The translations under genes and the position numbers were made by a program. A stretch of 64,000 nucleotides of DNA, from contig CBDAUJ010000002.1 in NCBI GenBank assembly GCA_965200545.1, forward strand, positions 1,288,850 to 1,352,849. Reading direction: 5' to 3'. Positions 1 through 64,000 of the stretch are shown piece by piece (position 1 is the stretch's first letter; every line of letters begins with the position of its first letter). The notes beneath the pieces were generated by a model. That model was not told the origin of the DNA. It searched no databases and was given only the letters and a program-made list of their open reading frames with translations. This DNA is from Arenicellales bacterium (GTDB lineage Bacteria; Pseudomonadota; Gammaproteobacteria; Arenicellales; JAJDZL01).

Positions 1-56
1 GATACACGAATTGCGTCGAAGTGTTTTGATTCGAGCTGAGTTGAATGACGGTTTCG

Positions 57-1616
57 TCAGGATTCAAAATAATTTCGCAAAAAGGTATCGAATGCTTCTG
101 TGTCAGCACTCTCAATCCGCTTTTGCTCGGCGATGGATTGCGCTGCAATCTGATCGAAAAACGCGGTCTGCGATGGTTTGAGGGCCTTTTTCGTCAGCCG
201 CTCTTTAGTTCGCAAAGCTTGTTTGAGGGCGAACGCAAAAAATGGCTCGTTCTTGGTGCGCAAGTGTTCCAGGATGACTGCCGAGGGGGTGATGTCGGGA
301 TGTTCAAGTTTCAGCTGCTGTGCCTGGACTGAGTCGGTGTAACTGCTGCCGCCCAGCGTTCTATCGATCAGTTCGGCGACTCTTGCAATTTTTTCGATGA
401 CCTCGTTGCCCCAAGCCTGGATTGAGGTGGTTTGGCCGTTTCGCCGCAGTTTCACCTTCGGGTCACGCCCATGCAGCACAGCCGCATCTTTGTTGTGCGA
501 GACGATGTCGCAATGAACTTGCTGAAATGGCGCACTTGGCTCAAGCAGACAGAACAGCAGAAAAGTCTCAATGAACTTCGCTTGTGCTGCCGCAATGCCC
601 AGCGGCTCAAAGGGGTCCAGGTCCAGACAGCGAATTTCCAAATATTCAACTCCGTGGTCGCGCAGAGCACGGGTGGGTTTTTGCATTGACTCAGTGCGCC
701 GCTTGGGACGAATGACAGAGTAATACTCATTCTCAATTTGCAGCAGATGCGTGTTCAGCTGAAGGTACTCGCCATTGGCTTTGGTTCCGAACGCTTCATA
801 GGCAGGATAAGGCGTGTTGATGGTATCGCACAAAGTGGTGATGTATTTTTCAATTGAATTGTGATCAATGCGGATTTCGGACTGCACTGGATTGCGGTAG
901 CCGACATTGCTCATCCGAAGCGATGTTGCATAAGGTGCGTAAGTCGTGTGATCATCGGCGGCAATGAAGTCTGCGGGCTTGACCTGATCTTCAAAAAACG
1001 AGTTGCACGCAGCCGGCGATGCGCCAAACAGATAAAACAACAGCCAGCAGTGGCGATGAAAATTCCGAGTGCCGGCCATGTACGCATTTGAAACAGTATC
1101 CTTGCTGATGTTTTCAACTTCCATGCCTAAAGATTTCCAGAACAGGTCAGGCACCGAAAAGTTGTAATGAATGCCTGCGATGATCTGCATTTTGCGTCCG
1201 TAGCGCAAACTCAATCCGCTCCGATAGATGCGTTTCATACGACCGATATTCGATGTGCCGAAATCCGCGATCGGGATGGAGGCGTCGTCGCCGATCAGAC
1301 AAGGCAGGCTGTTCACCCACAGGAGTTCATTGCCAATGTGCCGATAGACGAGCTTATGCAAGTCTTTCAAGTGAGTCAGCATCTGTTCGACCGTCTCGAA
1401 AGTCGGTGTCACCAGCTCAATGAGCGCCTCAGAATAATCCGTGGTGACAAATGGGTGCGTCAGCGGTGAGCCTAGCGAAGGCGGATGCGGGCGACCCGAA
1501 AGACGACCGTCCGGAGTGATTCTCAAGCTCTCTTTTTCAATGCCGCGGCGAAAAAGAGAAACGGTCTCATCCGCAGTGGCTGCGAAGATTTTCAGTCGTT
1601 TGTCAAAGTCATTCAT
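57..1616 (-). CDS. gshA: glutamate--cysteine ligase
   Basis: 519-aa ORF of the enterobacterial-type GshA length. It carries recognisable blocks (GRPHPPSLGSPLTHPFVTTDYSEALIELVTP, RMKRIYRSGLSLRYGR). Confidence 0.9.
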   Translation of the reverse strand: MNDFDKRLKIFAATADETVSLFRRGIEKESLRITPDGRLSGRPHPPSLGSPLTHPFVTTDYSEALIELVTPTFETVEQMLTHLKDLHKLVYRHIGNELLWVNSLPCLIGDDASIPIADFGTSNIGRMKRIYRSGLSLRYGRKMQIIAGIHYNFSVPDLFWKSLGMEVENISKDTVSNAYMAGTRNFHRHCWLLFYLFGASPAACNSFFEDQVKPADFIAADDHTTYAPYATSLRMSNVGYRNPVQSEIRIDHNSIEKYITTLCDTINTPYPAYEAFGTKANGEYLQLNTHLLQIENEYYSVIRPKRRTESMQKPTRALRDHGVEYLEIRCLDLDPFEPLGIAAAQAKFIETFLLFCLLEPSAPFQQVHCDIVSHNKDAAVLHGRDPKVKLRRNGQTTSIQAWGNEVIEKIARVAELIDRTLGGSSYTDSVQAQQLKLEHPDITPSAVILEHLRTKNEPFFAFALKQALRTKERLTKKALKPSQTAFFDQIAAQSIAEQKRIESADTEAFDTFLRNYFES

Positions 1617-1889
1617 ACGGCATTATTGGAAGAGGGCTGGGAGTTTATAATCCAATCTTGGTCGAGACTTACTTTTAGTTTGCAGCTGCCCAACTGCCGC
1701 CTGCCATAGCGGCCTGCTACATGGGCGGTGAACAATCTCTGCGTCGATTGTTGCGCATGACATGCGGCAATCAGCGTATATTCGTGTGTCTGATGACTTC
1801 CGCAAGTGGGTGCGCTCTGTCAGCCATAGGGCTCTGAATTGACCGTTTGGGTGCTGCAAGCGTGAAGGAACAAAGAACGAGATTATAAG

Positions 1890-2630
1890 ATGTTTGTATG
1901 GGTTTCTATTTTCCGCCGGGAACTGGCAGACTATTTTTATACACCTATTGCCTATATCTTTTTGGTTATTTTTCTCATTCTGAACTGCGTCTTGACCTTC
2001 CAGTTCGGTAATTTTTTCGAACGCCAGCAGGCTGATCTGGTTGCATTTTTTAATTTTCACCCATGGCTGTATCTGGTTCTGGCACCTGCCTTGGGCATGC
2101 GACTGTGGGCTGAAGAGCGCAAGACCGGGACGATTCAAACACTGCTGACTCTGCCACTCTCGACCTTATCCGTGGTGTGGGGAAAATTTTTTGCCTCATG
2201 GGTATTTACTGCATTTGCTCTGGTGCTGACAATGCCAATGTGGATCACCGTCAATTACTTGGGAACTCCGGACAATGGGGTGATTCTTGTCAGCTATATC
2301 GGTAGTTTTCTATTGGCGGGCAGTTGCCTGGCGATCAGCAGCTGCATGTCTGCCACAACCCAGAACCAGGTGGTGGCGTTCGTTCTGGCTTTGGTCGTGA
2401 ATTTAATTTTCATGGTTGGCGATCAGGCGCTGGTGCAGGATGCTCTGTCGGGCTGGGTGGCGCCAGTGCTGCTGGAAACGCTGCTCAGCTTCAGTTATCT
2501 GACGCGTTTCGGCGAAATCGTCAATGGTGTGGTATCTGTCTCGAATCTGGTATTTCTACTTTCGATGCCGATTCTGTTCATCTATTTGAATGTTCTTGTC
2601 GTTGACTCGAAGAAAAACGAAAATTTATGA
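1890..2630 (+). CDS. ABC-2 family transporter permease (GldF-like)
   Basis: 246-aa polytopic membrane ORF. It is translationally coupled (4-nt overlap) to the GldG-like gene. No ATPase gene is adjacent. Confidence 0.7.
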   Translation: MFVWVSIFRRELADYFYTPIAYIFLVIFLILNCVLTFQFGNFFERQQADLVAFFNFHPWLYLVLAPALGMRLWAEERKTGTIQTLLTLPLSTLSVVWGKFFASWVFTAFALVLTMPMWITVNYLGTPDNGVILVSYIGSFLLAGSCLAISSCMSATTQNQVVAFVLALVVNLIFMVGDQALVQDALSGWVAPVLLETLLSFSYLTRFGEIVNGVVSVSNLVFLLSMPILFIYLNVLVVDSKKNENL

Positions 2631-4531
2631 AACACAATTTTCGAGAAATTCGCTCCAAGACTGTTGCTGTATCGCTTGCTGTATTGGTTTTTTTTGTGGT
2701 GAATTTAGCGGCTTCAGAAATGTTGTCGCAGTTTCGTCTTGATTTCACCGAGAATAAACTGTACGCGTTAACGCAAGGTACAGAGAACATTCTCAGCGAG
2801 CTTGACGATCCAATCACACTGACCTATTTTGTCTCCAAGTCAAGTTTTGAGGACGTTCCTCCGTTTCGCGTTTATGCAAGGCGCATCGAAGATTTGCTCA
2901 AGGAATACGAACGCCGCGCCGCTGGCAAAATCAATTTGCGCATCGTCCATCCTGAGAGTTTTTCAGAAGAAGAGGATGTCGCAGTCGGTTACGGGCTTGA
3001 GAGTTTTCCCAACCGCGATGGCGTTGCGGGTTATCTCGGTCTGGTCGCATTTAACAGCGTCGGGCAGACGCGGGTGATTCCGTTTTTCTATCCTGAGCGT
3101 GAGGAACTTCTCGAATACGATGTGACAAGGATGATTTTTCAGCTAACGAGCATGGAACGCAAAAAAGTGGGCATCATCAGTGCATTGCCGCTGCGCCTGC
3201 AAGCGACGGCTTCAGCGCAAGCGTGGCACGCGATTTCAGATCTCGAAAACTTTTTTGATGTGGAATACATCGCGGTGTCAGAAACTGAGATTCCTGCTGA
3301 CATTGCGACACTGATTCTGATCCATCCAGCGAACTATTCAGAAGATTTGCTCTACACAATCGATCAGTTCGCGCTGCGCGGCGGGGGATTGATGCTTTTG
3401 GTCGATCCGCATTCTGAGTTGCTAGCCTCAATGATGCCGATTGCCGGCTTGGAGGCACTCGAAGGCAGCAGTTCAGATCTCAATCAGTTGACGAAAAACT
3501 GGGGTGTTCAGCTTGAGCCGGGGAAAATCGTCGGTGATTTGCCAATCGCAGCTCGGGTCCGCGAGCGCGATGATACAAGCGGGCAGTTGGTCGACTATCC
3601 GGTATGGATGAATATGCAGCCTGAACAGTTTGACACGCGGGATGTTGTCACTGCGAATCTGGCCAATATAGTCATTGCCACTGGCGGCGTGATTGCAATT
3701 GACAGTGATACCGAACTTGATGTTTACCCGCTGATATCAAGTGCTGAGTCAGCCAAAATCTACGCCACTGAAGAAGTTATATCGCAGGAAAAAATACGTG
3801 ATTTGCTGATTGATTATGAGCCAGGAGGCATCAAGATGCCGCTGGCGGTACGCATTGCGGGCCGCGCGGAGAGCAGTTTTGACGGTCCGCCGCATACGCA
3901 ATCTGCGATCGCGGAATCAGAATCTCCAGATCATCTTGAGAGCGGTCGAATCAGCGTTATCATGGTGGCAGACACGGATTTTTTGCAAGATCGATTCTGG
4001 ATTCGCACACAACGGATACTTGGGCGGATGGTCAGTTACGCAGAAGCCTCAAATGGAGACTTTTTCAATGCGGCGGTGGACAACTTGAGCGGCGGCAAGG
4101 ATCTCAGGAACTTGCGAAGCAGGGGCCGCTCGTCGCGTCCGTTTTCTCGGATTCAAGCCGTTCGCCAAGAGGCAGAGCGTCAGTATCTGGAGCAGGAAAG
4201 CAAGTTGATTGCGGAACTGAGGCGCACCGAGAATCTCTTGTTTGAGTTCCGCGGCTCACAAAACGAGGGACAAACAGGATTGATGCTGACCGAAGAGCAG
4301 CGAAATGAGTTTGAGCAGATTCGCCTCAATCAGATTGAAATCCGCAAGCAGCTGCGGCAGGTCAGACATAATCTCAATGAATCCATTGATGCCATTGAGT
4401 CAAAGATTAAACTGCTGAATTTTCTGGTCATGCCAATCGCGGTCGCGATGTTTGGCGTGGCAATGGTTGCTTACGCTGCACGCCGGCGAGAATCGAAACT
4501 GGTTGTGCAAGTTGCGCGGTTGCTTGAATGA
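2627..4531 (+). CDS. GldG-family ABC transporter auxiliary protein
   Basis: 634 aa with N- and C-terminal TM anchors and a large periplasmic part. Its position after an ABC-2 permease and before a DUF4340-like gene is the usual trio arrangement. Confidence 0.65.
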   Translation: MKHNFREIRSKTVAVSLAVLVFFVVNLAASEMLSQFRLDFTENKLYALTQGTENILSELDDPITLTYFVSKSSFEDVPPFRVYARRIEDLLKEYERRAAGKINLRIVHPESFSEEEDVAVGYGLESFPNRDGVAGYLGLVAFNSVGQTRVIPFFYPEREELLEYDVTRMIFQLTSMERKKVGIISALPLRLQATASAQAWHAISDLENFFDVEYIAVSETEIPADIATLILIHPANYSEDLLYTIDQFALRGGGLMLLVDPHSELLASMMPIAGLEALEGSSSDLNQLTKNWGVQLEPGKIVGDLPIAARVRERDDTSGQLVDYPVWMNMQPEQFDTRDVVTANLANIVIATGGVIAIDSDTELDVYPLISSAESAKIYATEEVISQEKIRDLLIDYEPGGIKMPLAVRIAGRAESSFDGPPHTQSAIAESESPDHLESGRISVIMVADTDFLQDRFWIRTQRILGRMVSYAEASNGDFFNAAVDNLSGGKDLRNLRSRGRSSRPFSRIQAVRQEAERQYLEQESKLIAELRRTENLLFEFRGSQNEGQTGLMLTEEQRNEFEQIRLNQIEIRKQLRQVRHNLNESIDAIESKIKLLNFLVMPIAVAMFGVAMVAYAARRRESKLVVQVARLLE

Positions 4532-5580
4532 AGCGTTTCATTGCGGCGATCACCGCCATCGCTTGTGTTGCAATCATCTGGCTGTTTGTCGAATTTAGTG
4601 ATAACCGTTCAACCGATTTGTCGGGTTATGGCCTGTTGCTCCCAGAGCTGCTTGAGAACATTAATGAAATTGACGAGATTGTCATTGCAGCAGCCAATGA
4701 CCGGTTCACTCTGATCAGGCAAGATGGCACTTGGGTGCTGAAAGAATCTGACTATTATCCGGCGCAAATGGAAATGATTCAAGACCTGCTAGTAGCGCTG
4801 AGTCAGGCACGGAAACTCGACCCGATTACTCAGGATGCCGATAAATTTCATCAATTGGGTGTCGCTGGCGCCGATTCTGCCGAATCCCGAACTGTTCGTG
4901 TTACGCTGTTTGCGGAGAATGACAAAGTGCTCGGTGACTTGCATATTGGCAATACAAGAGTCTCCAGCCGCAATACAAGCATGAATGAATATTTTGTGCG
5001 CAGTCCTGAGGAAAGCCAGGTTTGGCTGATACAGAGCAATCTGAATATTCCAATCGTGACGAACGCATGGCTGGATGCTGAAATTGTCGACATTGATAAA
5101 AGTCGGGTTCGCAGTGTTGTCGTTCAAGCGCACAAGGTTGATCCGATTGTTGTTGAAAAGGATCCTGCGCCGGACAGTGAATTCGAATTGCGAGTCAGAT
5201 CTGAGGACAGCCGGGTTGCTTACCAATTCCGCGTCAATCAGATCGGCAACATTTTCTCCCAGTTGAATTTCGAGGATGTGCAGCGCAAGTCAATGTGGGA
5301 TCCCGAGATGGTCGTCGCACTCACAACCACTGACGGCATGCGAGTGGTCGCGGAAATTGGCACAGGAACTTTGGAAAAATACGCGAGTGTCTCAGCGCAG
5401 GCCTCAAAATACGCGCCGCAACGGGTTCACGAAGAAGCAGCGGCTCTAAATTATCGGCATCGGGACTGGGTGTATCGCTTGTCGGAGGTGCGCAACGAAA
5501 TTGTTCACTATCAGATGCATGATCTGGTCGAATATCTCAGTGGCGATGAATCAACTCGTCTTTCAACACCCCAACAGTGA
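4528..5580 (+). CDS. DUF4340-like protein, third member of the ABC-2/GldG trio
   Basis: 350 aa with an N-terminal TM helix. Overlaps the preceding gene by 4 nt. The call rests on synteny. Confidence 0.55.
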   Translation: MKRFIAAITAIACVAIIWLFVEFSDNRSTDLSGYGLLLPELLENINEIDEIVIAAANDRFTLIRQDGTWVLKESDYYPAQMEMIQDLLVALSQARKLDPITQDADKFHQLGVAGADSAESRTVRVTLFAENDKVLGDLHIGNTRVSSRNTSMNEYFVRSPEESQVWLIQSNLNIPIVTNAWLDAEIVDIDKSRVRSVVVQAHKVDPIVVEKDPAPDSEFELRVRSEDSRVAYQFRVNQIGNIFSQLNFEDVQRKSMWDPEMVVALTTTDGMRVVAEIGTGTLEKYASVSAQASKYAPQRVHEEAAALNYRHRDWVYRLSEVRNEIVHYQMHDLVEYLSGDESTRLSTPQQ

Positions 5581-5589
5581 GAAAACGCA

Positions 5590-7269
5590 ATGGCCGAAAA
5601 TCTAAATAGAATCAGTTCACGATTGACGCAGTCAAAGGCGCAAGGCGCATCGCTGGCGATGCTTTACGGGACCGGAATGACAGATTCTGATATGCAGAAA
5701 GCACAGGTGGGGATTGCGAGCATCTGGTGGGAGGGCAATACCTGCAATATGCACCTGAATGATCTGGCGGCGCTTGCGAGTCAGGGTGTCCAGGATGCCG
5801 GCTTGAAAGGCATGCGGTTTAACACAGTCGGTGTCAGTGACGGCATTTCCATGGGTACTGAGGGCATGTGCTACTCGTTGCAGTCCCGCGATTTGATTGC
5901 CGATTCAATTGAGACGGTGGTTGCCGGGCAGTGGTATGACGCTCTCATCACGATTCCCGGCTGCGACAAAAATATGCCTGGCTGCCTGATGGCGATGGGC
6001 AGACTCAATCGACCGTCGCTGATGATTTACGGCGGCACCATTCGTGCGGGTCGCGTTGGCGAGCAAGTCATTGATATTGTCTCGGCATTTCAGAGTTATG
6101 GTGAATATATTGCGGGCCGCATCGACGATGATCAGCGCATGCAGATTGTGCGCAACGCCTGCCCGGGTGAAGGTGCATGCGGAGGCATGTACACCGCGAA
6201 TACCATGGCGAGTGCCATTGAGGCTTTAGGCATGGCTTTGCCGTACAGCTCCTCAACACCGGCGAATGACCAAGGAAAGTATGATGAATGCGCGAATATT
6301 GGCAGCGCGGTTCGCAACCTGCTTGAGTTAAATCTGCTGCCACGCGACATTATGACGCGGGCAGCTTTTGAAAACGCCATGGTGATTGTCAGCGTTTTGG
6401 GCGGCTCTACCAACGCAGTATTGCATCTGATCGCCATGGCTCGATCAGTCGGCGTCAAGCTGGCTATTGACGACTTTCAGGCAGTCAGTGATCGGGCGCC
6501 CTTTCTTGCTGACCTGAAGCCGAGCGGACGTTATGTGATGGAGGACTTGCACAACGTCGGCGGCATTCCAGCGGTGATGAAATTTTTGCTGAAAAACGAC
6601 ATGATTGACGGCAGCTGCATGACTGTGACCGGTAAGACGATTGCAGAAAACTTGAACGCTGTGAACGGACTAGCGGTTGGGCAACAGATTATCATGCCGC
6701 TCAATTCCCCAATCAAGTCGACGAGCCACATTCAGATTCTAAAAGGCAATCTTGCTCCGGGAGGTGCGGTTGCCAAAATTACCGGCAAAGAGGGTGAGGT
6801 GTTTACTGGCACTGCAAGAGTGTTTAATGGCGAGGAAGATATGCTTGGGGCTCTGGAAGAAGGGCGCATTCAAAAAGGGGATGTCATCGTGATCCGTTAC
6901 GAAGGGCCAACTGGCGGTCCAGGCATGCCGGAGATGCTGACTCCAACGTCTGCGGTGATGGGTGCCGGTCTAGGCTCTGATGTGGCGCTGATTACCGACG
7001 GTCGTTTTTCCGGCGGCTCGCATGGCTTTATTGTGGGGCATATCGTGCCTGAGGCGCAGGCGGGCGGTCCTATTGCTTTGGTGCAAGATGGGGATCAGAT
7101 TACCATTGATGCGGTCGCCAATACCATTGACGCTCATTTGAGCGACGCAGAGTTTGCAGCTCGACGGGCGCAATGGATGGCTCCGCCATACAAAGCCACC
7201 CAAGGTACGCTTTATCGTTATATCAAGACTGTCAAGACCGCGAGCGATGGCTGTGTGACCGATGAGTAA
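5590..7269 (+). CDS. ilvD: dihydroxy-acid dehydratase
   Basis: 559 aa with IlvD/Edd family motifs ([37 protein letters not shown]). Confidence 0.95.
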
Positions 7270-7273
7270 ACAA

Positions 7274-7423
7274 AGGAGCTCATATACCTAACTTGACAAG
7301 GCTAAATGATTAGTCAATGAGTTCTGAAAAAAAGAAAAATATCGAGTAATTTGGAAAATAATTTCAATATTCACCGATATATGGATGTATTTTGCATACA
7401 TCAAGTTAGGTAGATAAGCTCCT
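7274..7423. mobile_element. MITE-like 150-bp element with 23-bp terminal inverted repeats
   Basis: The arms aggagctcatatacctaacttga (7274-7296) and tcaagttaggtagataagctcct (7401-7423) match at 21/23 positions. They are flanked by the direct repeat AAACAA (7268-7273 and 7424-7429). The element has no coding capacity. Confidence 0.5.
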
Positions 7424-7468
7424 AAACAAACGGTCGGACTGCATTGGATTCAGCTTCAATGATTGCGG

Positions 7469-8599
7469 CTACTGGCGTTGTGCGAGCAGACTGTCAATCT
7501 CAACTTGCAGGTGCTTGAGAATTTCGTCATAGCGAAATGCGCCGACTTTATCTTCGCCGCGTTTCAAGTTGACGTAATTAGGTCCGCACCAAAGTCCGAG
7601 ATCGGCATCGTCGGTTTCGCCGGGACCATTCACGCGGCACCCCATAACTGCGATAGTGATTGCTTCATCCTTGAGACCTTTGGTGAGTTCTTTGACCTGT
7701 TTGGCCAGATCAATAAATTCCTCATTTTCTACGCGTGAGCAGCTGGGGCATGAGATGATGTTCAGCGCGTCTGGATTGAAGCGCACGACTGTCCGAACGC
7801 GGCCGGCAGCGAAATCATCAATGATTTGCTGTCCCGCTTCGACTTCTTGATATTTTTCGACATCCGGCAAGGTCAACGAGACCCGGATCGTATCCCCGAT
7901 ACCGACCGAAAAAAGCTGCTCAAACGCGATTCGGGTCTTGATGATGCCGTCAGGTGGCATACCGGCTTCGGTAACGCCCAAATGAACTGGAATATCTGGT
8001 CGCTGCGCAGCAAACCTTTTGTTCGCCTCAATGACCCGATCGGGCCGTGAGCTTTTCAATGACACACAAAACTGATCGAATCCTAATTTGTCGAGAATTT
8101 CACAATGTTCCAATGCGCTTGTTAACATCGGCGATATTGTGTCGTCGTCTGGGAAACGGCTTTTGGTATGTGGATCAACAGAGCCTGAGTTGACCCCAAC
8201 GCGAATCGCACAGCCGTTTTCAGCGGCGATATCAACGATGCCTTTGACTTTGTCTTCAATTGGTTTTTTGCGCTCGTGATGGTAAAGATGCCCGGGGTTG
8301 TAGCGGATTTTGTCGACATGTTTGGCAACAATCCCTGCGAGGCGGTAGTTTTCCTGCAAGTCGACCGATAGATTCGCTTCACAATTATCGCGGATAATTT
8401 CAAGCGCTTCTGCGTCTTTGCGATTATCTGCTGCGATGCGAACAACTCCGGCACCGGCTTGACTCAGTTCAGTTGCCTGTTTTGCTGTCGCTAGGGCATC
8501 GCTGGTATGTGCGGTGCACATGCTTTGAACGACAATTGGGTGACCATTGCCGATCGTCACGTTTCCAACTTGGAATTCACGGGTAGGATTGCGTTTCAT
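7469..8599 (-). CDS. ispG: 4-hydroxy-3-methylbut-2-en-1-yl diphosphate synthase
   Basis: 376 aa with IspG hallmarks ([21 protein letters not shown] cluster-ligand motifs). Confidence 0.9.
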
Positions 8600-8933
8600 A
8601 GATACAGATTAAAATTGCTAAGATGTTCAGCGGCTGTTCTGCAGCGTTCGAGTCAATGCGCGAATATGATTTGTGTTTTCTGACACGATCAAGGCGCAAC
8701 CGTTCAAGATTCATTTGTTCGCGTCGTTGCATTCGAACCGAATGCCCTGATCACGGATGGATTATATTGGGTTGCGAGAATTGAAATAGCAGTGTTTCAA
8801 GGTTGTCAGCCGCTGTTCGCATTCTGGTCGCCCTTGGAAATGTCGCAATAATCGTTTCTTCGATACCGCTCTTTTCTCTGAATCGCCTGTCAGCGTGTTT
8901 TTCGCAAGAGACATAATTTTGGGGATTATATAC

Positions 8934-8962
8934 TTGACTAAACCAGTGGAATAAAATATCAT
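8934..8962 (+). promoter_or_regulatory. putative transposase promoter partly inside the left IR
   Basis: TTGACT (8934-8939), a 17-nt spacer, then TATCAT (8957-8962), about 43 nt upstream of the transposase ATG. Confidence 0.3.
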
Positions 8963-9004
8963 TGCGGCTCAAGCTTGGCAAAATCTGCAATGGAATAAAG
9001 GCCC

Positions 9005-9976
9005 ATGAATCCGAGCCAGAAAGCTCCCGGCAAAGCGTATCGCGATGGCATTTCCGTGCTGCGGCTCATGGAGATGTTTCCCGACGAGAGGGCGGCGCGC
9101 AAATGGTTTGAGTCGATCATCTGGGAAGACGGGGCGGCCGTGTGCCACCGCTGCGGCGGCGCCGACACCTACGAGGTTCCAAGCGGCAAGCCGCTGCCGC
9201 ACCGGTGCCGCAGCTGCCGCAGGCATTTTTCGTGCCGCCACGGCACCTTGCTGGAGAGCTCTCACATTGGGCTGCAAAAATGGGCGATCGCAATCTATCT
9301 GGTGGCCACCAGCCTGAAAGGCGTGTCGTCGATGAAGCTGCATCGGGACTTGGGAATCACACAGAAATCGGCCTGGCACATGCTGCACAAGATCCGCTAT
9401 GCCTTGCCGGGCGAGATGCCGCCGCCGGCGCGGTCCGCGGCCGAGGTGGATGAGACCTACATCGGAGGCCTGGAGCGCAACAAGCACGATGCAGACAAGC
9501 TCAAGGCCGGCCGCGGCGGGGTCGGCAAGGCCATCGTGGTCGGGATGAAAGAGCGCCGCTCCAAGCAGGTGGTCGCGCAGGTGATCAAGGACACCGCACG
9601 CCCGACCTTGCACGGATTTATCCGCGACCACGCCGCGGCCGGTGTCGAGGTCATGAGCGATGACTTCATCAGCTATCGGGAGCTTGACGGCTACAAGCAC
9701 CGGTTTGTGCGCCATTCGGCGGGCGAGTATGCGGCAGGCGATGTGCATGTCAACGGCATCGAGTCTTTCTGGTCGATGCTCAAGCGCGCGCACAAAGGAA
9801 CCTATCACAAGATCAGCTCCAAGCACCTGGGCCGGTATGTGGGCGAGTTTGCCGGCCGTCACAATATCCGTGAGTTTGACACTGCCGACCAGATGGCGGC
9901 CATTGTGGCGGGGCTTGTCGGGCGCCGCTTGATGCACCGTGATCTGACCGGCGGCAAGGATGGCCGATTGCGCTGA
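9005..9976 (+). CDS. IS1595-family (ISXO2-like) transposase
   Basis: 323 aa with an N-terminal zinc-ribbon (CHRCGG...CRSCRRHFS) followed by a DDE domain (EVDETYIGG ... MSDDFISY ... VNGIESFWSMLKR). Confidence 0.9.
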   Translation: MNPSQKAPGKAYRDGISVLRLMEMFPDERAARKWFESIIWEDGAAVCHRCGGADTYEVPSGKPLPHRCRSCRRHFSCRHGTLLESSHIGLQKWAIAIYLVATSLKGVSSMKLHRDLGITQKSAWHMLHKIRYALPGEMPPPARSAAEVDETYIGGLERNKHDADKLKAGRGGVGKAIVVGMKERRSKQVVAQVIKDTARPTLHGFIRDHAAAGVEVMSDDFISYRELDGYKHRFVRHSAGEYAAGDVHVNGIESFWSMLKRAHKGTYHKISSKHLGRYVGEFAGRHNIREFDTADQMAAIVAGLVGRRLMHRDLTGGKDGRLR

Positions 9977-10255
9977 TGCGAGGCGGGCACGGCGCCAGAG
10001 ACGACCAAGGTGTGGACAGCATCAGCGCCGAGCAGCATTTGCGCGCCAGGCAGCTGGCGCGCCGGGTGCTGGCGGCATCGCCGCTGAAGACCGGCCGTCG
10101 CGGCGAGAAAGCCGATGGCAAAGCTCCGCACAGAGCAAAATAATTCTATAGACAGCCGATTTTCGGGAAAATATTTCACTGGTTTAGTCAAGTATATAAT
10201 CCCCATAATTTTACCTGGACGATGCGCAACACCTGACTTTGGAGGCAAGACAAAG

Positions 10256-11230
10256 ATGTTGCATGATGGCCGAATGAACGCGGCGCAACTGATTCGCTTA
10301 CTGGATCATAAAAAACCGGTTTCGGTTCGGCGTATTGCTTCTCTTTACGGTTTCGATCGGCAATGGGTGAGGCAGACACTGGATCAGCTAATGGATGCCG
10401 GCTTGCCGTGCCGGTGGACTTCAGCGAACAGTGTACGCTTGTCTCGTTCCGTCAATCCCCTGGATGCAGATGAGATTCGCGCTCATGTCGGATTGTTCAG
10501 CGCAAGTCTGGCAAACCGCATCGAAGTTTTTGAGACGATTGATTCGACCAATGACTATTTGCTGAGTAAATCCGTGAGCGCAGGCATTCATCGCAGAGTT
10601 TGTATTGCTGAAATGATGGAAGCAGGTCGTGGTCGGAGGCGCCGGAAGTGGTACGGCGGAGCATTCGAAAACATTATGCTATCGATTGGATGGAATTTTG
10701 GTGCTGAGGCCCGAAAAATATCCGGGTTGAGTTTGGCCGTGGCGGTCATGGTTGGACACGCACTGGAGAAGTTCACGGGTAAGTCCATCGCAGTCAAATG
10801 GCCAAACGATCTTTTGTATCAGGGCAAAAAGCTATGTGGCATACTGATTGAGTCGCAGCCAAGCGGAACGGTGATCGGCATTGGTATCAACTGCCGTCCG
10901 CCTCAATTCAAATCCGATGAAATGAAACTGCCGGCAATCGGCTTGACGCAAATTACACGCAAGAGGGTAAGCCGCAATATTCTGATTTCTATGCTGCTAA
11001 AGCAATTGGACCTTGGCCTTATACGATTCCAGCAGCATGGTTTCGCTGCCTTCCGTGAATCATGGAATCTCAGTCATGCATTCGCGAATCAATGGATGGT
11101 CACAAGCGACAGTCCGCAAGTGTGCGGCCGCGCTGTCGATGTTGACGAATGCGGTGCACTGATGCTTGAGCGGAAAGATGGCAAATTGGTTCGTATCCAT
11201 TCAGGGGAAGTGACACCGGTCGACGAATGA
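10256..11230 (+). CDS. birA: bifunctional biotin--[acetyl-CoA-carboxylase] ligase / biotin operon repressor
   Basis: GRGRRRRKW biotin-ligase motif and an N-terminal wHTH. The ORF-track start at 10115 lies inside the IS. The ATG at 10256 is preceded by GGAGG at 10241-10245. Confidence 0.85.
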   Translation: MLHDGRMNAAQLIRLLDHKKPVSVRRIASLYGFDRQWVRQTLDQLMDAGLPCRWTSANSVRLSRSVNPLDADEIRAHVGLFSASLANRIEVFETIDSTNDYLLSKSVSAGIHRRVCIAEMMEAGRGRRRRKWYGGAFENIMLSIGWNFGAEARKISGLSLAVAVMVGHALEKFTGKSIAVKWPNDLLYQGKKLCGILIESQPSGTVIGIGINCRPPQFKSDEMKLPAIGLTQITRKRVSRNILISMLLKQLDLGLIRFQQHGFAAFRESWNLSHAFANQWMVTSDSPQVCGRAVDVDECGALMLERKDGKLVRIHSGEVTPVDE

Positions 11231-11864
11231 CGAGTGCGTATGCAAAATTCATCTAATGGCTGCGGGTAGCCGTTGTCCTAGCCGTGTTGGTCGTTGGCTG
11301 CCCAAATTGATATTCAAGAGTCGGTCCAATCCCAGTAGTGAAATCATTTAGAAATGGATTGACTCACACGATAGGTGTTCGTCTATGAGCTGAGCCGCAG
11401 AATCAGACGCAAAATGGCTTTTGTATCGATATCTCCCGAAAAGTTCGAGTACGCCTTTTGTAAAATTGCCGTGAGCCGCAATCAGCAGAACCGCTCTGGC
11501 GCGAGAGGTGAAACTGGTGAGGGAATTGCCAGAAGCGAGGCAACGAAGAACGGTAATCTCGAGGCAATACACCTGAACTGAACTTGAGCATATTACCCCG
11601 GGTAAAACACTTGACATGAAACTAAAGTTCGTGCCGGCTATAGTCTATTAATTGCAGACACTGGTATCCGGTTAAGGGAAACAATATTCACGCATCTGAT
11701 TGATATAGAATAGAACACTGTTTTGAGGTGTCTCTGAGGCTTGGTTTAATGCCAAAAACGGCACGATATTTTTTGAAAAATACCACTGATTCAAAAGATT
11801 ATGGACTTCAGGCCACAGGCCAAAGCCTGTCAATCCACATAAACTGCTGAATTTTTTAATGAGC

Positions 11865-11897
11865 TAAACGGGCCAATAGCAATAAACGGGCCAATAG
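11865..11897. repeat. 15-bp direct repeat taaacgggccaatag x2, 3-nt spacer
   Basis: Seen directly at 11865-11879 and 11883-11897, inside a 1.3-kb region with no credible ORF. Confidence 0.6.
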
Positions 11898-12561
11898 TAA
11901 AATCTGCTTTTTGCTAACGGATTGCTTCGGCATTCAACTTTCTGATTAGCGACACCATACGATTTGATTGACAAGTTGTCTTCTTTGAAAATGCAGTCGG
12001 CTGCTGTTATTTCAGGCAAAGACCGATGGTTTGCTCACAATGCAGATATGCCAATCCAGCCGTTGCTAGCACTCTTTAACTCCCAACTGACCGTGTCGCT
12101 GTGTCTATGGATTTAGAATAAGGGCAGTTTTATGGCTTGCCAATTCCTTCAGTGCAATTCAAATAGGGGTAGAATGCCGGACAATTTTGCTCAAGAGTCG
12201 AACGTCACCCGTATCTGATGCCCTCTTGTCTGAATATTTCTCGCTGAACGACGACTTGTCAGCACCTCTGGCGATTGGCGCACTAGACTTTTTAGTAACT
12301 AAAATTGCAAGTAATTGATAAATATGACAACACTATTTTTTTTTCTTTCATGACAGTGTCCCCGCCGCGCGGAGTTGGCCACTATTATTCAATGGCGAAT
12401 TAAGCTAATTTCATTAAAGCACTCGGAATTGATAACTCTGCAATATTTCAAGACCGTCATTGCAATGATCCGTGCGGTTTGGAATATTGCATGCAGTCAT
12501 TTGTTTGCATCAGTTTCAAAAATAATCATTGGCAGCCACTTTGCCGATCTGCGATAGGGTC

Positions 12562-14103
12562 TCAATTTTGGTAGATCAGCTCATACCCGATGCTTTTTAG
12601 GTAGTTTTGTTCGTGACGCAAGTCGGCGAGCGTGAGAGGATGTTGCTCAAGCCAGTCAGGGGGAAACTCAACCGTCAGCTGCTTTCTTGATGCTGTGCAC
12701 TTGATGTCAAATCTAATGCGATCTGTTCTAGGTCGCAAAAGCAAAACAGCAACACGCAGCAAAACACACAGGCGTTTGATTGTGCGCCGGGGAAAGCTTT
12801 GATTTGAATGAAAAAACTCTGTATCGAATTTGCGGCGATGAAAACGCACGAGCGTGGCCAATACTATTTGTTCCGTGCGCGAAAAACCCGCCAGATCTGA
12901 GACTTCAAGGAGGTAACCGCCGTGCACATGATACTTTGAGTGCGTGAGTGACAGCCCTATTTCATGCAGCAATGCAGCCCATGCAAGCAGATTTTTGGTT
13001 TCTGGCTCGTCCGAGAACCAAATCGGAGCCACCTGGCTATACATGGTCAGAGCGACATCTCGAACCCGTTCCGCATGATCTTTATCAATTGACCATTGCG
13101 CCAGAAGTGATTCGACGGTCCGTTGTCTGACATCATCATTTCGCAGTCGCCCCAGCAAGTCGTACAGTACGCCTTCACGCAGCGCGAGATCTGATATTTC
13201 CATAGTCTGAATATTCAAAAGCTCAAATAGTGCAAACACAATGGCGAAGCCGCCCGGAAGAACTTCGCATCGATTTGTCTCAAACCCCAATTTGCTCAGT
13301 TCTGAAACGTGTTGATACTGCACCATTCGCTCGCGCAGCGCATTCAGTTCTCGCCGACCGATGTGCCCGTCATTAAGTCCTAAATACGACAGTGAGTTTG
13401 CCACTGCTCGAATTGTGCCTGAACAGCCTACAACGTGCCCCCAGCCATGCTCAACGAACTGGCGATGAACAGCTCGAACTTCAAGCTGCGCGTCCAGAAT
13501 TGCCATTGCCATGCAATCATAGCTGATGTGACCACCCGGAAAACGAGTGCTGGTCAGTGACACGCAGCCAATGTGCAGACTTTCCACACAGTTGGGCTCA
13601 TAGTCGCTGCCGGCAATGATTTCAGTGCTGCCGCCGCCGATGTCGATTACAAGTTGTTTTTGGTTGCTGTCAGGCGATCCGTAACTGACTGACTTGTAGA
13701 TCAGCCGCGCTTCCTCGCGACCCGGAATCACTTCGATTTTGTGTCCTAATGCAGCTTGTGCCGCAGGCAGAAAATCCTGAATATTTCGCGCTTTACGGAA
13801 AGTGTTGGTACCTACCGCTCGGATGTTGTCGGGCGGAATATCGCGCAATCGCTGTCCAAAGCGTTGCAGGCAATCAATAGCGCGCGCGCTGGTTTCTTGA
13901 TTCAGATTTGAAGATTGATCGAGGCCGCCTCCGAGTCTGACAACTTCGCGAATGCGGTCAACGACGATCAGTCGGTCGCTGTCGACCTTGGCAATAACAA
14001 GATGAAAACTGTTTGAGCCTAAATCGACCGCGGCAATGAAATTGTCACCCGAAGGTACGGTGTCACTTTTTTGAGTCTGATCAGCACCGAAATCTGCTTT
14101 CAC
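12562..14103 (-). CDS. ppx: exopolyphosphatase / guanosine pentaphosphate phosphohydrolase family
   Basis: 513 aa with a Ppx/GppA N-terminal actin-like fold (AAVDLGSNSFHLVIA, DIGGGSTE) plus a C-terminal HD-type domain. GTG start. Confidence 0.85.
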   Translation of the reverse strand: MKADFGADQTQKSDTVPSGDNFIAAVDLGSNSFHLVIAKVDSDRLIVVDRIREVVRLGGGLDQSSNLNQETSARAIDCLQRFGQRLRDIPPDNIRAVGTNTFRKARNIQDFLPAAQAALGHKIEVIPGREEARLIYKSVSYGSPDSNQKQLVIDIGGGSTEIIAGSDYEPNCVESLHIGCVSLTSTRFPGGHISYDCMAMAILDAQLEVRAVHRQFVEHGWGHVVGCSGTIRAVANSLSYLGLNDGHIGRRELNALRERMVQYQHVSELSKLGFETNRCEVLPGGFAIVFALFELLNIQTMEISDLALREGVLYDLLGRLRNDDVRQRTVESLLAQWSIDKDHAERVRDVALTMYSQVAPIWFSDEPETKNLLAWAALLHEIGLSLTHSKYHVHGGYLLEVSDLAGFSRTEQIVLATLVRFHRRKFDTEFFHSNQSFPRRTIKRLCVLLRVAVLLLRPRTDRIRFDIKCTASRKQLTVEFPPDWLEQHPLTLADLRHEQNYLKSIGYELIYQN

Positions 14104-14532
14104 TCAGAACCTGTCGTTGCTATAAATTTAGTCTCGGCACCACGATATCGAGTCCGCAATTCCATTACGATTTTCATCAAAGTTACGCAGTACATGCAAA
14201 TTTTTTGACATCGGCACTTTTTCGATAGGCATGTTTTATCACTTCAATCTTAGTAACCGCAATCGGTAGCGAATTCATGCCATCTCAAAGGCCCGCCTAG
14301 TATATTGCATGTAATAAATCTGGCAGGTAATCTGTCCCGACCGACAGCAGGCTCAGTCGCCGCCGAGGAATGCTCTCAGACAAGCAAGGGGCAACAGGTA
14401 GTCTCACCGGCGAGTAATTCACAATTGCCAGTGAGCGATAAAATGTCAAGAAAGGGGTGAAAAAGAGAGGAAATAACGAAAAAATACCAAAAATAAAAAT
14501 ATTCGTTAACAAATACTTGTGAGGCTTAGAAA

Positions 14533-14553
14533 GACTGAGGCTTAATCAGTTGT
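14533..14553 (+). repeat. candidate attL core (21-bp direct repeat)
   Basis: gactgaggcttaatcagttgt, identical to 51157-51177. The bases immediately flanking each copy differ. Confidence 0.7.
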
Positions 14554-14572
14554 ACCCAACAACACATGCTTA

Positions 14573-14603
14573 TTGACACATTACAAATATTGTAATGTGT
14601 CAA
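14573..14603. repeat. perfect 31-bp palindrome (14-bp arms, 3-nt centre)
   Basis: ttgacacattacaa-ata-ttgtaatgtgtcaa, 20 bp inside the candidate attL and about 250 bp upstream of the small recombinase gene. Confidence 0.9.
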
Positions 14604-14856
14604 AACTGTCATTAGGGGATTTTTTTTCTGAAATACTTCATTTTCTGATTGGCCGATCAAGGAAAAGATTCCTTACGCTAACGGACTTTTTCAGATATTT
14701 TAACAATTCAACATCAAATTTTAAATATTTTTTCAAAGAATTGTGCATTTAAGTCAAACATACGTGGGTGGAACGATTATTGGCAATAAATTATTTTGAA
14801 AACAACGACATTGACCATTGAATACCGTTTGCATACATTAGCATTTTTGTTGTAAT

Positions 14857-15507
14857 TTGAATCAATATAGACAACGTACTGTGTCAAACGCCACCAAAAA
14901 ATACCCAAACTGCGATGATTTGGGCCACTTGCTCGTGAGCCGTTTCGGGCGGAAATACCTTTCGAAAGAAGAGCGGCACCGATTTTTTGCCAGTGCGCGA
15001 CTAAGCGAAAAACCGGAATTGCAAACGTTTGCGCTGACCTTGGGCTATACCGGCGGAAGAATCTCTGAAATTCTTGCGCTTCGTGCCGGTGATGTGAGCC
15101 TGGAGAGAGCATCTGTTTTCGTCATTTCGCTTCGACGCAGCTACGAATCGTGGCGCGAGATACCGATACCGGAAGAATTCAACAGGGAATTGGAGTTGAC
15201 TCATCATCTGCGCCAGAAACAACTCAATGATGCGGATTCAAATACTCTGATTTGGAAATATTCTCGCTCGACGGCATACCGCCATATCACTAGAATCATG
15301 GCGCTGGCGCGAGTCAATGGAATTCAGGCAACACCTCAAGGATTGCGCCATAGCTTCGGAGTTTGTGCGGTTGAGGATGGTGTGCCGTTGCCGATTATTG
15401 CACAAGTGATGGGCCATATGAACTTGGATTCTGCGTCAGTCTACACAACCGCCACTGGCAATGAAGTTCGTGAATACTTAAAAAAAATGTGGCAGAATTC
15501 ATGCTAG
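14857..15507 (+). CDS. small tyrosine recombinase, catalytic domain only (FimB/FimE-like architecture)
   Basis: About 216 aa (TTG start uncertain). Catalytic signature GGRISE (Arg), LRHSF (H-x-x-R), GHMNLDSASVY (His...Tyr). There is no N-terminal SAM-like domain. Confidence 0.75.
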   Translation: MNQYRQRTVSNATKKYPNCDDLGHLLVSRFGRKYLSKEERHRFFASARLSEKPELQTFALTLGYTGGRISEILALRAGDVSLERASVFVISLRRSYESWREIPIPEEFNRELELTHHLRQKQLNDADSNTLIWKYSRSTAYRHITRIMALARVNGIQATPQGLRHSFGVCAVEDGVPLPIIAQVMGHMNLDSASVYTTATGNEVREYLKKMWQNSC

Positions 15508-15685
15508 CGTCTGATTATCTGTTCGCTGTCCACCGCGTAGATTCTTTGGGAAATATAGTTTTAGGTAGCCAGAGCCGCTATATCTTTGACTGAAACAATG
15601 TCCGGGCCAGATGCAAGAGCCGACCCGGATAAGAGTTAAATGAGGCTCTGTTTGGCTTGTTTGAAACAATGCCAATCAAATTGCG

Positions 15686-16597
15686 CTAGATGTTGTATTG
15701 ATCCAGTGTCGAGATCAATTCTCGGATATTTTCCAATTCTGGATGGATGTAGCGCATTGTTGTTTGCATAGTTGAGTGGCCAAGCAAGTTTTGGAGTTCC
15801 TTGTATTTTCCCTCTTTAGCCAGCTGGGTAGCAACTGTATGCCTTAAACGATGTGCAGAGATGCGGATGCCAGTGACCTGCGAAAGACGGTTGAAGAAAT
15901 TCGTAACTGTTGATAACTGCAGCTGATTTTTGCATCGATAGCGCGAATTGAACAAGCGAATGTCATAAACAAAACGCTCGTTGATATCAGCATCGAGGCC
16001 TAAACGTCTCAATGTCTCGGTTCGTATCTGCATTAGGCTATTGACTGCCGGAGTTGTCAGCGGAATATCCCAGCTCAATTTGGTTTTGCTGGAACGGGGG
16101 TCGAAAGTTATTTTTTTTTCGTCGAAGTCTATATCAGCCCAGCGCAAGCCAACTAACTGTTTGCGTCGCATGCCAGTGTAAAACAGAATTCGCACCACTG
16201 ACTTCCAGAACCAGTCTGGCTGAAAAATAGATTCTTTTGTATCCAGATACACCATGATTGCATGTAAATCAGCGATTCGAACAGTTTTGGGACGTGTTCG
16301 ATAGACTTTCTCGAAGTGATTTGTGCCAATCGGGTTGGAACTTAAGAGTCCTTCGCAAACTGCGAATCCCAAAAGAATACGCAAATGTCGCAGATAGTTG
16401 TTCAATGTAGACGGTTCGACTTGTCTAGCCAAAACTTTTTCAGACCATTCTTTGACCGTTTGCCTATTTACGTCTCGAACGTGCGTTACCTTCGTGTCTT
16501 TGACAAATAAGCGGGCGACGAACCGGTAGTGAAATTTGGTTTCGTTCGCCAGCTTGTTTGAGTCAACGTAATGTTTGGCTAGCGTTGATATTTTCAC
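15686..16597 (-). CDS. tyrosine-type site-specific integrase (XerC/D-sized)
   Basis: TGMRRKQL (Arg), AHRLRHT, LGHSTMQTTMRY. I place the start at the in-frame GTG at 16597, preceded by AGGAG 8 nt upstream. The ORF track extends to 16750. Confidence 0.85.
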   Translation of the reverse strand: MKISTLAKHYVDSNKLANETKFHYRFVARLFVKDTKVTHVRDVNRQTVKEWSEKVLARQVEPSTLNNYLRHLRILLGFAVCEGLLSSNPIGTNHFEKVYRTRPKTVRIADLHAIMVYLDTKESIFQPDWFWKSVVRILFYTGMRRKQLVGLRWADIDFDEKKITFDPRSSKTKLSWDIPLTTPAVNSLMQIRTETLRRLGLDADINERFVYDIRLFNSRYRCKNQLQLSTVTNFFNRLSQVTGIRISAHRLRHTVATQLAKEGKYKELQNLLGHSTMQTTMRYIHPELENIRELISTLDQYNI

Positions 16598-16631
16598 AAT
16601 AAATACTCCTAATTTAACTGAACATCTATTT

Positions 16632-16661
16632 CGTTGCATCGATCTATAGACTGATGCAACG
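16632..16661. promoter_or_regulatory. near-perfect 30-bp palindrome upstream of the integrase
   Basis: cgttgcatc-gatctatagact-gatgcaacg has 9-bp perfect outer arms and an inner tctataga palindrome. It lies 35 nt upstream of the proposed integrase start. Confidence 0.5.
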
Positions 16662-16856
16662 AGTAAGGCTGTAAATTTAGAATTTATTGCTATGAAAATG
16701 CAAGTCTTTTTTTGTGTATAGTTTCGATCGCGATACTTTCGTCGCTTCAAGAGTGAAAATGCAATTCAATATCGACTTGTTTTCTGAAAAACAGCAGGCA
16801 ACACACAAATTTTTGCAGTCGGTGCGTAGTTTGTAGGAAATTACGGCTTCGCATCG

Positions 16857-18407
16857 TCAAGGTCTCTTGCCCGTTCCCGGCATCAGTGTTTGTGCTCCGC
16901 TTTGAAATGCCGTATCCGAGCGGTTGCTGATTTGTGTCCAGCTTTGACCGAGTGAGCGCATTGCGGGCGCGCTGATAGCTCCGATCAGCACAAACCAACC
17001 CATCGGAAGAGTAATGTATGAGAACAAGGTAATCATGCTCAATACAATGTCCGCGGAGGTGCCGCTTCCGCCGAACTCCAGTATTGATGAATCGGGATAT
17101 AGGGTCTGCAGCAGTTTTTCGTCGAGGAACTCGGCTAACGCCCACAAGGCAGAGACAAATTTTAGGCAAAATAAAATCAAGACGATACGCACAATAATCA
17201 CCGGGTTGACCATCGCGTATGGAACGAGCAGAGGAATTGAGATATACACCAGCATCAGCATAAGTGCCTGCACCATAGGCAATCCAATCAGCACAAGTTC
17301 CATCACAACATGAAACAATGCAGACATGATCAGAGCTCCCATTGAGGCGATTATTTGCTGAATGCCATCCAGCGAAAAAATGCTATCCGAAAACCAGTAA
17401 ATTGAGTCGCCGCGGTCAGCGCGATTGGTCACGACCTGAGGTGTTTTGTTGATCAGGCGTCGCAGAAATCGATCTTCATGCTCCACAATTTTGCGCTGTA
17501 CCACTGTGGCATCGGTTCCATTGCTCGCTTTTGCAATCCGGTCCAAATCGCCCTGCAGCCACGGTGCACTAGTGTGCAATTGCGTGAGAAGCTTGGCTCG
17601 CAGACCGATCTCAGAATGTGTCCACCATAGGTCGCAATAGGGCTGACCAGGCAGTGCCATGTCGCTTTCCACAACACGCGCCCATGGTGACATCGCAGAA
17701 CTGGCATAGTAACCTGAACCGCATCTGTTGACATCATCACAGCGGCGATAATATCCAGCGGTGGTGAGAAATATATGCGAACCTAGCCAGTCAACTGACT
17801 GCATGATGCTGTCAGGCTTGGGCGGATTGGTTGCGTTTTGGTACTTGGCCAATGACGGCTCGTAACAATCCCGCCGGAATGCTCGCAGTTCTGTGAGCAA
17901 TTGCTCATCCGTCAGCTGCACCTGTCCGATTCTCATCAACGCAGGCCGCAGACCCGCGGGCTGTCCTAGCCAATCAATCGCCTTGATAACTGATTTCGTG
18001 AACAGGGCAGAAACCTCAATCGTCAGCCACCATAAAAGCGGCAGTTTGAATTGTTGAGCATATTCGGCATCAATCCGGTAGGGGAACTGACTGCTGTCGG
18101 TTGCTGCCGCAACTTTATCGTCGCCTCGAACATACTGAATATCGCCGCCTTGAATTGGAATTGCCGGCAAGAAGCACAAAATCAGGACAACAGTCACGAT
18201 TGCCACATCCTGTTCCATTCGACGCAGGGAAACTGGGGCGGCATTGCGCGATTCCTGACTTCGTGTGGGCTGGATCCAGTTTCGATATAAGGCAATTCCG
18301 ATTGGCAGGAACACTAGCCCGCTTGCTGTGAGCACTTGCGCGATACTGTTGGCGATGTGCCACCCAATCAGCGTGGTTGCAAACTCATAGTAAGAGTGAA
18401 CTTTCAC
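16857..18407 (-). CDS. traG: conjugal transfer protein TraG (ICE Mpf membrane protein, TraG N-terminal-domain type)
   Basis: 516-aa polytopic membrane protein at the end of the Mpf operon, following the PFL_4711-like gene as in PFGI-1/ICEclc-type elements. Confidence 0.65.
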   Translation of the reverse strand: MKVHSYYEFATTLIGWHIANSIAQVLTASGLVFLPIGIALYRNWIQPTRSQESRNAAPVSLRRMEQDVAIVTVVLILCFLPAIPIQGGDIQYVRGDDKVAAATDSSQFPYRIDAEYAQQFKLPLLWWLTIEVSALFTKSVIKAIDWLGQPAGLRPALMRIGQVQLTDEQLLTELRAFRRDCYEPSLAKYQNATNPPKPDSIMQSVDWLGSHIFLTTAGYYRRCDDVNRCGSGYYASSAMSPWARVVESDMALPGQPYCDLWWTHSEIGLRAKLLTQLHTSAPWLQGDLDRIAKASNGTDATVVQRKIVEHEDRFLRRLINKTPQVVTNRADRGDSIYWFSDSIFSLDGIQQIIASMGALIMSALFHVVMELVLIGLPMVQALMLMLVYISIPLLVPYAMVNPVIIVRIVLILFCLKFVSALWALAEFLDEKLLQTLYPDSSILEFGGSGTSADIVLSMITLFSYITLPMGWFVLIGAISAPAMRSLGQSWTQISNRSDTAFQSGAQTLMPGTGKRP

Positions 18408-18414
18408 GCTTCTA

Positions 18415-19707
18415 TCAGCGGAGGAGCTGCGGCGGGCGCTGCCGCAACGGCAGTTGCGGCGTTTTCATTGTCTCGTGAGTTTCCAAGACTTGCTTGATTG
18501 TGCCCGAAATAATGCGACTGCTTAGTTCAAATTCAAACACCGCACGCTGGATTTCCTTTTCTAGCAAATCGATTTTTTGCTCGATTGTTGCAGTGACGGC
18601 GCCAACGCTTTGTATATTGGGTTCCATCATGCCGCTCAGCAGCAGTCGGCGTGCAAGAAAAGCCTTGTTGATTGATTGTGACAGTGCGATTTCGTTGGCG
18701 ATGCGCGGTGTCAGATAGTTCCTATCTGGCAAGTCGCGCAACGCATCAACCAGTGGTGCCGATACAACTGAGTTATCGCCCAGCAATTGAATGTCATCCG
18801 CCGACACGGGCCGGTTGGAGTACACGAGTTTTTGTAGCCGCTCATGAAATTTTGATGTCTCGCGCGCGATCTTGGGCAGCAGCCCGACTCCAGCTACGGT
18901 AAAATCGTGTTCCCCGTTTTGTATTCGATAGTCGCCGAGCACATCGACCAGCCATTGACTTGCCGCCTCTGGATTTGGCCACGTTTTGGACAGTGTGGTC
19001 GCATCATCATTTGTGAATATCCTGCCGGTTCCAGCGCAATTCGGAGATTCTCCCAGCAACAGGCACCACCCCGCGGCAACCGTATCTTTGATGAGCCATA
19101 TGGGTTCTTTGCCGCGACAGCCCGCTGCGTGACCGCCGATCCACTGAATGCACCCGTCGAACTGATCGACTTGCTTTTTGGCTGCTATTGCGGTTCGGCC
19201 ACTGGCGGTTTGCTGCTGCCAAGATTGAGCTCGCGCGGTTCGCGTCATGCTGTGAAATGGATTATTGTTACTAGCCAAAGCAGCCATTGAATTGTCGCAT
19301 GATGCAACCGCTCGGTTCCATTTGTCTTCCACTCTGACAAGGTAATGCTGCAACAGTTGGCACGCTGTTGGTTTGGCTCGGCACAAAATCGATCCTGGCA
19401 GTGCGGTCGCGGCAGCTTGCGAAATGTCGTCCAAAGTGGTCAAAGTGTCATTGAGCCGACTGCGGAAAATTGATTGAATTTCAGACTCTGCGTCAAATCG
19501 ACTACATACACGACTATGCTTCAAATTGTTTTTCGCCAGGCCGCCTAGACTGTCATATTCAGATGCTGGCTTGCTAACTGCTTGATCACCGCCGAGCGAA
19601 TAGTAAAGAGGGATGTTTTTGATTGTCGTCTGTGCGGATGCAACACCGCTCAACAGCGTTGCCGAAGCCAGCAACGACAAATAAATACGATATATGCAAC
19701 TGCTCAT
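18415..19707 (-). CDS. ICE Mpf periplasmic protein (PFL_4711/TIGR03755-like by position)
   Basis: 430 aa with a signal peptide (LLSGVASA|Q). Assigned by synteny next to traG. Confidence 0.55.
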   Translation of the reverse strand: MSSCIYRIYLSLLASATLLSGVASAQTTIKNIPLYYSLGGDQAVSKPASEYDSLGGLAKNNLKHSRVCSRFDAESEIQSIFRSRLNDTLTTLDDISQAAATALPGSILCRAKPTACQLLQHYLVRVEDKWNRAVASCDNSMAALASNNNPFHSMTRTARAQSWQQQTASGRTAIAAKKQVDQFDGCIQWIGGHAAGCRGKEPIWLIKDTVAAGWCLLLGESPNCAGTGRIFTNDDATTLSKTWPNPEAASQWLVDVLGDYRIQNGEHDFTVAGVGLLPKIARETSKFHERLQKLVYSNRPVSADDIQLLGDNSVVSAPLVDALRDLPDRNYLTPRIANEIALSQSINKAFLARRLLLSGMMEPNIQSVGAVTATIEQKIDLLEKEIQRAVFEFELSSRIISGTIKQVLETHETMKTPQLPLRQRPPQLLR

Positions 19708-19942
19708 TTACAAAGATTCAATTTTCCGTGACGAATTCGGCTTGCCAAGCTTTCGAATGAGAATACAAAGGCCGCAGGAATTTGCAAAAATACAATCTGA
19801 TTTCCGGTATGATGAGTTTTTTTGAATCACGTGAAAAACCGCGGTGAATTTCAGCTTTCGAGCATGATCGCAAGCAATGAATCGTATCTATCAGTCAATA
19901 TAATGAGAGTTTTGCTGCCGTTATCCACATTGCCGATTTAAG

Positions 19943-21094
19943 TTGAACATCAAACATACGCCAACAACCGCACTTGCGGTCGAATTGATCCAACGTCCTT
20001 CAGTAACTCCAGATGACGCTGGGTGTCAAGCCATCATCGCCTCGCGTCTTGCACCGCTCGGTTTTAATATTGCATCGTTCGACAGCGCGGATGTAAGCAA
20101 TTTGTGGGCGCGTCGAGGCGAATCGAGTCCGTTGTTGGTATTTGTCGGACATACCGACGTTGTGCCACCCGGCAACGAGTCAGAATGGAACTATCCTCCT
20201 TTTGCAGCTGCGCTTGCGGATGGCATGGTGCATGGACGCGGAGCGGCCGATATGAAGAGCAGTGTGGCGGCCATGGTGACTGCTTGCGAACGATTTTTTT
20301 CTCACGCAGAGTCATTTCAAGGCTCGGTCGCCTTCTTGATTACTTCTGATGAAGAAGGAGAAGCAATAGATGGCACCCGAGTGGCGCTGGAGAAATTGGC
20401 TCAAGACAATGTTCAGATCGATTACTGCCTGGTAGGAGAGCCGACATCAGAGCAGCGATTGGGAGATGTCGTAAAAATCGGCCGTCGCGGTTCGCTGAGT
20501 GGAGAACTGAAAATATTTGGGATCCAAGGGCATGTTGCTTACCCGCATTTGGCTGACAATGCCATTCATCGAAGCGGGGCGCTGATTGATGCGATATCAA
20601 GATTGGAGTTTAGCGATGGCGACGAGTTTTTTCCGGATACAACCTGTCAGATTTCGAATCTGCGTGCAGGCGCCGGTGCTGGCAATGTTATTCCCGGTGT
20701 CGCTGAATTGAATTTGAACTTCAGGCATTCGCCGAACAGTCAGCCGCAGAATCTAATCAACGCAGTTGAGTCAATTTGTCATCGCTTGGACTTGAGATTT
20801 GAGTCAAGATGGGAAGTTAATGCGGAATGTTACCGAACCACCGAAACGGAGTTCGCTGACATCGTCTGCGAAGCCGTGTCCGACATCGTGAACGTAACAC
20901 CGCAGCGCTCGACTGCTGGCGGAACATCCGATGGACGCTTCGTTGCCAAATATGGAGCGCAAGTTGTTGAATTTGGACCGCTTAATGCAACGATTCACAA
21001 GGTCGATGAGTGTCTTGATCTTGAGGATTTGCAGCAGCTGTCAGCAATTTACGAACAGATTTTGAGGAGAATGAATGAAAAGCCAAATGAATAA
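19943..21094 (+). CDS. dapE: succinyl-diaminopimelate desuccinylase
   Basis: Collinear with E. coli DapE as I recall it (RPSVTPDDAGCQ, GHTDVVPPG, GRGAADMKSS, ITSDEEG, CLVGEPTS, GGTSDGRF). TTG start. Confidence 0.9.
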   Translation: MNIKHTPTTALAVELIQRPSVTPDDAGCQAIIASRLAPLGFNIASFDSADVSNLWARRGESSPLLVFVGHTDVVPPGNESEWNYPPFAAALADGMVHGRGAADMKSSVAAMVTACERFFSHAESFQGSVAFLITSDEEGEAIDGTRVALEKLAQDNVQIDYCLVGEPTSEQRLGDVVKIGRRGSLSGELKIFGIQGHVAYPHLADNAIHRSGALIDAISRLEFSDGDEFFPDTTCQISNLRAGAGAGNVIPGVAELNLNFRHSPNSQPQNLINAVESICHRLDLRFESRWEVNAECYRTTETEFADIVCEAVSDIVNVTPQRSTAGGTSDGRFVAKYGAQVVEFGPLNATIHKVDECLDLEDLQQLSAIYEQILRRMNEKPNE

Positions 21095-21112
21095 ATTTTG
21101 TGGGGTTGAGTC

Positions 21113-22321
21113 ATGAGCGATGCCACTCAGCAGTCTCTGATTCAAGTTGGGCACGAGTCCTACGCACCGAATTACAATCCACGGCCGGTCGTATTTGACC
21201 ACGGTCAAGGTTCTAGAATCTGGGACGTGGAAGGACGCGAATATTTGGATTTAGGAACCGGCATCGGTGTGAATTGTCTGGGGCATCGAAATCCACAACT
21301 TATTGAGGCCATCAATGCGCAGGTGAATAGACTGTGGCATACCAGCAATATTTATTTTTCAGAGCCGCCGATTCGACTGGCGGCAGAGATTATCGGCAAT
21401 ACGTTTGCCGATAAAGTCTACTTTTGCAATTCCGGTGCGGAGGCCAATGAGGCGGCTATCAAAACAGTTCGCAAATATGCGGCGGACAATTTTGGTGCAA
21501 GCAAGCACGTCATTTGCACTTTCAAGGGCTCGTTTCACGGGCGCACGATCGGTGCATTGACTGCGACAGCACAGCCAAAATATCACCAAGGTTTCGAGCC
21601 TTTGCCACAAGGTTTCCGCTATTGTGAATTTAACGATATTGACAGTTTGCGGAAAATGATGGGCACTGATGTCTGTGCTGTCATTCTTGAGCCCATCCAG
21701 GGAGAGGGTGGAATTCGTCCTTTCTCGGTTGAGTTTCTCCAGCAGGCACGGCAACTTTGCAACGAATACGAGGCCCTACTGGCTTTCGATGAGGTGCAAT
21801 GCGGAATGGGCAGAACGGGAAAGATTTTTGCCTACCAATGGGCGGATGGTGTTGAGCCGGATCTTGTTACGATTGCCAAGGCACTGGGCGGCGGACTGCC
21901 GATTGGCGCATTGCTGCTGTCTGGCAAAGTTGCGAACACCCTGGGATTTGGCAGCCATGGCTCAACATTCGGTGGAAATCCGGTCTGCTGCGAGGCGGCT
22001 CGCGTTGTGCTGAAGACCGTCGTGGATCATTCCTTCCTTGCTGAGATAGCGCATAAAGGCGAATTATTGCAAGCCCAACTGAGCCAGATGCAACGACATC
22101 ACAGCATGATTGAAGAAATCCGCGGCCGCGGATTGATGATTGGAATCAAACTGTATGGCGCAAGTGCAGGTGAAGTTATGCAAGCCTGTCTGGAAAATGG
22201 GCTGCTGGTTCTTCAATCTGGCGCTGACGTTATTCGGCTGTTGCCCGCATTTACCATTAGTGCGGATGAAATCGCCTGCGCTATGGAGATATTGAATAAC
22301 GTTTTGGCGAGTATTGATTGA
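21113..22321 (+). CDS. argD: acetylornithine / N-succinyldiaminopimelate aminotransferase
   Basis: 402-aa class-III PLP aminotransferase (FCNSGAEANEAAIK, DEVQCGMGRTGK, TFGGNP). Confidence 0.85.
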   Translation: MSDATQQSLIQVGHESYAPNYNPRPVVFDHGQGSRIWDVEGREYLDLGTGIGVNCLGHRNPQLIEAINAQVNRLWHTSNIYFSEPPIRLAAEIIGNTFADKVYFCNSGAEANEAAIKTVRKYAADNFGASKHVICTFKGSFHGRTIGALTATAQPKYHQGFEPLPQGFRYCEFNDIDSLRKMMGTDVCAVILEPIQGEGGIRPFSVEFLQQARQLCNEYEALLAFDEVQCGMGRTGKIFAYQWADGVEPDLVTIAKALGGGLPIGALLLSGKVANTLGFGSHGSTFGGNPVCCEAARVVLKTVVDHSFLAEIAHKGELLQAQLSQMQRHHSMIEEIRGRGLMIGIKLYGASAGEVMQACLENGLLVLQSGADVIRLLPAFTISADEIACAMEILNNVLASID

Positions 22322-22440
22322 CTGGCAAACCTGGTCAATGCATGCTTGGAGTCGGTACTGTTGCGACCGCCGCCTCAGCCGCTGGAACCTTGATGCGACA
22401 TGGTCCGAGGCTTCGCGAAGAGCTTAATCGTTATACAGGC

Positions 22441-23568
22441 TTATCGGGCAGAATCCAGCGCTCTGCAGTCTTCGGCTTGCCACCCGACCGAAATGACTTG
22501 CCCGTAGTCAAGTCGATCCCGAGTGTGAGAATTCGGGATCTTAATGATGAAATCGGATTGTCCGCAGAGACTGACACGGGTGCGGACGTGATCACCAAGG
22601 TAGATGACCTCTTCTACTGTGGCATCTAGTTCGTTTTCGCAAGTGCCAGGTTCTGGCCCGACGATAACACGCTCAGGCCGCAGCGACAAAGTTGTGGCAG
22701 ATTCTAGCCCATCAATGTTGACTACCTTGGCGGATACCATTGATTGATCTTTCATTTCGACAGCACAACGGCCATTGGTTACTTCTTTGACCTTCCCATG
22801 CAATACATTGTTCTCGCCGATAAATTGCGCAACGAATGAATTTTCGGGTTTTTCGTAAAGAATTCCGGGTGGATCCAATTGCTGAATAATTCCATCGTTG
22901 AATACAGCAATTCGGTTGGACATGGTCAAAGCTTCGCTTTGGTCATGGGTGACATAAATCACGGTTACGTCAAGATTTTCATGAATATGCTTGATTTCAT
23001 ACTGCATCTGTTCGCGCAACTGCTTATCCAAGGCGCCGAGAGGCTCGTCCATGAGAACAAGTTTGGGCTGAAAAACCAGCGCTCTTGCCACGGCAACACG
23101 CTGCTGCTGTCCACCCGACAGTTGTCCAGGCAAGCGTCCGCCGAACTCACCAAGCTGTACCATTGAAAGCGCATCATCGACTTTCTGCTCAATTTCAGAA
23201 TTCGGCAGTTTTCTGACTTTCAGTGGGAAGGCAAGGTTTTCGGCGACTGTCATATGCGGGAAAAGCGCATAATTTTGGAACACCATACCAATATCGCGTT
23301 TATGCGGCGAGACATTGTTAATGGACACTCCGTCCAAATAAATTTCACCATGGGTAGCTGTCTCGAATCCTGCCAGCATCATAAGACAGGTCGTTTTACC
23401 TGACCCAGATGGGCCAAGAAGCGTGACAAATTCACCTTTTTCGACGGATAGATTCAGGTTTTTGACGACCAAAGATTCACCATCGTAACTTTTCTGCACG
23501 TCTTTAAATTCGACGTAATGCTGTTGTTTTTCGTCCATAGCCTGACGTTCTGTTAGTGAATTTGGCAA
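22441..23568 (-). CDS. ABC transporter ATP-binding protein, PotA/CysA-like with C-terminal TOBE-type domain (orphan)
   Basis: Walker A GPSGSGKTT, signature LSGGQQQRVA, Walker B LVLMDEP. No permease or binding-protein gene is nearby. Confidence 0.85.
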   Translation of the reverse strand: MPNSLTERQAMDEKQQHYVEFKDVQKSYDGESLVVKNLNLSVEKGEFVTLLGPSGSGKTTCLMMLAGFETATHGEIYLDGVSINNVSPHKRDIGMVFQNYALFPHMTVAENLAFPLKVRKLPNSEIEQKVDDALSMVQLGEFGGRLPGQLSGGQQQRVAVARALVFQPKLVLMDEPLGALDKQLREQMQYEIKHIHENLDVTVIYVTHDQSEALTMSNRIAVFNDGIIQQLDPPGILYEKPENSFVAQFIGENNVLHGKVKEVTNGRCAVEMKDQSMVSAKVVNIDGLESATTLSLRPERVIVGPEPGTCENELDATVEEVIYLGDHVRTRVSLCGQSDFIIKIPNSHTRDRLDYGQVISVGWQAEDCRALDSAR

Positions 23569-23891
23569 CGAATTCCGTACGGAAACATTTATATGTGGAA
23601 GAAGTATAAAACAGGCAAAGCAGAAAATATTGTTTTTGTGAATTTGTTTGCCGCAGTTGAAGTTGCCTGGCGTTCAGTTTCGGCAATCAGCCGGTCGCAA
23701 AATTATTCCGCCGTCGATGTGGCGATTTGCCTGAACGAGCTATGCCGCGGTTACATCCAGTAGCTCATCCGTCCGCGATGAAACTTCATTTAGAAAAAAT
23801 TATGCGGCGGGCATGATGGACACCAGCTGCATCAGGTCTTCATTTTTATGATTGTCAGTTGATGCGTTCAAGCAAACTCATGGATACGCCT

Positions 23892-24482
23892 TCATATCAG
23901 GAATTGATAGATTTCCATCCCGCCATCCCAAATCATGACTGCGGCGACGATGGCGATAATGGCGATGCCAAGATATCCCAGCCAGCGGTAGCGGTCCAGA
24001 ATACTTGCGATATAGTTGGCCCCGATCAGCATCAGGACTATTGACAGCGCTAAACCAAAAACTAAGATCAGTAAATGCTCGCGGGCGATTGCTGCAACCG
24101 CCAGCACATTGTCCAGTGACATAGAGATATCGGCGATCAAAATTCGATACAGTGCTTGTTTGAAGGTTACAGGCGCGTTGTCGGCGGCTGTCTTCAGCGC
24201 GCTCGCATGGTGGTCTAGCTGCATGTCTGCATAGAGTCTCCATGCGATCCAGACCAGAAGCAATCCACCGATTAGCAGGAGCCCTGGAATTTTGAGCAAT
24301 TGAACTGTAGTCACAGCGAAAGCGATTCGAAACAGAACGGCTAAACCGACTCCGATCAAAATAACTTTTTTGCGCTGCTCTTTTGGCAAGCTTGATGCGA
24401 CAAGCCCGATCGCGATCGCATTGTCGCCCGCAAACAGCAGATCTACAAGAACGACTTGGATGAACGTGCTAAATTCTTGCAT
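23892..24482 (-). CDS. TerC/YjbE-family integral membrane protein
   Basis: 196 aa with duplicated (F)AGDNAIAIG / SLDNVLAVAAIA motifs typical of the TerC family. Confidence 0.8.
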   Translation of the reverse strand: MQEFSTFIQVVLVDLLFAGDNAIAIGLVASSLPKEQRKKVILIGVGLAVLFRIAFAVTTVQLLKIPGLLLIGGLLLVWIAWRLYADMQLDHHASALKTAADNAPVTFKQALYRILIADISMSLDNVLAVAAIAREHLLILVFGLALSIVLMLIGANYIASILDRYRWLGYLGIAIIAIVAAVMIWDGGMEIYQFLI

Positions 24483-24719
24483 ATGACTTGGAAATTGTTG
24501 TTCACAATCCGCGAGTAAAGCGCGTAGTATAAGGTTTGTTGAAGGTGTCGTTTACCCAAGAAAGCGAAGTTGAACTCGAAAGTCTTGCGCGAAGTGCGTT
24601 TGGAAAGTTGAAATGATGAGCGATTCAATTCAGAACAGCTTTTGCAGTCATGGAATGTCGAAGTGACTTTTCGCTGTCAGTAGCGCGCGGCTGGAACGTT
24701 ATCTGTTTCACTGTGTGAA

Positions 24720-25775
24720 TCAGAAATCAAATGCTTTGATGAGCTTGCCTCCAGGGTGAACACAGCATTTGTAGTTTCCCCAGTAGTTCCATATATATTT
24801 TCGGTCTGCCGCAATTTTATTTTCATCAAAATCCCGCTGCTGCCCAAAAGTTTCACACGAATTGACAGATTTGGGAAGAATCATTTGCCATTTGTCTTTT
24901 TTTTCATTGGAGCGAGGAAGCCATTGCTGCCAGGTTTGGGTGCGACAGATCGGTCCTGAGTCACCGCGGGAATCAGTCTCCCATGACCCGCCGGACAAAT
25001 TGCATTCGCTTTCATTTTTGGCTCTGGTATTGCCACGCGCGACGCGATTGCTGAACTTGCTCGAGAGCGGCCTGACAATGTGCCCCGATTGATCATGAAA
25101 TATCAGATCAGCGGCGCGCTGAGCCGACACAGCTGCACCTTTTGCTGAATTGCTCTGAATGAGAAATCCGATTCGTGGGTACACCGAGCCCCACGTGAAG
25201 TGCGGCCACTGGCCGATTTCGCGCACCCCTGGTGTAATAGATTCCATTTTTGTCGCATCTGCGCCAGCTCCGCGCCAAGATACATGATCTTCTACAGAAA
25301 TGAAGTAGGGAAAGAACGCCTTGGCTGCGGATTTGCAAAGAAACCGGCCAAATTTCAATCGACCGACAGCAGGTGAGCCAATCGCATCCACTTCATTGAA
25401 TTGAAGCGAATCTGATTGACGATTCGATTGGGTAACGCCAGACAAGATGCCGCCGGAGATTTCGTTTGAATTGTCGAAAACTTGGTAGTCCAGCCCACTT
25501 TGCCATGGCGGTTCGAATGCATTCGGATACACTTGAAATACCACATCCGGCAGGCGATGTGAAATCCTCGGCGTGGTTACAATGAAGCAGCCAAAGATCG
25601 AGCACTTCAGCCAAATACAGATGCCAGAAATCTTCCAATCCAAGCATGACAGACTTTGCGAGCGTGCAATCAAATCCGTTGTAGTGATGGAATTTCCAGA
25701 AGCCGAAATATTGCATGCAGTGATGTACAAGCAAATGCAAACTGCCCGAATAATGGTATGCGAATTCAACTTCAT
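24720..25775 (-). CDS. ICE Mpf protein (PFL_4710/TIGR03756-like by position)
   Basis: 351 aa with a signal peptide. It overlaps the upstream PFL_4709-like gene by 4 nt. Confidence 0.55.
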   Translation of the reverse strand: MKLNSHTIIRAVCICLYITACNISASGNSITTTDLIARSQSLSCLDWKISGICIWLKCSIFGCFIVTTPRISHRLPDVVFQVYPNAFEPPWQSGLDYQVFDNSNEISGGILSGVTQSNRQSDSLQFNEVDAIGSPAVGRLKFGRFLCKSAAKAFFPYFISVEDHVSWRGAGADATKMESITPGVREIGQWPHFTWGSVYPRIGFLIQSNSAKGAAVSAQRAADLIFHDQSGHIVRPLSSKFSNRVARGNTRAKNESECNLSGGSWETDSRGDSGPICRTQTWQQWLPRSNEKKDKWQMILPKSVNSCETFGQQRDFDENKIAADRKYIWNYWGNYKCCVHPGGKLIKAFDF

Positions 25776-26197
25776 GGCTCGATCAAGCGCTTGATTGCAG
25801 AGGCTTCGTAGATGATATGCCTATCGTCGAGCACCGCAGCCGGCAGCCGAACGATACGCAGATCCGACAGCAGCATGCGAGCGCGAATCGTCTTCTGGAG
25901 TTGCTGTTTCAACCAAGGCAAATTGGCATCGATTCGTCGCACTGCTTCAACAGCGGCCGCCTGCGGGTCTGCGGGAAGATCAGTTGCAAGCCGATATTCG
26001 ATTCTTTGCTGCAATGACAAGTCGAACAGTTCGATTTCGGGCCGTGCCTTGAACCGCTGAATCATGGCATGCGAGAAATTTTCTGGGACATAAAATAACT
26101 TGATGCTGAGATCGCCGGCAGTGCTCTGCGTACCCGGCAGCAATAGAATCAAACCCGCGACTGCAGCTTTCCCAAACCTCCATTGCATTGACCGCAT
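25772..26197 (-). CDS. ICE Mpf protein (PFL_4709/TIGR03757-like by position)
   Basis: 141 aa with a signal peptide, immediately downstream of the conjugative ATPase. Confidence 0.5.
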   Translation of the reverse strand: MRSMQWRFGKAAVAGLILLLPGTQSTAGDLSIKLFYVPENFSHAMIQRFKARPEIELFDLSLQQRIEYRLATDLPADPQAAAVEAVRRIDANLPWLKQQLQKTIRARMLLSDLRIVRLPAAVLDDRHIIYEASAIKRLIEP

Positions 26198-26200
26198 TGA

Positions 26201-29035
26201 TCAGGTTTTCCGGCTTTGCCTGATTATTTCCGCAATTTCGTATGCAGCATCGATTTCAGAAATGTTCTTTTTCTTCATCATTTGAATTCGAAATGCTTTT
26301 TCAGATTTTTCGGTTTGACTCAATGCCAAAGCTAAAGCCGGTGGTGCGTTTCTGAAGAGTGTAAGCAATTTCGGTGTGATGATCGTGCCTTCAGTGTAGC
26401 GTCCTGGGTGCTTTCGTGCGGATTCAAGAAGACTTTTTTGCTCTTCGGTAAGGGACTTGAAGCGTCCGATCTGCTCAATTTCATCTTTGTCCAATGCAAG
26501 ACAGTACCACCATTCCGGCTGGTTAAGCAATTCTTTCGCATTGTCGGGGAACTGTCGAATATTCTGGGTTGCAATCCAAAGCCATGCACCAAAGGTTCTC
26601 CACATGGCAGAAATACGATTCAAATAGGGCGAGATCAGCGGATTTTGGAGCAGCACGTGCGCTTCGTCAATGACCACGATAGTCTGACGATCATGGTTTT
26701 CACTGGTTTCTACTTCATTGGCAATTATCGAAAATAAACCAGTCAATGCAACCGCAAGGCGATCTTCGTAGCCGCGACGCGCAAGCAAATCAAGCTCAAC
26801 GACAGTTACGTCAACTGCGGGCCACAGTTCGCCTTCACGATCAAATAATTCACCATTCAGACCAGTGCAAAAAACATTTACGGCGCTGGCCATGCGACTC
26901 GCTCGCTGCCTTTGTTCGGAACTGACGCGAAGGTCTCCTGCGCGGTGCCCTTCGGCCATGGACCGCAACGCGTAGACCAAGTCTGAGGTGACAGTTTGTT
27001 TTCTGCCCTGAGAGTGTGAATGTCTGGCTGCTTCAATCAGTGCCCCACGAATTAGATCCAGATCGTCACGACGAAGGTGTTGCTCTTCGCTGGGCTGGCC
27101 GCCTGTGATCATCAGCCGTGCCTGCAGCTCCATTTCTCCCAAAGGATCACGATAGCGATTTTGTCTGCTGGTCGCGTCCTCATCGTGAGCCGAGTTCAGC
27201 AGCGTTTGAGCGTTCTGAAAGGGCGGCAGGGATACGTTGTTCTTGCCATCAATTCGGACCCGGTGGACCGAAAGCCCTTGGCGCTCGCAATGAGAAGCGA
27301 GAAGACCGAATGTTGGCAGCGCCGACAGCAAAATGATTTTTGGACGATGCACCGCCAGCGTATGTAGCAGGAAGTAAATCAGAAAAGCGGTCTTGCCAGC
27401 GCCGGTGGGGCCAAGTACAACTGAATGTGCATTTTTCTCTCGATCTTTTGCATTGAGCGGGTCGAACATGATTGGTTCGGCGCCGCGGTTGAAGAGCAGA
27501 CACCCTGAGTATCCAGTCCCCGTTGAGCGGCCGAATACGGGCAGCATGCGTGCGATGTGGCTCGCATACCATAATCGGGCACGCCGCGTATACGGCCGCG
27601 AGTCCTGCTCCGGCTGGAATCCAAATGGCAATGCGCGTACATAACTGTCAAGTGCAATCGGGTCATAGCGAGGCAAAATGGGCTTCAGCTGATGGGCAGT
27701 CAGCAGTCCAATTGTTCTTTCCGTTCGCTTGTTCAGTTCTTGAAGATTTTCACCGAATACATAGACACCTGAAAATACTCGAAAAATCGGATTGCCTTTC
27801 GCGATTTCTGTGAGTGCAATATTAGACAAACTGCGTTTTTCCGTCGCGGCGGGATCGTCGCCGACTGAATTCCTGCGCACTTTCATGACTTTTTCTTCGA
27901 TTTCATTTTGCGGTGAAAAAACGATCGTCATTGACCAGATCGATTGATCTGGAATTTGATCCCATAGCGTTCCGGTCGAATCTCCAAAGAGCCGTTCGCG
28001 GGTCAAATGCCCGACATTCGGTTCACCGACCAAGTCGTCGATGGTAATGAATCTGCTTGGACAGCCGCGAAACCACCAGATTCCCGGCTTTTTCCAAGTC
28101 CAGGGGGCGGCTCCATGCAGCGCGGCTCGCGCAATGTCCGACCCTGCCGATTGACTTACGAGAGCCATCGAGCGCTGCGCTGTATCGTGAACCCATGGAT
28201 TGGCATCAAGCAATTCCCATGTATGCCTAAAGGGGGAATCTTTCTCTGGATGGGGAACAAACCAAAACGTCAGCCATTCGTAGAGTTCTTTGGCACCGGC
28301 TGGAATCAGTCTCACATCGGCTTGAGCGAAGGTGCTGACAAGTTGCTCAAGAATCTGCTCGCCATCGTCATTATCGTCGGGGCGGCTGTAGAGTGAATCG
28401 CGCCAGATGCAAAGTCGGATCCGTCGCCGTTTGCCACGCCATCTGCCGTCGGTTGCAGTTGAATCAGCAAATAGTCCGCCGACAGAAGTCAGGTCGTTTA
28501 TGTGTTCTTGCAAAGTCTCAAACCAATGTTCGGAAAAACTGTTGTGCTGGCAGTGACTGCCGGAATATTGACGGATCGTGTCAGCGAGCCTATGACGGAT
28601 GCAGTCAATATCGTCTTGCACAAACCATTGCATGATCCATGGCTTGCTTGACAATTGCGGCAGGCATTGGGTAATTGCTCGACACAGTCGTGTGTGCATG
28701 CTCTTGAGCATGTCTTCGCTTTTTGCGTCAGCGTTTGCACATTCGACTTCAAACATTCTGCCGACACTTGTAAAGTCCTGCAAGCCGATGCACTGATTGC
28801 CGAGGTCAAGCCTCGGAGCGAGCAATTCTGTAAATGAACGGGTGTCTTTCACCATTTTCGCGAAGATTGGCTGGGGCTGCAGCTGCGGTTCGAGATATTC
28901 GCGAATGGTCAGCGGCTCACAGCCATTGCCATTCCATTCGCTTAAAGGCATTTCCGTTGACAGGAACGCCTTTGGATTGTCAGTGCGCTGGGCTAGCCAG
29001 TTTCGGATCCAGTGGATATTGTGTTTTAGACTCAT
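26201..29035 (-). CDS. traC: conjugative transfer ATPase (VirB4/TraC-like, PFL_4706 class)
   Basis: 944 aa with Walker A GPTGAGKT and Walker B-like VVIDEAH. The size and position match the ICE-type VirB4 homologue. Confidence 0.8.
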   Translation of the reverse strand: MSLKHNIHWIRNWLAQRTDNPKAFLSTEMPLSEWNGNGCEPLTIREYLEPQLQPQPIFAKMVKDTRSFTELLAPRLDLGNQCIGLQDFTSVGRMFEVECANADAKSEDMLKSMHTRLCRAITQCLPQLSSKPWIMQWFVQDDIDCIRHRLADTIRQYSGSHCQHNSFSEHWFETLQEHINDLTSVGGLFADSTATDGRWRGKRRRIRLCIWRDSLYSRPDDNDDGEQILEQLVSTFAQADVRLIPAGAKELYEWLTFWFVPHPEKDSPFRHTWELLDANPWVHDTAQRSMALVSQSAGSDIARAALHGAAPWTWKKPGIWWFRGCPSRFITIDDLVGEPNVGHLTRERLFGDSTGTLWDQIPDQSIWSMTIVFSPQNEIEEKVMKVRRNSVGDDPAATEKRSLSNIALTEIAKGNPIFRVFSGVYVFGENLQELNKRTERTIGLLTAHQLKPILPRYDPIALDSYVRALPFGFQPEQDSRPYTRRARLWYASHIARMLPVFGRSTGTGYSGCLLFNRGAEPIMFDPLNAKDREKNAHSVVLGPTGAGKTAFLIYFLLHTLAVHRPKIILLSALPTFGLLASHCERQGLSVHRVRIDGKNNVSLPPFQNAQTLLNSAHDEDATSRQNRYRDPLGEMELQARLMITGGQPSEEQHLRRDDLDLIRGALIEAARHSHSQGRKQTVTSDLVYALRSMAEGHRAGDLRVSSEQRQRASRMASAVNVFCTGLNGELFDREGELWPAVDVTVVELDLLARRGYEDRLAVALTGLFSIIANEVETSENHDRQTIVVIDEAHVLLQNPLISPYLNRISAMWRTFGAWLWIATQNIRQFPDNAKELLNQPEWWYCLALDKDEIEQIGRFKSLTEEQKSLLESARKHPGRYTEGTIITPKLLTLFRNAPPALALALSQTEKSEKAFRIQMMKKKNISEIDAAYEIAEIIRQSRKT

Positions 29036-29433
29036 TGATTTGTCACTTCTTCAGGCAGCGCGTACTCAACTTTTTCGTAGAGCTGAAACATCGTAGAATA
29101 TCCTGGAATTGGGGCGCCGTCTGCGTTAAGGTGCGGAAATACGTACATCACGATTGTTGGATTCGGCAGGCGGGGGAAACGAACAGTCAACTCGTTATAG
29201 ACTTCTCTTGTGTAACCGGCAAGGTGCGAGGCTCCATCCGGCATCGGATGCGACGGCCGTGAAGATCGGCTTTGAGTGGCATGATGCTGATCGTAAATGT
29301 CTTCCATGGTTTGCGTACCCTCAGGGATTGGATGATGAGACTTGAATGGTGGCGAGCAAGCCGAAATTCCCAGCCCCAGACTAATCAAGACCGCCTTGAA
29401 TAGAAGCAAATTTGGCTGTATTGTTGCTGACAT
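29032..29433 (-). CDS. conjugative transfer region lipoprotein (TIGR03751-like)
   Basis: Lipobox LGISAC. The start is moved to the internal Met (MSATIQPN...). It overlaps the ATPase start by 4 nt. Confidence 0.55.
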   Translation of the reverse strand: MSATIQPNLLLFKAVLISLGLGISACSPPFKSHHPIPEGTQTMEDIYDQHHATQSRSSRPSHPMPDGASHLAGYTREVYNELTVRFPRLPNPTIVMYVFPHLNADGAPIPGYSTMFQLYEKVEYALPEEVTNQ

Positions 29434-30700
29434 ATCGAATTCTCCTGCCAGAAGGATTGTGATCAATCAGAATCGCTTCTTCAATATGGATGGCAACTCT
29501 CTTACCGGCAGGTATGTAGATTGCATCGAAGGAAGTCAATTCACGGTCGCGGAGCCATTGCGAAATCTCCGACAGGGACTCGCGAGTGGCGTAGCCTGCA
29601 ACGAACTGATTTAGATCGCCGGTCACAGCCGTTGCAGTTTGACCAGTGGCCGGATCAAATCGACTCTCTGTCTGCGCAGTTGATAAGGCATCGGCAGTCG
29701 CCTCTGCGGTGTTGACAAGAGTCGACTGCGTCAGATACTGAAGTGCATTTGATTTCAGTTCGCCGGTGATACATGGATTGCCGAATTGATCGGATATCCA
29801 GCCGAGACCACGGGAAGTTCCAGAGGGGTCCGCTTTTAGCTGGATGGTTTGAATCGAACCGTCTTGAAAGATGAATGTTGCTGTGTCAACATTTCCAGAT
29901 ACGCACGATAAGGCGAAGTCTCCTCTGGCAGTTCCTGCCCACAGCATGCCGGCGAGTTGTGGAATTCGATGTCCGTTGGCCGCCAAATTTGCCGCACCAA
30001 CGATCACTTTGAATCTCCATGGGTCGTGAATTTGGCCATTGACCGGAATTCTCCCGATCAGCGCGGTCATCGCGGTTGCATCCAGAAGGGTAGTGGTTGG
30101 CGGTATCGTGTAATGCGCCTGAACGGCATTCTCAATTGTGGAGATATCAGAAGCTGTTGCAACGATATCTGTTTCAAGATTCAAATAATCGACACTGACT
30201 ACCGTATCGTCAAAGGATGCGGTGTCAGAGACACCATCGGAGTCGTGCCATACAAAATCCTGGGAGTCATGATGTGGCTGGATATACGCAGCGTAGTCGG
30301 GAGTTGAATTGTTTTGATGTTCCAGATCTGCTATTCGCGCCAGCAGCTGGTCAATTGCATTGTTCAGCTCATCGATTTGCGATTGACTGTTGTGGCCGTC
30401 AACTTTGTCTGAAATCTGTTCCAGCATTGTGCTCATCTTTTGCTGAAGTTGACTGCGCTGCGATTGCTCATGCACTTGCTGGCTCTCCAGAGCCTGTTCA
30501 AGATTGATGATCTTGGTCGCGACAGCACGAACCTCTTCGGCGGCATTATCGCGGTCCGCCAATAGTGCATTGGGGTCGTCACCTCCTGATTGATTTGCGA
30601 GAAAGTTGGTTTCGAAAGGGTAGTCATCAGACACTCCGAACCACACGAAACCGCCGATTGCCAAGGCGGAGACAAGCAAGAATATTGGGAGAAGTTTCAA
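29381..30700 (-). CDS. ICE Mpf protein with N-terminal TM and coiled coil (PFL_4705/TIGR03752-like)
   Basis: 439 aa. Assigned by topology and gene order. Confidence 0.55.
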   Translation of the reverse strand: MKLLPIFLLVSALAIGGFVWFGVSDDYPFETNFLANQSGGDDPNALLADRDNAAEEVRAVATKIINLEQALESQQVHEQSQRSQLQQKMSTMLEQISDKVDGHNSQSQIDELNNAIDQLLARIADLEHQNNSTPDYAAYIQPHHDSQDFVWHDSDGVSDTASFDDTVVSVDYLNLETDIVATASDISTIENAVQAHYTIPPTTTLLDATAMTALIGRIPVNGQIHDPWRFKVIVGAANLAANGHRIPQLAGMLWAGTARGDFALSCVSGNVDTATFIFQDGSIQTIQLKADPSGTSRGLGWISDQFGNPCITGELKSNALQYLTQSTLVNTAEATADALSTAQTESRFDPATGQTATAVTGDLNQFVAGYATRESLSEISQWLRDRELTSFDAIYIPAGKRVAIHIEEAILIDHNPSGRRIRYVSNNTAKFASIQGGLD

Positions 30701-30712
30701 AAGTATGCACGT

Positions 30713-31513
30713 TCAAAGCTGTGGAATTTGGAAAGGAAAATCCGAAATCAAGATTGCGACTGTGGTGTCATTCGGCTTATCCTTCGCTTGCAGCTTCGGG
30801 TGGACAAACGCAGCGGTTCTCCAGCTGCCGCGAATCTCGCGAGGATCAAGTGTCACGGACTCCGTCAAATTGTTCCTGATTTGTACCGCGGTGACGTAAT
30901 GATGCAGAGACTGCCAGCCTGCGATTGCCCAGGCATTGATACCGCCAGAACAAATTGATGGTCGGCGCCGGCCGCAGCGGAAGAGATCAAACAACTCGTC
31001 ATCAACAGACACTTGAACCACACCGGGCAGTTCGTTGAGAAGCCGCTTTGGTGAATAGAGCTGCTGAATGGCCCATCGGGTAAGCTCCACAAAACTGTAG
31101 CTCGGCAGGGTGTTGACGGATTGGCCAGCAACCGTATCCGGTTTGGGTTCGATGACGACCGCGGTCTCTGGAATGTCGAGTGTAACCGCGCGAATAGACA
31201 GAACTATCCGCCCCAGCGTTTCGGTGATCACAACCATGCGCCGATAGTCAAATGGTTCCTGTGCAGTCAGCCAGAGGCTGTTGCCGATTACTTGAACTTT
31301 GAGCAGTCGATTGACATCGCTCGGTATGCCAACGCGAATATTGGTCGCAGAGGGTACGGTAATGCGTCGTTCGGCATCCACTTCAATATCAATATTCACG
31401 GGTGTGCCAGTCCATTGAATTGTCACTGAATCTGCCGTCTGAACCTGCACCACAAGCACTGCGAGCGACAGTAGCTGAAAAATGCTTAATACAGATCGTA
31501 CGCGAAAGATCAT
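30713..31513 (-). CDS. ICE Mpf periplasmic protein (PFL_4704/TIGR03749-like)
   Basis: Signal peptide MIFRVRSVLSIFQLLSLAVLVVQVQTA. The start at 31513 makes an ATGA overlap with the upstream stop. Confidence 0.55.
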   Translation of the reverse strand: MIFRVRSVLSIFQLLSLAVLVVQVQTADSVTIQWTGTPVNIDIEVDAERRITVPSATNIRVGIPSDVNRLLKVQVIGNSLWLTAQEPFDYRRMVVITETLGRIVLSIRAVTLDIPETAVVIEPKPDTVAGQSVNTLPSYSFVELTRWAIQQLYSPKRLLNELPGVVQVSVDDELFDLFRCGRRRPSICSGGINAWAIAGWQSLHHYVTAVQIRNNLTESVTLDPREIRGSWRTAAFVHPKLQAKDKPNDTTVAILISDFPFQIPQL

Positions 31514-32127
31514 GACGTATAGCCGCTCAGTCGTTCGGGCGCGCGCGGCATTGTATCGAGTTGCAGACCCCAAGGATTGAATTCTGGATCGACTGGATTT
31601 GAGATGACTTTCAGATGGTATCGGATGCGTACGTTTTTCACCGATACACCGCCGATGTTCTCGTTGAGTTCAACGTCCAGCTTGACATGCCAAACTCCAG
31701 ATTCAAGGTGGGAAACCGAAGCGGCCAAATTGCTGTCCTCAAGTGGCAGGATATAGCGTGTTCGTCCCAGCAACTCGCCGCTGCGACGGTTGCTGTCGTG
31801 CCTGAGCCATGCTTTGAACGCGGGCGTGATGAAAGCGGTCAGTCGATCGAGATTTTTTGGGTAATCCTTAAAGCAGTCCAGCGGACAGCGGTTGACTTGT
31901 TGCCAGATGTATCCGGCGAAGTTATAGACTTCCCAAGGGTGAATTTCATTCAGCAAGACTTGGCTGCCGTAGCGCAAATCAGGTGGAATGCTGATACGTT
32001 GAACGCGGGTTGCATAGTGCCACCCCATCAATGCTGCAATCAGGCAGAAAGCAAGAATAAGCGTGATCATGCGCAAGGTGCGAATGTGACTGTGCAAGTT
32101 TGCGTCGGCGTGGAGGTATCGCACCAT
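31510..32127 (-). CDS. ICE Mpf membrane-anchored protein (PFL_4703/TIGR03746-like)
   Basis: 205 aa with a single N-terminal TM. Assigned by gene order. Confidence 0.5.
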   Translation of the reverse strand: MVRYLHADANLHSHIRTLRMITLILAFCLIAALMGWHYATRVQRISIPPDLRYGSQVLLNEIHPWEVYNFAGYIWQQVNRCPLDCFKDYPKNLDRLTAFITPAFKAWLRHDSNRRSGELLGRTRYILPLEDSNLAASVSHLESGVWHVKLDVELNENIGGVSVKNVRIRYHLKVISNPVDPEFNPWGLQLDTMPRAPERLSGYTS

Positions 32128-32130
32128 GCT

Positions 32131-32484
32131 TCAATGATCCCGGCTCGTTGACCAGCAGCCTGATTTGAGGATGAGATTCGGACAAAGCATAGGATAGAAT
32201 AAACAATAGAACTTTCTTACATGCCAGCCCTCAGGCTTGCCTTGCTTGACTTTGCGCAGGATGTGTGCCACCGCAACGACCGTCGTGACAGTGCCGATGG
32301 CCATGATTGCAAAAGACAGGTACAGCGCATGCTGACCGCTGAGTATTGTGTTGCCGGCAATGAGAGCCAGCGGTACCCATGAACAGGCGACGGATGCAGT
32401 GATTGAAAACAGTTCGCTTGCGCCGCATCCCTTGTATAGTCGAGTCTCGTAATCGAGCGCTCCGCATGGCACGAGATTGGTCAT
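32131..32484 (-). CDS. ICE Mpf small membrane protein (TIGR03750-like)
   Basis: 117 aa with two TM helices. Assigned by gene order. Confidence 0.5.
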   Translation of the reverse strand: MTNLVPCGALDYETRLYKGCGASELFSITASVACSWVPLALIAGNTILSGQHALYLSFAIMAIGTVTTVVAVAHILRKVKQGKPEGWHVRKFYCLFYPMLCPNLILKSGCWSTSRDH

Positions 32485-32882
32485 ACAGTCAATATCTCAC
32501 TGAGACGTTCAGATCCCCACCAGGCGCCGAAGATCACGACCAAAATGACTAGCAGGCCAGCGCCGAAATAAATCGAAAACCGTCCCCATTCGCCTTTTTT
32601 GCGAGCCTCGTTGACCTCAGAAATCAAGCCGCTGGAAAAACCGATGAGTGCGAATATTACGATTATCGTCAGTGCTAGAAATGTCAAGTATCTAATTATT
32701 TCAATGATATACGCCATCGGGTCATCTGCGTTGAAAGCTGTCGATCCAATTTTTGGTGGCTCTGGCAGAATAGGATCGGCAAAACTGATTCCTGAAAGCA
32801 GTGTCAGACCGGTCAGGCACAGGATAAGCGCAGTCAGGTTGAGTAGCTTGGTAAAGCTTGCATAGTGTGTAATGGTTTTCAT
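32481..32882 (-). CDS. ICE Mpf membrane protein (PFL_4702/TIGR03745-like, pilin-like)
   Basis: 133 aa with a signal sequence plus two TM helices. Assigned by gene order. Confidence 0.5.
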   Translation of the reverse strand: MKTITHYASFTKLLNLTALILCLTGLTLLSGISFADPILPEPPKIGSTAFNADDPMAYIIEIIRYLTFLALTIIVIFALIGFSSGLISEVNEARKKGEWGRFSIYFGAGLLVILVVIFGAWWGSERLSEILTV

Positions 32883-32883
32883 A

Positions 32884-33105
32884 CTAAAGAAAAGAGATGA
32901 TTGTCAATATTCCCAATGTGGTTGCCAAGGCTCGAAACACTTCGCCAATCAGTTCTATGAAATTGATTTGATTGTTGCGCAACTGCCCCAAGATGGAATA
33001 GGCAATCCAGCTCCACCATCCGATTGAAGCAGCTGAGATAGTCGCTGTAATGATGGTTTTGAGTATTCTGAAACTTGATGCTGTTTCCAGCCCAAAGATG
33101 TCCAT
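32884..33105 (-). CDS. ICE Mpf small membrane protein (PFL_4701/TIGR03758-like)
   Basis: 73 aa with two TM helices. Assigned by gene order. Confidence 0.45.
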   Translation of the reverse strand: MDIFGLETASSFRILKTIITATISAASIGWWSWIAYSILGQLRNNQINFIELIGEVFRALATTLGILTIISFL

Positions 33106-33108
33106 GTT

Positions 33109-33504
33109 TTACCGACCATAGTGTCCGCCCATCGGCTTTAGAGTCCGCGGCTGATAATCGGGTGTACGCAAGTAGGTTTGAATGCCAAAAATGATTGACG
33201 ACAAATCCAGGTCCAGTTGCCGGTAGTCAAAGTGTATTCGGGCATCCGGATTCGATTTGAATTCTGCTTCATCAGCCAGTGTGTCCAGTTCGTTCAGGTA
33301 GTGCACCAGTCGGGTCAATATTTTTTTCTCGGCGTCATTGGTTCTGGCAATCAATCGGGGTTGTATATCTGTGACCAGAATTTCATTTTCCGCCACCGAG
33401 GTCCGCGTTTCGCTCGCAGGCTGTTTATTATGTGAACTCATGCAGCCCGAAAGAGTGGCCGTGCTGATGAAAGCGAAAAGTGTGAGCCAGGTAAATTTCA
33501 TCAT
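33109..33504 (-). CDS. RAQPRD-family ICE lipoprotein-like protein
   Basis: 131 aa with lipobox LSGC. A C-terminal ...DYQPRTL... sits where the RAQPRD motif is expected. It is the first gene of the small-protein Mpf block. Confidence 0.5.
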   Translation of the reverse strand: MMKFTWLTLFAFISTATLSGCMSSHNKQPASETRTSVAENEILVTDIQPRLIARTNDAEKKILTRLVHYLNELDTLADEAEFKSNPDARIHFDYRQLDLDLSSIIFGIQTYLRTPDYQPRTLKPMGGHYGR

Positions 33505-33652
33505 GAGAGAATTTATACTGATGCTGGCTCAATGATCAAAACTAAAACTTAATTTGCGCGGAGGCGAGTTTTTTCACTCGAATCGACCTGATTCAGAGAT
33601 GCAAGCCGGTGCATTGTCATTGAGTTCGCGAAGTCAGCGCTCGACAACCGTT

Positions 33653-34339
33653 TCATTTGATTTGATACAGTCCATTTTTCAGATTTTTGTAGCGTCCAGT
33701 CGCTGCGGCAATTTTTACGCGCCCGCTATCGATTGAGTCGGGTGAAAATCTGTCTTTCTCATCCCAGCCGCGAATGTCGGTTCCGCCCGTGCTATTTTTG
33801 ATGTAGATGTTGAGTTGATTGCCCTGCTGGACTTTTTCTACTGCATGGCTTAAGTCTGTTTCACAGCTCGGTTTGAGACAGGGAACCGATGTGATCAGTA
33901 TGTATTGGATTTTCGATGCTGCCGGCTGGCCGTGTTTGGCGACTAAGCTCTGCATCGCTTTGATGTATTCGGCTTCAAACTTCAAAATTGCCTCAGCTAC
34001 GGCGAGCTGTTGCCGTGCCAGCATATCGGCGTATTGTTTTTGCTTTTCTTCACTGATTGCAAAAATACCCAGCAGCTCAAGGGGTGACAGATCGTCGCTG
34101 ACAAAGCCTTTGAACCTGACTTTAAGCTGTTCAACCGTATCCAGCTCCTGTTGCGATAGTTGCCGCAGCTGAAGATCGGCAAATTGCGAAATTTGGATGC
34201 TGCTTGCCTTATGTTGACTCAATGTCTGCTGTTGCGCGTTGGACGCAGTCGTTGCTGCCGCAATCGCCGCCACACATAAAATTTGAAGCATATGCAGAAC
34301 TTTCCCATAAGATTTCGCTCGATAAGGCTTTTGACTCAT
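33653..34339 (-). CDS. ICE-associated secreted protein (position of the PFL_4693/TIGR03759 family)
   Basis: The signal peptide MLQILCVAAIAAATTASNA follows an internal Met. The start was trimmed so it does not overlap the upstream gene. Confidence 0.4.
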   Translation of the reverse strand: MSQKPYRAKSYGKVLHMLQILCVAAIAAATTASNAQQQTLSQHKASSIQISQFADLQLRQLSQQELDTVEQLKVRFKGFVSDDLSPLELLGIFAISEEKQKQYADMLARQQLAVAEAILKFEAEYIKAMQSLVAKHGQPAASKIQYILITSVPCLKPSCETDLSHAVEKVQQGNQLNIYIKNSTGGTDIRGWDEKDRFSPDSIDSGRVKIAAATGRYKNLKNGLYQIK

Positions 34340-34439
34340 GATGGAACGTGATGCAGTCGGGCCGCAATCAGAATTTCGCTCGATTCGATAGAATTTCCAC
34401 TGTGATTTTTGCAGGCAAATCCTGACACTTTGTGCGATG

Positions 34440-35189
34440 CTATCCATCGACACGCAATTCAGCCTCAACGCCGCGGTCAGACTTGAATACGGCAATTTGC
34501 TTTGCGGGATGAAGAGCCATAAGCTGCCAGCCGGCTCGCGATGAATTCGGTTCGATCATTGTGATCTGGCCATTTAGTTCGAGTACGGCATTCCATTGAT
34601 TCTGCCATTGATCGATGCCGATCAGACGGAAAGGCGGAGTACTCTGATGCGGCATCAGCTCAACACTCGACAATGTCGGTTTGCTTATTTCGTCCATGGA
34701 TATTTTTGCATCCAATTGCGCCGACAATGTGCTCATCTGACGGGATGTGGAATGGTAGGCTTCGGTGACTGAGGCAAGTTGCGCCTTCAGGTTGTCAATT
34801 GCGTTCAAACGCTCATCAAAATACAGCAAAGCATCATTTGCGCGGTTGAGATTGACTTGCAGCTGGCTGATCTTCGCTGTGAGTTCTGAATATGCTGCGG
34901 TGTCGGGACATTGCTCAACTGGGCAAGGGCGGTTCTCGATTTGACTGCCGCTTTTTTCCAATCCTGTCTCGTCGGGAAGTGCTACCACGGACCTGCGCTC
35001 GTCTATCGACAACCGCTCTGTGTCCATGATTTCTTGAATTGTCGCTGGTGGGATTGGCGGCGCGGCCTTGATATTCTGATAGATCCACAATCCACCGATC
35101 GCCGCAATCAGCAAGCTGGCGGTGACCGCAGAAAAAAGCAAAAATTTGTTTGCTGCCTTGTGTCCGCTGCTGGGTCGCAGTAACTTCAT
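34440..35189 (-). CDS. type IVb pilus accessory protein (PilM position; PilP-like C-terminal domain)
   Basis: 249 aa with an N-terminal TM, a coiled coil and a C-terminal domain resembling that of the PilP-like ORF at 41844-42368. It is the last gene of the pil cluster. Confidence 0.45.
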   Translation of the reverse strand: MKLLRPSSGHKAANKFLLFSAVTASLLIAAIGGLWIYQNIKAAPPIPPATIQEIMDTERLSIDERRSVVALPDETGLEKSGSQIENRPCPVEQCPDTAAYSELTAKISQLQVNLNRANDALLYFDERLNAIDNLKAQLASVTEAYHSTSRQMSTLSAQLDAKISMDEISKPTLSSVELMPHQSTPPFRLIGIDQWQNQWNAVLELNGQITMIEPNSSRAGWQLMALHPAKQIAVFKSDRGVEAELRVDG

Positions 35190-35683
35190 CTGTCCGCTCT
35201 CGGCAATGGCAGTGCTTGCAGGACCATGGAATCAAATGGCAGTTGCGAGACAGCAGACAGGCTGATGAATCCGAAAGCGGTGATGACCAGCCCAACACCA
35301 AAAGGTTTTACCGCCCGGCGTGGATAAATGATCAGTGTGGCAAGTGCCGCGAACAGCAGAAAAAATGGCAGTGAACTGTGTCCAAACCACCCGCCTAAAG
35401 CCGCCATGAGTTTCGCATCTCCATATCCGAAATCCGGATTTCCCCCGAACCAATGCAGTACGGTGTAAATTGACCTTATCGACAGGTAGCCGCAAATGAT
35501 GCCGGCGAATGATTCGATCAAGGTGGTGAAAATATCTGCTGTGCTCAATGCAACGCCGGCACAAAGTAACGGCAAAACATAGCGATTAGGCAGTCGATTG
35601 GCTCGGTGGTCTGCAATAAGCAGCCGCAGGAGCAGGTAAATCCCCGCAAAAATCAGACAAAATGGAATAATCTGAAGCAGCAT
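35186..35683 (-). CDS. prepilin peptidase (A24 family, short form)
   Basis: It has both Asp boxes (IADHRANRLPN and GYGDAKLMAALGGWFG). The start was moved to MLLQIIPF to remove the 83-nt overlap with pilV. No methyltransferase or cysteine-rich N-domain is present. Confidence 0.7.
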   Translation of the reverse strand: MLLQIIPFCLIFAGIYLLLRLLIADHRANRLPNRYVLPLLCAGVALSTADIFTTLIESFAGIICGYLSIRSIYTVLHWFGGNPDFGYGDAKLMAALGGWFGHSSLPFFLLFAALATLIIYPRRAVKPFGVGLVITAFGFISLSAVSQLPFDSMVLQALPLPRADR

Positions 35684-35723
35684 GAGCAACAATCCAATGG
35701 TCTGAGTTCGGCACTGAGCGGTG

Positions 35724-37256
35724 TCATTTGCAACTGCCCGGGTCTGGCGCAATACATGGACAAGAGCGATAAAAGTTGACTCTGTATGAAACGCACGAGT
35801 TGCCATCCGCTGATTGAACCTTGTAAATTCCGGGATTTCCCGTCCATGGATTCAAGGGTTTTCTCCTGGAAAGTGAAATTGTGTCCCCGCAGCGGTCGAC
35901 GGCTGTGCAGTAGCCGCTGTGACATGAGGACGAGCCAACTCCGGTTGACAGATCAAAATGAATTTGGTAACCGCTGGCTGCTTTTGAAGTTATCAGTTCT
36001 GATTTCGAGGGTGAGCACAGCGCATCGCCGGATGAGTTGCCCGGCATCGAAGCAATATTGGACTCGAGCGCGTCAATGTCCAGATTCGCTTGATTGAGAT
36101 CCGTGCGCAGTTTGCCGATCGCAGATGTATTCACGTTGACTTTACCGCCAAGCAGACTGATTTGTGAGGCATTAGTGGCGATTTTGGCTTGATTGGCACT
36201 GTGCGCCAAAGTATTCGCTTGCACATCGGATTTCAGGCCTGCGATATCTCCATCAATTCTGACGATGTCGCTACTTTGGTCGAAGCGATCAAAACCGGCT
36301 CCAGAAACACCGTCAGCAGGCATGACTTTGAGCGCATCCACCTGCGCTGAGTCTGCAGTCAATGCGGCGGCTTCAATGCTGCCGCTGACTACCAAGCCGC
36401 CAGACAGGGTTTGAATTTCAACGTTGCCGTCGCCGCCGAAAGTCAAACCCTCCCCATCAATGCCAATTTGCATGCCGTTGTTGAATGTCAGTGCACCGGT
36501 CATTTGATTGCTGCCATCCAAACGCAGGAAGGGTGAGTTATTGTCTATCGATCCAACTTGAGCCAAAATTCTTGCGAGGTCATCAATTGCGGATTGGTCA
36601 TAGCTCGGGTCATTGGGATCCGTGATCAGTCCGGTCAAATCTTCTTTTGCAAATGCCAGGTTGAAAGATTCAAATACACCTGCACTGCCTTGCTTTGCGG
36701 CGGTCTGATAAACGATAGCGGCCAAGTCGGGTCTCGCCAAAGGCGCGGAACCGGCAGTTTCGGTCCCGGCGCGGAAAGTCCCGAAATCGATTGTGCCGAC
36801 TGCGCCCGGCATGCCAACATTCACAACGATCTCCAATACGCCAAAGTTGATTGGATTGTTGTTTTGGTCGAAAGCATACGGAATTGCAGTTTGCTTGCTG
36901 AAAGTGCAGGGAAGATATCGGTCGCCATCTGGATCGGCACAATCTTGCAGGTCATCGGCGGAGTACGTGCCGTCAACGGCGGGTGGTTCATTCGCGATCC
37001 ACGCTGCGGCGGCTGACGCATAGGCAGCTACGAGTTGTCCAGCCCGAGCCGCGCGATCGTATTCAAAGTCGCTGTTTTTGGCCTGAACAGTGATCAGCAA
37101 GATGGCGAGACCGATGCCGATGGCAATCAAGCTTTCGGCAATGGTGATGGCGCCGTGTTCGTTGTGCAAAAAACGCAGGTGCATTTTGAGCGCTCCAGTA
37201 GCATGCGATTTCAAGAGTCTTTTCAAGAGTCTAGCCTCCGAACGTCCAAACGACAT
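35724..37256 (-). CDS. pilV: type IVb minor pilin / adhesin PilV-like (shufflon-N-like, no shufflon)
   Basis: A long type IVb leader ends ...NEHG|AITIAESLIAIG. This is followed by a tail-fibre-like repeat/coiled-coil segment and a Cys-rich C-terminus. An alternative start lies at 37184. Confidence 0.7.
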   Translation of the reverse strand: MSFGRSEARLLKRLLKSHATGALKMHLRFLHNEHGAITIAESLIAIGIGLAILLITVQAKNSDFEYDRAARAGQLVAAYASAAAAWIANEPPAVDGTYSADDLQDCADPDGDRYLPCTFSKQTAIPYAFDQNNNPINFGVLEIVVNVGMPGAVGTIDFGTFRAGTETAGSAPLARPDLAAIVYQTAAKQGSAGVFESFNLAFAKEDLTGLITDPNDPSYDQSAIDDLARILAQVGSIDNNSPFLRLDGSNQMTGALTFNNGMQIGIDGEGLTFGGDGNVEIQTLSGGLVVSGSIEAAALTADSAQVDALKVMPADGVSGAGFDRFDQSSDIVRIDGDIAGLKSDVQANTLAHSANQAKIATNASQISLLGGKVNVNTSAIGKLRTDLNQANLDIDALESNIASMPGNSSGDALCSPSKSELITSKAASGYQIHFDLSTGVGSSSCHSGYCTAVDRCGDTISLSRRKPLNPWTGNPGIYKVQSADGNSCVSYRVNFYRSCPCIAPDPGSCK

Positions 37257-37836
37257 CGCCGGATGTGTTTTCTTTGCATAGCTTGGCTATATTCGCAGCG
37301 GAAGTCGGTTGATCATCAGCGGCCGCCGGCGCAGCCAAGTCGACCTTAGTGCTGCCAATCTTGACGCTCTCCGCCAAATCCAGTGTTGTTGTTGAAAGCG
37401 ATACGCATGCGTTCGGATTCATACCCTTGAAGGTGACTGTGAAGGTCTTGTTGCTGGTTCCAGGGTTGATTTCGACGGCTCCTCCCCATGGATGCTGTGC
37501 TGCCGTTTCGGTGCGGAAATTTGGCGGGAATCCGGACAGATTGCGAGCCAGTTCCGTATTGAGTCCGGTAAAGTTATTGCGTACACCGAAAGTAGTCCGC
37601 ACTGCTGTCGCAATTTGCGTCATTCCTATGACCGCTGCGGAGGTGTTGCGAGCGTCAACCACTGCGGGAATGCCGGCGAATACAATTGTCAATATGGTTG
37701 CGCCGACACCCAAGGCGATCAGCGTTTCAGCGACTGTAATTGCACCATGTTCCTTGTCTCTTTGGTCGTTGAAATTTAACCGCCTAGCAAGCCGATTCAT
37801 TGGAGTTGTGACGGAAAATAGGTTGGTCATTCTCAT
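37231..37836 (-). CDS. pilS: type IVb major prepilin PilS-like
   Basis: A leader ends ...DKEHG|AITVAETLIALGV, followed by a hydrophobic N-terminal helix. About 200 aa. Confidence 0.75.
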   Translation of the reverse strand: MRMTNLFSVTTPMNRLARRLNFNDQRDKEHGAITVAETLIALGVGATILTIVFAGIPAVVDARNTSAAVIGMTQIATAVRTTFGVRNNFTGLNTELARNLSGFPPNFRTETAAQHPWGGAVEINPGTSNKTFTVTFKGMNPNACVSLSTTTLDLAESVKIGSTKVDLAAPAAADDQPTSAANIAKLCKENTSGDVVWTFGG

Positions 37837-37855
37837 TTTTCTCTCCCTAAGTCAT

Positions 37856-38881
37856 TTAGAATGCGTTATTTTGCACGGTCAGTGCCACCTGTGCAATGCC
37901 GTAATAGATCCAGATCGCTGTTGCAGCGATAACGATTAGCAGTATGCTTGAAAGCACTTTTGTTGTGTTTTCCAGTCGTTTCAGCGCACGATCAATGTCG
38001 TCTTGCGTGATGTCGTTTGCATGTGCGCTGAAGTCTCCGGTACGTTCAAATATGCGCAGGTCGTCCAGTGTCTCCACAGAAAACAAGCCTGTGTTCATGG
38101 CGATTTCGACTGGATCACCTCGATACAGGTGCGATCGCATTTGATGGACATGAGAGGCAAGATATCGAGGCAGATTGTTTTCCAATTGACTCAGCGCCCG
38201 AATTCGCTGAATGCCAGCTTGCATCAGTGCCAGCCATACGGATAGAATTTCCGGCCCAGTCAATTGCCGATAGATCGCAAATGGCGGGAACCAGTCCAAT
38301 CGGTTGCGCAGCGGCCCGTCCCAGCGCGGCGCTGCCCAGATAGATGTCACAATAATGCCAATCACAGCTGCCGCAGCGAGCAGACCCCAAGTGGCGATAA
38401 GATCTGAAACCAGCAGAATGCTTCTTGAGACCGGCGACCAGCGCTCCGGTTCCACGATGCCAACCATGACATCAAGCGCAAAGCGTGGGAGCATGGCGAT
38501 CACTGTGCCGCCGGCAACCAGCAGTATTGTGGGATAGGTCAGACCAGAAAATAAAGTCGATCGCAGCTTGCTTCGCACTTCAGCAATCCGCGCAGCTTGT
38601 TCAAACCCTTCTGCGATGCGGCCTTCCTGTGTGATCGCGATGATCGCGAGTTCTTCTGGCGGTACCCAGCCTCTGGCACCGGCTGCGAAGCCGGCAGAGC
38701 GTACCGCCACTCTTTGGTGCCGAATAAAGTTGGCGGTGGCTCTTCCACCCGTTTTGCTTTCCTGCAGAAATTCTAATGCAGTTGTAATTGGAACTCCGGC
38801 TCGGCTGAGCGAACCGATACGATGCCACACCTTGGCGCGTGATTTTGAAGACAATCGAAATTGGGCACGACTGGCCTTCAA
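37856..38881 (-). CDS. pilR: type IVb pilus platform protein PilR (GspF family)
   Basis: 341-aa polytopic protein of GspF/PilC type. Its TTG start lies 7 nt from the IS target duplication. Confidence 0.7.
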   Translation of the reverse strand: MKASRAQFRLSSKSRAKVWHRIGSLSRAGVPITTALEFLQESKTGGRATANFIRHQRVAVRSAGFAAGARGWVPPEELAIIAITQEGRIAEGFEQAARIAEVRSKLRSTLFSGLTYPTILLVAGGTVIAMLPRFALDVMVGIVEPERWSPVSRSILLVSDLIATWGLLAAAAVIGIIVTSIWAAPRWDGPLRNRLDWFPPFAIYRQLTGPEILSVWLALMQAGIQRIRALSQLENNLPRYLASHVHQMRSHLYRGDPVEIAMNTGLFSVETLDDLRIFERTGDFSAHANDITQDDIDRALKRLENTTKVLSSILLIVIAATAIWIYYGIAQVALTVQNNAF

Positions 38882-38895
38882 GTAAATTAAATTAA

Positions 38896-40179
38896 GGGGA
38901 TTATATACTTGACTAAACCAGTGAAATATTTTCCCGAAAATCGGCTGTCTATAGAATTATTTTGCTCTGTGCGGAGCTTTGCCATCGGCTTTCTCGCCGC
39001 GACGGCCGGTCTTCAGCGGCGATGCCGCCAGCACCCGGCGCGCCAGCTGCCTGGCGCGCAAATGCTGCTCGGCGCTGATGCTGTCCACACCTTGGTCGTC
39101 TCTGGCGCCGTGCCCGCCTCGCATCAGCGCAATCGGCCATCCTTGCCGCCGGTCAGATCACGGTGCATCAAGCGGCGCCCGACAAGCCCCGCCACAATGG
39201 CCGCCATCTGGTCGGCAGTGTCAAACTCACGGATATTGTGACGGCCGGCAAACTCGCCCACATACCGGCCCAGGTGCTTGGAGCTGATCTTGTGATAGGT
39301 TCCTTTGTGCGCGCGCTTGAGCATCGACCAGAAAGACTCGATGCCGTTGACATGCGCATCGCCTGCCGCATACTCGCCCGCCGAATGGCGCACAAACCGG
39401 TGCTTGTAGCCGTCAAGCTCCCGATAGCTGATGAAGTCATCGCTCATGACCTCGACACCGGCCGCGGCGTGGTCGCGGATAAATCCGTGCAAGGTCGGGC
39501 GTGCGGTGTCCTTGATCACCTGCGCGACCACCTGCTTGGAGCGGCGCTCTTTCATCCCGACCACGATGGCCTTGCCGACCCCGCCGCGGCCGGCCTTGAG
39601 CTTGTCTGCATCGTGCTTGTTGCGCTCCAGGCCTCCGATGTAGGTCTCATCCACCTCGACCGCGGACCGCGCCGGCGGCGGCATCTCGCCCGACAAGGCA
39701 TAGCGGATCTTGTGCAGCATGTGCCAGGCCGATTTCTGTGTGATTCCCAAGTCCCGATGCAGCTTCATCGACGACACGCCTTTCAGGCTGGTGGCCACCA
39801 GATAGATTGCGATCGCCCATTTTTGCAGCCCAATGTGAGAGCTCTCCAGCAAGGTGCCGTGGCGGCACGAAAAATGCCTGCGGCAGCTGCGGCACCGGTG
39901 CGGCAGCGGCTTGCCGCTTGGAACCTCGTAGGTGTCGGCGCCGCCGCAGCGGTGGCACACGGCCGCCCCGTCTTCCCAGATGATCGACTCAAACCATTTG
40001 CGCGCCGCCCCCTCGTCGGGAAACATCTCCATGAGCCGCAGCACGGAAATGCCATCGCGATACGCTTTGCCGGGAGCTTTCTGGCTCGGATTCATGGGCC
40101 TTTATTCCATTGCAGATTTTGCCAAGCTTGAGCCGCAATGATATTTTATTCCACTGGTTTAGTCAAGTATATAATCCCC
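38896..40179 (-). mobile_element. IS1595-family insertion sequence, copy B (1284 bp, inverted relative to copy A)
   Basis: It has the same 28-bp IRs as copy A (38896-38923 and 40152-40179). An 8-bp target duplication TAAATTAA lies at 38888-38895 and 40180-40187. Confidence 0.9.
39124..40095 (-). CDS. IS1595-family (ISXO2-like) transposase
   Basis: 323 aa, differing from the copy A protein at 4 residues (R29G, P->S in YALPGE, A->V in AAEVDE, V->A in GDVHVN). Confidence 0.9.
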   Translation of the reverse strand: MNPSQKAPGKAYRDGISVLRLMEMFPDEGAARKWFESIIWEDGAAVCHRCGGADTYEVPSGKPLPHRCRSCRRHFSCRHGTLLESSHIGLQKWAIAIYLVATSLKGVSSMKLHRDLGITQKSAWHMLHKIRYALSGEMPPPARSAVEVDETYIGGLERNKHDADKLKAGRGGVGKAIVVGMKERRSKQVVAQVIKDTARPTLHGFIRDHAAAGVEVMSDDFISYRELDGYKHRFVRHSAGEYAAGDAHVNGIESFWSMLKRAHKGTYHKISSKHLGRYVGEFAGRHNIREFDTADQMAAIVAGLVGRRLMHRDLTGGKDGRLR

Positions 40180-40183
40180 TAAA

Positions 40184-41851
40184 TTAAGCATATATCGCAT
40201 TTAATTTGGCCTGCTGGGAAGAAACTGGCGCAATGGAAGAGTGATTCTTGTCCTTGGGTGAGCTCACTTTCGGCAATTGGAGGATTTGACTTTTTCGGGA
40301 CTTTCCAAGTTGTCCGATGCGCCATTCCACGTCCAAGGGCGAGGCGCGTCCCGATGCAATCAGTTGAAGGCTATGCTCCTCAATGGGGTGTCCGCCAAGA
40401 TTTTGTATCCAGTGTCTGCGCGCCTCGATAAACTCGCCTTGTCGGAACATAGAAAGCATTTGATCGTCTGGAATGACAACTTCCGCGATCAGCGTGCGAC
40501 CAGCAATGCCAGTTCCCAGGCAGTGGCTGCAGCCGCCATCGAGCCGGTAGGCAATATTGCCCGTATCAAGGCCTTTTTTCTCAAGAACACTGACAACACG
40601 GTCGCAGTCGCTTCGCCGGCGACCATGCTTGTTGTCATCTTGGCTGAGCCATTGGGCAGTGTCAATTTTGCAATACTCGCAAAGCAACGGTACCAGTGTC
40701 TGGTAAATCAGGCCTTTGAGCACATCGGGAGTGCAAAGCAGTGTCGGGTCAACGCCGATGCCGATGAGTCGGCTGACGATTGAGGTCGCGGTTGACGCAT
40801 GCAGTGTGGTGTAGACCCGGTGACCGGATTGGGCAAATTTGATTGTGATTACTGCAGATTGAAGATCGCGAATCTCACCGACCATAAGCGTGTCAGGGTC
40901 GCAGCGCAATGCGGCTCGGATCGCGGATGAAAAGTCATCATCCGTCCGGGAGCCTCGCTTGCGAACGACGGGCACCTGTGTGGCATTGGGAATTACTCTC
41001 TCGGGTGGATCCTCGACTGTGATGATGCGCAGGCGATGGTCGTGGATTTCAAGCTCTCGATGAAGCATGCCGACGATGGAGGTGCTTTTGCCGCTGCCGA
41101 CACTGCCCGCCATCACTACGAGTCCCGAGGGTCGGGTCGTGAGCGCATAAATGGACTGAATCTGCTCCGATGAGTAACCCAGATTCTCAAGCTTGAGTGT
41201 TTCGCTGCCGCCCGGCAGAATTCGCAATACCATGTCGTAACCGTCGGGTGATGCCGGGATGGTGCCAATTCGCACTCGTACTCTCCGGCCGCTGGGCAAA
41301 ACTGTATCAACGACAGCGTCCTGCGGTTCGTGACGATTCCACGTGACTTCCTGATCATTGCCCATCACCTCATAAATAAAGCGGCATGTTTGGTCTGTGA
41401 ATTGCCCGCTCCAGTCAGCGATGGGGGTGATTTGTCCATCAACCCGAAAACTAATGGAAGCGGTTCGCTGTCGTCTGACAATGTGAATGTCAGATGCACC
41501 TTCGGAGACCGCTCTGCTGAGCAGTGCCAGAACGGAGTCCAGCGCTCTTTCATAGTCGACATCGATTGTCCCCGCCTGCGCAGAGATATCGGCGTTTGCA
41601 TAAATCGTCTCAAGGTCACTGGGAGCGACTTTGATTTGGTCGATAATCTGGATATTCTGCAGTTTCAGGTTTTCTCTCAACTGTGCTTTCAGACGTGCTG
41701 GAAACTGCAATCCGGTAAACAGAATATACGCAGCAGTCGGCGGATCATCTTCGGATACAGCGGCGTAGTATGCTCGCTCAGCTTCATTGATTGGAATCAG
41801 CGCGCCGCTGCTTCCAGTCAGCACTTTCTTGTAGTAAGGCAGATTACTCAT
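40184..41851 (-). CDS. pilQ: type IVb pilus assembly ATPase PilQ (GspE family)
   Basis: 555 aa with Walker A GSVGSGKST, the Asp/His boxes of secretion ATPases, and a C-terminal tetracysteine (CEYC...CSHC). Confidence 0.85.
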   Translation of the reverse strand: MSNLPYYKKVLTGSSGALIPINEAERAYYAAVSEDDPPTAAYILFTGLQFPARLKAQLRENLKLQNIQIIDQIKVAPSDLETIYANADISAQAGTIDVDYERALDSVLALLSRAVSEGASDIHIVRRQRTASISFRVDGQITPIADWSGQFTDQTCRFIYEVMGNDQEVTWNRHEPQDAVVDTVLPSGRRVRVRIGTIPASPDGYDMVLRILPGGSETLKLENLGYSSEQIQSIYALTTRPSGLVVMAGSVGSGKSTSIVGMLHRELEIHDHRLRIITVEDPPERVIPNATQVPVVRKRGSRTDDDFSSAIRAALRCDPDTLMVGEIRDLQSAVITIKFAQSGHRVYTTLHASTATSIVSRLIGIGVDPTLLCTPDVLKGLIYQTLVPLLCEYCKIDTAQWLSQDDNKHGRRRSDCDRVVSVLEKKGLDTGNIAYRLDGGCSHCLGTGIAGRTLIAEVVIPDDQMLSMFRQGEFIEARRHWIQNLGGHPIEEHSLQLIASGRASPLDVEWRIGQLGKSRKSQILQLPKVSSPKDKNHSSIAPVSSQQAKLNAIYA

Positions 41852-42368
41852 TGAGCTGGGACTCTCGAAGCTTAGAGCGGCCAGCCAATCCGACCTCGAA
41901 ACTATGGTTCAGAACATCGAAGATGACTTTGCGCGGGAGTACGTCGACAATCTTTGCCTGCCGCACTGAATCCCCTCGCTGCAATCGGTATTCACGGTCT
42001 CCAAGTCGCACATACGCAGTCAGAGTATCAGCGCCGCCCGCGATTGCGTACACTTCAATTTCCTGTTCAAACCAGGTTGCCTGCTCCGCGGACAAGTCTG
42101 ATTCAGATGGCGGTTGCGGTTGGGTGCTCACAGGCATCGGGGGTGTGAACACAGTATCCAGATGAGTCTGAATTTCTGTGATCCGTAATGAGAGTTCCAG
42201 ATATTCAAGCAGTTTCGATTGAATATCCCTTTGGTTTTCCAAGCAGTCGATAATCTCAATCGTGCCATCAGCCTCGCGGCACTCGCTCGGCAGCCGGGTC
42301 GCTTCTGCCTTTGCTGACAAGCAGAAACTGAGACAAACGATCGCTGTCAAATCAATGAATTTTTGCAT
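41844..42368 (-). CDS. pilP: type IVb pilus biogenesis protein PilP-like
   Basis: Signal peptide MQKFIDLTAIVCLSFCLSAKA after the start was trimmed. It sits between pilO and pilQ. Confidence 0.55.
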   Translation of the reverse strand: MQKFIDLTAIVCLSFCLSAKAEATRLPSECREADGTIEIIDCLENQRDIQSKLLEYLELSLRITEIQTHLDTVFTPPMPVSTQPQPPSESDLSAEQATWFEQEIEVYAIAGGADTLTAYVRLGDREYRLQRGDSVRQAKIVDVLPRKVIFDVLNHSFEVGLAGRSKLRESQLNE

Positions 42369-43566
42369 AATATTGACCCTCAATTTCCCACTTGAATTGA
42401 TCTTCAAGGTGTACTTTGATGCGCTCGACAATCAGCGGCATTGCGCTGATTGTTTCTGCAAATTCGAATGCGTTATTCAGGCGGCTTGCAGTTCCATTGA
42501 GTCCTGAAGCGCTGATGGCATAGAATTGTCCTGCTTTGGTCTGTTTGCCCAGTGTCCAGATGCCAGGCAATCGCGCGAGCATGTCAATGATGGCATGCCG
42601 GTCGCGATGTCTGTTGAGCAGTATGTCGATGGGCACAGCCGGCGCAGTCATGTATACAGGCAAGTCAAAACGCTCGAGAACAGTGCCGGATGACTCCTCG
42701 AGCGCATAGTCTTTTGACACCAGATAGCTGGCGATACTCGCGATGCTGCCATGCGCTTTTTTCCACACCACCGTGACAATTCCGTCTTGCCATTCGTAGG
42801 AAACGCTTTTCCACCCGGCTGCTCTGAGAGGGCGCGTGGAAATCAGCTCGGCAAGCCGCGCCAGCAGCGATCCATAGTTATGGTTGAGTTTTTCAGTGTA
42901 ACGGGCAATTTCTGCTTGCTGGAGTTCCATTTGGCTGGCCTGCTCCATGGTTTCGATCTGGTCTCGCTGCATGAAGTATTCTATGGCGATGTACATTGAC
43001 AGTGCGGTCGCAGCGAGTGTGGCGGCTGCGATGATGGGTCTTTTGCGGTTGCGGAATTCAATCAGGCGGCAATCGATGCCTTCCGGCAGCGATACCTGGT
43101 CAACCAAGTCGGTAAATTTGGCATGCGTGACAGTGGATACATTGGAGAACCGGCAGGTACTGTAGAGTTCAATATCGGTGCCTTTGATATCCGATTGAAT
43201 TTCATCCAGACGAGTGCTGATGAGGTCTTTGTTTCCTATAAGGTCGCCGGCTGGAAAAATTGCACCGTCTTCTGTCGCACACAGCCAAAATAGATCGTCG
43301 CTGAGTTGCTCGACAAGCACAATCGACGGTTGCGACTGGGCCAGCCAGGCGGCAGCGCTGTTGACACCTATATCGGCAGTATCTGCGGTCGTGCCGATTT
43401 GGGTTCCCAGCGTATTGTGAATACTGACGTAGCCGGTCGGTGTCGGAATGATGGACTTGAGGTATTTCAGTTTGCGCGCTTTACTGCTCGCTTGCGGAAC
43501 CGAAGCCGGCGGCAGCCAACTGAATCCGAATGCAAGTTTTTGGGTTCCAATCTGATGAACGGACAT
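42352..43566 (-). CDS. pilO: type IVb pilus biogenesis protein PilO-like
   Basis: 404 aa with one central TM, between the secretin and pilP as in R64/PAPI-1 pil clusters. Confidence 0.55.
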   Translation of the reverse strand: MSVHQIGTQKLAFGFSWLPPASVPQASSKARKLKYLKSIIPTPTGYVSIHNTLGTQIGTTADTADIGVNSAAAWLAQSQPSIVLVEQLSDDLFWLCATEDGAIFPAGDLIGNKDLISTRLDEIQSDIKGTDIELYSTCRFSNVSTVTHAKFTDLVDQVSLPEGIDCRLIEFRNRKRPIIAAATLAATALSMYIAIEYFMQRDQIETMEQASQMELQQAEIARYTEKLNHNYGSLLARLAELISTRPLRAAGWKSVSYEWQDGIVTVVWKKAHGSIASIASYLVSKDYALEESSGTVLERFDLPVYMTAPAVPIDILLNRHRDRHAIIDMLARLPGIWTLGKQTKAGQFYAISASGLNGTASRLNNAFEFAETISAMPLIVERIKVHLEDQFKWEIEGQYYAKIH

Positions 43567-45213
43567 TTAACGAATTCTGTTGTTGATTGCGACAAAATCA
43601 GTTGAGGGTGGAATAATTCGCGGTGTGATCAGCATCACTAGACTGGAGCGACGATTCTCAAGTTTTTTGCTACTGGACAGAATTCCGCTGCTTGTTTTGT
43701 TGTTGGTTCGAACAGTATCAAGGCCAGCGACGAATAATGTTTCCCCTGAACGCAGCAGCACTGGCAGCAGGATCGATCGGGTTTCCAGCTCAGGAAGTTG
43801 AATGGAAGGCTGGTCACTGCTTGGATTTTCAGGAAATTTGGAAATATTTTTGATTACAGTGGTGCGCATTGTGATGTTCATCATCATTTGGTTTGTGTTC
43901 GGCAGCACTCTGGGCAAAACGTTGAGTGCGACGCCGTCTTGCAACTGTCCAGGAACCAAACGGATGGTCGTGCCGCCGTCTTCTGTCACGACATCACGGC
44001 GCTGAAGGTAAGATCGCTCATCTCCAAAAAAGACGGGTATTGGCTGTCCGTTGATCCCGCGCAGTACGGTCGAAGTCAATTTTGAAACCCGTGCTCCACC
44101 TGCAGCGTTCTCTAATTTCAGTGTCAGATCCGCGGTATCAATTGTGCCGCCTTCCTGGTGTTGAAAAACCAGACCGAAAGCGTTGCCGCCTTCACTGCTG
44201 CTGAAATCGATTCTCCCGGAACTTTTGCCAAAAGCTTCCTGTGCAAATCCTGCAAAGTTGAAGCCTGAGCTGCCTTCTTCGGAACGGTCTATCTCATACA
44301 AATCAATGTTTATCAGCACTTGCGTAGCGAGTTCTTGGTTCTTGGCGATTACCCAGCTGTCTATGCGTTCCAAGACTTCTGGTATATCCACCGCAGTAAG
44401 TTCCCCCGACACGCGGTTGATCGCGACCTTGCCTGCCGTGGACAGCATGTTTGCAATTGACTTTTCGATCTCTTGCCAGAAATCTGCAGTGTCCATGGAT
44501 ACCACCACCTGGTCTCGAGCTTGCAGATTTGAGCCGCCATCCCCGCTGCGCGCGGACCCTGAAAGTCCAACAGAGGCCTGCCATTGAGTAACCACATTGG
44601 GTGAAAAAATAAGCCATGTGGCTAAATCCGTGAAGTACACTTCCACCTGATTGTCCAAATAACGCCAGTTCAGGCCGTAAGTTGCTGTGATGTAATCGAA
44701 GGCTTCCTGCGCGGTGCCGCTCCATTGAATTTCTGCAATGTCGATGGCGGGTACATCTTCACGCACACTAACGGGCACGCCAATTTTCACGGCGATCAGT
44801 TGCAAAATCGCTCGGAGACTTATCGTCTCAACGTACGCAATGCGGATGTTCTGATAGAGGTTTTGCGGAACAGCGGAAGATCCGGTTTTAATTCGGACAG
44901 GCTGACGCGGGCCAAACCATGACTCTGGCGATACTTCCGTCAGTGAGCCCGTCGTCTGCTGCTGCGCTGATTTGCGTCCTGCCTGAATGCCTGACTCAAC
45001 CTGAGTTGCTATCTGATCAGATGGATTTGTCAGCCATTCTGGGTAACTGCATCCGGCGAGCGCGATCAGCGAAACGCCACAGGCAGCGGCTGCAATCTTT
45101 CGTTGCCAGCAAATGCCGGATCGAGATTGTGCTGGGCACGAAGACAGCAAAAACAAACCTGATGAATGGGTTTTGTACAACCGGATGCACTGAGTGCTAT
45201 TTTTCAATTTCAT
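43567..45213 (-). CDS. pilN: type IVb pilus secretin lipoprotein PilN
   Basis: 548 aa with lipobox LAGCS and a C-terminal secretin domain ending ...SSLVMLITPRII. Confidence 0.75.
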   Translation of the reverse strand: MKLKNSTQCIRLYKTHSSGLFLLSSCPAQSRSGICWQRKIAAAACGVSLIALAGCSYPEWLTNPSDQIATQVESGIQAGRKSAQQQTTGSLTEVSPESWFGPRQPVRIKTGSSAVPQNLYQNIRIAYVETISLRAILQLIAVKIGVPVSVREDVPAIDIAEIQWSGTAQEAFDYITATYGLNWRYLDNQVEVYFTDLATWLIFSPNVVTQWQASVGLSGSARSGDGGSNLQARDQVVVSMDTADFWQEIEKSIANMLSTAGKVAINRVSGELTAVDIPEVLERIDSWVIAKNQELATQVLINIDLYEIDRSEEGSSGFNFAGFAQEAFGKSSGRIDFSSSEGGNAFGLVFQHQEGGTIDTADLTLKLENAAGGARVSKLTSTVLRGINGQPIPVFFGDERSYLQRRDVVTEDGGTTIRLVPGQLQDGVALNVLPRVLPNTNQMMMNITMRTTVIKNISKFPENPSSDQPSIQLPELETRSILLPVLLRSGETLFVAGLDTVRTNNKTSSGILSSSKKLENRRSSLVMLITPRIIPPSTDFVAINNRIR

Positions 45214-45219
45214 GTGCTG

Positions 45220-46047
45220 CTACCGTCCAGTCTGGGATCGAGGTTCAACCCGAAGTACCTTGTTGCCGCCGTAGAAAGTGGCTTTCAGAGGAATTGGCGC
45301 GCTGCGGTAGTGTTCAAGTACCTGGTTGACCGCGTCGGACAATGTGCCATGAAACGAAGTTGAGTGCTGAATCTGATAGTCATGCTGACTTCCCCATGCG
45401 AGAGACCAATTCACAGAACTGGCCCACCTGTGAAGGTTTTCTCGCAGCGACCCGGAGGTATCGAGCGTCCATGCCTGCTGAATAAATATCGTGGCTGAAT
45501 CACTCGGCTGGTCATAGCTGATGTGCGTTTCATTTTGAGGAGTCAATTGGTTTGCAGACCCGCTGGAAATGGCATTGCCGGGCTGCTCCAGCGTGAAATC
45601 TGGCGGCGCGCCGGCCAATTGAAACCAGATTACACGTCGTCTGCGGTCTTCTTTAAGTCGCCAAGAGCTTCCGACGATTGTCTGCAATGCTGACCGGATG
45701 TCAGTTGGACCGATTTTTCGGTGTGAACTTGGCAGCGGCAGGTGCAGCGAATGCTCGATATCTTTGGTCGCCAAATGCCGGTATCCTGAGCGATGCAGGA
45801 TATAGTCGATAGAGTCGCTGACTGTATGGACTTGTTTTGGAAACCGAGTTTCGATGATGGCCGAAAGCAGATCAACCTGGTCGCTGCTCGGACTGAGCGC
45901 ATGCAAGGTATATCGTGCATGATGTTCGCTGTCGGTCGCAGCAGCGTGAGTGGCTGATGCGATAAGGCAGGCGGCCACTCGCAAGAAGAATTTGAGTTGT
46001 ATCGGATACATGGATGCTAATTTGCACCTTCTGTGCAAAATGTTCAA
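45220..46047 (-). CDS. pilL: conjugative transfer region protein PilL (TcpQ-like C-terminal domain)
   Basis: 275 aa with a signal peptide and a C-terminal TcpQ-type block (RENLHRWASSVNWSLAW...). It is the first gene of the pil cluster. Confidence 0.6.
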   Translation of the reverse strand: MNILHRRCKLASMYPIQLKFFLRVAACLIASATHAAATDSEHHARYTLHALSPSSDQVDLLSAIIETRFPKQVHTVSDSIDYILHRSGYRHLATKDIEHSLHLPLPSSHRKIGPTDIRSALQTIVGSSWRLKEDRRRRVIWFQLAGAPPDFTLEQPGNAISSGSANQLTPQNETHISYDQPSDSATIFIQQAWTLDTSGSLRENLHRWASSVNWSLAWGSQHDYQIQHSTSFHGTLSDAVNQVLEHYRSAPIPLKATFYGGNKVLRVEPRSQTGR

Positions 46048-46089
46048 AGATTAATTCAATATTTCGCGAAGAGGTATTTTGTCCACATG

Positions 46090-47034
46090 TCAGTGACAGG
46101 ACGTTTGGCAATATTGGTCTCCGTAGGCGGACTCTCCCATCAGGTAGCACCGTGCTTTCCAAGCTTCTGAGGAGCTGTCGAAAATTGCTCTTGGATCGTT
46201 TTCCAGTTTCTTGATCCAAGACAGAACATAAGCCTCGTGCTGATGGTGACCGGGAATTCCAAATTCGGCGCAAAGGAAAGCAGAGCCAATTTCTGCGATC
46301 ATTTCTTCATAGGCATATCGGTTTACGTCGATAGCTGATGCATGGGTAATTCCAGGGCGGTTCAATCGATTGCGGTGCCCCGTCCAGTGCGTCAATTCAT
46401 GCAGCAAGGTGGTGTAATAGCCTGATGTCGACTCGAAAGCAGTTTTAGATGGCATGAAAATAGTGTCTTTTTCAGCGCTGTAATATGCATCTTTTTTTCC
46501 GAATCGCAGCCGTACACTGTGCGTCGTGATCAGTCTGTCGGCTTGCTGATGGCGTTCCCAAGCGGATTTCAGCAGTGTCGGCTCAGGTTTGCCCTTCACG
46601 ATTTCTTCAGGCAGCCCAATGCACTGCTGGACATTGAAAAGGGTAAAACCGCGTATCATTTTGATGCGTTTGATATTGTTATGAGCCAACTCTGAGCTTG
46701 AATCAGGGTCTCCGTGTTTGCCTGGCACATTGATATATCGGAATAAAATTGCTGCCGTTCCTTTTTCGCCCCGACGAATCTTTCCGCCAGCAGTTTGAGC
46801 CTGTCTGAAAGTAAGCCAGCGATCGATTTCGAACCCCTGGACCGCCGCGGAGGCCCACAAGATAGTTACGTTAACGCCGCTGTATTTTCTCGCCGAGACT
46901 GCATTGGTGGGGCGTCCCGCGTAAGGCATATTGGTACTCCAAGGCTTGCACCAGGGCGGTGCGCCTTTAGTCAGCGCGGTGATGAATTGATCGGTCACTG
47001 TTTGATAAATCTTGTTGATACTGTTCGCTGCCAT
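46090..47034 (-). CDS. ardC: ArdC-like antirestriction protein (ssDNA-binding N-domain + zincin metalloprotease)
   Basis: 314 aa. The N-terminal part resembles DUF1738 and the C-terminal part carries the HExxH motif LLHELTHWTGH. Confidence 0.7.
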   Translation of the reverse strand: MAANSINKIYQTVTDQFITALTKGAPPWCKPWSTNMPYAGRPTNAVSARKYSGVNVTILWASAAVQGFEIDRWLTFRQAQTAGGKIRRGEKGTAAILFRYINVPGKHGDPDSSSELAHNNIKRIKMIRGFTLFNVQQCIGLPEEIVKGKPEPTLLKSAWERHQQADRLITTHSVRLRFGKKDAYYSAEKDTIFMPSKTAFESTSGYYTTLLHELTHWTGHRNRLNRPGITHASAIDVNRYAYEEMIAEIGSAFLCAEFGIPGHHQHEAYVLSWIKKLENDPRAIFDSSSEAWKARCYLMGESAYGDQYCQTSCH

Positions 47035-47198
47035 GGCTGTGCACTGTGGTGAGTGATAAGAGTGTCGGTATCAGCATACCTCCTGCCAATTGCATGGCAA
47101 AACAAAAAACCGGTTTCGCACAACGGACAATTGTCAATTATCCTGGGGTGAGGGAAATCAATCACATAGAAAGTGATTGATGCGAGTTTTAAACAGTT

Positions 47199-48533
47199 TC
47201 AGAATTTATCGTCTTGCTCTCTTTCTCGTGTGATTCTAAGTCTTTCCAGCAGCTGCTTATGATGCGTGTCTTCCGCATTTTTGAGTGCGTTCAGGTGCTT
47301 GGCGGCAGTTGCGCGGGATTCAAGTGTGCTGTATGCCAATTCAAGCTGGAATTGCCCTGCCTCTCGCAAGCCAATGCCGTTGTCAATGAGTCGTCTGCAG
47401 TATGTTGAAAATAGGGAAACCGGATTCCATACGATTGAGCTTTTGTTTTCCGAGCCTGCTTGCAGTCGGCCGTCAAGCTCGTCGAGCAGCAATTGTGCCC
47501 AAGTTCGCCATGGCGCGGGCGGCGGTGGCAGATCTTTAGGCAGCCGAAGCAGATGTAAGCCGATCAGCTGGATCTGATTGTCACTCAGTGACTTTGGGAA
47601 GATGAGGTCAGTCAGTTCACGGTTCATTTCGCTGACGTGTGCATAGTGGTATTTTTCTTCTGCTAGATTTTTTTCAAAACCGCTAGAACTACGACTACAA
47701 CCACTACTACTATGATTTAGTCTTGGTTCGGTTCGGTTCATCTTGCGTCCGAAGTTCACCTCAGCTTTACCGCGGTTTGCAGACTGAACTTCGGTGTTCG
47801 ATACACCGCAGTTCATTTCCTGAACTTCGGTTGATTCAACCTTTATGCCTCGATAAAGTCCCGCCAGTGTGTTGGGATTTGAAGCTGTTGACTGAGCGCC
47901 GGTCGCTGATGTAACGGCGTTACGCTGCTGCGCCGCCAACGCGTCCCAAGTCATTTTGCGGCGTTCGAAAGGATGCGGCTCGTCCATTAGATCGTAGTCG
48001 CTGTCCAGCTCTCGGTCAATTGAGCTTAGAATCATCTCTGATATTTTCCGCGTATCCGAATTTCGATGCTGCCGACAGTCATTCAAATAGCTCATGTAAT
48101 TTGAATCGACATCCATCGTGTCTGCCAGACTAAGCGGTTCACCATGTACCAGGTAGATATTTCCGTCTCTCGAGAATTGACCGCTGGCGTTGCGCACCTG
48201 CTCCCGGCATACCAGCGTGATCCAGCGGGTTACTCTCAGCTTGGCAATTGAGCTTGAAACTGTGGCTCTTGAGACGTGCAGACATGATTGAATGTCATTG
48301 TAGCTGGGGAATGCTGCGAGAGACAGGGCAGGTGAGCAGAATGTTCTGATTGTCATCCAGATGAGTTTGTCATAAGGCGTCAGAATAGGGTCAAAAAGCA
48401 GCAGGCGTGGATGTGAATCATACCAATTGTCGGTGTAGATCATCCCCGACTGTGACCGATCTGCATTGCGAAAATTTTCGATTGCACACAAAATTTGCTG
48501 GAAATTCTCATGCGGTTTATTGTATTGAGTCAT
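47199..48533 (-). CDS. pathogenicity-island replication/maintenance protein (STY4528-like), wHTH N-domain
   Basis: 444 aa. Assigned from its position after the DUF2857-like gene and ParB, as in SPI-7/PFGI-1-type islands. Confidence 0.45.
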   Translation of the reverse strand: MTQYNKPHENFQQILCAIENFRNADRSQSGMIYTDNWYDSHPRLLLFDPILTPYDKLIWMTIRTFCSPALSLAAFPSYNDIQSCLHVSRATVSSSIAKLRVTRWITLVCREQVRNASGQFSRDGNIYLVHGEPLSLADTMDVDSNYMSYLNDCRQHRNSDTRKISEMILSSIDRELDSDYDLMDEPHPFERRKMTWDALAAQQRNAVTSATGAQSTASNPNTLAGLYRGIKVESTEVQEMNCGVSNTEVQSANRGKAEVNFGRKMNRTEPRLNHSSSGCSRSSSGFEKNLAEEKYHYAHVSEMNRELTDLIFPKSLSDNQIQLIGLHLLRLPKDLPPPPAPWRTWAQLLLDELDGRLQAGSENKSSIVWNPVSLFSTYCRRLIDNGIGLREAGQFQLELAYSTLESRATAAKHLNALKNAEDTHHKQLLERLRITREREQDDKF

Positions 48534-48651
48534 AGGGAACCTCGCATAAGGCTGAACGGGTCAATAACAAGAGTCAGAGGTGTAATTGGGTAAACCCATT
48601 GCAAAGGCACTTATGCGAGATTCACATTCGAAAAGCATGAGTATGGATATC

Positions 48652-49236
48652 CTAGACACGGTTCGAGCGATGTACTTTCAATTTGCCTGATTCTTCCCAT
48701 TGGTAAAACAGATGCCAAATCGTTCGCAGTGAAATTTTTCTGTCCAGAGACTCATACAGTGCAGCAAATTCTTTCGGTCCGAATTCACTGGATTTTTCAA
48801 CCACTGTCTTCAGTTTTTTCCAAACGGCGTCAGATTCTCTTTTGCTCGGCAGTTTAGGTCGCCCGGACAGAGCTTTACCCAGTCCCAGCTCTCTGCGTTT
48901 GAATGTGTACTGTTTTCCGCCCATCCCGGTCAGTGAGTGAATCATGGGCAAGGGCGCGTCCGCAGCAATCAAATCGTTAACAAACGCATCTCGTTCCTGT
49001 TCCCGCTGGATATAGTCGATCGTTCGCCAGAATGTCTTTGTGTTGAGCTGAATATCCATGAAGTGCGACCGCATTGAACTCATCTGGAGTTTATCGGCGG
49101 AGGATAATTTCGCAACTGCATTGGTCTCCAGTGGTCCAAAGCCCATCTGGCTCAGTGCTGTGTAGTCTCCCTCTTCCCGGCAGCGGTGGCAGTAGACAAT
49201 GATTGCGTGAATGAGTTCTGTTTCTTTCGTGATCAT
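48652..49236 (-). CDS. DUF2857-like island protein (STY4526/YPO1902-like)
   Basis: 194 aa, immediately downstream of the ICE-type parB. Assigned by synteny. Confidence 0.45.
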   Translation of the reverse strand: MITKETELIHAIIVYCHRCREEGDYTALSQMGFGPLETNAVAKLSSADKLQMSSMRSHFMDIQLNTKTFWRTIDYIQREQERDAFVNDLIAADAPLPMIHSLTGMGGKQYTFKRRELGLGKALSGRPKLPSKRESDAVWKKLKTVVEKSSEFGPKEFAALYESLDRKISLRTIWHLFYQWEESGKLKVHRSNRV

Positions 49237-49248
49237 GATTTCGATTAC

Positions 49249-50925
49249 TCAGGAACTGTTTGGTGGCTGAAACAAGTCAAAATTGTGTTTTCTCGATAAG
49301 GCGTGAATCGATCGGTAAGTTCGCATCAACTGCACGAATTCCTGCATAGACTGATCATCCCATAGCCTGACGCTGAAAGTCATCACGCCAAGATGCGGGA
49401 ATACACACTTCATCCTATTTTTCGCGAGCAAATGCAGTGTTTTGGTATTGTTTGACTTGACATATGTCTCAAGCGGCGAGTCGCCGACAATTTTGACGAC
49501 GGTTGTCTTCGCACTCGACACAGCCCACTGCAAGTCCGACAGTTCGGTCAGCAGCCACCACAGTGCATCGCGCATCCCGGCTTGTTTGGTGGTCAGTCCT
49601 GCAATCGAAGTCGGAAAGTCTCGAACCAAAAATCCGATACCCCAGTTACCTGTGTTTATGATCGTGGCTAGCTTCTGATTATCCGTCTTCAGCAGTCGAT
49701 GCCGTTTGGCGAGGTTCCAAGCCAGTCTATAGGCGGTCGTGCGCAGGCTTTTCAGCTGCGCTGCAGCTTCGTCAGGGATTGAGTGCGAGATATTGCCGTC
49801 GAGCTCTGGAATGACCGGCGACTGGTGACATGCATTGTAGCGAGACGAAGTGTCACTCGATTTTGTGATATCTTCAGCCATTTTTTTTGTTCCTCGAGTT
49901 GATTGAGTCAAATTTTCTTCTTGCAAAAAATGGGTGTTTACACTGTAAACACCCATTTTTTGCGTTCCGATCTCAGCATTGTCGGGCCACTGATCGCATG
50001 CCAGTGCAATCGGCGCGACACACAGGTGTTCTGCCGTGTCGCTCAGTGGTGTTGTGGACAGGGTCAAGTAGCTCTCAATCCGCAAATATATGTCTTGGAT
50101 TGAGGCTGACTGCTGTTCAGCAAGAGTCGCTTCGAGCCGACTGCGAAAGTGGTTGAATGACCAAGATGGCTCGTTGTAGTTTCGGAGTGACTCAGCGAAC
50201 ATCTTGTCCCGCTCTGCGGTCGGTATTTGCATTTCATCGCATAGTTTTCTGAAACTGTTGTCCAGTCGCGAGATTCTCTTAATTTGCGGACGTCCCAAAT
50301 ATGCTGCGATGTCCCTACTGATGTGCGGGTCGATTTTCTCATTGGCGTAGGTCATGAAATACAGGTTGCTAAGAGTAATGGCATAGCCTTTATCCCTGAG
50401 CAGCGAAGTGATTTTTCGCAAAGACAGATTTTCATCGCCGGTCTCAAGCTTGATTTGCTTGATAGCAGCGTTGATTCCATAGGCACGATCAAGAAAACAT
50501 AGTGACCCGCGGGATAAGTTTTCCTGAAGATGTCCGACGATGGCATCCGATTCAAGCCCGGTCCACGGCAGCAGCGTGCAAATCACATGCTCATATTTTT
50601 CATCTGCAGTGTCTTCATACAGCTCGCGTATTGCCTTGAGTCGAGCATTTCCGCCTTTGAATATCATGTATTTGGACTCTCCAGATTTGCGTGTTACGAT
50701 CAAGGGATGAAGAATTCCATCCCTAGTGATCGATTGCTTCAGCGCATCAAATTCCGGATGTGCCAATCTGCGGGGATTTTTATCGTACGGTTCGATTTGA
50801 TCGACTCGCAGAGAGACCAGAGACTGCAAATGGTTTCCATTCGCGCAACGAGTTACATCTTGCTCGTTTGTGCTAGCAAACATTCTTGAAAGTGGTTTCG
50901 CAGGTTTGGCTTCTTGGCTTTGCAT
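49249..50925 (-). CDS. parB: ParB-family protein, ICE (PFGI-1) class
   Basis: 558 aa with an N-terminal ParB/Srx fold (VDQIEPYDKNPRR ... HPLIVT ... IFKGGNARLKAIREL) and a long C-terminal extension typical of the ICE class. Confidence 0.75.
   Translation of the reverse strand: MQSQEAKPAKPLSRMFASTNEQDVTRCANGNHLQSLVSLRVDQIEPYDKNPRRLAHPEFDALKQSITRDGILHPLIVTRKSGESKYMIFKGGNARLKAIRELYEDTADEKYEHVICTLLPWTGLESDAIVGHLQENLSRGSLCFLDRAYGINAAIKQIKLETGDENLSLRKITSLLRDKGYAITLSNLYFMTYANEKIDPHISRDIAAYLGRPQIKRISRLDNSFRKLCDEMQIPTAERDKMFAESLRNYNEPSWSFNHFRSRLEATLAEQQSASIQDIYLRIESYLTLSTTPLSDTAEHLCVAPIALACDQWPDNAEIGTQKMGVYSVNTHFLQEENLTQSTRGTKKMAEDITKSSDTSSRYNACHQSPVIPELDGNISHSIPDEAAAQLKSLRTTAYRLAWNLAKRHRLLKTDNQKLATIINTGNWGIGFLVRDFPTSIAGLTTKQAGMRDALWWLLTELSDLQWAVSSAKTTVVKIVGDSPLETYVKSNNTKTLHLLAKNRMKCVFPHLGVMTFSVRLWDDQSMQEFVQLMRTYRSIHALSRKHNFDLFQPPNSS
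49925..49961. repeat. perfect 37-bp palindrome inside parB
   Basis: aaaaaatgggtgtttaca-c-tgtaaacacccatttttt has 18-bp arms around a 1-nt centre. It encodes ...QKMGVYSVNTHFLQ... in ParB. Confidence 0.95.
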
Positions 50926-51156
50926 TGTCTCCTCCGCCGGTGGATCTACAATCGCATTCAGTGATCAGGTCTTGCCGAGTCAGTTAAAAAATATGTACTT
51001 CACGGATGTCTTTGATGAATGCAAAATTTCAGTGCTGTGTGACCGCAATGGAACAAGCAACTGAATCTTGCCTGCCCGAAAAAACTCACGTGACTGGCTT
51101 TGGCAATAGGTCATATCGATTCTGTTAAAATATTTACATCTAATAAATATTAGTTT

Positions 51157-51177
51157 GACTGAGGCTTAATCAGTTGT
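51157..51177 (+). repeat. candidate attR core (21-bp direct repeat)
   Basis: Identical to 14533-14553. It lies 231 bp beyond the parB start. Confidence 0.7.
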
Positions 51178-51484
51178 TTCTAAATTAAGCTCTAAGGTTA
51201 GTTTGTATTAATTGACAGTTTTATTCACATCACTCAGGTGATTCTTGATTCTTTTCAAACGGTCCTTTTTTGGATCGAATGTCAATATTCGAGCGATTAG
51301 GATTGTCATGTCAAATCGGGGCTCGCGCAGATTTGTCAAGGCCATAGGCGGTGCAGTATCGCGAGGTCCTGCAAAGGCGACCTCGCTGTGTCCGGCAAAT
51401 GAAATATTTGCGAAACTGCGGGTTGATTCGTATATAAAGGATTTTTTTCATTTTTCCTGCCATCATTGATGTGAAAAATAAAAC

Positions 51485-52936
51485 ATGATCAAAACCGGGC
51501 AGCAATACAAAGATTCTCTTGACGACGGCCGGGTCGTCTGGATTGACGGTGAGCGCGTGACCAATGTGGCAACGCATCCTGCATTTGAGCCGCTGGTTCG
51601 AGTTCGGGCACGTATCTATGACATGTCGCATGAGCCAAAATATCAGTCTTTGCTCACCTACCGCGATGAGCAGAGTCAAACCAGTGCGACTTTGCTGAAG
51701 ATGCCGATTCAGAAACGTGACTGGAATCTCAAGCGTGAGGGGGTCAATGCCATTCTGAACGATATCGGCGGTGTTGTCACCCGCGTCGGCGATGAGACTG
51801 TTGGTGAAATGTGGTCTTTGTACGACGGCAGCGATGTTCTGGCTGAAATCGATTCGCGATTTGCTGACAACATCAAATTTCACATTGAGCGAGTCATTCG
51901 CGATGACATCTTTCACGTTTCAGCCAATACTGACCCGAAAGGCGATCGTTCCAAAAGACCGCAGGACCAGGACCCCGACATGCTGCTGCATGTCGTCAAG
52001 GAAACGGACGCTGGCATTGTGATTCGAGGCGCCAAATACGAAACGGCATCCGCCTACGCTGAGCAGGCTTTCGTAAAGCCAACTATTGCGAATTGGGGTG
52101 ATCAAGAACTGTCGGATTATGCCGTCGGAGTGATCGCGCCGATGAATGCAGACGGCATCACCCATATTTGCCGTTCAAGTTTTGCAGGTCGCGCTTCACC
52201 TGAGGATTACCCGCTCGCCAATCAATTTGACGAAATCGATTCGCTGATCATTTTCGATAATGTGCTGATACCTTGGGAAAATGTGCTGTTCTATCAGCAT
52301 ACAAAGGCGGCAACTTTCATTCGCGCGACCTTGCACCGATACAGTGCATTCGCGTTTGTACAGCGCATTGAGAAAACCGCCGACATGCTCATCGGCGCGG
52401 CACTGCACAATGTGCGCCAGACTGGTCTGGACAAACAGCAGGCGGTACGGGAGAAAATTGCTCAGCTGGTGTGCTATCGAGAAGGCATCAACGCACATTT
52501 GACTGCCTCTATTGCATCGGCAGTGCGCAGCCCCAAAGGTCTTCTGATGCCGAATCCATCGCTGCTTTACACCGGGCGCGTGCTGGCGTGCTCGCAGCTG
52601 CCGGCAATGACGCACCTTGCGCGGGAATTGTGCGGCGGCCAGATTTGCATTACCCCGGACCGTAGCAGTTTCGAGACGGAAGAAATCAAGCCGTGGCTGG
52701 ACAAATACTACTCTGTCAACGATGAGTGGCAGTCAGAGGATCGACGCAAGCTGCTTGCGTTCGCGCGAGATCTGGTGAATTCCGACTACGCAGGACATAA
52801 GCTGACGTTTCAGCTGTTCGCGCAATCACCGCCCTTCGCCCACCTTAATGCGGTGTTTGCGAGCTATGATTTCACTGATTCGCTCGCGTTTGTAAAGAAA
52901 GCCGCCGGACTGTCGGATCGGATTTCGATTGATTGA
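51485..52936 (+). CDS. HpaB-family (4-hydroxyphenylacetate 3-monooxygenase oxygenase-component-like) flavin-dependent oxygenase
   Basis: 483 aa. The N-terminus TGQQYKDSLDDGRVVWIDGERVTNVATHPAF and the block YPLANQFDEIDSLIIFDNVLIPWENVLFY parallel E. coli HpaB as I recall it. I did not see the paired Cys ligands of 4-hydroxybutyryl-CoA dehydratase. Confidence 0.7.
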   Translation: MIKTGQQYKDSLDDGRVVWIDGERVTNVATHPAFEPLVRVRARIYDMSHEPKYQSLLTYRDEQSQTSATLLKMPIQKRDWNLKREGVNAILNDIGGVVTRVGDETVGEMWSLYDGSDVLAEIDSRFADNIKFHIERVIRDDIFHVSANTDPKGDRSKRPQDQDPDMLLHVVKETDAGIVIRGAKYETASAYAEQAFVKPTIANWGDQELSDYAVGVIAPMNADGITHICRSSFAGRASPEDYPLANQFDEIDSLIIFDNVLIPWENVLFYQHTKAATFIRATLHRYSAFAFVQRIEKTADMLIGAALHNVRQTGLDKQQAVREKIAQLVCYREGINAHLTASIASAVRSPKGLLMPNPSLLYTGRVLACSQLPAMTHLARELCGGQICITPDRSSFETEEIKPWLDKYYSVNDEWQSEDRRKLLAFARDLVNSDYAGHKLTFQLFAQSPPFAHLNAVFASYDFTDSLAFVKKAAGLSDRISID

Positions 52937-53381
52937 CAAAAAACACCGCGCTTACGGACCTATGGCCTCTCAGCATACAAGACTGCGTAAATTCAATACG
53001 AAAGAAACCTACCCTGAACAGCGACTTGACAATGATTTATGTCAAGTTGTTAAAGCCGGCAGCATGATTTTTCTGCGCGGGCAGGTTGGCAGTGATTTCG
53101 ATGGAAAATTGGTCGGCGCAGGCGACCCGGCAGCGCAAACTGACCAAGCGATGAAAAACATCAAGCAACTGCTTGAGGAAGCCGGTTCTGGATTACATGA
53201 GATTTGTAAAATTACGGTATACATTACTGACCGCGCATACCGAGAGCCGGTCTACCAGACAATTGGCGCTTGGCTCAAAGGTGTGTTTCCGGTATCAACA
53301 GGACTGATCGTGCAGGGCTTGGCACGCCCGGAATGGCTGATGGAAATTGATGTCATTGCTGTTTCTGAGACCGCAGAATAA
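52929..53381 (+). CDS. RidA/YjgF-family enamine/imine deaminase
   Basis: About 140-150 aa with typical RidA blocks (IFLRGQVG, QTDQAMKNIKQLLEEAG, ITVYI, EIDVIA). The start is ambiguous (TTG at 52929 or ATG at 52962). Confidence 0.75.
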   Translation: MIDKKHRAYGPMASQHTRLRKFNTKETYPEQRLDNDLCQVVKAGSMIFLRGQVGSDFDGKLVGAGDPAAQTDQAMKNIKQLLEEAGSGLHEICKITVYITDRAYREPVYQTIGAWLKGVFPVSTGLIVQGLARPEWLMEIDVIAVSETAE

Positions 53382-53440
53382 AATCTGCCAGTCTGCCGCT
53401 GATCAATCAGAGAAGAGTTTGGCATTTGAGGAGCAAGCAC

Positions 53441-54844
53441 ATGCTTAAAGAAAAATATGACACACAAGACTTGTGGATCAAAGACCGAGACCACTACATT
53501 CATCCGTGGACAGATTTTTCGGTGTTCCATGAGGAGGGCTCGTTGGTCATCGCTGAAGCGCAGGGACCTTATGTTTATGACAGTGATGGCAGGCGGTATC
53601 TCGACGGCATCGGCGGGCTTTGGTGCGTCAATATTGGCTACGGCCGCGAAGAGATGGCGCAGGCTATTGCAGACCAGGTTCGATCAATTCCGTATTATTC
53701 GTCTTTCAATCACCTGACGACACCGCCGTCCGCCGAGCTGGCAGCCAAGCTGGCTGAACTCGCGCCTGACTATATGAACCATGTGTTCTACGGCTCGGGC
53801 GGCTCAATGGCGAACGATACTGCAGTTCGAATCATTCACTATTACTTCAACCGCATTGGCAAGCCGAAGAAAAAGAAAATTATTTCCAGAGTCGATGCGT
53901 ATCACGGCAGCACCTATCTGGCGATGACTCTCACTGGCGTTCAAAATGATCATGCCGGATTTGATTTGGCGCCGGATCTGGTCAGTTACGTTTCAGCGCC
54001 GAATCCGTATCGCAAGCCTGAGGGCATGACCGATGCTCAGTTCTGTGATTTTTTGGTCGACGAGCTGGAGCAGCATATCGTTGCTCTGGGCCCGGATCAT
54101 GTGGCGGCTTTCTTTGCCGAGCCGATCATGGGTGCGGGCGGTGTGATTGTCCCGCCGCAGGGGTATCACAAAAGAACCCAGGAGGTCTGCACGAAATACG
54201 GTGTGATGTATGTTTCCGATGAGGTCGTTACCGGTTTTGGCCGGATCGGTCACATGTTTTCATCCGGACCAGTTTTTGACCTGACACCCGACGTAATCAC
54301 CGCGGCCAAGGGGATTTCATCCGGCTATCTGCCACTGTCAGCGACGATGCTGTCGGATCGAATCTACGACGTGATTTCGAGACCTACTGAGACAAGTGAC
54401 AGCAGTCTGTTCACGCATGGCTTTACTTACTCGGGCCATCCGGTATGCTGCGCGGCTGCACTGAAGAATATTGAGATCATTGAGCGCGAGCGCATTTGCG
54501 AGCATGTTCTGGAGATTGGCCCTTATTTCGAAAGTCAGCTGAATCAGTTGCGCGACTTGCCGATTGTGGGCGATGTCCGCGGCAAGTGTTTCATGATGTG
54601 TATCGAGAACGTCAAGGATGCGCAAAACAAGGCACTGTTTGACGAGCAAGTCGGGATTGGCGATCGGATTGCCGCCCATTGCCAGGAAATGGGATTGATT
54701 GTACGGCCGATCGGACATCTCAACGTCCTGTCGCCGCCTTTGGTTCTAAACCGCGAGCAGATTGATGAAACTGTGCATGTTCTGCGCTCAGGCATCGAAA
54801 AAACGATGGATGATCTGATACGTGAGGGCTTGTGGAATGGATAG
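53441..54844 (+). CDS. class-III (omega) aminotransferase
   Basis: 467 aa with GSGGSMANDTAVR, DEVVTGFGRIGHMF and a PLP-lysine context ITAAKGISSGY. The ATG at 53441 is preceded by GAGGAG. Confidence 0.85.
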   Translation: MLKEKYDTQDLWIKDRDHYIHPWTDFSVFHEEGSLVIAEAQGPYVYDSDGRRYLDGIGGLWCVNIGYGREEMAQAIADQVRSIPYYSSFNHLTTPPSAELAAKLAELAPDYMNHVFYGSGGSMANDTAVRIIHYYFNRIGKPKKKKIISRVDAYHGSTYLAMTLTGVQNDHAGFDLAPDLVSYVSAPNPYRKPEGMTDAQFCDFLVDELEQHIVALGPDHVAAFFAEPIMGAGGVIVPPQGYHKRTQEVCTKYGVMYVSDEVVTGFGRIGHMFSSGPVFDLTPDVITAAKGISSGYLPLSATMLSDRIYDVISRPTETSDSSLFTHGFTYSGHPVCCAAALKNIEIIERERICEHVLEIGPYFESQLNQLRDLPIVGDVRGKCFMMCIENVKDAQNKALFDEQVGIGDRIAAHCQEMGLIVRPIGHLNVLSPPLVLNREQIDETVHVLRSGIEKTMDDLIREGLWNG

Positions 54845-54902
54845 CTGGGGGTTATTTCATCATCCGGCGATTCAGAATTCTGAAGCTTCCTGAGGCCGAG
54901 CA

Positions 54903-56963
54903 GTGGTGCGCGATTCTCGCTACGATATTTTGTTTGAGCCGGTTCAGATTGGCCCGGTCACCGCAAAAAATAGATTCTACCAGGTGCCTCATTGCTGCGG
55001 CATGGGGCACCTGAAGCCCAACACCGCTGCCGCAATGCGAGGCATCAAAGCTGAAGGGGGATGGGCGGTAGTGTCCACTGAAGAATGCGATGTGCATCAT
55101 ACTTCGGATGTCTCTCCCTTCGTCGAGCATCGGCTATGGAGCGATGAGGATATCCCCATGCATGCAAAAATGGTCGACGCAGTGCATCAGCACGGCGCCC
55201 TCGCGGCCATTGAGCTGGCGCATTCTGGCATTCACTCGCACAATTACTACTCGCGCAGTCGTGCGCTGGCGCCTTCTGCTGGTCCCGCGCCGGATTATTC
55301 TCCGACCTACGCCGCTTCGATGACCAAGCGAGATATCCGGGAGATTCGACGAATCTTCCGAACTGCGGCGAGACGGGCGCGAATCGCCGGGTTCGATATC
55401 GTTTATGTGTATGCCGCCCATATGCTGACGTTGCCGGCGCAGTTTCTGTCCAAACGATTTAATCGTCGAACTGATGAATACGGCGGATCATTGACAAACC
55501 GTGTTCGGCTGCTCAAGGAAATGATCGAGGACGCGAAAGATGAAGTTGGCGATGAGTGTGGCATCGCCTGCCGGCTCATGCTGGACGAGCTTCTTGGCGA
55601 GCACGGTTTGCAGTGCGGCGAGGAAGGCATAGAAATCGTCGGTCTGCTGGCTGAGCTGCCCGACTTGTGGGATGTCAATGTCAGCGACTGGGATAATGAT
55701 TCTGCAACCTCCCGGTTTCAGGATGAAGGATTTCAGGAACAATATATTGCGCAGGTCAAGCAAGTCACGACCAAACCAGTGGTCGGGGTCGGGCGATTCA
55801 CCTCGCCTGATACGATGGTTTCGCAGATTCGCCGCGGTATTGTTGACATGATCGGTGCGGCTCGTCCATCAATCGCGGATCCGTTCCTGCCGCAAAAGAT
55901 CGAGCAGGGAAGAATTGAGGATATTCGTGAATGCATCGGGTGCAATATCTGTGTTTCCGGCGATTACACAATGACACCGATCCGATGCACGCAGAATCCA
56001 ACAATGGGCGAGGAATGGCGCCGCGGCTGGCATCCAGAAATGATTCCGCTGGCAACGTCATCGCAGACTGTCTTGATTGTCGGTGGTGGGCCAGCCGGGT
56101 TGGAGTGTGCCGTAGCGCTGGGACAGCGCGGAGTCGAGGTGACACTGGCTGACGGCCGTGAAACGCTGGGCGGCAGGGTCACGCGAGAAAGCCAGCTGTG
56201 CGGACTTTCTGCCTGGGGGCGTGTGCGGGATTATCGCTTGGGGCAACTGGCGAAACTGACGAATGTGGCGCTGTACCCGGCAAGTCGCATGACCGCCGCA
56301 GACATCGTCAAATTTAGCGCTGACAATGTTGTGCTGGCAACAGGCTCAACGTGGCGAAGAGACGGTGTGGGTGCAGAGCGCTGTGCGCCTTTGCCCGGCA
56401 GCGATTGCAAAAACGTGTACACACCCGACGATGTAATGGACGGAGTTGCGCTTGCAGGCACTGTGCTGGTCTATGACGATGAGCACTTTTATATGGGGGG
56501 CGTTATCGCTGAGCATTTGGCCGTGAGCGGCGCCCAGGTCATTTTGGTGACACCTGCGCAGAGTGTATCGTACTGGACACAGTACACCCTTGAGCAGCGT
56601 TTTGTTTGCCAGCGCCTGCTGCAAGCGGGTGTTGAGGTGCATGTCAATACGCAAATGCTTTCAATTGAACCGGACCACGTAACTGTGCAAAACGCTTTCG
56701 CACCGACGCTTGAAACCATTCGATGTGATGCTGTTGTTCTGACTACAGGTCTTCAGTCCAGCGACAGCCTGATGACCGAGCTGGCCGAACAGGATGGCGG
56801 CGGCAGCATGTCAGTCGAGTGCATTGGTGATTGCAGTGTGCCTGGCACCATCGCGGCGGCAGTGTACTCAGGCCATGCATTTGCCCGCCGGTTCGGTGAC
56901 GGGGAAGAGGCCAGCGACTTGCCTTTTCGAATGGAGCGAGCGGTATTATCCAGTCCGAAATGA
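54903..56963 (+). CDS. trimethylamine/dimethylamine/histamine-dehydrogenase-family amine dehydrogenase (FMN + 4Fe-4S + ADP-binding domain)
   Basis: 686 aa, collinear with Methylophilus TMADH as I recall it. Matching blocks are DILFEPVQIGP..KNRFYQVPHC (the Cys that carries 6-S-cysteinyl FMN), ARPSIADPFLPQKIEQGR, CIGCNICV...C and VLIVGGGPAGLE. GTG start. Confidence 0.8.
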   Translation: MVRDSRYDILFEPVQIGPVTAKNRFYQVPHCCGMGHLKPNTAAAMRGIKAEGGWAVVSTEECDVHHTSDVSPFVEHRLWSDEDIPMHAKMVDAVHQHGALAAIELAHSGIHSHNYYSRSRALAPSAGPAPDYSPTYAASMTKRDIREIRRIFRTAARRARIAGFDIVYVYAAHMLTLPAQFLSKRFNRRTDEYGGSLTNRVRLLKEMIEDAKDEVGDECGIACRLMLDELLGEHGLQCGEEGIEIVGLLAELPDLWDVNVSDWDNDSATSRFQDEGFQEQYIAQVKQVTTKPVVGVGRFTSPDTMVSQIRRGIVDMIGAARPSIADPFLPQKIEQGRIEDIRECIGCNICVSGDYTMTPIRCTQNPTMGEEWRRGWHPEMIPLATSSQTVLIVGGGPAGLECAVALGQRGVEVTLADGRETLGGRVTRESQLCGLSAWGRVRDYRLGQLAKLTNVALYPASRMTAADIVKFSADNVVLATGSTWRRDGVGAERCAPLPGSDCKNVYTPDDVMDGVALAGTVLVYDDEHFYMGGVIAEHLAVSGAQVILVTPAQSVSYWTQYTLEQRFVCQRLLQAGVEVHVNTQMLSIEPDHVTVQNAFAPTLETIRCDAVVLTTGLQSSDSLMTELAEQDGGGSMSVECIGDCSVPGTIAAAVYSGHAFARRFGDGEEASDLPFRMERAVLSSPK

Positions 56964-57064
56964 TTAAAGTGGCGGCAGCAGCTCGATTTGATAGTTAGCC
57001 CGTTTTCAGGTGGAGAAACGGTATAATTGCGAAGGATATAATTCCCTGTATTCGGAGAAATGCA

Positions 57065-57807
57065 ATGAAACGATTATTGAAAATCCCCCCCCTCAATAAA
57101 TTAGCAACACTCACTGCCGCGCTGGTGGCCCTGACAACGATCCCGCCCGCGTGGGCACAGATCCTGCCGGAAATCAGCATGCGGCTTAGCATGGGAGAGC
57201 AACGCATTAGCGAATGCCCTAGTGCAGCCCTGTGACAGCAGAAACAATGGCATGCCGGTCGAGATCCAGGCCAGCAGCAGTGCCAATGGCGTGACAGTCA
57301 ATACCATGGCCTTCACCGCTTCCGGCCACGATCGGTTCTTCGACTTAAACGTGCCGACCTATATCAGTCCCATCAACCGGGGATCGGTTGTCTTTCGCAG
57401 TCGGGAGTACAGCGACCTATACGGGCAATTCAACGGGATGGCATAGACTGGCGGCATTCAGCAACGGTGCGGGAAGCCCCTGCTTTCCGGACGACCGTCT
57501 GATCACCGGGGAAAGCACGGTCGTCGTCATCCTGATGCCCGGCACTGGCTACACGGTCAATCCGAACATGCGGCAGGTCGAGTTCACGATCAGTGATGAT
57601 GGCAACGATATTTGCAACTTCCAGGAAGGATTAAGGATGAATGGCGGTTTTGTCTACAAGGCGATCAACGGCGACATCGGTAACACGTGTGTGTGCCAGG
57701 CCGAAAAACCGGTTTGGGCCGGCCGTATCGTCAATGGTGTTCAGTTCGGGCTGACGGACTCCACGAACTACTGCCCTGACTCACCCTACAAGGGGCCGGG
57801 AGGCTGA
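57065..57807 (+). pseudogene. frameshifted gene for a secreted, Cys-containing protein
   Basis: Three consecutive ORF pieces lie in frames shifted +1 each: 57065-57235 (with signal peptide MKRLLKIPPLNKLATLTAALVALTTIPPAWA), 57222-57446 and 57388-57807. TATAAT boxes sit at 57022 and 57037, and GGAGA precedes the ATG. Confidence 0.6.
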
Positions 57808-58279
57808 TCGGAAAACGATGCGGCGATGACTTGAAAGTCTGGCAAACCCAATGGACCGGGGGAGAGTAAGGAATGGCCTTGGCAGCGGCTATAGGCGGCC
57901 GGGTCAATTCGAAACCTGATGGAGTGTAAAAACCCCTGCTGATTCTCAGGAGATTGCAGGGGTGTTCCGCTTGATATTCAATAGGGCTTGGGATTCCCGT
58001 GTCTATTGGGAAAGTTGATCCTGAGCATGCAATGCCCAGGAGCTCAAGGGAAACGCGTGTGTGTCAAGAGGAATCTGACCCGTTCGGCTGCCTCGCAAGC
58101 TTGTCGGATTGGGCATATTCTGAAAGTCTTTGCCAGCACTGGGCGGGCTTGTCCAGTTGCGGTGCAGACAGAGTAAAAAGTCATTGCAGTCGATTTGCTT
58201 TACCCGAGCAACTTCGCAATGCTGGAAGATTGCTTGCTACAGTGCTGACCCGACATATGTGAAGGCGCTGCCACCCCGT

Positions 58280-59017
58280 CTAAGGGCGACCGAGCAGTCT
58301 CTGAAGTTCTAGCTTGTGAGCGGCCGCCATCTGTGCCAGAGACTCAAAGCGAAAATCCGTGTCGGCATGGTGCTCAACCGCCGGCGTTGCGCCGGTCCCT
58401 GGCTGGTCCGCGCGGCGGTCGATCCAGCAGGTTGCGAGTCCCATCTGCGCCGCGGTGACCATATCGTGGAACTGGCTTTGCGCGACGTGCAGAATGTGCC
58501 GGCGCTCAATCCCCTTTTTTCGCAGCTCGCGCAGCATGTATTCGAAATTTCTCTTGTCCGGCTTGTACGAGCCGATGTCTTGCGCCGTGAAGACCGCATC
58601 AAACTCAACTTGAAGGTGTTTGGCGCTTGCGGCAAACCCGATGTGATCAACATTCGACAGAATTACACAGCCAAAGTATTGTTTCAGATAACGCAATGCG
58701 TCGCAGGTGTCTGCGAATGCAGGCCATTGCGCGATTGAGGCGGCAAAGCGCTGGTGCGCATCATCTGCGACGGCAATGTTGAGCTGCTGTGCGATATTGC
58801 GATGCGTCTGCGCAAGCAGATCGCTGTAGAGCAGCGCCGGCTCCCGGGCCAGCACGGTGCACTCGTTTTTTGCATACAGCAGCAGCATCTCTTCGCGGCT
58901 GCAACGGCCGCCGGTTTCCGCGAGCAGGGGTTGCAGTCCGTTGGCAAGGCCAGTTTCCCAGTCGATCAAGGTGCCGTAGCAATCGAAAGTCAAGGTTGAA
59001 AAATCTGAGATTAGCAC
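58280..59017 (-). CDS. haloacid dehalogenase, type II (HAD superfamily)
   Basis: 245 aa with the nucleophile motif FDCYGTLIDWE, then SNVD and the usual type II HAD spacing. It is markedly GC-rich compared with its neighbours. Confidence 0.8.
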   Translation of the reverse strand: MLISDFSTLTFDCYGTLIDWETGLANGLQPLLAETGGRCSREEMLLLYAKNECTVLAREPALLYSDLLAQTHRNIAQQLNIAVADDAHQRFAASIAQWPAFADTCDALRYLKQYFGCVILSNVDHIGFAASAKHLQVEFDAVFTAQDIGSYKPDKRNFEYMLRELRKKGIERRHILHVAQSQFHDMVTAAQMGLATCWIDRRADQPGTGATPAVEHHADTDFRFESLAQMAAAHKLELQRLLGRP

Positions 59018-59169
59018 TACATTACTTGATTGTCTGTATGATTTGCCGTATCGGCGCTTTGCCTGGGTGTATATAATTTTATCTCAGTCGTCACTCGCGG
59101 TCGTTTGCTTTAGCGGCAACTGATGCGTTGACTGTATCGGATCTTGAGAAAGATGCCATGCATACAAAG

Positions 59170-59254
59170 GCGAAAGTGGCGGAATTGGCAGACGCGCTGG
59201 TTTTAGGTGCCAGTGGGGCAACCCGTGGGAGTTCGAGTCTCCCCTTTCGCACCA
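59170..59254 (+). tRNA. tRNA-Leu (anticodon UAG), CCA encoded
   Basis: Folded by hand. Acceptor stem GCGAAAG/CTTTCGC, anticodon stem CTGGT/GCCAG with loop TTTAGGT, a long variable arm, T-arm GGGAG-TTCGAGT-CTCCC, and 3' ACCA. Confidence 0.9.
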
Positions 59255-59282
59255 TGTATTTGATTGATCCGACTGCAACCGA

Positions 59283-60734
59283 ATGAATGTAGAAATTGAG
59301 CAGCTGAGTTCTGCTGAAATCAGAGTCACGGTTCATTTGCCCTTGGATGAGGTGGATCGCAGCGTCGATCAGCAGCTCTACCGCCTTGCACAGACTACAA
59401 CAGCGCCCGGATTTCGAAAAGGCAAGATTCCCAAAAACCTTGTCCGCCAGCGCCACGGCGAAACCGTTCGGCAAAAGACGATATTGGACATGATCGATCT
59501 TTTTGTCAGGCAAAAACTGCAGGAAAGTCCATACAATCCAATCTCGCCGCTGCGACTCGAAAGTCAGCAAGACAATAAAGAATCCAATCATTGCGAGGTG
59601 CTTTTGCGAGCCGAAGTGCTGCCGGAAATAAAGACCACCGACATCACCGGCCTCAAGACGGTGTCGCCCGTTGTCGAGGTGACTGCGCAAGATCTTGATG
59701 CGGCCCTGGAAAGGTGGCAGAAAGAATATCAGCTGTGGCTGCCGGTGGACCGCGCTGCCCAAGAATCTGATCGACTCGTTGTGAATTGGGATATCGGCAG
59801 CAAGAACTCCAATGCGGTTGTCTCGATCGGCCGGCAAGTCGTTGAATTCGACGCGCCGGACCTGCATCCGCAGATTCGAGAGGCTTGCCTTGGAGCCGCC
59901 AAAGGCCAGCGAGTGAAAGCTTTGGTTGAGTCTGCAGCACAATCTCCTGAGGAGGATGATCACATCGATGCAGATGTGGGCGATGAACCTGCTTCGCATA
60001 CGCACTACTTGGATATTCTGGAGGTGCAGGAGGCAGTTCCTGGAAAGCATACACTGGCCTTTTTGGGGCGGCTTGATGTGAAATCTGAACAGGATGAGAA
60101 CTTTCGGGAGAAAGCGCTGAAACATCTGAAAGAAGTGACGGACAGCGCGGTGAATGAAACCAAGACTGCTCAGGTCATCAACCTGATCGCCGGCCGGAAT
60201 GAATTTATACTGCCCCATTCGCTGGTGCTCGCCACGATTAAGAAACGGCTTATGGACGAAACCGGCTGCAGCCCTGAGCAGGCAGATCATTACATTCAGT
60301 ATCAAGTCACAAGTGATGAATACACGCTAGCCTATCAGCGCACCCTTACCCAGTTGATTGTCGCGAAAATTGGACAAGATCGAAATCTGCAGGTGGATGA
60401 GCAAAAAGCGCTGGATGACCGCGCCGAGCTGGAAGCAAGATACGCGTCGAATGAAGAGATGTCCGACAGCGACCGACAGGTTTGGGTGAATTACTTTATG
60501 GAAATGCGGGATCATTCTCGCATGGCAGAACTTTTGGATGAAACTTTCTTGACAATGCTTGATGAGTCGAATTGCGAGCAGATTTCAATGAGTCTGGATG
60601 AGTTCCACCAATGGGCGCGGGAATTCGATGTGATTGCGCATCAAGATAGCAAAGAAAAACTTTTGCCTCCAGCTGCAGGCGAAGCCAGCCGCATCGTTGG
60701 CGCCGATGGACAGCCATTGCAAAGCCTGAGCTGA
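59283..60734 (+). CDS. tig: trigger factor
   Basis: 483 aa with the N-terminal ribosome-binding motif GFRKGKIP, in the conserved tig-clpP-clpX-lon context. Confidence 0.9.
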
Positions 60735-60777
60735 TGGAATACATTTGGACATAAACAAGTTGAGAAGAACAGATAGC

Positions 60778-61401
60778 ATGCAGCGGCGACACAACATGTC
60801 AATTGGGCTTGAAACGGCGGCATTGGTGCCGATGGTGGTTGAAACAACCGGCCGCGGCGAGCGCGCATATGACATTTATTCGCGTTTGCTCAAGGAGAGA
60901 GTCATTTTTCTGGTCGGCGCTGTCGAAGATCATATGGCGAATCTGGTGGTTGCGCAATTGCTGTTTTTAGAGTCCGAAAGCGCCGACAAAGACATTCACT
61001 TGTATGTCAACAGTCCGGGAGGCGCAGTCAATGCTGGGCTGGCAATCTACGACACAATGCAATTTGTCAAACCTGATGTCAGCACAGTGTGCGTCGGTCA
61101 GGCTGCCAGTATGGGTGCTTTGATTCTCGCCGGCGGCGCGAGTGGAAAGCGACATGCGCTGCCGCATTCCAGAATTATGATCCACCAGCCAATGGGCGGC
61201 GCTCAGGGCCAGGCTTCGGATATTGATATTCAAGCAAAGGAAATACTGCGATTGCGCGAGCGGCTCAATCAGATCATGGTCAAGCATACAGGCAAGACGA
61301 TCAAGACGGTGCGCAAAGATACCGACAGGGACTACTTCATGGAGAGCGAGGAAGCGCTTGAGTATGGCATTATTGATTCGGTCATTGAAAACCGTGCCTG
61401 A
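60778..61401 (+). CDS. clpP: ATP-dependent Clp protease proteolytic subunit
   Basis: [30 protein letters not shown], catalytic Ser in GQAASMGA, and His in IMIHQP. The start was chosen to give a propeptide of E. coli-like length; 60796 is also possible. Confidence 0.95.
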
Positions 61402-61472
61402 GAGACAGTACGGGCACGTGCATTTGAACCCAGCGAGAAGTGTTGATTTAGTGAATCGAAGAGGAGTTCTGT

Positions 61473-62738
61473 ATGGCTAGCAGACGAGGCGGAAATCAGG
61501 ATCGAGGACTTCATTGCTCCTTTTGCGGCAAGAGTCAGCATGAGGTCAAAAAGTTGATTGCCGGTCCTTCGGTGTTTGTTTGTGATGAATGCGTTGAGTT
61601 ATGCAACGACATTATTCGCAGCGAGACCACATCAGATGACGCCGGTCACGGCGATGTCCGTACGAAGTTTCCAACACCGGCAGAAATCTGCGCGCTGCTG
61701 GATGAATACGTCATTGGTCAGGCTGATGCCAAAAAAGTGCTTTCGGTTGCGGTTTACAATCACTACAAGCGAATCGAAAATGATGACTTGGTCAATGATG
61801 TCGATATCGCCAAAAGCAATATTCTGCTGATTGGACCGACCGGGTCAGGCAAGACGCTGTTAGCCGAAACCTTGGCACGGGAGCTGAACGTTCCGTTCAC
61901 CATGGCAGATGCGACCACTTTGACCGAGGCGGGGTATGTGGGCGAGGATGTCGAAAACATTATCCAGAAACTTTTGCAGAAGTGCGACTATGACATTGAG
62001 CGCGCCCAGGTAGGCATCGTCTACATTGATGAGATCGACAAGATTTCACGCAAGTCAGACAACCCGTCCATTACCCGTGATGTGTCCGGCGAAGGGGTGC
62101 AGCAGGCTTTGCTGAAACTCATTGAGGGCACCGTTGCCTCGGTGCCGCCGCAAGGCGGACGCAAGCATCCGCAGCAGGAATTTCTTCAGGTCGACACTCG
62201 CAATGTGCTGTTTATCTGCGGTGGGGCTTTTTCCGGACTTGAGAAAGTGATTCGTGACCGGCTTGAGAAAAACAGTATCGGCTTCAGTGCTGATATTGTC
62301 AGTGAGAAAGAGCAGAATCTAGTCGACACTCTGCGCAGCATTGAGCCTGAGGATTTGATCAAATTTGGATTGATTCCAGAATTTGTCGGACGCTTGCCAG
62401 TCGTCGCAACTCTTGAAGAGCTTGATGAATCTGCGTTGATGCAGATTCTGGTGGAACCCAAAAATGCCCTGTACAAGCAGTATAAAGTACTGTTCTCATT
62501 GGAAGATACAGAGCTGGAAATCCGCCACGAAGGCCTGCAGGCGATCGCCCGAAAAGCCATGGAAAGAAAAACTGGCGCACGTGGCTTGCGCTCCATTTTG
62601 GAAAATGCGCTGCTTGAGACCATGTATGAAATTCCTTCTATTGCCGATGTCAAGAAAGTTGTTGTGGACGAAGACGTAATCGGCGGCGACAAAAAACCGT
62701 ACTATATCTATGAAGATGATGCTCGACAGGCATCCTGA
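61473..62738 (+). CDS. clpX: ATP-dependent Clp protease ATP-binding subunit
   Basis: 421 aa with the zinc finger CSFCGK...CDEC, Walker A GPTGSGKT and the GYVGEDVE pore loop. Confidence 0.95.
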
Positions 62739-62792
62739 GCAGATACAGGCTAATGCGGCAGATCACTGATTACCCAAGCCAGGAAAACAAGC

Positions 62793-64000
62793 ATGCCGGA
62801 CCGTAAAGAAGATCCTTTGCCAGAGCCACTGCAGCTTCCGCTGCTGCCGCTGCGGGACGTTGTTGTGTTTCCTAACTTCGTCATCCCGCTTTTCGTTGGA
62901 CGCAAATCATCAAAGATTGCACTGGCCAATGCGAATTCAGCGCAGCCGCTGGTCATTCTAGTCGCTCAGCACGATCCGGTTGTGGAAAATCCGGGTCCGG
63001 ATGATGTCTACCATACAGGCTGTGTTGCGCGGATTAAACAGACTGTCGTGCTCAGCGACACGTCCAGGAAAGTCGTTATCGAAGGTCTGTGGCGCGCCCA
63101 GATCAAGAAGTTTCACAAGCAAGATGGCTTCGTGACTGCCGATACGGTCCCGGTTAAGGTGGTTCCGCTCAAGAAAAGGCTGGCAAAGTCTTCCATCGCC
63201 ACCATGCTTGCTGAGTTTGAGGAATACGTCAAGAACAGCCAAAAGATTCCACCGGATATTCTCGGAACCCTGGAGCACATAGACGATCCCGGGCGGCTGA
63301 TTGATGTCGTCGCTGCGCATCTGATCACTCAGAGCGTCGCCGAGAAGCAGGCCATATTGGAACTGGCGGATGAAAAACAGCGATTTGAGGAAGTCATGGT
63401 CATCATGTCTTCGGATGCAGAGCGTTTTCAGGTTGAGAGGAAGATTCGAGGAAGGGTCAAGAAGCAGATGGAAAAAAGCCAGCGCGAATACTTCCTCAAT
63501 GAACAGCTCAAAGCCATTCATCAGGAACTCGGCAATGGTGAAGAGAGCAAAACCGAGGTTGAGGAGCTGGCTGAGAAGATTGCGGATGCCGGAATGCCGC
63601 AGGACGCGCTCGACAAGTCTATGGCGGAACTGAAGAAACTGAAAATGATGTCGCCGATGTCGGCCGAGGCCACCGTAGTGAGAAACTACATTGATTGGCT
63701 GATTGCAATGCCGTGGAAAAAACGTTCCCGAATTAAAAAGAATATTCGGTCGGCGGAACAGATTCTCAATGAGGATCATTATGGACTTGAGAAAGTCAAA
63801 GAGCGGATTCTTGAATATTTGGCGGTCCAGCAAAGGGTGCGCAAGAACAAAGGCCCGATTCTGTGCCTGGTCGGACCGCCCGGGGTCGGCAAAACATCCT
63901 TAGGACAGTCCGTGGCGCGGGCAACCAATCGTAAATTCCTTCGCATGTCGCTCGGCGGCGTCAGAGATGAGGCGGAAATTCGCGGGCACCGCCGCACCTA
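62793..64000 (+). CDS. lon: Lon protease (5' part; continues beyond the window)
   Basis: The ORF is absent from the ORF track because it has no stop inside the window. Translation from the ATG at 62793 gives [23 protein letters not shown]... and reaches Walker [10 protein letters not shown] at the window end. Confidence 0.9.

What the first reader, a model, noticed from the sequence alone, without database searches (positions are those of the whole stretch)
14533..51177. ICE-like island with intact pore and pilus modules but no relaxase, coupling protein, ParA or DnaB
**Seen in the sequence.**
- A perfect 21-bp direct repeat (gactgaggcttaatcagttgt) brackets 36.6 kb.
- Two tyrosine recombinases lie at the left end and an ICE-class ParB at the right end.
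- Between them lie an apparently intact Mpf operon (TraG, a 944-aa VirB4-like ATPase and about 10 small envelope proteins) and a type IVb pilus cluster.
- Every ORF over 500 aa in the island is accounted for: traG, traC, pilV, pilQ, pilN and parB.

**From established knowledge.** In the PFGI-1/ICEclc/SPI-7/PAPI-1 family as I recall it, a TraD-type coupling protein, a MOBH TraI relaxase, ParA and DnaB are backbone genes. None fits any ORF here.

**Inference.** The element may be an unusually reduced lineage that relies on functions supplied in trans. It may be a domesticated pore/pilus machine no longer used for its own transfer. It may be a decaying ICE caught before its Mpf genes accumulate lesions.

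The attachment site is also not at a tRNA 3' end, which is unusual for this family.
Basis: partly seen in the sequence, partly recalled or inferred. Interest (0 to 1): 0.75.

Follow-up and report, generated by a model that had tools for sequence, protein, structure and literature searches.

The report
Conjugation-pore island lacking DNA-transfer genes
This 36.6-kb island looks like a self-transmissible DNA element and keeps its integrase, membrane pore and pilus genes, but it has lost every gene that would feed DNA into the pore; related marine bacteria keep the same reduced layout intact, so it is a conserved reduced lineage and not a decaying remnant.

Summary
A perfect 21-bp direct repeat at 14533 and 51157 bounds an MPF_G (ICEclc/PFGI-1/PAPI-1-type) island. 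It has two tyrosine recombinases, TraG, TraC, about 12 small Mpf proteins, a PilL–PilV type IVb pilus cluster, ArdC, an STY4528-family protein, DUF2857 and ParB.

HMM scans and six-frame tblastn find no TraD, TIGR03747, MobH relaxase, ParA, DnaB or SSB. The largest unassigned gap is 324 bp.

- A dapE–argD–potA-like–terC block sits between TraU and TIGR03755.
- An IS1595 copy splits the first codons of pilR.

The layout is conserved, including the embedded dapE block and the missing TraD. It occurs in an Arenicellales MAG at the same chromosomal site (all 35 genes intact, dN/dS 0.05–0.28). The covered portions of two more distant genomes (TraC 71% and 62%) show the same order.

The repeat is a recombinase core: ACTGA, a 7-nt spacer, TCAGT. 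The spacer differs between genomes but is identical at both ends within each.

"Decaying ICE" is rejected. Whether the machine is exapted or uses transfer functions supplied in trans remains open. Verdict: a new variant of the known MOBless T4SS kind; interest about 0.6.

The parts
14533..14553 (.). attL: 21-bp core G-ACTGA-GGCTTAA-TCAGT-TGT (5-bp inverted arms around a 7-nt spacer)
14573..14603 (.). Perfect 14-nt-arm palindrome just inside attL. It may be a recombinase or regulator binding site (inference).
   Evidence: partly conserved in the sister genome
14857..15507 (+). Small tyrosine recombinase (216 aa), with weak similarity to FimB/FimE-type invertases
   Evidence: orthologue 94% aa, dN/dS 0.08
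15686..16750 (-). Xer-like tyrosine integrase. The longest ORF is 354 aa; the orthologue is 303 aa, so the true start is probably about 16597.
   Evidence: orthologue 95% aa, dN/dS 0.056
16857..18407 (-). TraG (TraG_N) Mpf membrane protein
   Evidence: tblastn controls
18415..19707 (-). TIGR03755-like ICE Mpf protein (243 bits, below the 270.45 cutoff)
19943..21094 (+). dapE, succinyl-diaminopimelate desuccinylase, embedded in the Mpf gene row
   Evidence: 496 bits, cutoff 284; co-diverges with TraC
21113..22321 (+). argD/dapC-type acetylornithine/succinyl-diaminopimelate transaminase
22441..23568 (-). Orphan PotA-like ABC ATPase with no permease next to it. It is the best-conserved island protein (82% aa to both distant relatives).
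23892..24482 (-). TerC-family membrane protein
   Evidence: Pfam TerC on the orthologues
24720..26197 (-). TIGR03756 (TraU-like), and a TIGR03757-like protein (DUF1525; 41 bits, below its cutoff)
26201..29035 (-). TraC, the VirB4-class conjugative ATPase (TIGR03744). Walker A and B residues are invariant in 20 homologues.
29032..33504 (-). Small Mpf envelope proteins: TIGR03751, TIGR03752, TIGR03749, TIGR03746, TIGR03750-like (sub-cutoff), a DUF2976-like protein, a 73-aa protein, and RAQPRD (TIGR01690)
33653..35189 (-). A TIGR03759-like protein and a 249-aa unknown protein. In canonical elements TraD and TIGR03747 lie between TIGR03759 and RAQPRD; here only 148 bp lie there.
35186..38881 (-). 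pilU (prepilin peptidase A24), pilV (510-aa minor pilin), pilS (major pilin), and pilR (GspF-like platform protein, with its 5' end cut off by the IS)
38896..40179 (-). IS1595-family insertion sequence with target duplication TAAATTAA. It is absent at this site in the sister genome.
40184..46047 (-). pilQ (ATPase), pilP, pilO, pilN (secretin), pilL (TIGR03748 lipoprotein)
46090..49236 (-). ArdC (ArdcN plus zincin domain), STY4528-family 'island replication' protein, DUF2857 protein
49249..50925 (-). PFGI-1-class ParB (TIGR03764)
49923..49963 (.). 41-bp palindrome (20-nt arms around one central base) inside parB; a candidate parS-like site
   Evidence: 41/41 identical in the sister genome, with the core kept in the 71%-TraC relative
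51157..51177 (.). attR: identical 21-bp core

Best explanation
The island belongs to a conserved lineage of MPF_G (ICEclc/PFGI-1/PAPI-1-type) integrative elements in Arenicellales-like marine Gammaproteobacteria.

This lineage has cleanly lost two modules:
- The whole DNA-transfer module: the TraD coupling protein, its neighbour TIGR03747, and the MobH relaxase.
- The ParA/DnaB/SSB maintenance set.

It keeps, under purifying selection, the following parts:
- the complete mating-pore set driven by the TraC ATPase;
- the R64-like type IVb pilus;
- ParB with a candidate parS site;
- ArdC;
- an Xer-like integrase acting on a 21-bp core site (ACTGA, 7-nt spacer, TCAGT).

Shown: it cannot load its own DNA into its pore by the canonical route, so it is not an autonomous ICE. 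It has co-diverged with its host at the same locus in two species. It carries what looks like the clade's own dapE and argD, which would penalise loss of the island.

Inferred: the pore and pilus are retained as a working envelope machine for a role other than self-transfer. That role could be cell-cell or host attachment, or T4CP-independent secretion or uptake, as in ComB or Ptl. The integrase and att module still recombines occasionally.
For: Gene content.

Absence of transfer genes, with positive controls.

Sister genome OZ243928.1 (an Arenicellales MAG):
- The flanks and the island are collinear at 82-90% nucleotide identity.
- All 35 orthologues are intact.
- dN/dS is 0.05-0.28. Island dS is about 0.5, against 0.52 for ppx and 0.16-0.33 for the right flank, so nothing points to recent transfer.

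The same architecture, with no TraD and with the terC-potA-argD-dapE block, appears in the covered portions of relatives whose TraC is 71% and 62% identical.

TraC Walker A and B residues are invariant in 20 homologues.

TraC and DapE distances correlate across 14 contigs (Mantel r = 0.95; 0 of 5000 permutations reached it), and the trees agree closely.

The island's DapE clade sits as sister to ordinary gammaproteobacterial DapE. Each chromosome appears only once among the best 120 hits.

Island GC (0.498) matches the flanks.

att: both ends are identical within each genome and the spacer differs between genomes.

MOBless T4SS are regarded as frequent exaptations (PMC3158045, PMC3548315).
Against: - The integrases are among the most constrained genes (dN/dS 0.056 and 0.08).
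- The repeats are perfect and their spacers co-vary.
- The 71%-TraC relative has a different right flank beyond a conserved att-like core.
- ArdC, ParB and the STY4528-family protein are kept.
- Cargo varies at the TraU/TIGR03755 hotspot.

All of these are expected of an element that still moves, which a purely domesticated machine would not need.

No substrate or effector candidate is evident. No known exapted MPF_G system exists to compare with. Whole genomes could not be scanned for a T4CP or relaxase encoded elsewhere. In this particular genome an IS has just cut pilR, so the machine may be impaired here.
Confidence: 0.5

Rival explanations
1. Split conjugation system. The island is still a mobile element that excises through its integrase and supplies the pore and pilus. 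The coupling protein and relaxase are encoded elsewhere in the genome, on a mobilisable element, a plasmid, or a second fragment of a multipartite ICE. They would act on an oriT inside the island.
For: - The integrases are intact and strongly constrained, and the repeats are perfect with co-varying spacers.
- The 71%-TraC relative keeps the att-like core at a different chromosomal junction.
- ArdC (anti-restriction on entry), ParB with a palindrome, and the STY4528-family protein are retained.
- There are two recombinases, as in multipartite ICEs (own knowledge: the Mesorhizobium tripartite ICE).
- Hitcher/helper splits between elements are common (bioRxiv 10.64898/2026.01.13.699239).
Against: - No T4CP or relaxase lies in the 64-kb window, in 62 kb of the sister genome, or in 44 kb of the third genome.
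- Only one lineage TraC per chromosome was seen in the TraC search, so no sibling MPF_G ICE shows up on those contigs. That search has weak sensitivity.
- T4CPs normally co-evolve with their own VirB4 class (PMC3548315).
- A stable split kept over TraC divergence down to 58% would be unusual.
- Island dS is not lower than flank dS.
Confidence: 0.3
2. The element is autonomous but uses a relaxase and/or coupling function that current profiles do not recognise. Candidates are the STY4528-family protein, the long ParB, ArdC, or the 249-aa unknown protein.
For: MOBH relaxases of this ICE family were themselves recognised late (own knowledge). New relaxase families keep appearing (MOB_M in bioRxiv 10.64898/2026.01.13.699239). 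Several island proteins have no assigned function.
Against: - Apart from cargo, the island's gene set is a subset of canonical elements. Those elements carry ParB, DUF2857 and STY452x-type proteins in addition to TraD and MobH.
- Nothing new has been gained where TraD was lost.
- There are no further P-loop ATPases.
Confidence: 0.07
3. A decaying ICE caught before its pore genes accumulate lesions.
For: Automated schemes class incomplete MPF systems as decayed ICEs (bioRxiv 10.64898/2026.01.13.699239). In this genome an IS1595 copy has cut pilR.
Against: - There is no pseudogene among 35 genes in the sister genome, and none among the covered genes of two more distant genomes.
- dN/dS is 0.05-0.28.
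- The architecture is stable down to 62% TraC identity.
- No remnants of the lost genes remain.
Confidence: 0.05
4. Not an island. The repeat is coincidental and the region is ordinary ancestral chromosome.
For: The locus is the same in two species. Composition is host-like. Housekeeping dapE and argD lie inside.
Against: The repeat lies exactly at both ends of the ICE gene set in two genomes and at the one end covered in a third. It has recombinase-core anatomy. It is adjacent to the integrases. It is not a dispersed repeat.
Confidence: 0.03

Closest known systems
MPF_G ICEs: ICEclc (Pseudomonas knackmussii), PFGI-1, PAPI-1/pKLC102, ICEHin1056, SPI-7
   Same: - The same family-specific Mpf set: TIGR03744 TraC; TIGR03746, 03749, 03751, 03752 and 03756; sub-cutoff matches to 03750, 03755, 03757 and 03759; RAQPRD; TraG_N.
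- A PilL-PilV type IVb pilus, as in PAPI-1 and SPI-7.
- TIGR03764 ParB, DUF2857, an STY4528-family protein and ArdC.
- A tyrosine integrase with direct repeats.
   Different: - No TraD, TIGR03747, MobH TraI, ParA, DnaB, SSB or SLT.
- A short Xer-like integrase acting on an intergenic 21-bp site instead of a tRNA 3' end.
- dapE, argD, a potA-like gene and terC inside the Mpf row.
- TraC is at most 37% identical to any catalogued plasmid-borne MPF_G TraC.
MOBless T4SS (Guglielmini et al. 2011 and 2012; PMC3158045, PMC3548315)
   Same: A VirB4 gene with type-specific Mpf genes and no neighbouring relaxase. It is chromosomal, conserved, and not degraded.
   Different: - Those papers report experimentally shown protein delivery only for MPF_T and MPF_I, and describe MPF_G as almost exclusively ICE.
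- This system also lacks the T4CP.
- It keeps an integrase and perfect att repeats.
T4CP-less exapted T4SS: Helicobacter pylori ComB (DNA uptake) and Bordetella Ptl (toxin export). The identification with these systems rests on my own knowledge.
   Same: A VirB4-driven envelope channel that works without a coupling protein or a relaxase.
   Different: Those are MPF_T systems with known substrates. Here the class is MPF_G with an added type IVb pilus, and no substrate is known.
Decayed ICEs (dICE) as called by MPF-completeness pipelines (bioRxiv 10.64898/2026.01.13.699239)
   Same: It would be labelled this way because the T4CP and relaxase are missing.
   Different: It shows no pseudogenes, strong purifying selection, and an architecture stable across deep divergence.

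Membership tests
MPF_G (ICEclc/PFGI-1/ICEHin1056-type) autonomous ICE | MPF_G-specific mating-pore proteins, including the TIGR03744 TraC ATPase | tested here: met
   TraC scores 863 bits against a cutoff of 520.6. TIGR03756, 03751, 03752, 03749, 03746 and TIGR01690 are above their cutoffs. TIGR03755, 03757, 03750 and 03759 are below their cutoffs but significant.
MPF_G (ICEclc/PFGI-1/ICEHin1056-type) autonomous ICE | Type IV coupling protein TraD (TIGR03743/TIGR03754) | tested here: not met
   No NCBIfam or Pfam hit on any ORF. tblastn with two canonical TraD proteins gave E > 1 across the window and relatives, with controls positive. Only 148 bp lie at the canonical TraD position.
MPF_G (ICEclc/PFGI-1/ICEHin1056-type) autonomous ICE | MOBH relaxase TraI (TIGR03760 / MobH) | tested here: not met
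   No family hit. tblastn with a MobH relaxase gave E >= 2.3 or no hit at all.
MPF_G (ICEclc/PFGI-1/ICEHin1056-type) autonomous ICE | Integrase plus flanking direct repeats (attL/attR) | tested here: met
   Two Phage_integrase proteins. A perfect 21-bp repeat lies at both ends, in this genome and in the sister genome.
MPF_G (ICEclc/PFGI-1/ICEHin1056-type) autonomous ICE | Integration into the 3' end of a tRNA gene (usual for the family; own knowledge) | tested here: not met
   ARAGORN and Rfam find nothing at either end. The only tRNA is tRNA-Leu at 59170.
MPF_G (ICEclc/PFGI-1/ICEHin1056-type) autonomous ICE | ParA-DnaB-ParB maintenance module | tested here: not met
   ParB (TIGR03764) is present. 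ParA, SSB and PFL_4669 are absent by HMM scan and tblastn, and DnaB is absent by HMM scan only, because no DnaB reference sequence was used.
MOBless T4SS (Guglielmini et al.) | VirB4 with type-specific Mpf genes and no relaxase in the neighbourhood | tested here: met
   There is no relaxase in the 64-kb window or in 62 kb of the sister genome.
MOBless T4SS (Guglielmini et al.) | Non-conjugative function (secretion or uptake) | not testable with these tools
   This needs experiments or expression data.
R64-type type IVb thin pilus | PilL lipoprotein, PilN secretin, PilO, PilP, PilQ ATPase, PilR platform, PilS pilin, PilU peptidase, PilV minor pilin | tested here: met
   PilP and PilV are assigned by position and by a shared prepilin N-terminus. 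pilR is interrupted at its 5' end by IS1595 in this genome.
R64-type type IVb thin pilus | pilV shufflon with the Rci recombinase | tested here: not met
   pilV is directly followed by pilU, and no inverted-repeat segments are present. The small recombinase lies 20 kb away at attL.

The most novel reading that the evidence does not exclude
This would be the first documented exaptation of an MPF_G conjugation machine. The reading is a pore plus type IVb pilus free of coupling protein and relaxase, kept under selection across an order-level clade of (partly sponge-associated) Arenicellales-like bacteria for attachment, secretion or DNA uptake. It would be locked into the chromosome by capture of the clade's only dapE and dapC genes, while keeping a live integrase/att module whose crossover spacer co-evolves at both ends.
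Probability: 0.3. Interest if true: 0.8.

Novelty: new variant of a known kind. Interest (0 to 1): 0.6.

Why it matters
MPF_G systems are described as almost exclusively ICE-borne and are known only as conjugation machines (PMC3158045, PMC3548315). This lineage has shed every DNA-processing and coupling gene. Yet it keeps the pore, the pilus, the integrase and the att site under purifying selection over deep divergence.

There are two ways to read that:
- It shows a new use of this machinery.
- It shows a stable division of labour between a pore-only element and transfer functions encoded elsewhere.

It is also a caution for automated classifiers, which would label it a decayed ICE. The embedded and apparently native dapE and argD genes suggest a way a mobile element can make itself indispensable. 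The hosts are uncultured marine, partly symbiotic bacteria, in which surface machines for host contact are of interest.

Tried and rejected
- IS-mediated deletion or inversion as the cause of the missing genes: rejected. Each IS1595 copy has its own 8-bp target duplication (ATAATTTT and TAAATTAA). The sister genome lacks the IS at that site yet also lacks TraD and TraI.
- Exact-sequence look-ups of window proteins (Ppx, HpaB-like, ClpX, TraC) found nothing, and P0013 was also not on record.
- The degenerate att pattern in JGI metagenomes returned three copies of one unrelated sequence, with no island or flank genes. This gave no information on empty sites.
- The viral-contig scan with a TraC alignment gave one distant hit at 35% identity, which I did not pursue.
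- Contig length as a fingerprint to find relatives that have DapE but no TraC: abandoned as evidence. Clusters report only their longest contig, so a non-match is ambiguous.
- I did not search a canonical TraD against the protein database for a trans copy. The word prefilter recovers few homologues at about 35% identity, as the TraC search showed, so a negative result would mean little.
- Locus L003 (TraC 46%) was first read as a decayed version. Its TraU is in fact one intact frame, so I make no such claim.
- Rfam and ARAGORN searches at the att site were negative.
- The literature searches turned up no description of this lineage or of a T4SS in Arenicellales.

Full report
**1. The observation**

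The 21-mer GACTGAGGCTTAATCAGTTGT occurs exactly twice in the window, at 14533 and 51157, in direct orientation. None of 100 shuffles gave a match. Identity between the two ends stops exactly at the 21-mer.

All 35 ORFs between the repeats were scanned against NCBIfam, and the unassigned ones against Pfam. Reading from attR on the minus strand, the order is:
- ParB (TIGR03764), DUF2857, an STY4528-family 'island replication' protein, ArdC
- PilL, PilN, PilO, PilP, PilQ, then an IS1595 copy, then PilR, PilS, PilV, PilU
- a 249-aa unknown protein, a TIGR03759-like protein, RAQPRD, a 73-aa protein, a DUF2976-like protein
- TIGR03750-like, 03746, 03749, 03752, 03751
- TraC (TIGR03744, 863 bits), TIGR03757-like, TIGR03756/TraU
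- TerC, a PotA-like ATPase, ArgD, DapE
- TIGR03755-like, TraG_N
- an Xer-like integrase, a small tyrosine recombinase, then attL

The flanks are ordinary chromosome. On the left are gshA, ilvD, ispG, birA and ppx. On the right are an hpaB-like gene, a Rid-family gene, an aminotransferase, an OYE-type reductase, tRNA-Leu, tig, clpP and clpX. No tRNA or Rfam RNA lies at either junction.

**2. The missing genes are really missing**

No ORF hits a T4CP, relaxase, ParA, DnaB or SSB model. I took two canonical reference sets. One is a metagenomic locus with TraC 34% identical (L004). The other is the annotated Nitrogeniibacter plasmid NZ_CP071322.1.

Six-frame tblastn with these sets gave the following:
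- TraD, TIGR03747, MobH, ParA, SSB, PFL_4669 and SLT gave nothing better than E = 0.39 in the window or in the relatives.
- TraC, TIGR03752, 03755, 03756, 03746, TraG and ParB from the same references scored 1e-21 to 1e-170.

The only genuine Walker A motifs in the island are in TraC, PilQ and the PotA-like ATPase. Genes plus the IS cover 93.6% of the island and the largest gap is 324 bp. That leaves no room for pseudogene remnants. In canonical elements TraD and TIGR03747 lie between TIGR03759 and RAQPRD. Here that interval is 148 bp.

**3.

(a) The Mpf gene row is split by a 4.8-kb block of dapE, argD/dapC, a potA-like gene and terC. DapE scores 496 bits against an equivalog cutoff of 284.

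(b) Two IS1595 copies, 1280 of 1284 bases identical, lie in the window in inverted orientation. One is in the left flank and one is between pilQ and pilR. Each has its own 8-bp target duplication, so they are simple insertions and not the scars of a deletion or inversion. The island copy sits in codons 5-7 of pilR. Removing it restores an N-terminus, MRYMLNLIYLK..., that matches the orthologue in the sister genome. In this genome, therefore, the pilus platform gene has lost its start codon. Genes downstream may suffer polar effects (inference).

**4. Relatives**

*Sister genome.* The ppx flank led to OZ243928.1, 'MAG: Arenicellales bacterium', a 3.29-Mb circular chromosome. Three overlapping loci assemble into 62 kb. 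This stretch is collinear with window 61104-12439 at 82-90% identity, with the same flanks on both sides.
- All 35 island genes have intact orthologues at 67-95% amino-acid identity.
- dN/dS is 0.05-0.28 and island dS is 0.33-0.83. For comparison, ppx has dS 0.52 and the right-flank genes 0.16-0.33.
- The island is therefore not younger than its surroundings, and every gene is under purifying selection.
- The sister genome lacks the IS in pilR. It carries about 5 kb of extra cargo (methyltransferase fragments and T5orf172 genes) on either side of terC. The TraU/TIGR03755 junction is thus a cargo hotspot.

*More distant genomes.* A second circular chromosome (ERZ25070917 ctg125699; TraC 71%, ParB 45%) and a MAG labelled Acidiferrobacterales (GCA_028820695.1; TraC 62%) show the same gene order over the stretches recovered. 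The first covers ParB to the start of the integrase. The second covers PilQ to TraG. In both there is no TraD, and the TerC, ABC ATPase, aminotransferase and DapE block lies between TraU and TIGR03755.

*Wider sampling.*
- Across 14 contigs that carry both proteins, TraC and DapE distance matrices correlate at r = 0.95 (0 of 5000 permutations reached it), and the trees share the same major clades.
- The DapE clade is sister to ordinary gammaproteobacterial DapE such as Halomonas at about 55% identity.
- Each large chromosome appears once among the best 120 DapE hits. This suggests, but does not prove, that the island's dapE is the clade's own copy.
- TraC Walker A and B residues are invariant in 20 homologues.
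- The nearest plasmid-borne TraC is only 37% identical. The lineage is therefore a deep branch of MPF_G.

**5. The attachment site**

The 21-mer reads G-ACTGA-GGCTTAA-TCAGT-TGT: 5-bp inverted arms around a 7-nt spacer. That is the anatomy of a tyrosine-recombinase core site.
- In the sister genome both ends carry GACTGAGGGCTAATCAGTTGT. The two ends are identical to each other and differ from the window only at two spacer positions.
- The 71%-TraC relative has AACTGAGGGTTAATCAGGTGT at its ParB-side boundary, next to a different chromosomal flank of glycolysis genes.

Variation is thus concentrated in the spacer (the third genome also differs at two positions outside it) and is matched at both ends within a genome. 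This is what is expected if the two sites must still recombine with each other, or if the integrations were independent (inference). The integrases are among the most constrained genes in the island (dN/dS 0.056 and 0.08). The repeat is not a dispersed element.

**6. Interpretation**

*Decay is excluded at the lineage level.* What remains is a non-autonomous element derived from an ICE. It has a complete pore, a pilus, ParB, ArdC and an apparently live integration module, but no means of recruiting DNA to the pore.

*For a fixed, exapted machine:*
- The locus is the same in two species and has diverged along with the host.
- Composition is host-like: GC 0.498 against 0.475-0.53 in the flanks.
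- Apparently native DAP-pathway genes lie inside it.
- There is no transfer gene of any kind.
- There is precedent that MOBless T4SS are usually recruited machines and not wrecks (PMC3158045, PMC3548315).
- T4CP-less systems such as ComB and Ptl show that a VirB4-driven channel can work without a coupling protein (own knowledge).

*For continued mobility with help supplied in trans:*
- The recombination module is constrained.
- The third genome has a different flank.
- ArdC, ParB and the STY4528-family protein are retained.
- Cargo varies at the hotspot.

I give an unrecognised relaxase 0.07, decay 0.05 and 'not an island' 0.03.

**7. Comparison and novelty**

The island works like the mating-pair-formation half of an ICEclc/PAPI-1-type element. 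It fails the membership test for an autonomous MPF_G ICE on the T4CP, the relaxase, ParA/DnaB and the tRNA target. It fits the known category of MOBless T4SS. Within that category it is unusual in three ways: it is of the MPF_G class, it also lacks the T4CP, and it keeps its integrase and att site. Pipelines would label it a decayed ICE (bioRxiv 10.64898/2026.01.13.699239).

My searches turned up no description of this lineage or of a T4SS in Arenicellales.

Verdict: a real feature and a new variant of a known kind, with interest about 0.6. Interest would rise to about 0.8 if whole-genome scans confirm that no coupling protein or relaxase exists anywhere in these chromosomes.

Noticed in passing
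window 49923-49963 (inside parB): A 41-bp palindrome, GCAAAAAATGGGTGTTTACA-C-TGTAAACACCCATTTTTTGC, lies in the variable linker of ParB. It is 41/41 identical in the sister genome even though indels lie next to it. The 71%-TraC relative keeps the core GGTGTTTAC...GTAAACACC. The half-site resembles chromosomal parS (TGTTTCAC; own knowledge). It is a candidate parS for a ParB that has no ParA.
   Followed up: partly
window 8921-10204 and 38896-40179: Two nearly identical IS1595-family copies (1280/1284) lie in inverted orientation, each with its own 8-bp target duplication. GC is 0.61 against about 0.50 for the surroundings. This indicates recent transposition in this genome. The copies could mediate a future inversion of 10205-38895 that would split the island.
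   Followed up: yes
window 14573-14603: A perfect palindrome, TTGACACATTACAA-ATA-TTGTAATGTGTCAA, lies 20 bp inside attL. A related half-site lies at 14876-14887, at the start of the small recombinase gene. It is only partly palindromic in the sister genome.
   Followed up: partly
window 22441-23568: An orphan PotA-like ABC ATPase with a TOBE domain has no permease or binding protein next to it. It is the most conserved protein of the island (82% aa to relatives whose TraC is 62-71% identical). Its role is unexplained.
   Followed up: no
L007 14483-19214 (OZ243928.1): The sister genome carries extra cargo on either side of terC: N6_N4 methyltransferase fragments, T5orf172 domain genes and a 229-aa ORF. 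GCA_028820695.1 has an intact methyltransferase in the same hotspot (L008 16642-17529).
   Followed up: no
window 11865-11900: A tandem 18-nt repeat, TAAACGGGCCAATAG(C/T)AA, lies in the poorly coding stretch between birA and ppx. Synteny with the sister genome ends just left of ppx (window about 12439).
   Followed up: no
L003 (ERZ25068685 ctg6867), TraC 46%: This is a more distant variant with a different order: TIGR03751, TraU, TraC, TIGR03755, TraG. No TraD, pil genes or integrase lie within 10 kb. An rve-type IS lies upstream and purH and groESL lie directly downstream. It may be a second, independent reduced form.
   Followed up: partly
window 14857-15507: The second recombinase is only 216 aa (208 aa in the sister genome). 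Its best, weak matches are to FimB/FimE-type invertases. No invertible segment or shufflon was found nearby.
   Followed up: partly

Follow-up and report, generated by a model that had tools for sequence, protein, structure and literature searches.

Gene content of the island and of the four-gene block

The window, that is, the whole 64,000-nucleotide stretch of Arenicellales bacterium DNA analysed here, contains an island of ~36.6 kb (14533-51177) with a 21-bp exact direct repeat at each end, a sequence found twice in the window against zero matches expected by chance (Table 1). The backbone order is the same as in PAPI-1/pKLC102/ICEclc/ICEHin1056-type integrative conjugative elements (ICEs; MPF_G, 'PFGI-1 class'), namely ParB-like, DUF2857, STY4528-like, pilL-pilV, TIGR03759, RAQPRD, TIGR03746/49/52/51, TraC, TIGR03757/56/55, TraG_N, and tyrosine integrase, and these elements likewise carry direct repeats at both ends. 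The MPF_G-specific mating-pore set with a VirB4/TraC ATPase, RAQPRD, and TraG_N is present, and beyond TraU the rest of the mating-pore cluster comprises TIGR03757, TraC/VirB4 (26201-29035), TIGR03751, TIGR03752, TIGR03749, TIGR03746, small membrane proteins, RAQPRD, and the TIGR03759-like gene. The profiles TIGR03744, 03746, 03749, 03751, 03752, and 03756 matched above cutoff, while TIGR03755 and 03757 matched below it.

Table 1. Features of the island in the window (positions counted from the first nucleotide of the window).
Feature	Position	Strand	Remarks
Left direct-repeat copy GACTGAGGCTTAATCAGTTGT, 21 bp, candidate attL	14533-14553		Palindrome ACTGA-N7-TCAGT inside
Short tyrosine recombinase int2, catalytic domain only	14857-15507	+	Pfam Phage_integrase; XerD/XerA-like in NCBIfam
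Island tyrosine integrase	15686-16750	-	The P. veronii MPF_G element has a homologous integrase
TraG_N-domain mating-pair protein	16857-18407	-	Pfam PF07916; dN/dS 0.11
TIGR03755 / PFL_4711-like Mpf gene, left block border	18415-19707	-	TIGR03755 243 bits, below cutoff
Divergent spacer, TIGR03755 gene / dapE, 235 bp	19708-19942		Sequence
dapE, succinyl-diaminopimelate desuccinylase	19943-21094	+	TTG start; TIGR01246, NF009557
argD-family class-III aminotransferase (acetylornithine / succinyl-DAP transaminase type)	21113-22321	+	TIGR00707
Solitary ABC-importer ATPase, PotA/MalK/MsmX type + TOBE_2	22441-23538	-	Start corrected
TerC-family membrane protein, YjbE subfamily	23892-24482	-	TIGR03717
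TraU / TIGR03756 (PFL_4710-like) Mpf gene, right block border	24720-25775	-	TIGR03756 above cutoff
Rest of MPF_G mating-pore cluster	25772-34495	-	TIGR03757 to TIGR03759-like gene
Type IVb pilus genes PilL, N, O, P, Q, R, S, PilV-like (510 aa), PilU peptidase	34440-46047	-	
IS1595-family insertion between pilQ and pilR	38889-40186	-	Recent; absent from relatives
ArdC-like, STY4528-family, DUF2857, ICE-type ParB genes, island right end	46090-50925	-	
Right 21-bp direct-repeat copy, candidate attR	51157-51177		Exact repeat search

Exactly between the TIGR03755 and TIGR03756 genes lies a block of four genes (dapE, argD, an ABC ATPase, and TerC/YjbE), an arrangement described in the first-pass annotation and borne out by profile matches and coordinates. 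The DapE protein, comprising M20 catalytic (PF01546) and dimerisation (PF07687) Pfam domains, scored 474.6 bits against TIGR01246 (cutoff 361.8) and 500.5 bits against NF009557 (cutoff 284), both of equivalog level. It aligns over its full length with E. coli DapE (7lgp), and the two share the motifs HTDVVPPG, GRGAADMK, SDEE, VGEP, GHVAYPH, and NATIHK, which include metal-ligand and catalytic residues. The ArgD-family protein scored 489.1 bits against TIGR00707 (subfamily cutoff 410), and its best PDB matches were the acetylornithine aminotransferases 6w7x, 2ord, and 4jev/2pb0, the last two of those listed being bifunctional ArgD/DapC enzymes. On this evidence, both dapE and argD are genuine matches at the level of orthologues. 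NCBIfam assigns the window's other class-III aminotransferase as an omega-aminotransferase, not an ArgD.

The ABC ATPase was assigned an ATG start at 23538 (365 aa) rather than the TTG at 23568, based on its closest relative, and no permease or binding-protein gene was seen near it. No other protein of the region is as conserved: its identity across the clade loci described below is 75-93%. The TerC/YjbE protein scored 193.3 bits against TIGR03717 ('R_switched_YjbE'; subfamily cutoff 134.8). A yybP-ykoY riboswitch upstream of this gene was absent, as Rfam returned no match in the whole window at the gathering threshold, nor any at E ≤ 1 within 19600-24800.

The two genes that border the block are normally neighbours, as first noted; they are directly adjacent in 48 of the 49 PLSDB records of other MPF_G elements that carry both, with a gap of 10-20 bp in the canonical elements examined. 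Since the genes on both sides of the block keep their canonical order and orientation, the block is a true insertion and not an inversion, which upholds the original reading. We also agree that neither an IS nor a recombinase gene marks its edges, where repeats did not go beyond short, chance-level matches; nor did a repeat search reveal IS copies on either side, terminal inverted repeats, or a duplicated target site. An IS- or transposon-mediated insertion of cargo is therefore not supported, and both IS1595 copies in the window (8914-10211 and 38889-40186) are sited elsewhere. In related ICEs the junction does not serve as a general hot spot for cargo, being empty in the canonical elements. 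We did note that the TIGR03756 module is placed elsewhere in a Nitrogeniibacter plasmid and in the nearest out-clade type IV secretion system (T4SS) found; to judge from gene order, the TIGR03756/TIGR03755 junction is a module boundary that is rearranged in other MPF_G lineages too.

Because dapE-argD lies on the opposite strand, the Mpf cluster must fall into separate transcription units, proposed here as TraC...TraU and TIGR03755-TraG. The spacer at 19708-19942 must hold the predicted promoters both for TIGR03755-traG and for dapE-argD, the latter probably forming one plus-strand unit driven from this spacer; TerC and the ABC ATPase would be read on the Mpf strand. Promoter and terminator scans of the region gave no signal above chance, including a weak promoter-like site at 19748-19721 (minus strand) in the divergent spacer, and the intergenic spacers, this one included, are conserved with the closest relative only. 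The first-pass annotation had argued that traG and the PFL_4711-like gene were uncoupled from the remaining operon. The split itself stands, being forced by the strand of dapE-argD, but it has not been followed by decay, as both genes remain under purifying selection (dN/dS 0.06-0.19).

Several functions of canonical elements are missing from the island. Only ~150 bp separate the TIGR03759-like gene from RAQPRD, where canonical elements encode TraD and TIGR03747, and TraG_N is followed directly by the integrase, where canonical elements place a MobH/TraI relaxase. A tblastn search of the window and of all clade loci with the canonical TraD, TIGR03747, MobH, and TraI proteins gave no match, and the island contains no ORF of suitable size for the missing transfer proteins; the layout without TraD is also seen in relatives. 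A canonical SLT transglycosylase was likewise not detected in the window island by tblastn. These genomes may still encode a coupling protein or relaxase at another site, or one of an unrecognised type.

Distribution in the clade and co-divergence with the chromosome

All related islands recovered, which come from uncultured gammaproteobacteria, carry these four genes in identical order at this very junction. Searching with the TIGR03755 profile, we found 21 GTDB species-representative loci with the block, 18 of which are "Arenicellales bacterium" records; the one exception to the full arrangement is a contig of 2.4 kb, on which dapE and a partial TIGR03755 gene are all that is present. Further block-bearing contigs came from ENA and Logan metagenomes, several of them closed long-read chromosomes. 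As the same junction recurs across related loci, including these closed chromosomes, the block is not a chance or assembly feature. DapE identity among the block-bearing loci falls to 56%, and in some relatives unrelated genes (methyltransferase and T5orf172 genes) lie inside the block.

Across relatives, ppx, which lies outside the island, loses identity in step with the block and T4SS genes, and neighbour-joining (NJ) trees of the three recover the same groups; these are simple NJ trees on p-distances, with moderate gene-to-gene distance correlations (Spearman 0.37-0.86). When the window was compared with its closest relative, dS was ~0.41-0.65 for ppx, both integrases, TraG_N, TIGR03755, DapE, ArgD, ABC, TerC, and TraU, and its magnitude was similar among those genes within each of five other genome pairs. 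All genes tested are under purifying selection, with dN/dS of 0.03-0.28 for ppx, integrase, block, and Mpf genes over six independent pairs. For DapE, a value of 0.11 was obtained, and DapE and ArgD together ranged over 0.06-0.24, broadly like ppx (0.05-0.13); the ABC ATPase gave 0.058 (0.03-0.11 across pairs). GC and GC3, the latter proposed earlier as a check of the block against island backbone and chromosome, are indistinguishable among block, T4SS, and chromosome, and IS1595 alone stands out. Neither patchy distribution nor host-incongruent phylogeny, the signs of horizontal mobility, was found, the island being present in all clade loci.

Origin and retention of the block

Taken together, we consider it likely that housekeeping genes were inserted once, long ago, into an ICE-derived island that has since been inherited vertically and is most likely no longer self-transmissible. 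The host element would have been a PAPI-1/ICEclc-type (MPF_G) ICE, with a single insertion into the 10-20 bp TIGR03756/TIGR03755 junction in or before the common ancestor of this uncultured gammaproteobacterial clade (mostly Arenicellales). The whole island would then have been passed on with the chromosome, its two tyrosine recombinases, end repeats, mating-pore genes, and type IVb pilus being kept under purifying selection. Lacking TraD and the MobH relaxase, it would now be an immobilised, probably exapted 'MOBless' T4SS island, in which the four block genes presumably act as ordinary cellular genes.

The first-pass annotation had instead read this genome as showing the unusual case of an active ICE with captured genes: a self-transmissible element would recently have taken up essential host genes, so that its loss became lethal and the still-mobile element was stabilised. 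The position of the block between two normally adjacent Mpf genes, the genuine nature of dapE and argD, and the persistence of integrases and exact end repeats would all agree with this. However, the arrangement is ancient, common to the whole clade with DapE identities down to 56%, and co-diverges with the chromosomal flank, with matching dS and GC3 and congruent tree groupings, and both the window and its relatives lack TraD and the MobH relaxase. Clade-wide conservation has already largely refuted recent capture, which we regard as highly improbable, and stabilisation of a mobile element is largely moot because the coupling protein and relaxase found in canonical relatives are missing from the island, which now behaves as chromosome.

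Outside the clade, the nearest DapE examined (55% identity) is encoded in a dapC-dapD-arsC-dapE cluster with no T4SS, which fits a putative relocation rather than an extra xenolog. If clade genomes also kept such a cluster, the block genes might be supernumerary paralogs or xenologs of dosage or condition-specific benefit, non-essential, with T4SS/pilus function alone retaining the island; the partner of dapE in the block being an ArgD-type transaminase, not the DapC type of that cluster, would agree. Yet among the best 120 DapE matches, which extend down to 52% identity and include non-clade DapEs at 53-55%, every clade genome is represented by a single entry; a duplicated native paralog should be at least as similar as these, although one below about 52% would fall outside this set. 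The equivalog-level scores, a dN/dS for DapE and ArgD comparable to that of ppx, and the assignment of the window's other class-III aminotransferase to the omega type further weigh against surplus copies, which we hold to be unlikely. Instead, the lineage appears to rely on this dapE, and probably on this argD, as its working copies, and because of this, island loss by deletion or excision would be counter-selected, an anchoring that would help explain retention in every clade member found.

We give very little credence to a third proposal, in which a functional tie to the secretion/pilus machinery keeps the four genes clustered for co-regulation, be it by DAP/peptidoglycan supply for an envelope-spanning assembly, metal loading of exported components by TerC, or energising by the orphan ATPase. 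Their linkage is strictly conserved over long divergence, the orphan ABC ATPase is the best conserved protein of the region (dN/dS 0.03-0.11), TerC and ABC share the Mpf strand, and the island has no detected SLT transglycosylase. On the other hand, no other MPF_G element examined carries these genes, relatives tolerate unrelated genes inside the block, and inertia after embedding explains the conserved synteny equally well; we know of no link between the block gene families and T4SSs. As a broader extension of the ancient insertion, we suggest, tentatively and as something still rather doubtful, that the clade has since its ancestor domesticated an MPF_G T4SS and type IVb pilus without coupling protein or relaxase for a non-conjugative role (adhesion, contact-dependent exchange, or DNA uptake), locked in by the lineage's only dapE, along with its argD, having moved inside, while the island stays competent for excision through its att repeats and two recombinases. 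To our knowledge, no non-conjugative MPF_G system has been characterised.

The island departs from PAPI-1/ICEclc-type ICEs in its four housekeeping-type genes between TIGR03756 and TIGR03755, in lacking TraD, TIGR03747, and a MobH relaxase, and in being fixed and co-diverging with the chromosome across the clade, whereas those ICEs are patchily distributed. It resembles 'MOBless' T4SS loci, in which a VirB4-containing cluster lacks a relaxase, as in Bordetella Ptl, Brucella VirB, and Helicobacter ComB. MPF_G systems have been found almost only in ICEs and only with MOBH relaxases, and an integrase beside a MOBless T4SS may mark a degrading ICE or a mobile secretion island (Guglielmini et al. 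2011, PMC3158045). No effector or substrate of the island T4SS was identified. Core genes have relocated to chromids, and dap-gene complementation is used in biotechnology to stabilise plasmids; in both, as proposed here, an indispensable biosynthetic gene on an element of mobile origin makes loss lethal, although the island is integrated rather than a replicon and both the essential role and the sole-copy status are putative. The variable-DNA hot spots of SXT/R391 ICE backbones, and, in the P. veronii element, 9 kb of cargo between TraC/DsbA and TIGR03757, similarly place foreign DNA between conjugation genes with the backbone order intact. Hot-spot cargo, however, varies by element, whereas the block is invariant in the clade and its junction is empty in nearly all other MPF_G elements (48/49).

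End repeats and recombinases

In 15 related loci the left copy of the 21-bp repeat is kept at the corresponding position, and a second genome has a matching repeat pair whose spacer differs from that of the window at both ends together. Both recombinases are constrained, with dN/dS of 0.08 for int2, which is kept in nearly all relatives, and 0.056 for the island tyrosine integrase, whose true start is probably the GTG at 16597 (303 aa, as in relatives). Given maintained, concertedly evolving end repeats and conserved integrases, excision of the island may still be possible, which is not easily reconciled with an immobilised state. Among the relatives, one genome, L030, carries a single integrase and differs in its left flank. 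In another, L020, a second TraG_N fragment, now decayed, sits between int2 and ppx. At one time or another, therefore, this site has seen the activity of related elements.

The dapE-argD block and the junction it occupies

Re-annotation of the block region with Pfam and NCBIfam bore out the first-pass annotation, which had placed four genes between the PFL_4711-like and PFL_4710-like mating-pore (Mpf) genes; TIGR03757 and then TraC follow TraU on its strand. The proposed dapE and argD are genuine, scoring above the TIGR01246, NF009557 and TIGR00707 cutoffs. Over its full length the window DapE can be aligned with that of E. coli (7lgp), with the conserved M20 motifs preserved, and the best solved relatives of ArgD are acetylornithine aminotransferases and bifunctional ArgD/DapC. 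An exact-sequence look-up of the window DapE and ArgD found no recorded identical protein, and megablast with positions 18400-26200 found no match among E. coli genomes or PLSDB plasmids. As had been claimed, the block edges are free of IS, recombinase genes and significant flanking repeats, and Rfam detected no riboswitch upstream of TerC/YjbE. All four block genes have stayed intact and conserved, and purifying selection acts on them.

Features of the block, the island and its surroundings (window positions), with domain evidence and identity ranges
Feature	Position	Strand	Evidence	Identity to window, tblastn across clade loci
IS1595-family copy	8914-10211			
ppx (outside island)				58-90%
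Left 21-bp repeat	14533-14553			
14-bp inverted repeat	14573-14603			
Tyrosine recombinase (int2)	14857-15507	+		
Tyrosine recombinase	15686-16750	-		
TraG_N				47-88%
TIGR03755 (PFL_4711 family)	18415-19707	-	NCBIfam/Pfam	40-85%
DapE	19943-21094	+	TIGR01246 474.6 bits vs cutoff 361.8; NF009557 500.5 vs 284	56-89%
ArgD-family class-III aminotransferase	21113-22321	+	TIGR00707 489 vs cutoff 410	55-90%
PotA/MalK-type ABC ATPase with TOBE_2 domain	22441-23568 as annotated	-	Pfam/NCBIfam	75-93%
TerC, YjbE subfamily	23892-24482	-	TIGR03717 193 vs cutoff 134.8	52-92%
TraU/TIGR03756 (PFL_4710 family)	24720-25775	-	Pfam/NCBIfam	44-84%
TraC/VirB4 ATPase		-	TIGR03744, 863 bits	58-71%
IS1595-family copy	38889-40186			
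Right 21-bp repeat	51157-51177			
HpaB-type cluster	51485-56963	+		
Omega-aminotransferase (PRK07036)	53426-54844	+		

The solitary ABC ATPase resembles the PotA, MsmX and MalK-type importer ATPases, with no permease or binding-protein gene nearby, and could act as a shared, MsiK/MsmX-like 'multitask' ATPase. Comparison with the closest relative places its true start at the ATG at 23538. The protein (22441-23538) is the most conserved of the whole region across the clade (dN/dS 0.03-0.11).

The two genes flanking the block had been taken as normal neighbors and the block as an insertion between them, and both points stand. The gap from TIGR03756 to the TIGR03755-type gene is 10-20 bp in a Methylophaga plasmid and a Pseudomonas veronii element, and among the PLSDB matches listed, tblastn segments of the two genes lie 103-244 nt apart in 48 of the 49 records holding both, which, allowing for unaligned N-termini, means direct adjacency. 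The junction is thus usually tight, and the block is a true insertion. The one exception, a Nitrogeniibacter plasmid (NZ_CP071322.1), has the order TraC, hypothetical gene, TIGR03755, hypothetical gene, TraG_N, DsbC, TIGR03757, TIGR03756, with the TIGR03757-TIGR03756 module located after TraG_N. In the closest metagenomic T4SS found outside the clade (TraC 46% identical), TraU comes before TraC and TIGR03755 directly after it; TraU precedes TraC in loci L039 and L040, an alternative Mpf gene order. The gene orders of the Nitrogeniibacter plasmid and of these two loci mark the junction as a recombination-tolerant module boundary, one that has been rearranged elsewhere in evolution. None of these non-clade elements has dapE-type genes at the junction. 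In-operon cargo does occur in the canonical MPF_G family, though at another junction: in the P. veronii locus (L034, NZ_CP142042.1; locus positions 3394-13465), TraC/DsbA and TIGR03757 are separated by ~9 kb of unrelated cargo (GNAT, SEL1-repeat and hypothetical genes).

Distribution, age and origin of the block

The block is ancient and fixed in its ICE-derived island, and an entire clade of uncultured gammaproteobacteria has conserved it. All contigs inspected among the best DapE homologues (89% to 56% identity) share one gene context, comprising integrase(s), TraG_N, TIGR03755, dapE, argD, ABC, TerC, TraU, DUF1525 and TraC, in most cases with ppx on the left. A scan of the TIGR03755 protein profile against one genome per GTDB species returned 21 loci, 18 of them titled "MAG: Arenicellales bacterium" and the other three Gammaproteobacteria MAGs, and by tblastn the gene order and orientation are identical in all loci of sufficient length. 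Many of the 21 lie in closed chromosomes of 3-4.4 Mb; an assembly artefact is ruled out by the same structure recurring in many independent assemblies.

The insertion was a single old event, since which island, block and chromosome have co-diverged. When the window is compared with its closest relative, ppx, both recombinases, TraG_N, TIGR03755, DapE, ArgD, ABC, TerC and TraU show dS of 0.41-0.65 and dN/dS of 0.06-0.16, and five more independent pairs gave dN/dS values of 0.03-0.28, with dS similar in size within each pair. The first-pass annotation had taken the block for an exceptional acquisition by a still active ICE, which is wrong: the block is clade-wide, with DapE down to 56% identity; its dS matches that of ppx, outside the island; the same groups appear in NJ trees of ppx, the four block proteins and three T4SS proteins; and the island also lacks TraD and the MobH relaxase. 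Nor does composition set the block apart: GC (~0.50) and GC3 (0.45-0.60) do not separate block, T4SS and flanking chromosomal genes, and the only foreign gene in this comparison is the IS1595 transposase (GC3 0.81).

Three related loci (L001 13606-19893, L029 12369-13774 and L030 13555-20810) have gained extra genes within the block or at its border, in the ArgD-ABC, ABC-TerC or TerC-TraU spacer; these include N6_N4 DNA methyltransferase genes, T5orf172 (GIY-YIG-like) genes and small hypotheticals.

Regarding origin, a homologue search with the TIGR03759-like protein gave only two proteins and PilQ was used instead; the closest DapE on a contig absent from the PilQ matches is 55% identical and lies in the order map, glnD, ..., dapC (class I/II), dapD, arsC, dapE, with no T4SS nearby. 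This neighborhood suggests that the clade dapE came, by relocation or copying, from a dapC-dapD-arsC-dapE-type cluster and was paired with an ArgD-type transaminase. Each clade chromosome occurs exactly once among the best 120 DapE matches, a list extending down to 52% identity, with gammaproteobacterial DapEs from outside the clade at 53-55%. A clade-ancestor duplicate of the native DapE, expected to be at least 53-55% similar, is absent from these 120, and a more divergent second copy, below the 52% identity of the list, is possible. The omega-aminotransferase beyond the right repeat was considered as a second argD and rejected on its family assignment. Both dapE and argD are probably core genes of the lineage; a literature search combining ICEs, essential genes and dapE found nothing relevant.

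Missing transfer genes and retention of the island

Besides the two tyrosine recombinases, the island encodes MPF_G mating-pore genes, a complete type IVb pilus set (PilL, N, O, P, Q, R, S, a 510-aa PilV-like protein and the PilU peptidase), ArdC, a STY4528-family protein, DUF2857 and an ICE-type ParB. The 510-aa ORF was considered as a hidden relaxase and rejected, as it has a prepilin leader like that of PilS and is therefore PilV-like. Canonical relatives have TraD and TIGR03747 between TIGR03759 and RAQPRD, and the MobH/TraI relaxase between TraG_N and the integrase, whereas the window has only ~150 bp and ~100 bp at these positions, respectively. Neither position holds an ORF of fitting size, and tblastn with canonical TraD, TIGR03747 and MobH/TraI proteins found no similarity in the window or any clade locus; the same reduced layout is seen in two divergent relatives. 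Coupling protein and relaxase have both been lost from the island. Guglielmini et al. 2011 (PMC3158045) report MOBH as the sole relaxase type of MPF_G systems and ICEs as almost their only form, and by the criteria of that study the island T4SS is "MOBless". The region can be classed with known kinds, namely a decayed or domesticated ICE, a MOBless T4SS and core-gene relocation. A literature search on Arenicellales and T4SS found nothing relevant.

The split of the Mpf operon, also described earlier, is confirmed: the block divides the Mpf genes into two groups, with dapE-argD on the opposite strand, and purifying selection persists on both. Transcription of dapE-argD would run rightward from a 235-bp spacer that must also supply the leftward promoter for TIGR03755-traG, and TerC and ABC would depend on read-through from TraU or on their own promoters. 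Scanning for promoter and terminator consensus sequences yielded as many sites as the shuffled expectation, and alignments of the block spacers across the clade contained no conserved motif beyond the closest relative, the sole exception being a weak TATACT-like element upstream of TerC.

Should the genome contain no other dapE or argD, losing the island would cause death or auxotrophy, which would contribute to its universal retention; such essential-gene anchoring is plausible. Purifying selection on ~30 T4SS and pilus genes goes beyond what anchoring by itself could account for. The machinery must still have a use of its own, either non-conjugative or in combination with transfer genes at another location. 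To our knowledge, MPF_G ('GI-type') T4SSs are known only as ICE conjugation machines; one without relaxase and coupling protein, maintained by purifying selection in at least 21 species-level genomes, would make a natural candidate for exaptation. If true, this would be a clear natural case of a mobile-element-derived island made irreplaceable by relocated core biosynthetic genes, and a testable case for ICEs turning into permanent chromosome. ICE-finders will label these loci ICEs or "degenerate ICEs", with dapE and argD as "cargo".

Island ends, insertion sequences and flanking genes

The island (~36.6 kb) is bounded by an exact 21-bp direct repeat, GACTGAGGCTTAATCAGTTGT (0 expected by chance), which contains the palindrome ACTGA-N7-TCAGT and whose left copy is conserved at the corresponding position of 15 related loci. 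In OZ241916.1, where both ends were captured, the copies agree at 20/21 positions, and relative to the window pair the spacer differs at both ends together, the pattern expected of att sites, making the repeats candidate attL and attR. Alternatively, the repeat could be an operator, in keeping with its right copy lying 232 bp from the parB start and the equivalent site in a relative ~20 bp upstream of parA. As a caveat to fixation, the kept end repeats and both recombinases, which are under purifying selection (dN/dS 0.06-0.08), point to possible residual mobility. A perfect 14-bp inverted repeat, TTGACACATTACAA-N3-TTGTAATGTGTCAA, lies 20 bp inside the left copy and ~250 bp upstream of int2, and may be a regulatory or recombinase accessory site. 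By tblastn, the window has no parA (CbiA-family) at 50926-51156, where the related loci L031 and L032 have parA beside parB.

Two relatives differ near the left end in ways that also hint at residual mobility, as do the extra genes gained by three relatives within the block. In L030 (1-6500), with island and block present, MTTB, BKACE and CBS genes form the left flank instead of ppx and int2 is absent, so that either island or chromosome has been rearranged there. In L020 (15599-16661), int2 and ppx are separated by a decayed second TraG_N, broken into two pieces and lacking residues 83-168, which suggests a remnant of a related island from a past tandem insertion at the same site.

The window also holds two 100%-identical 1298-bp IS1595-family copies, inverted and 28.7 kb apart (GC 0.63 and GC3 0.81 vs ~0.50 for the genome), which mark a recent invasion. 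The left copy adjoins birA, overlapping the start of its longest ORF, and the right one lies between pilQ and pilR, with pilR 9 aa shorter than in a relative; the latter insertion is potentially polar on the pilus/T4SS operon. The pair is a potential substrate for inverting half of the island; an inversion between the copies was rejected, given that the pilQ-IS-pilR order is collinear with relatives.

The left chromosomal genes are gshA, ilvD, ispG, birA and ppx, and on the right lie the HpaB cluster, tRNA-Leu, tig, clpP and clpX. This cluster, just beyond the right repeat, encodes an HpaB-type flavin monooxygenase, RidA, the omega-aminotransferase and an OYE-type flavin oxidoreductase carrying a fused pyridine-nucleotide disulphide reductase domain, and is possibly an amine or aromatic catabolic cluster.
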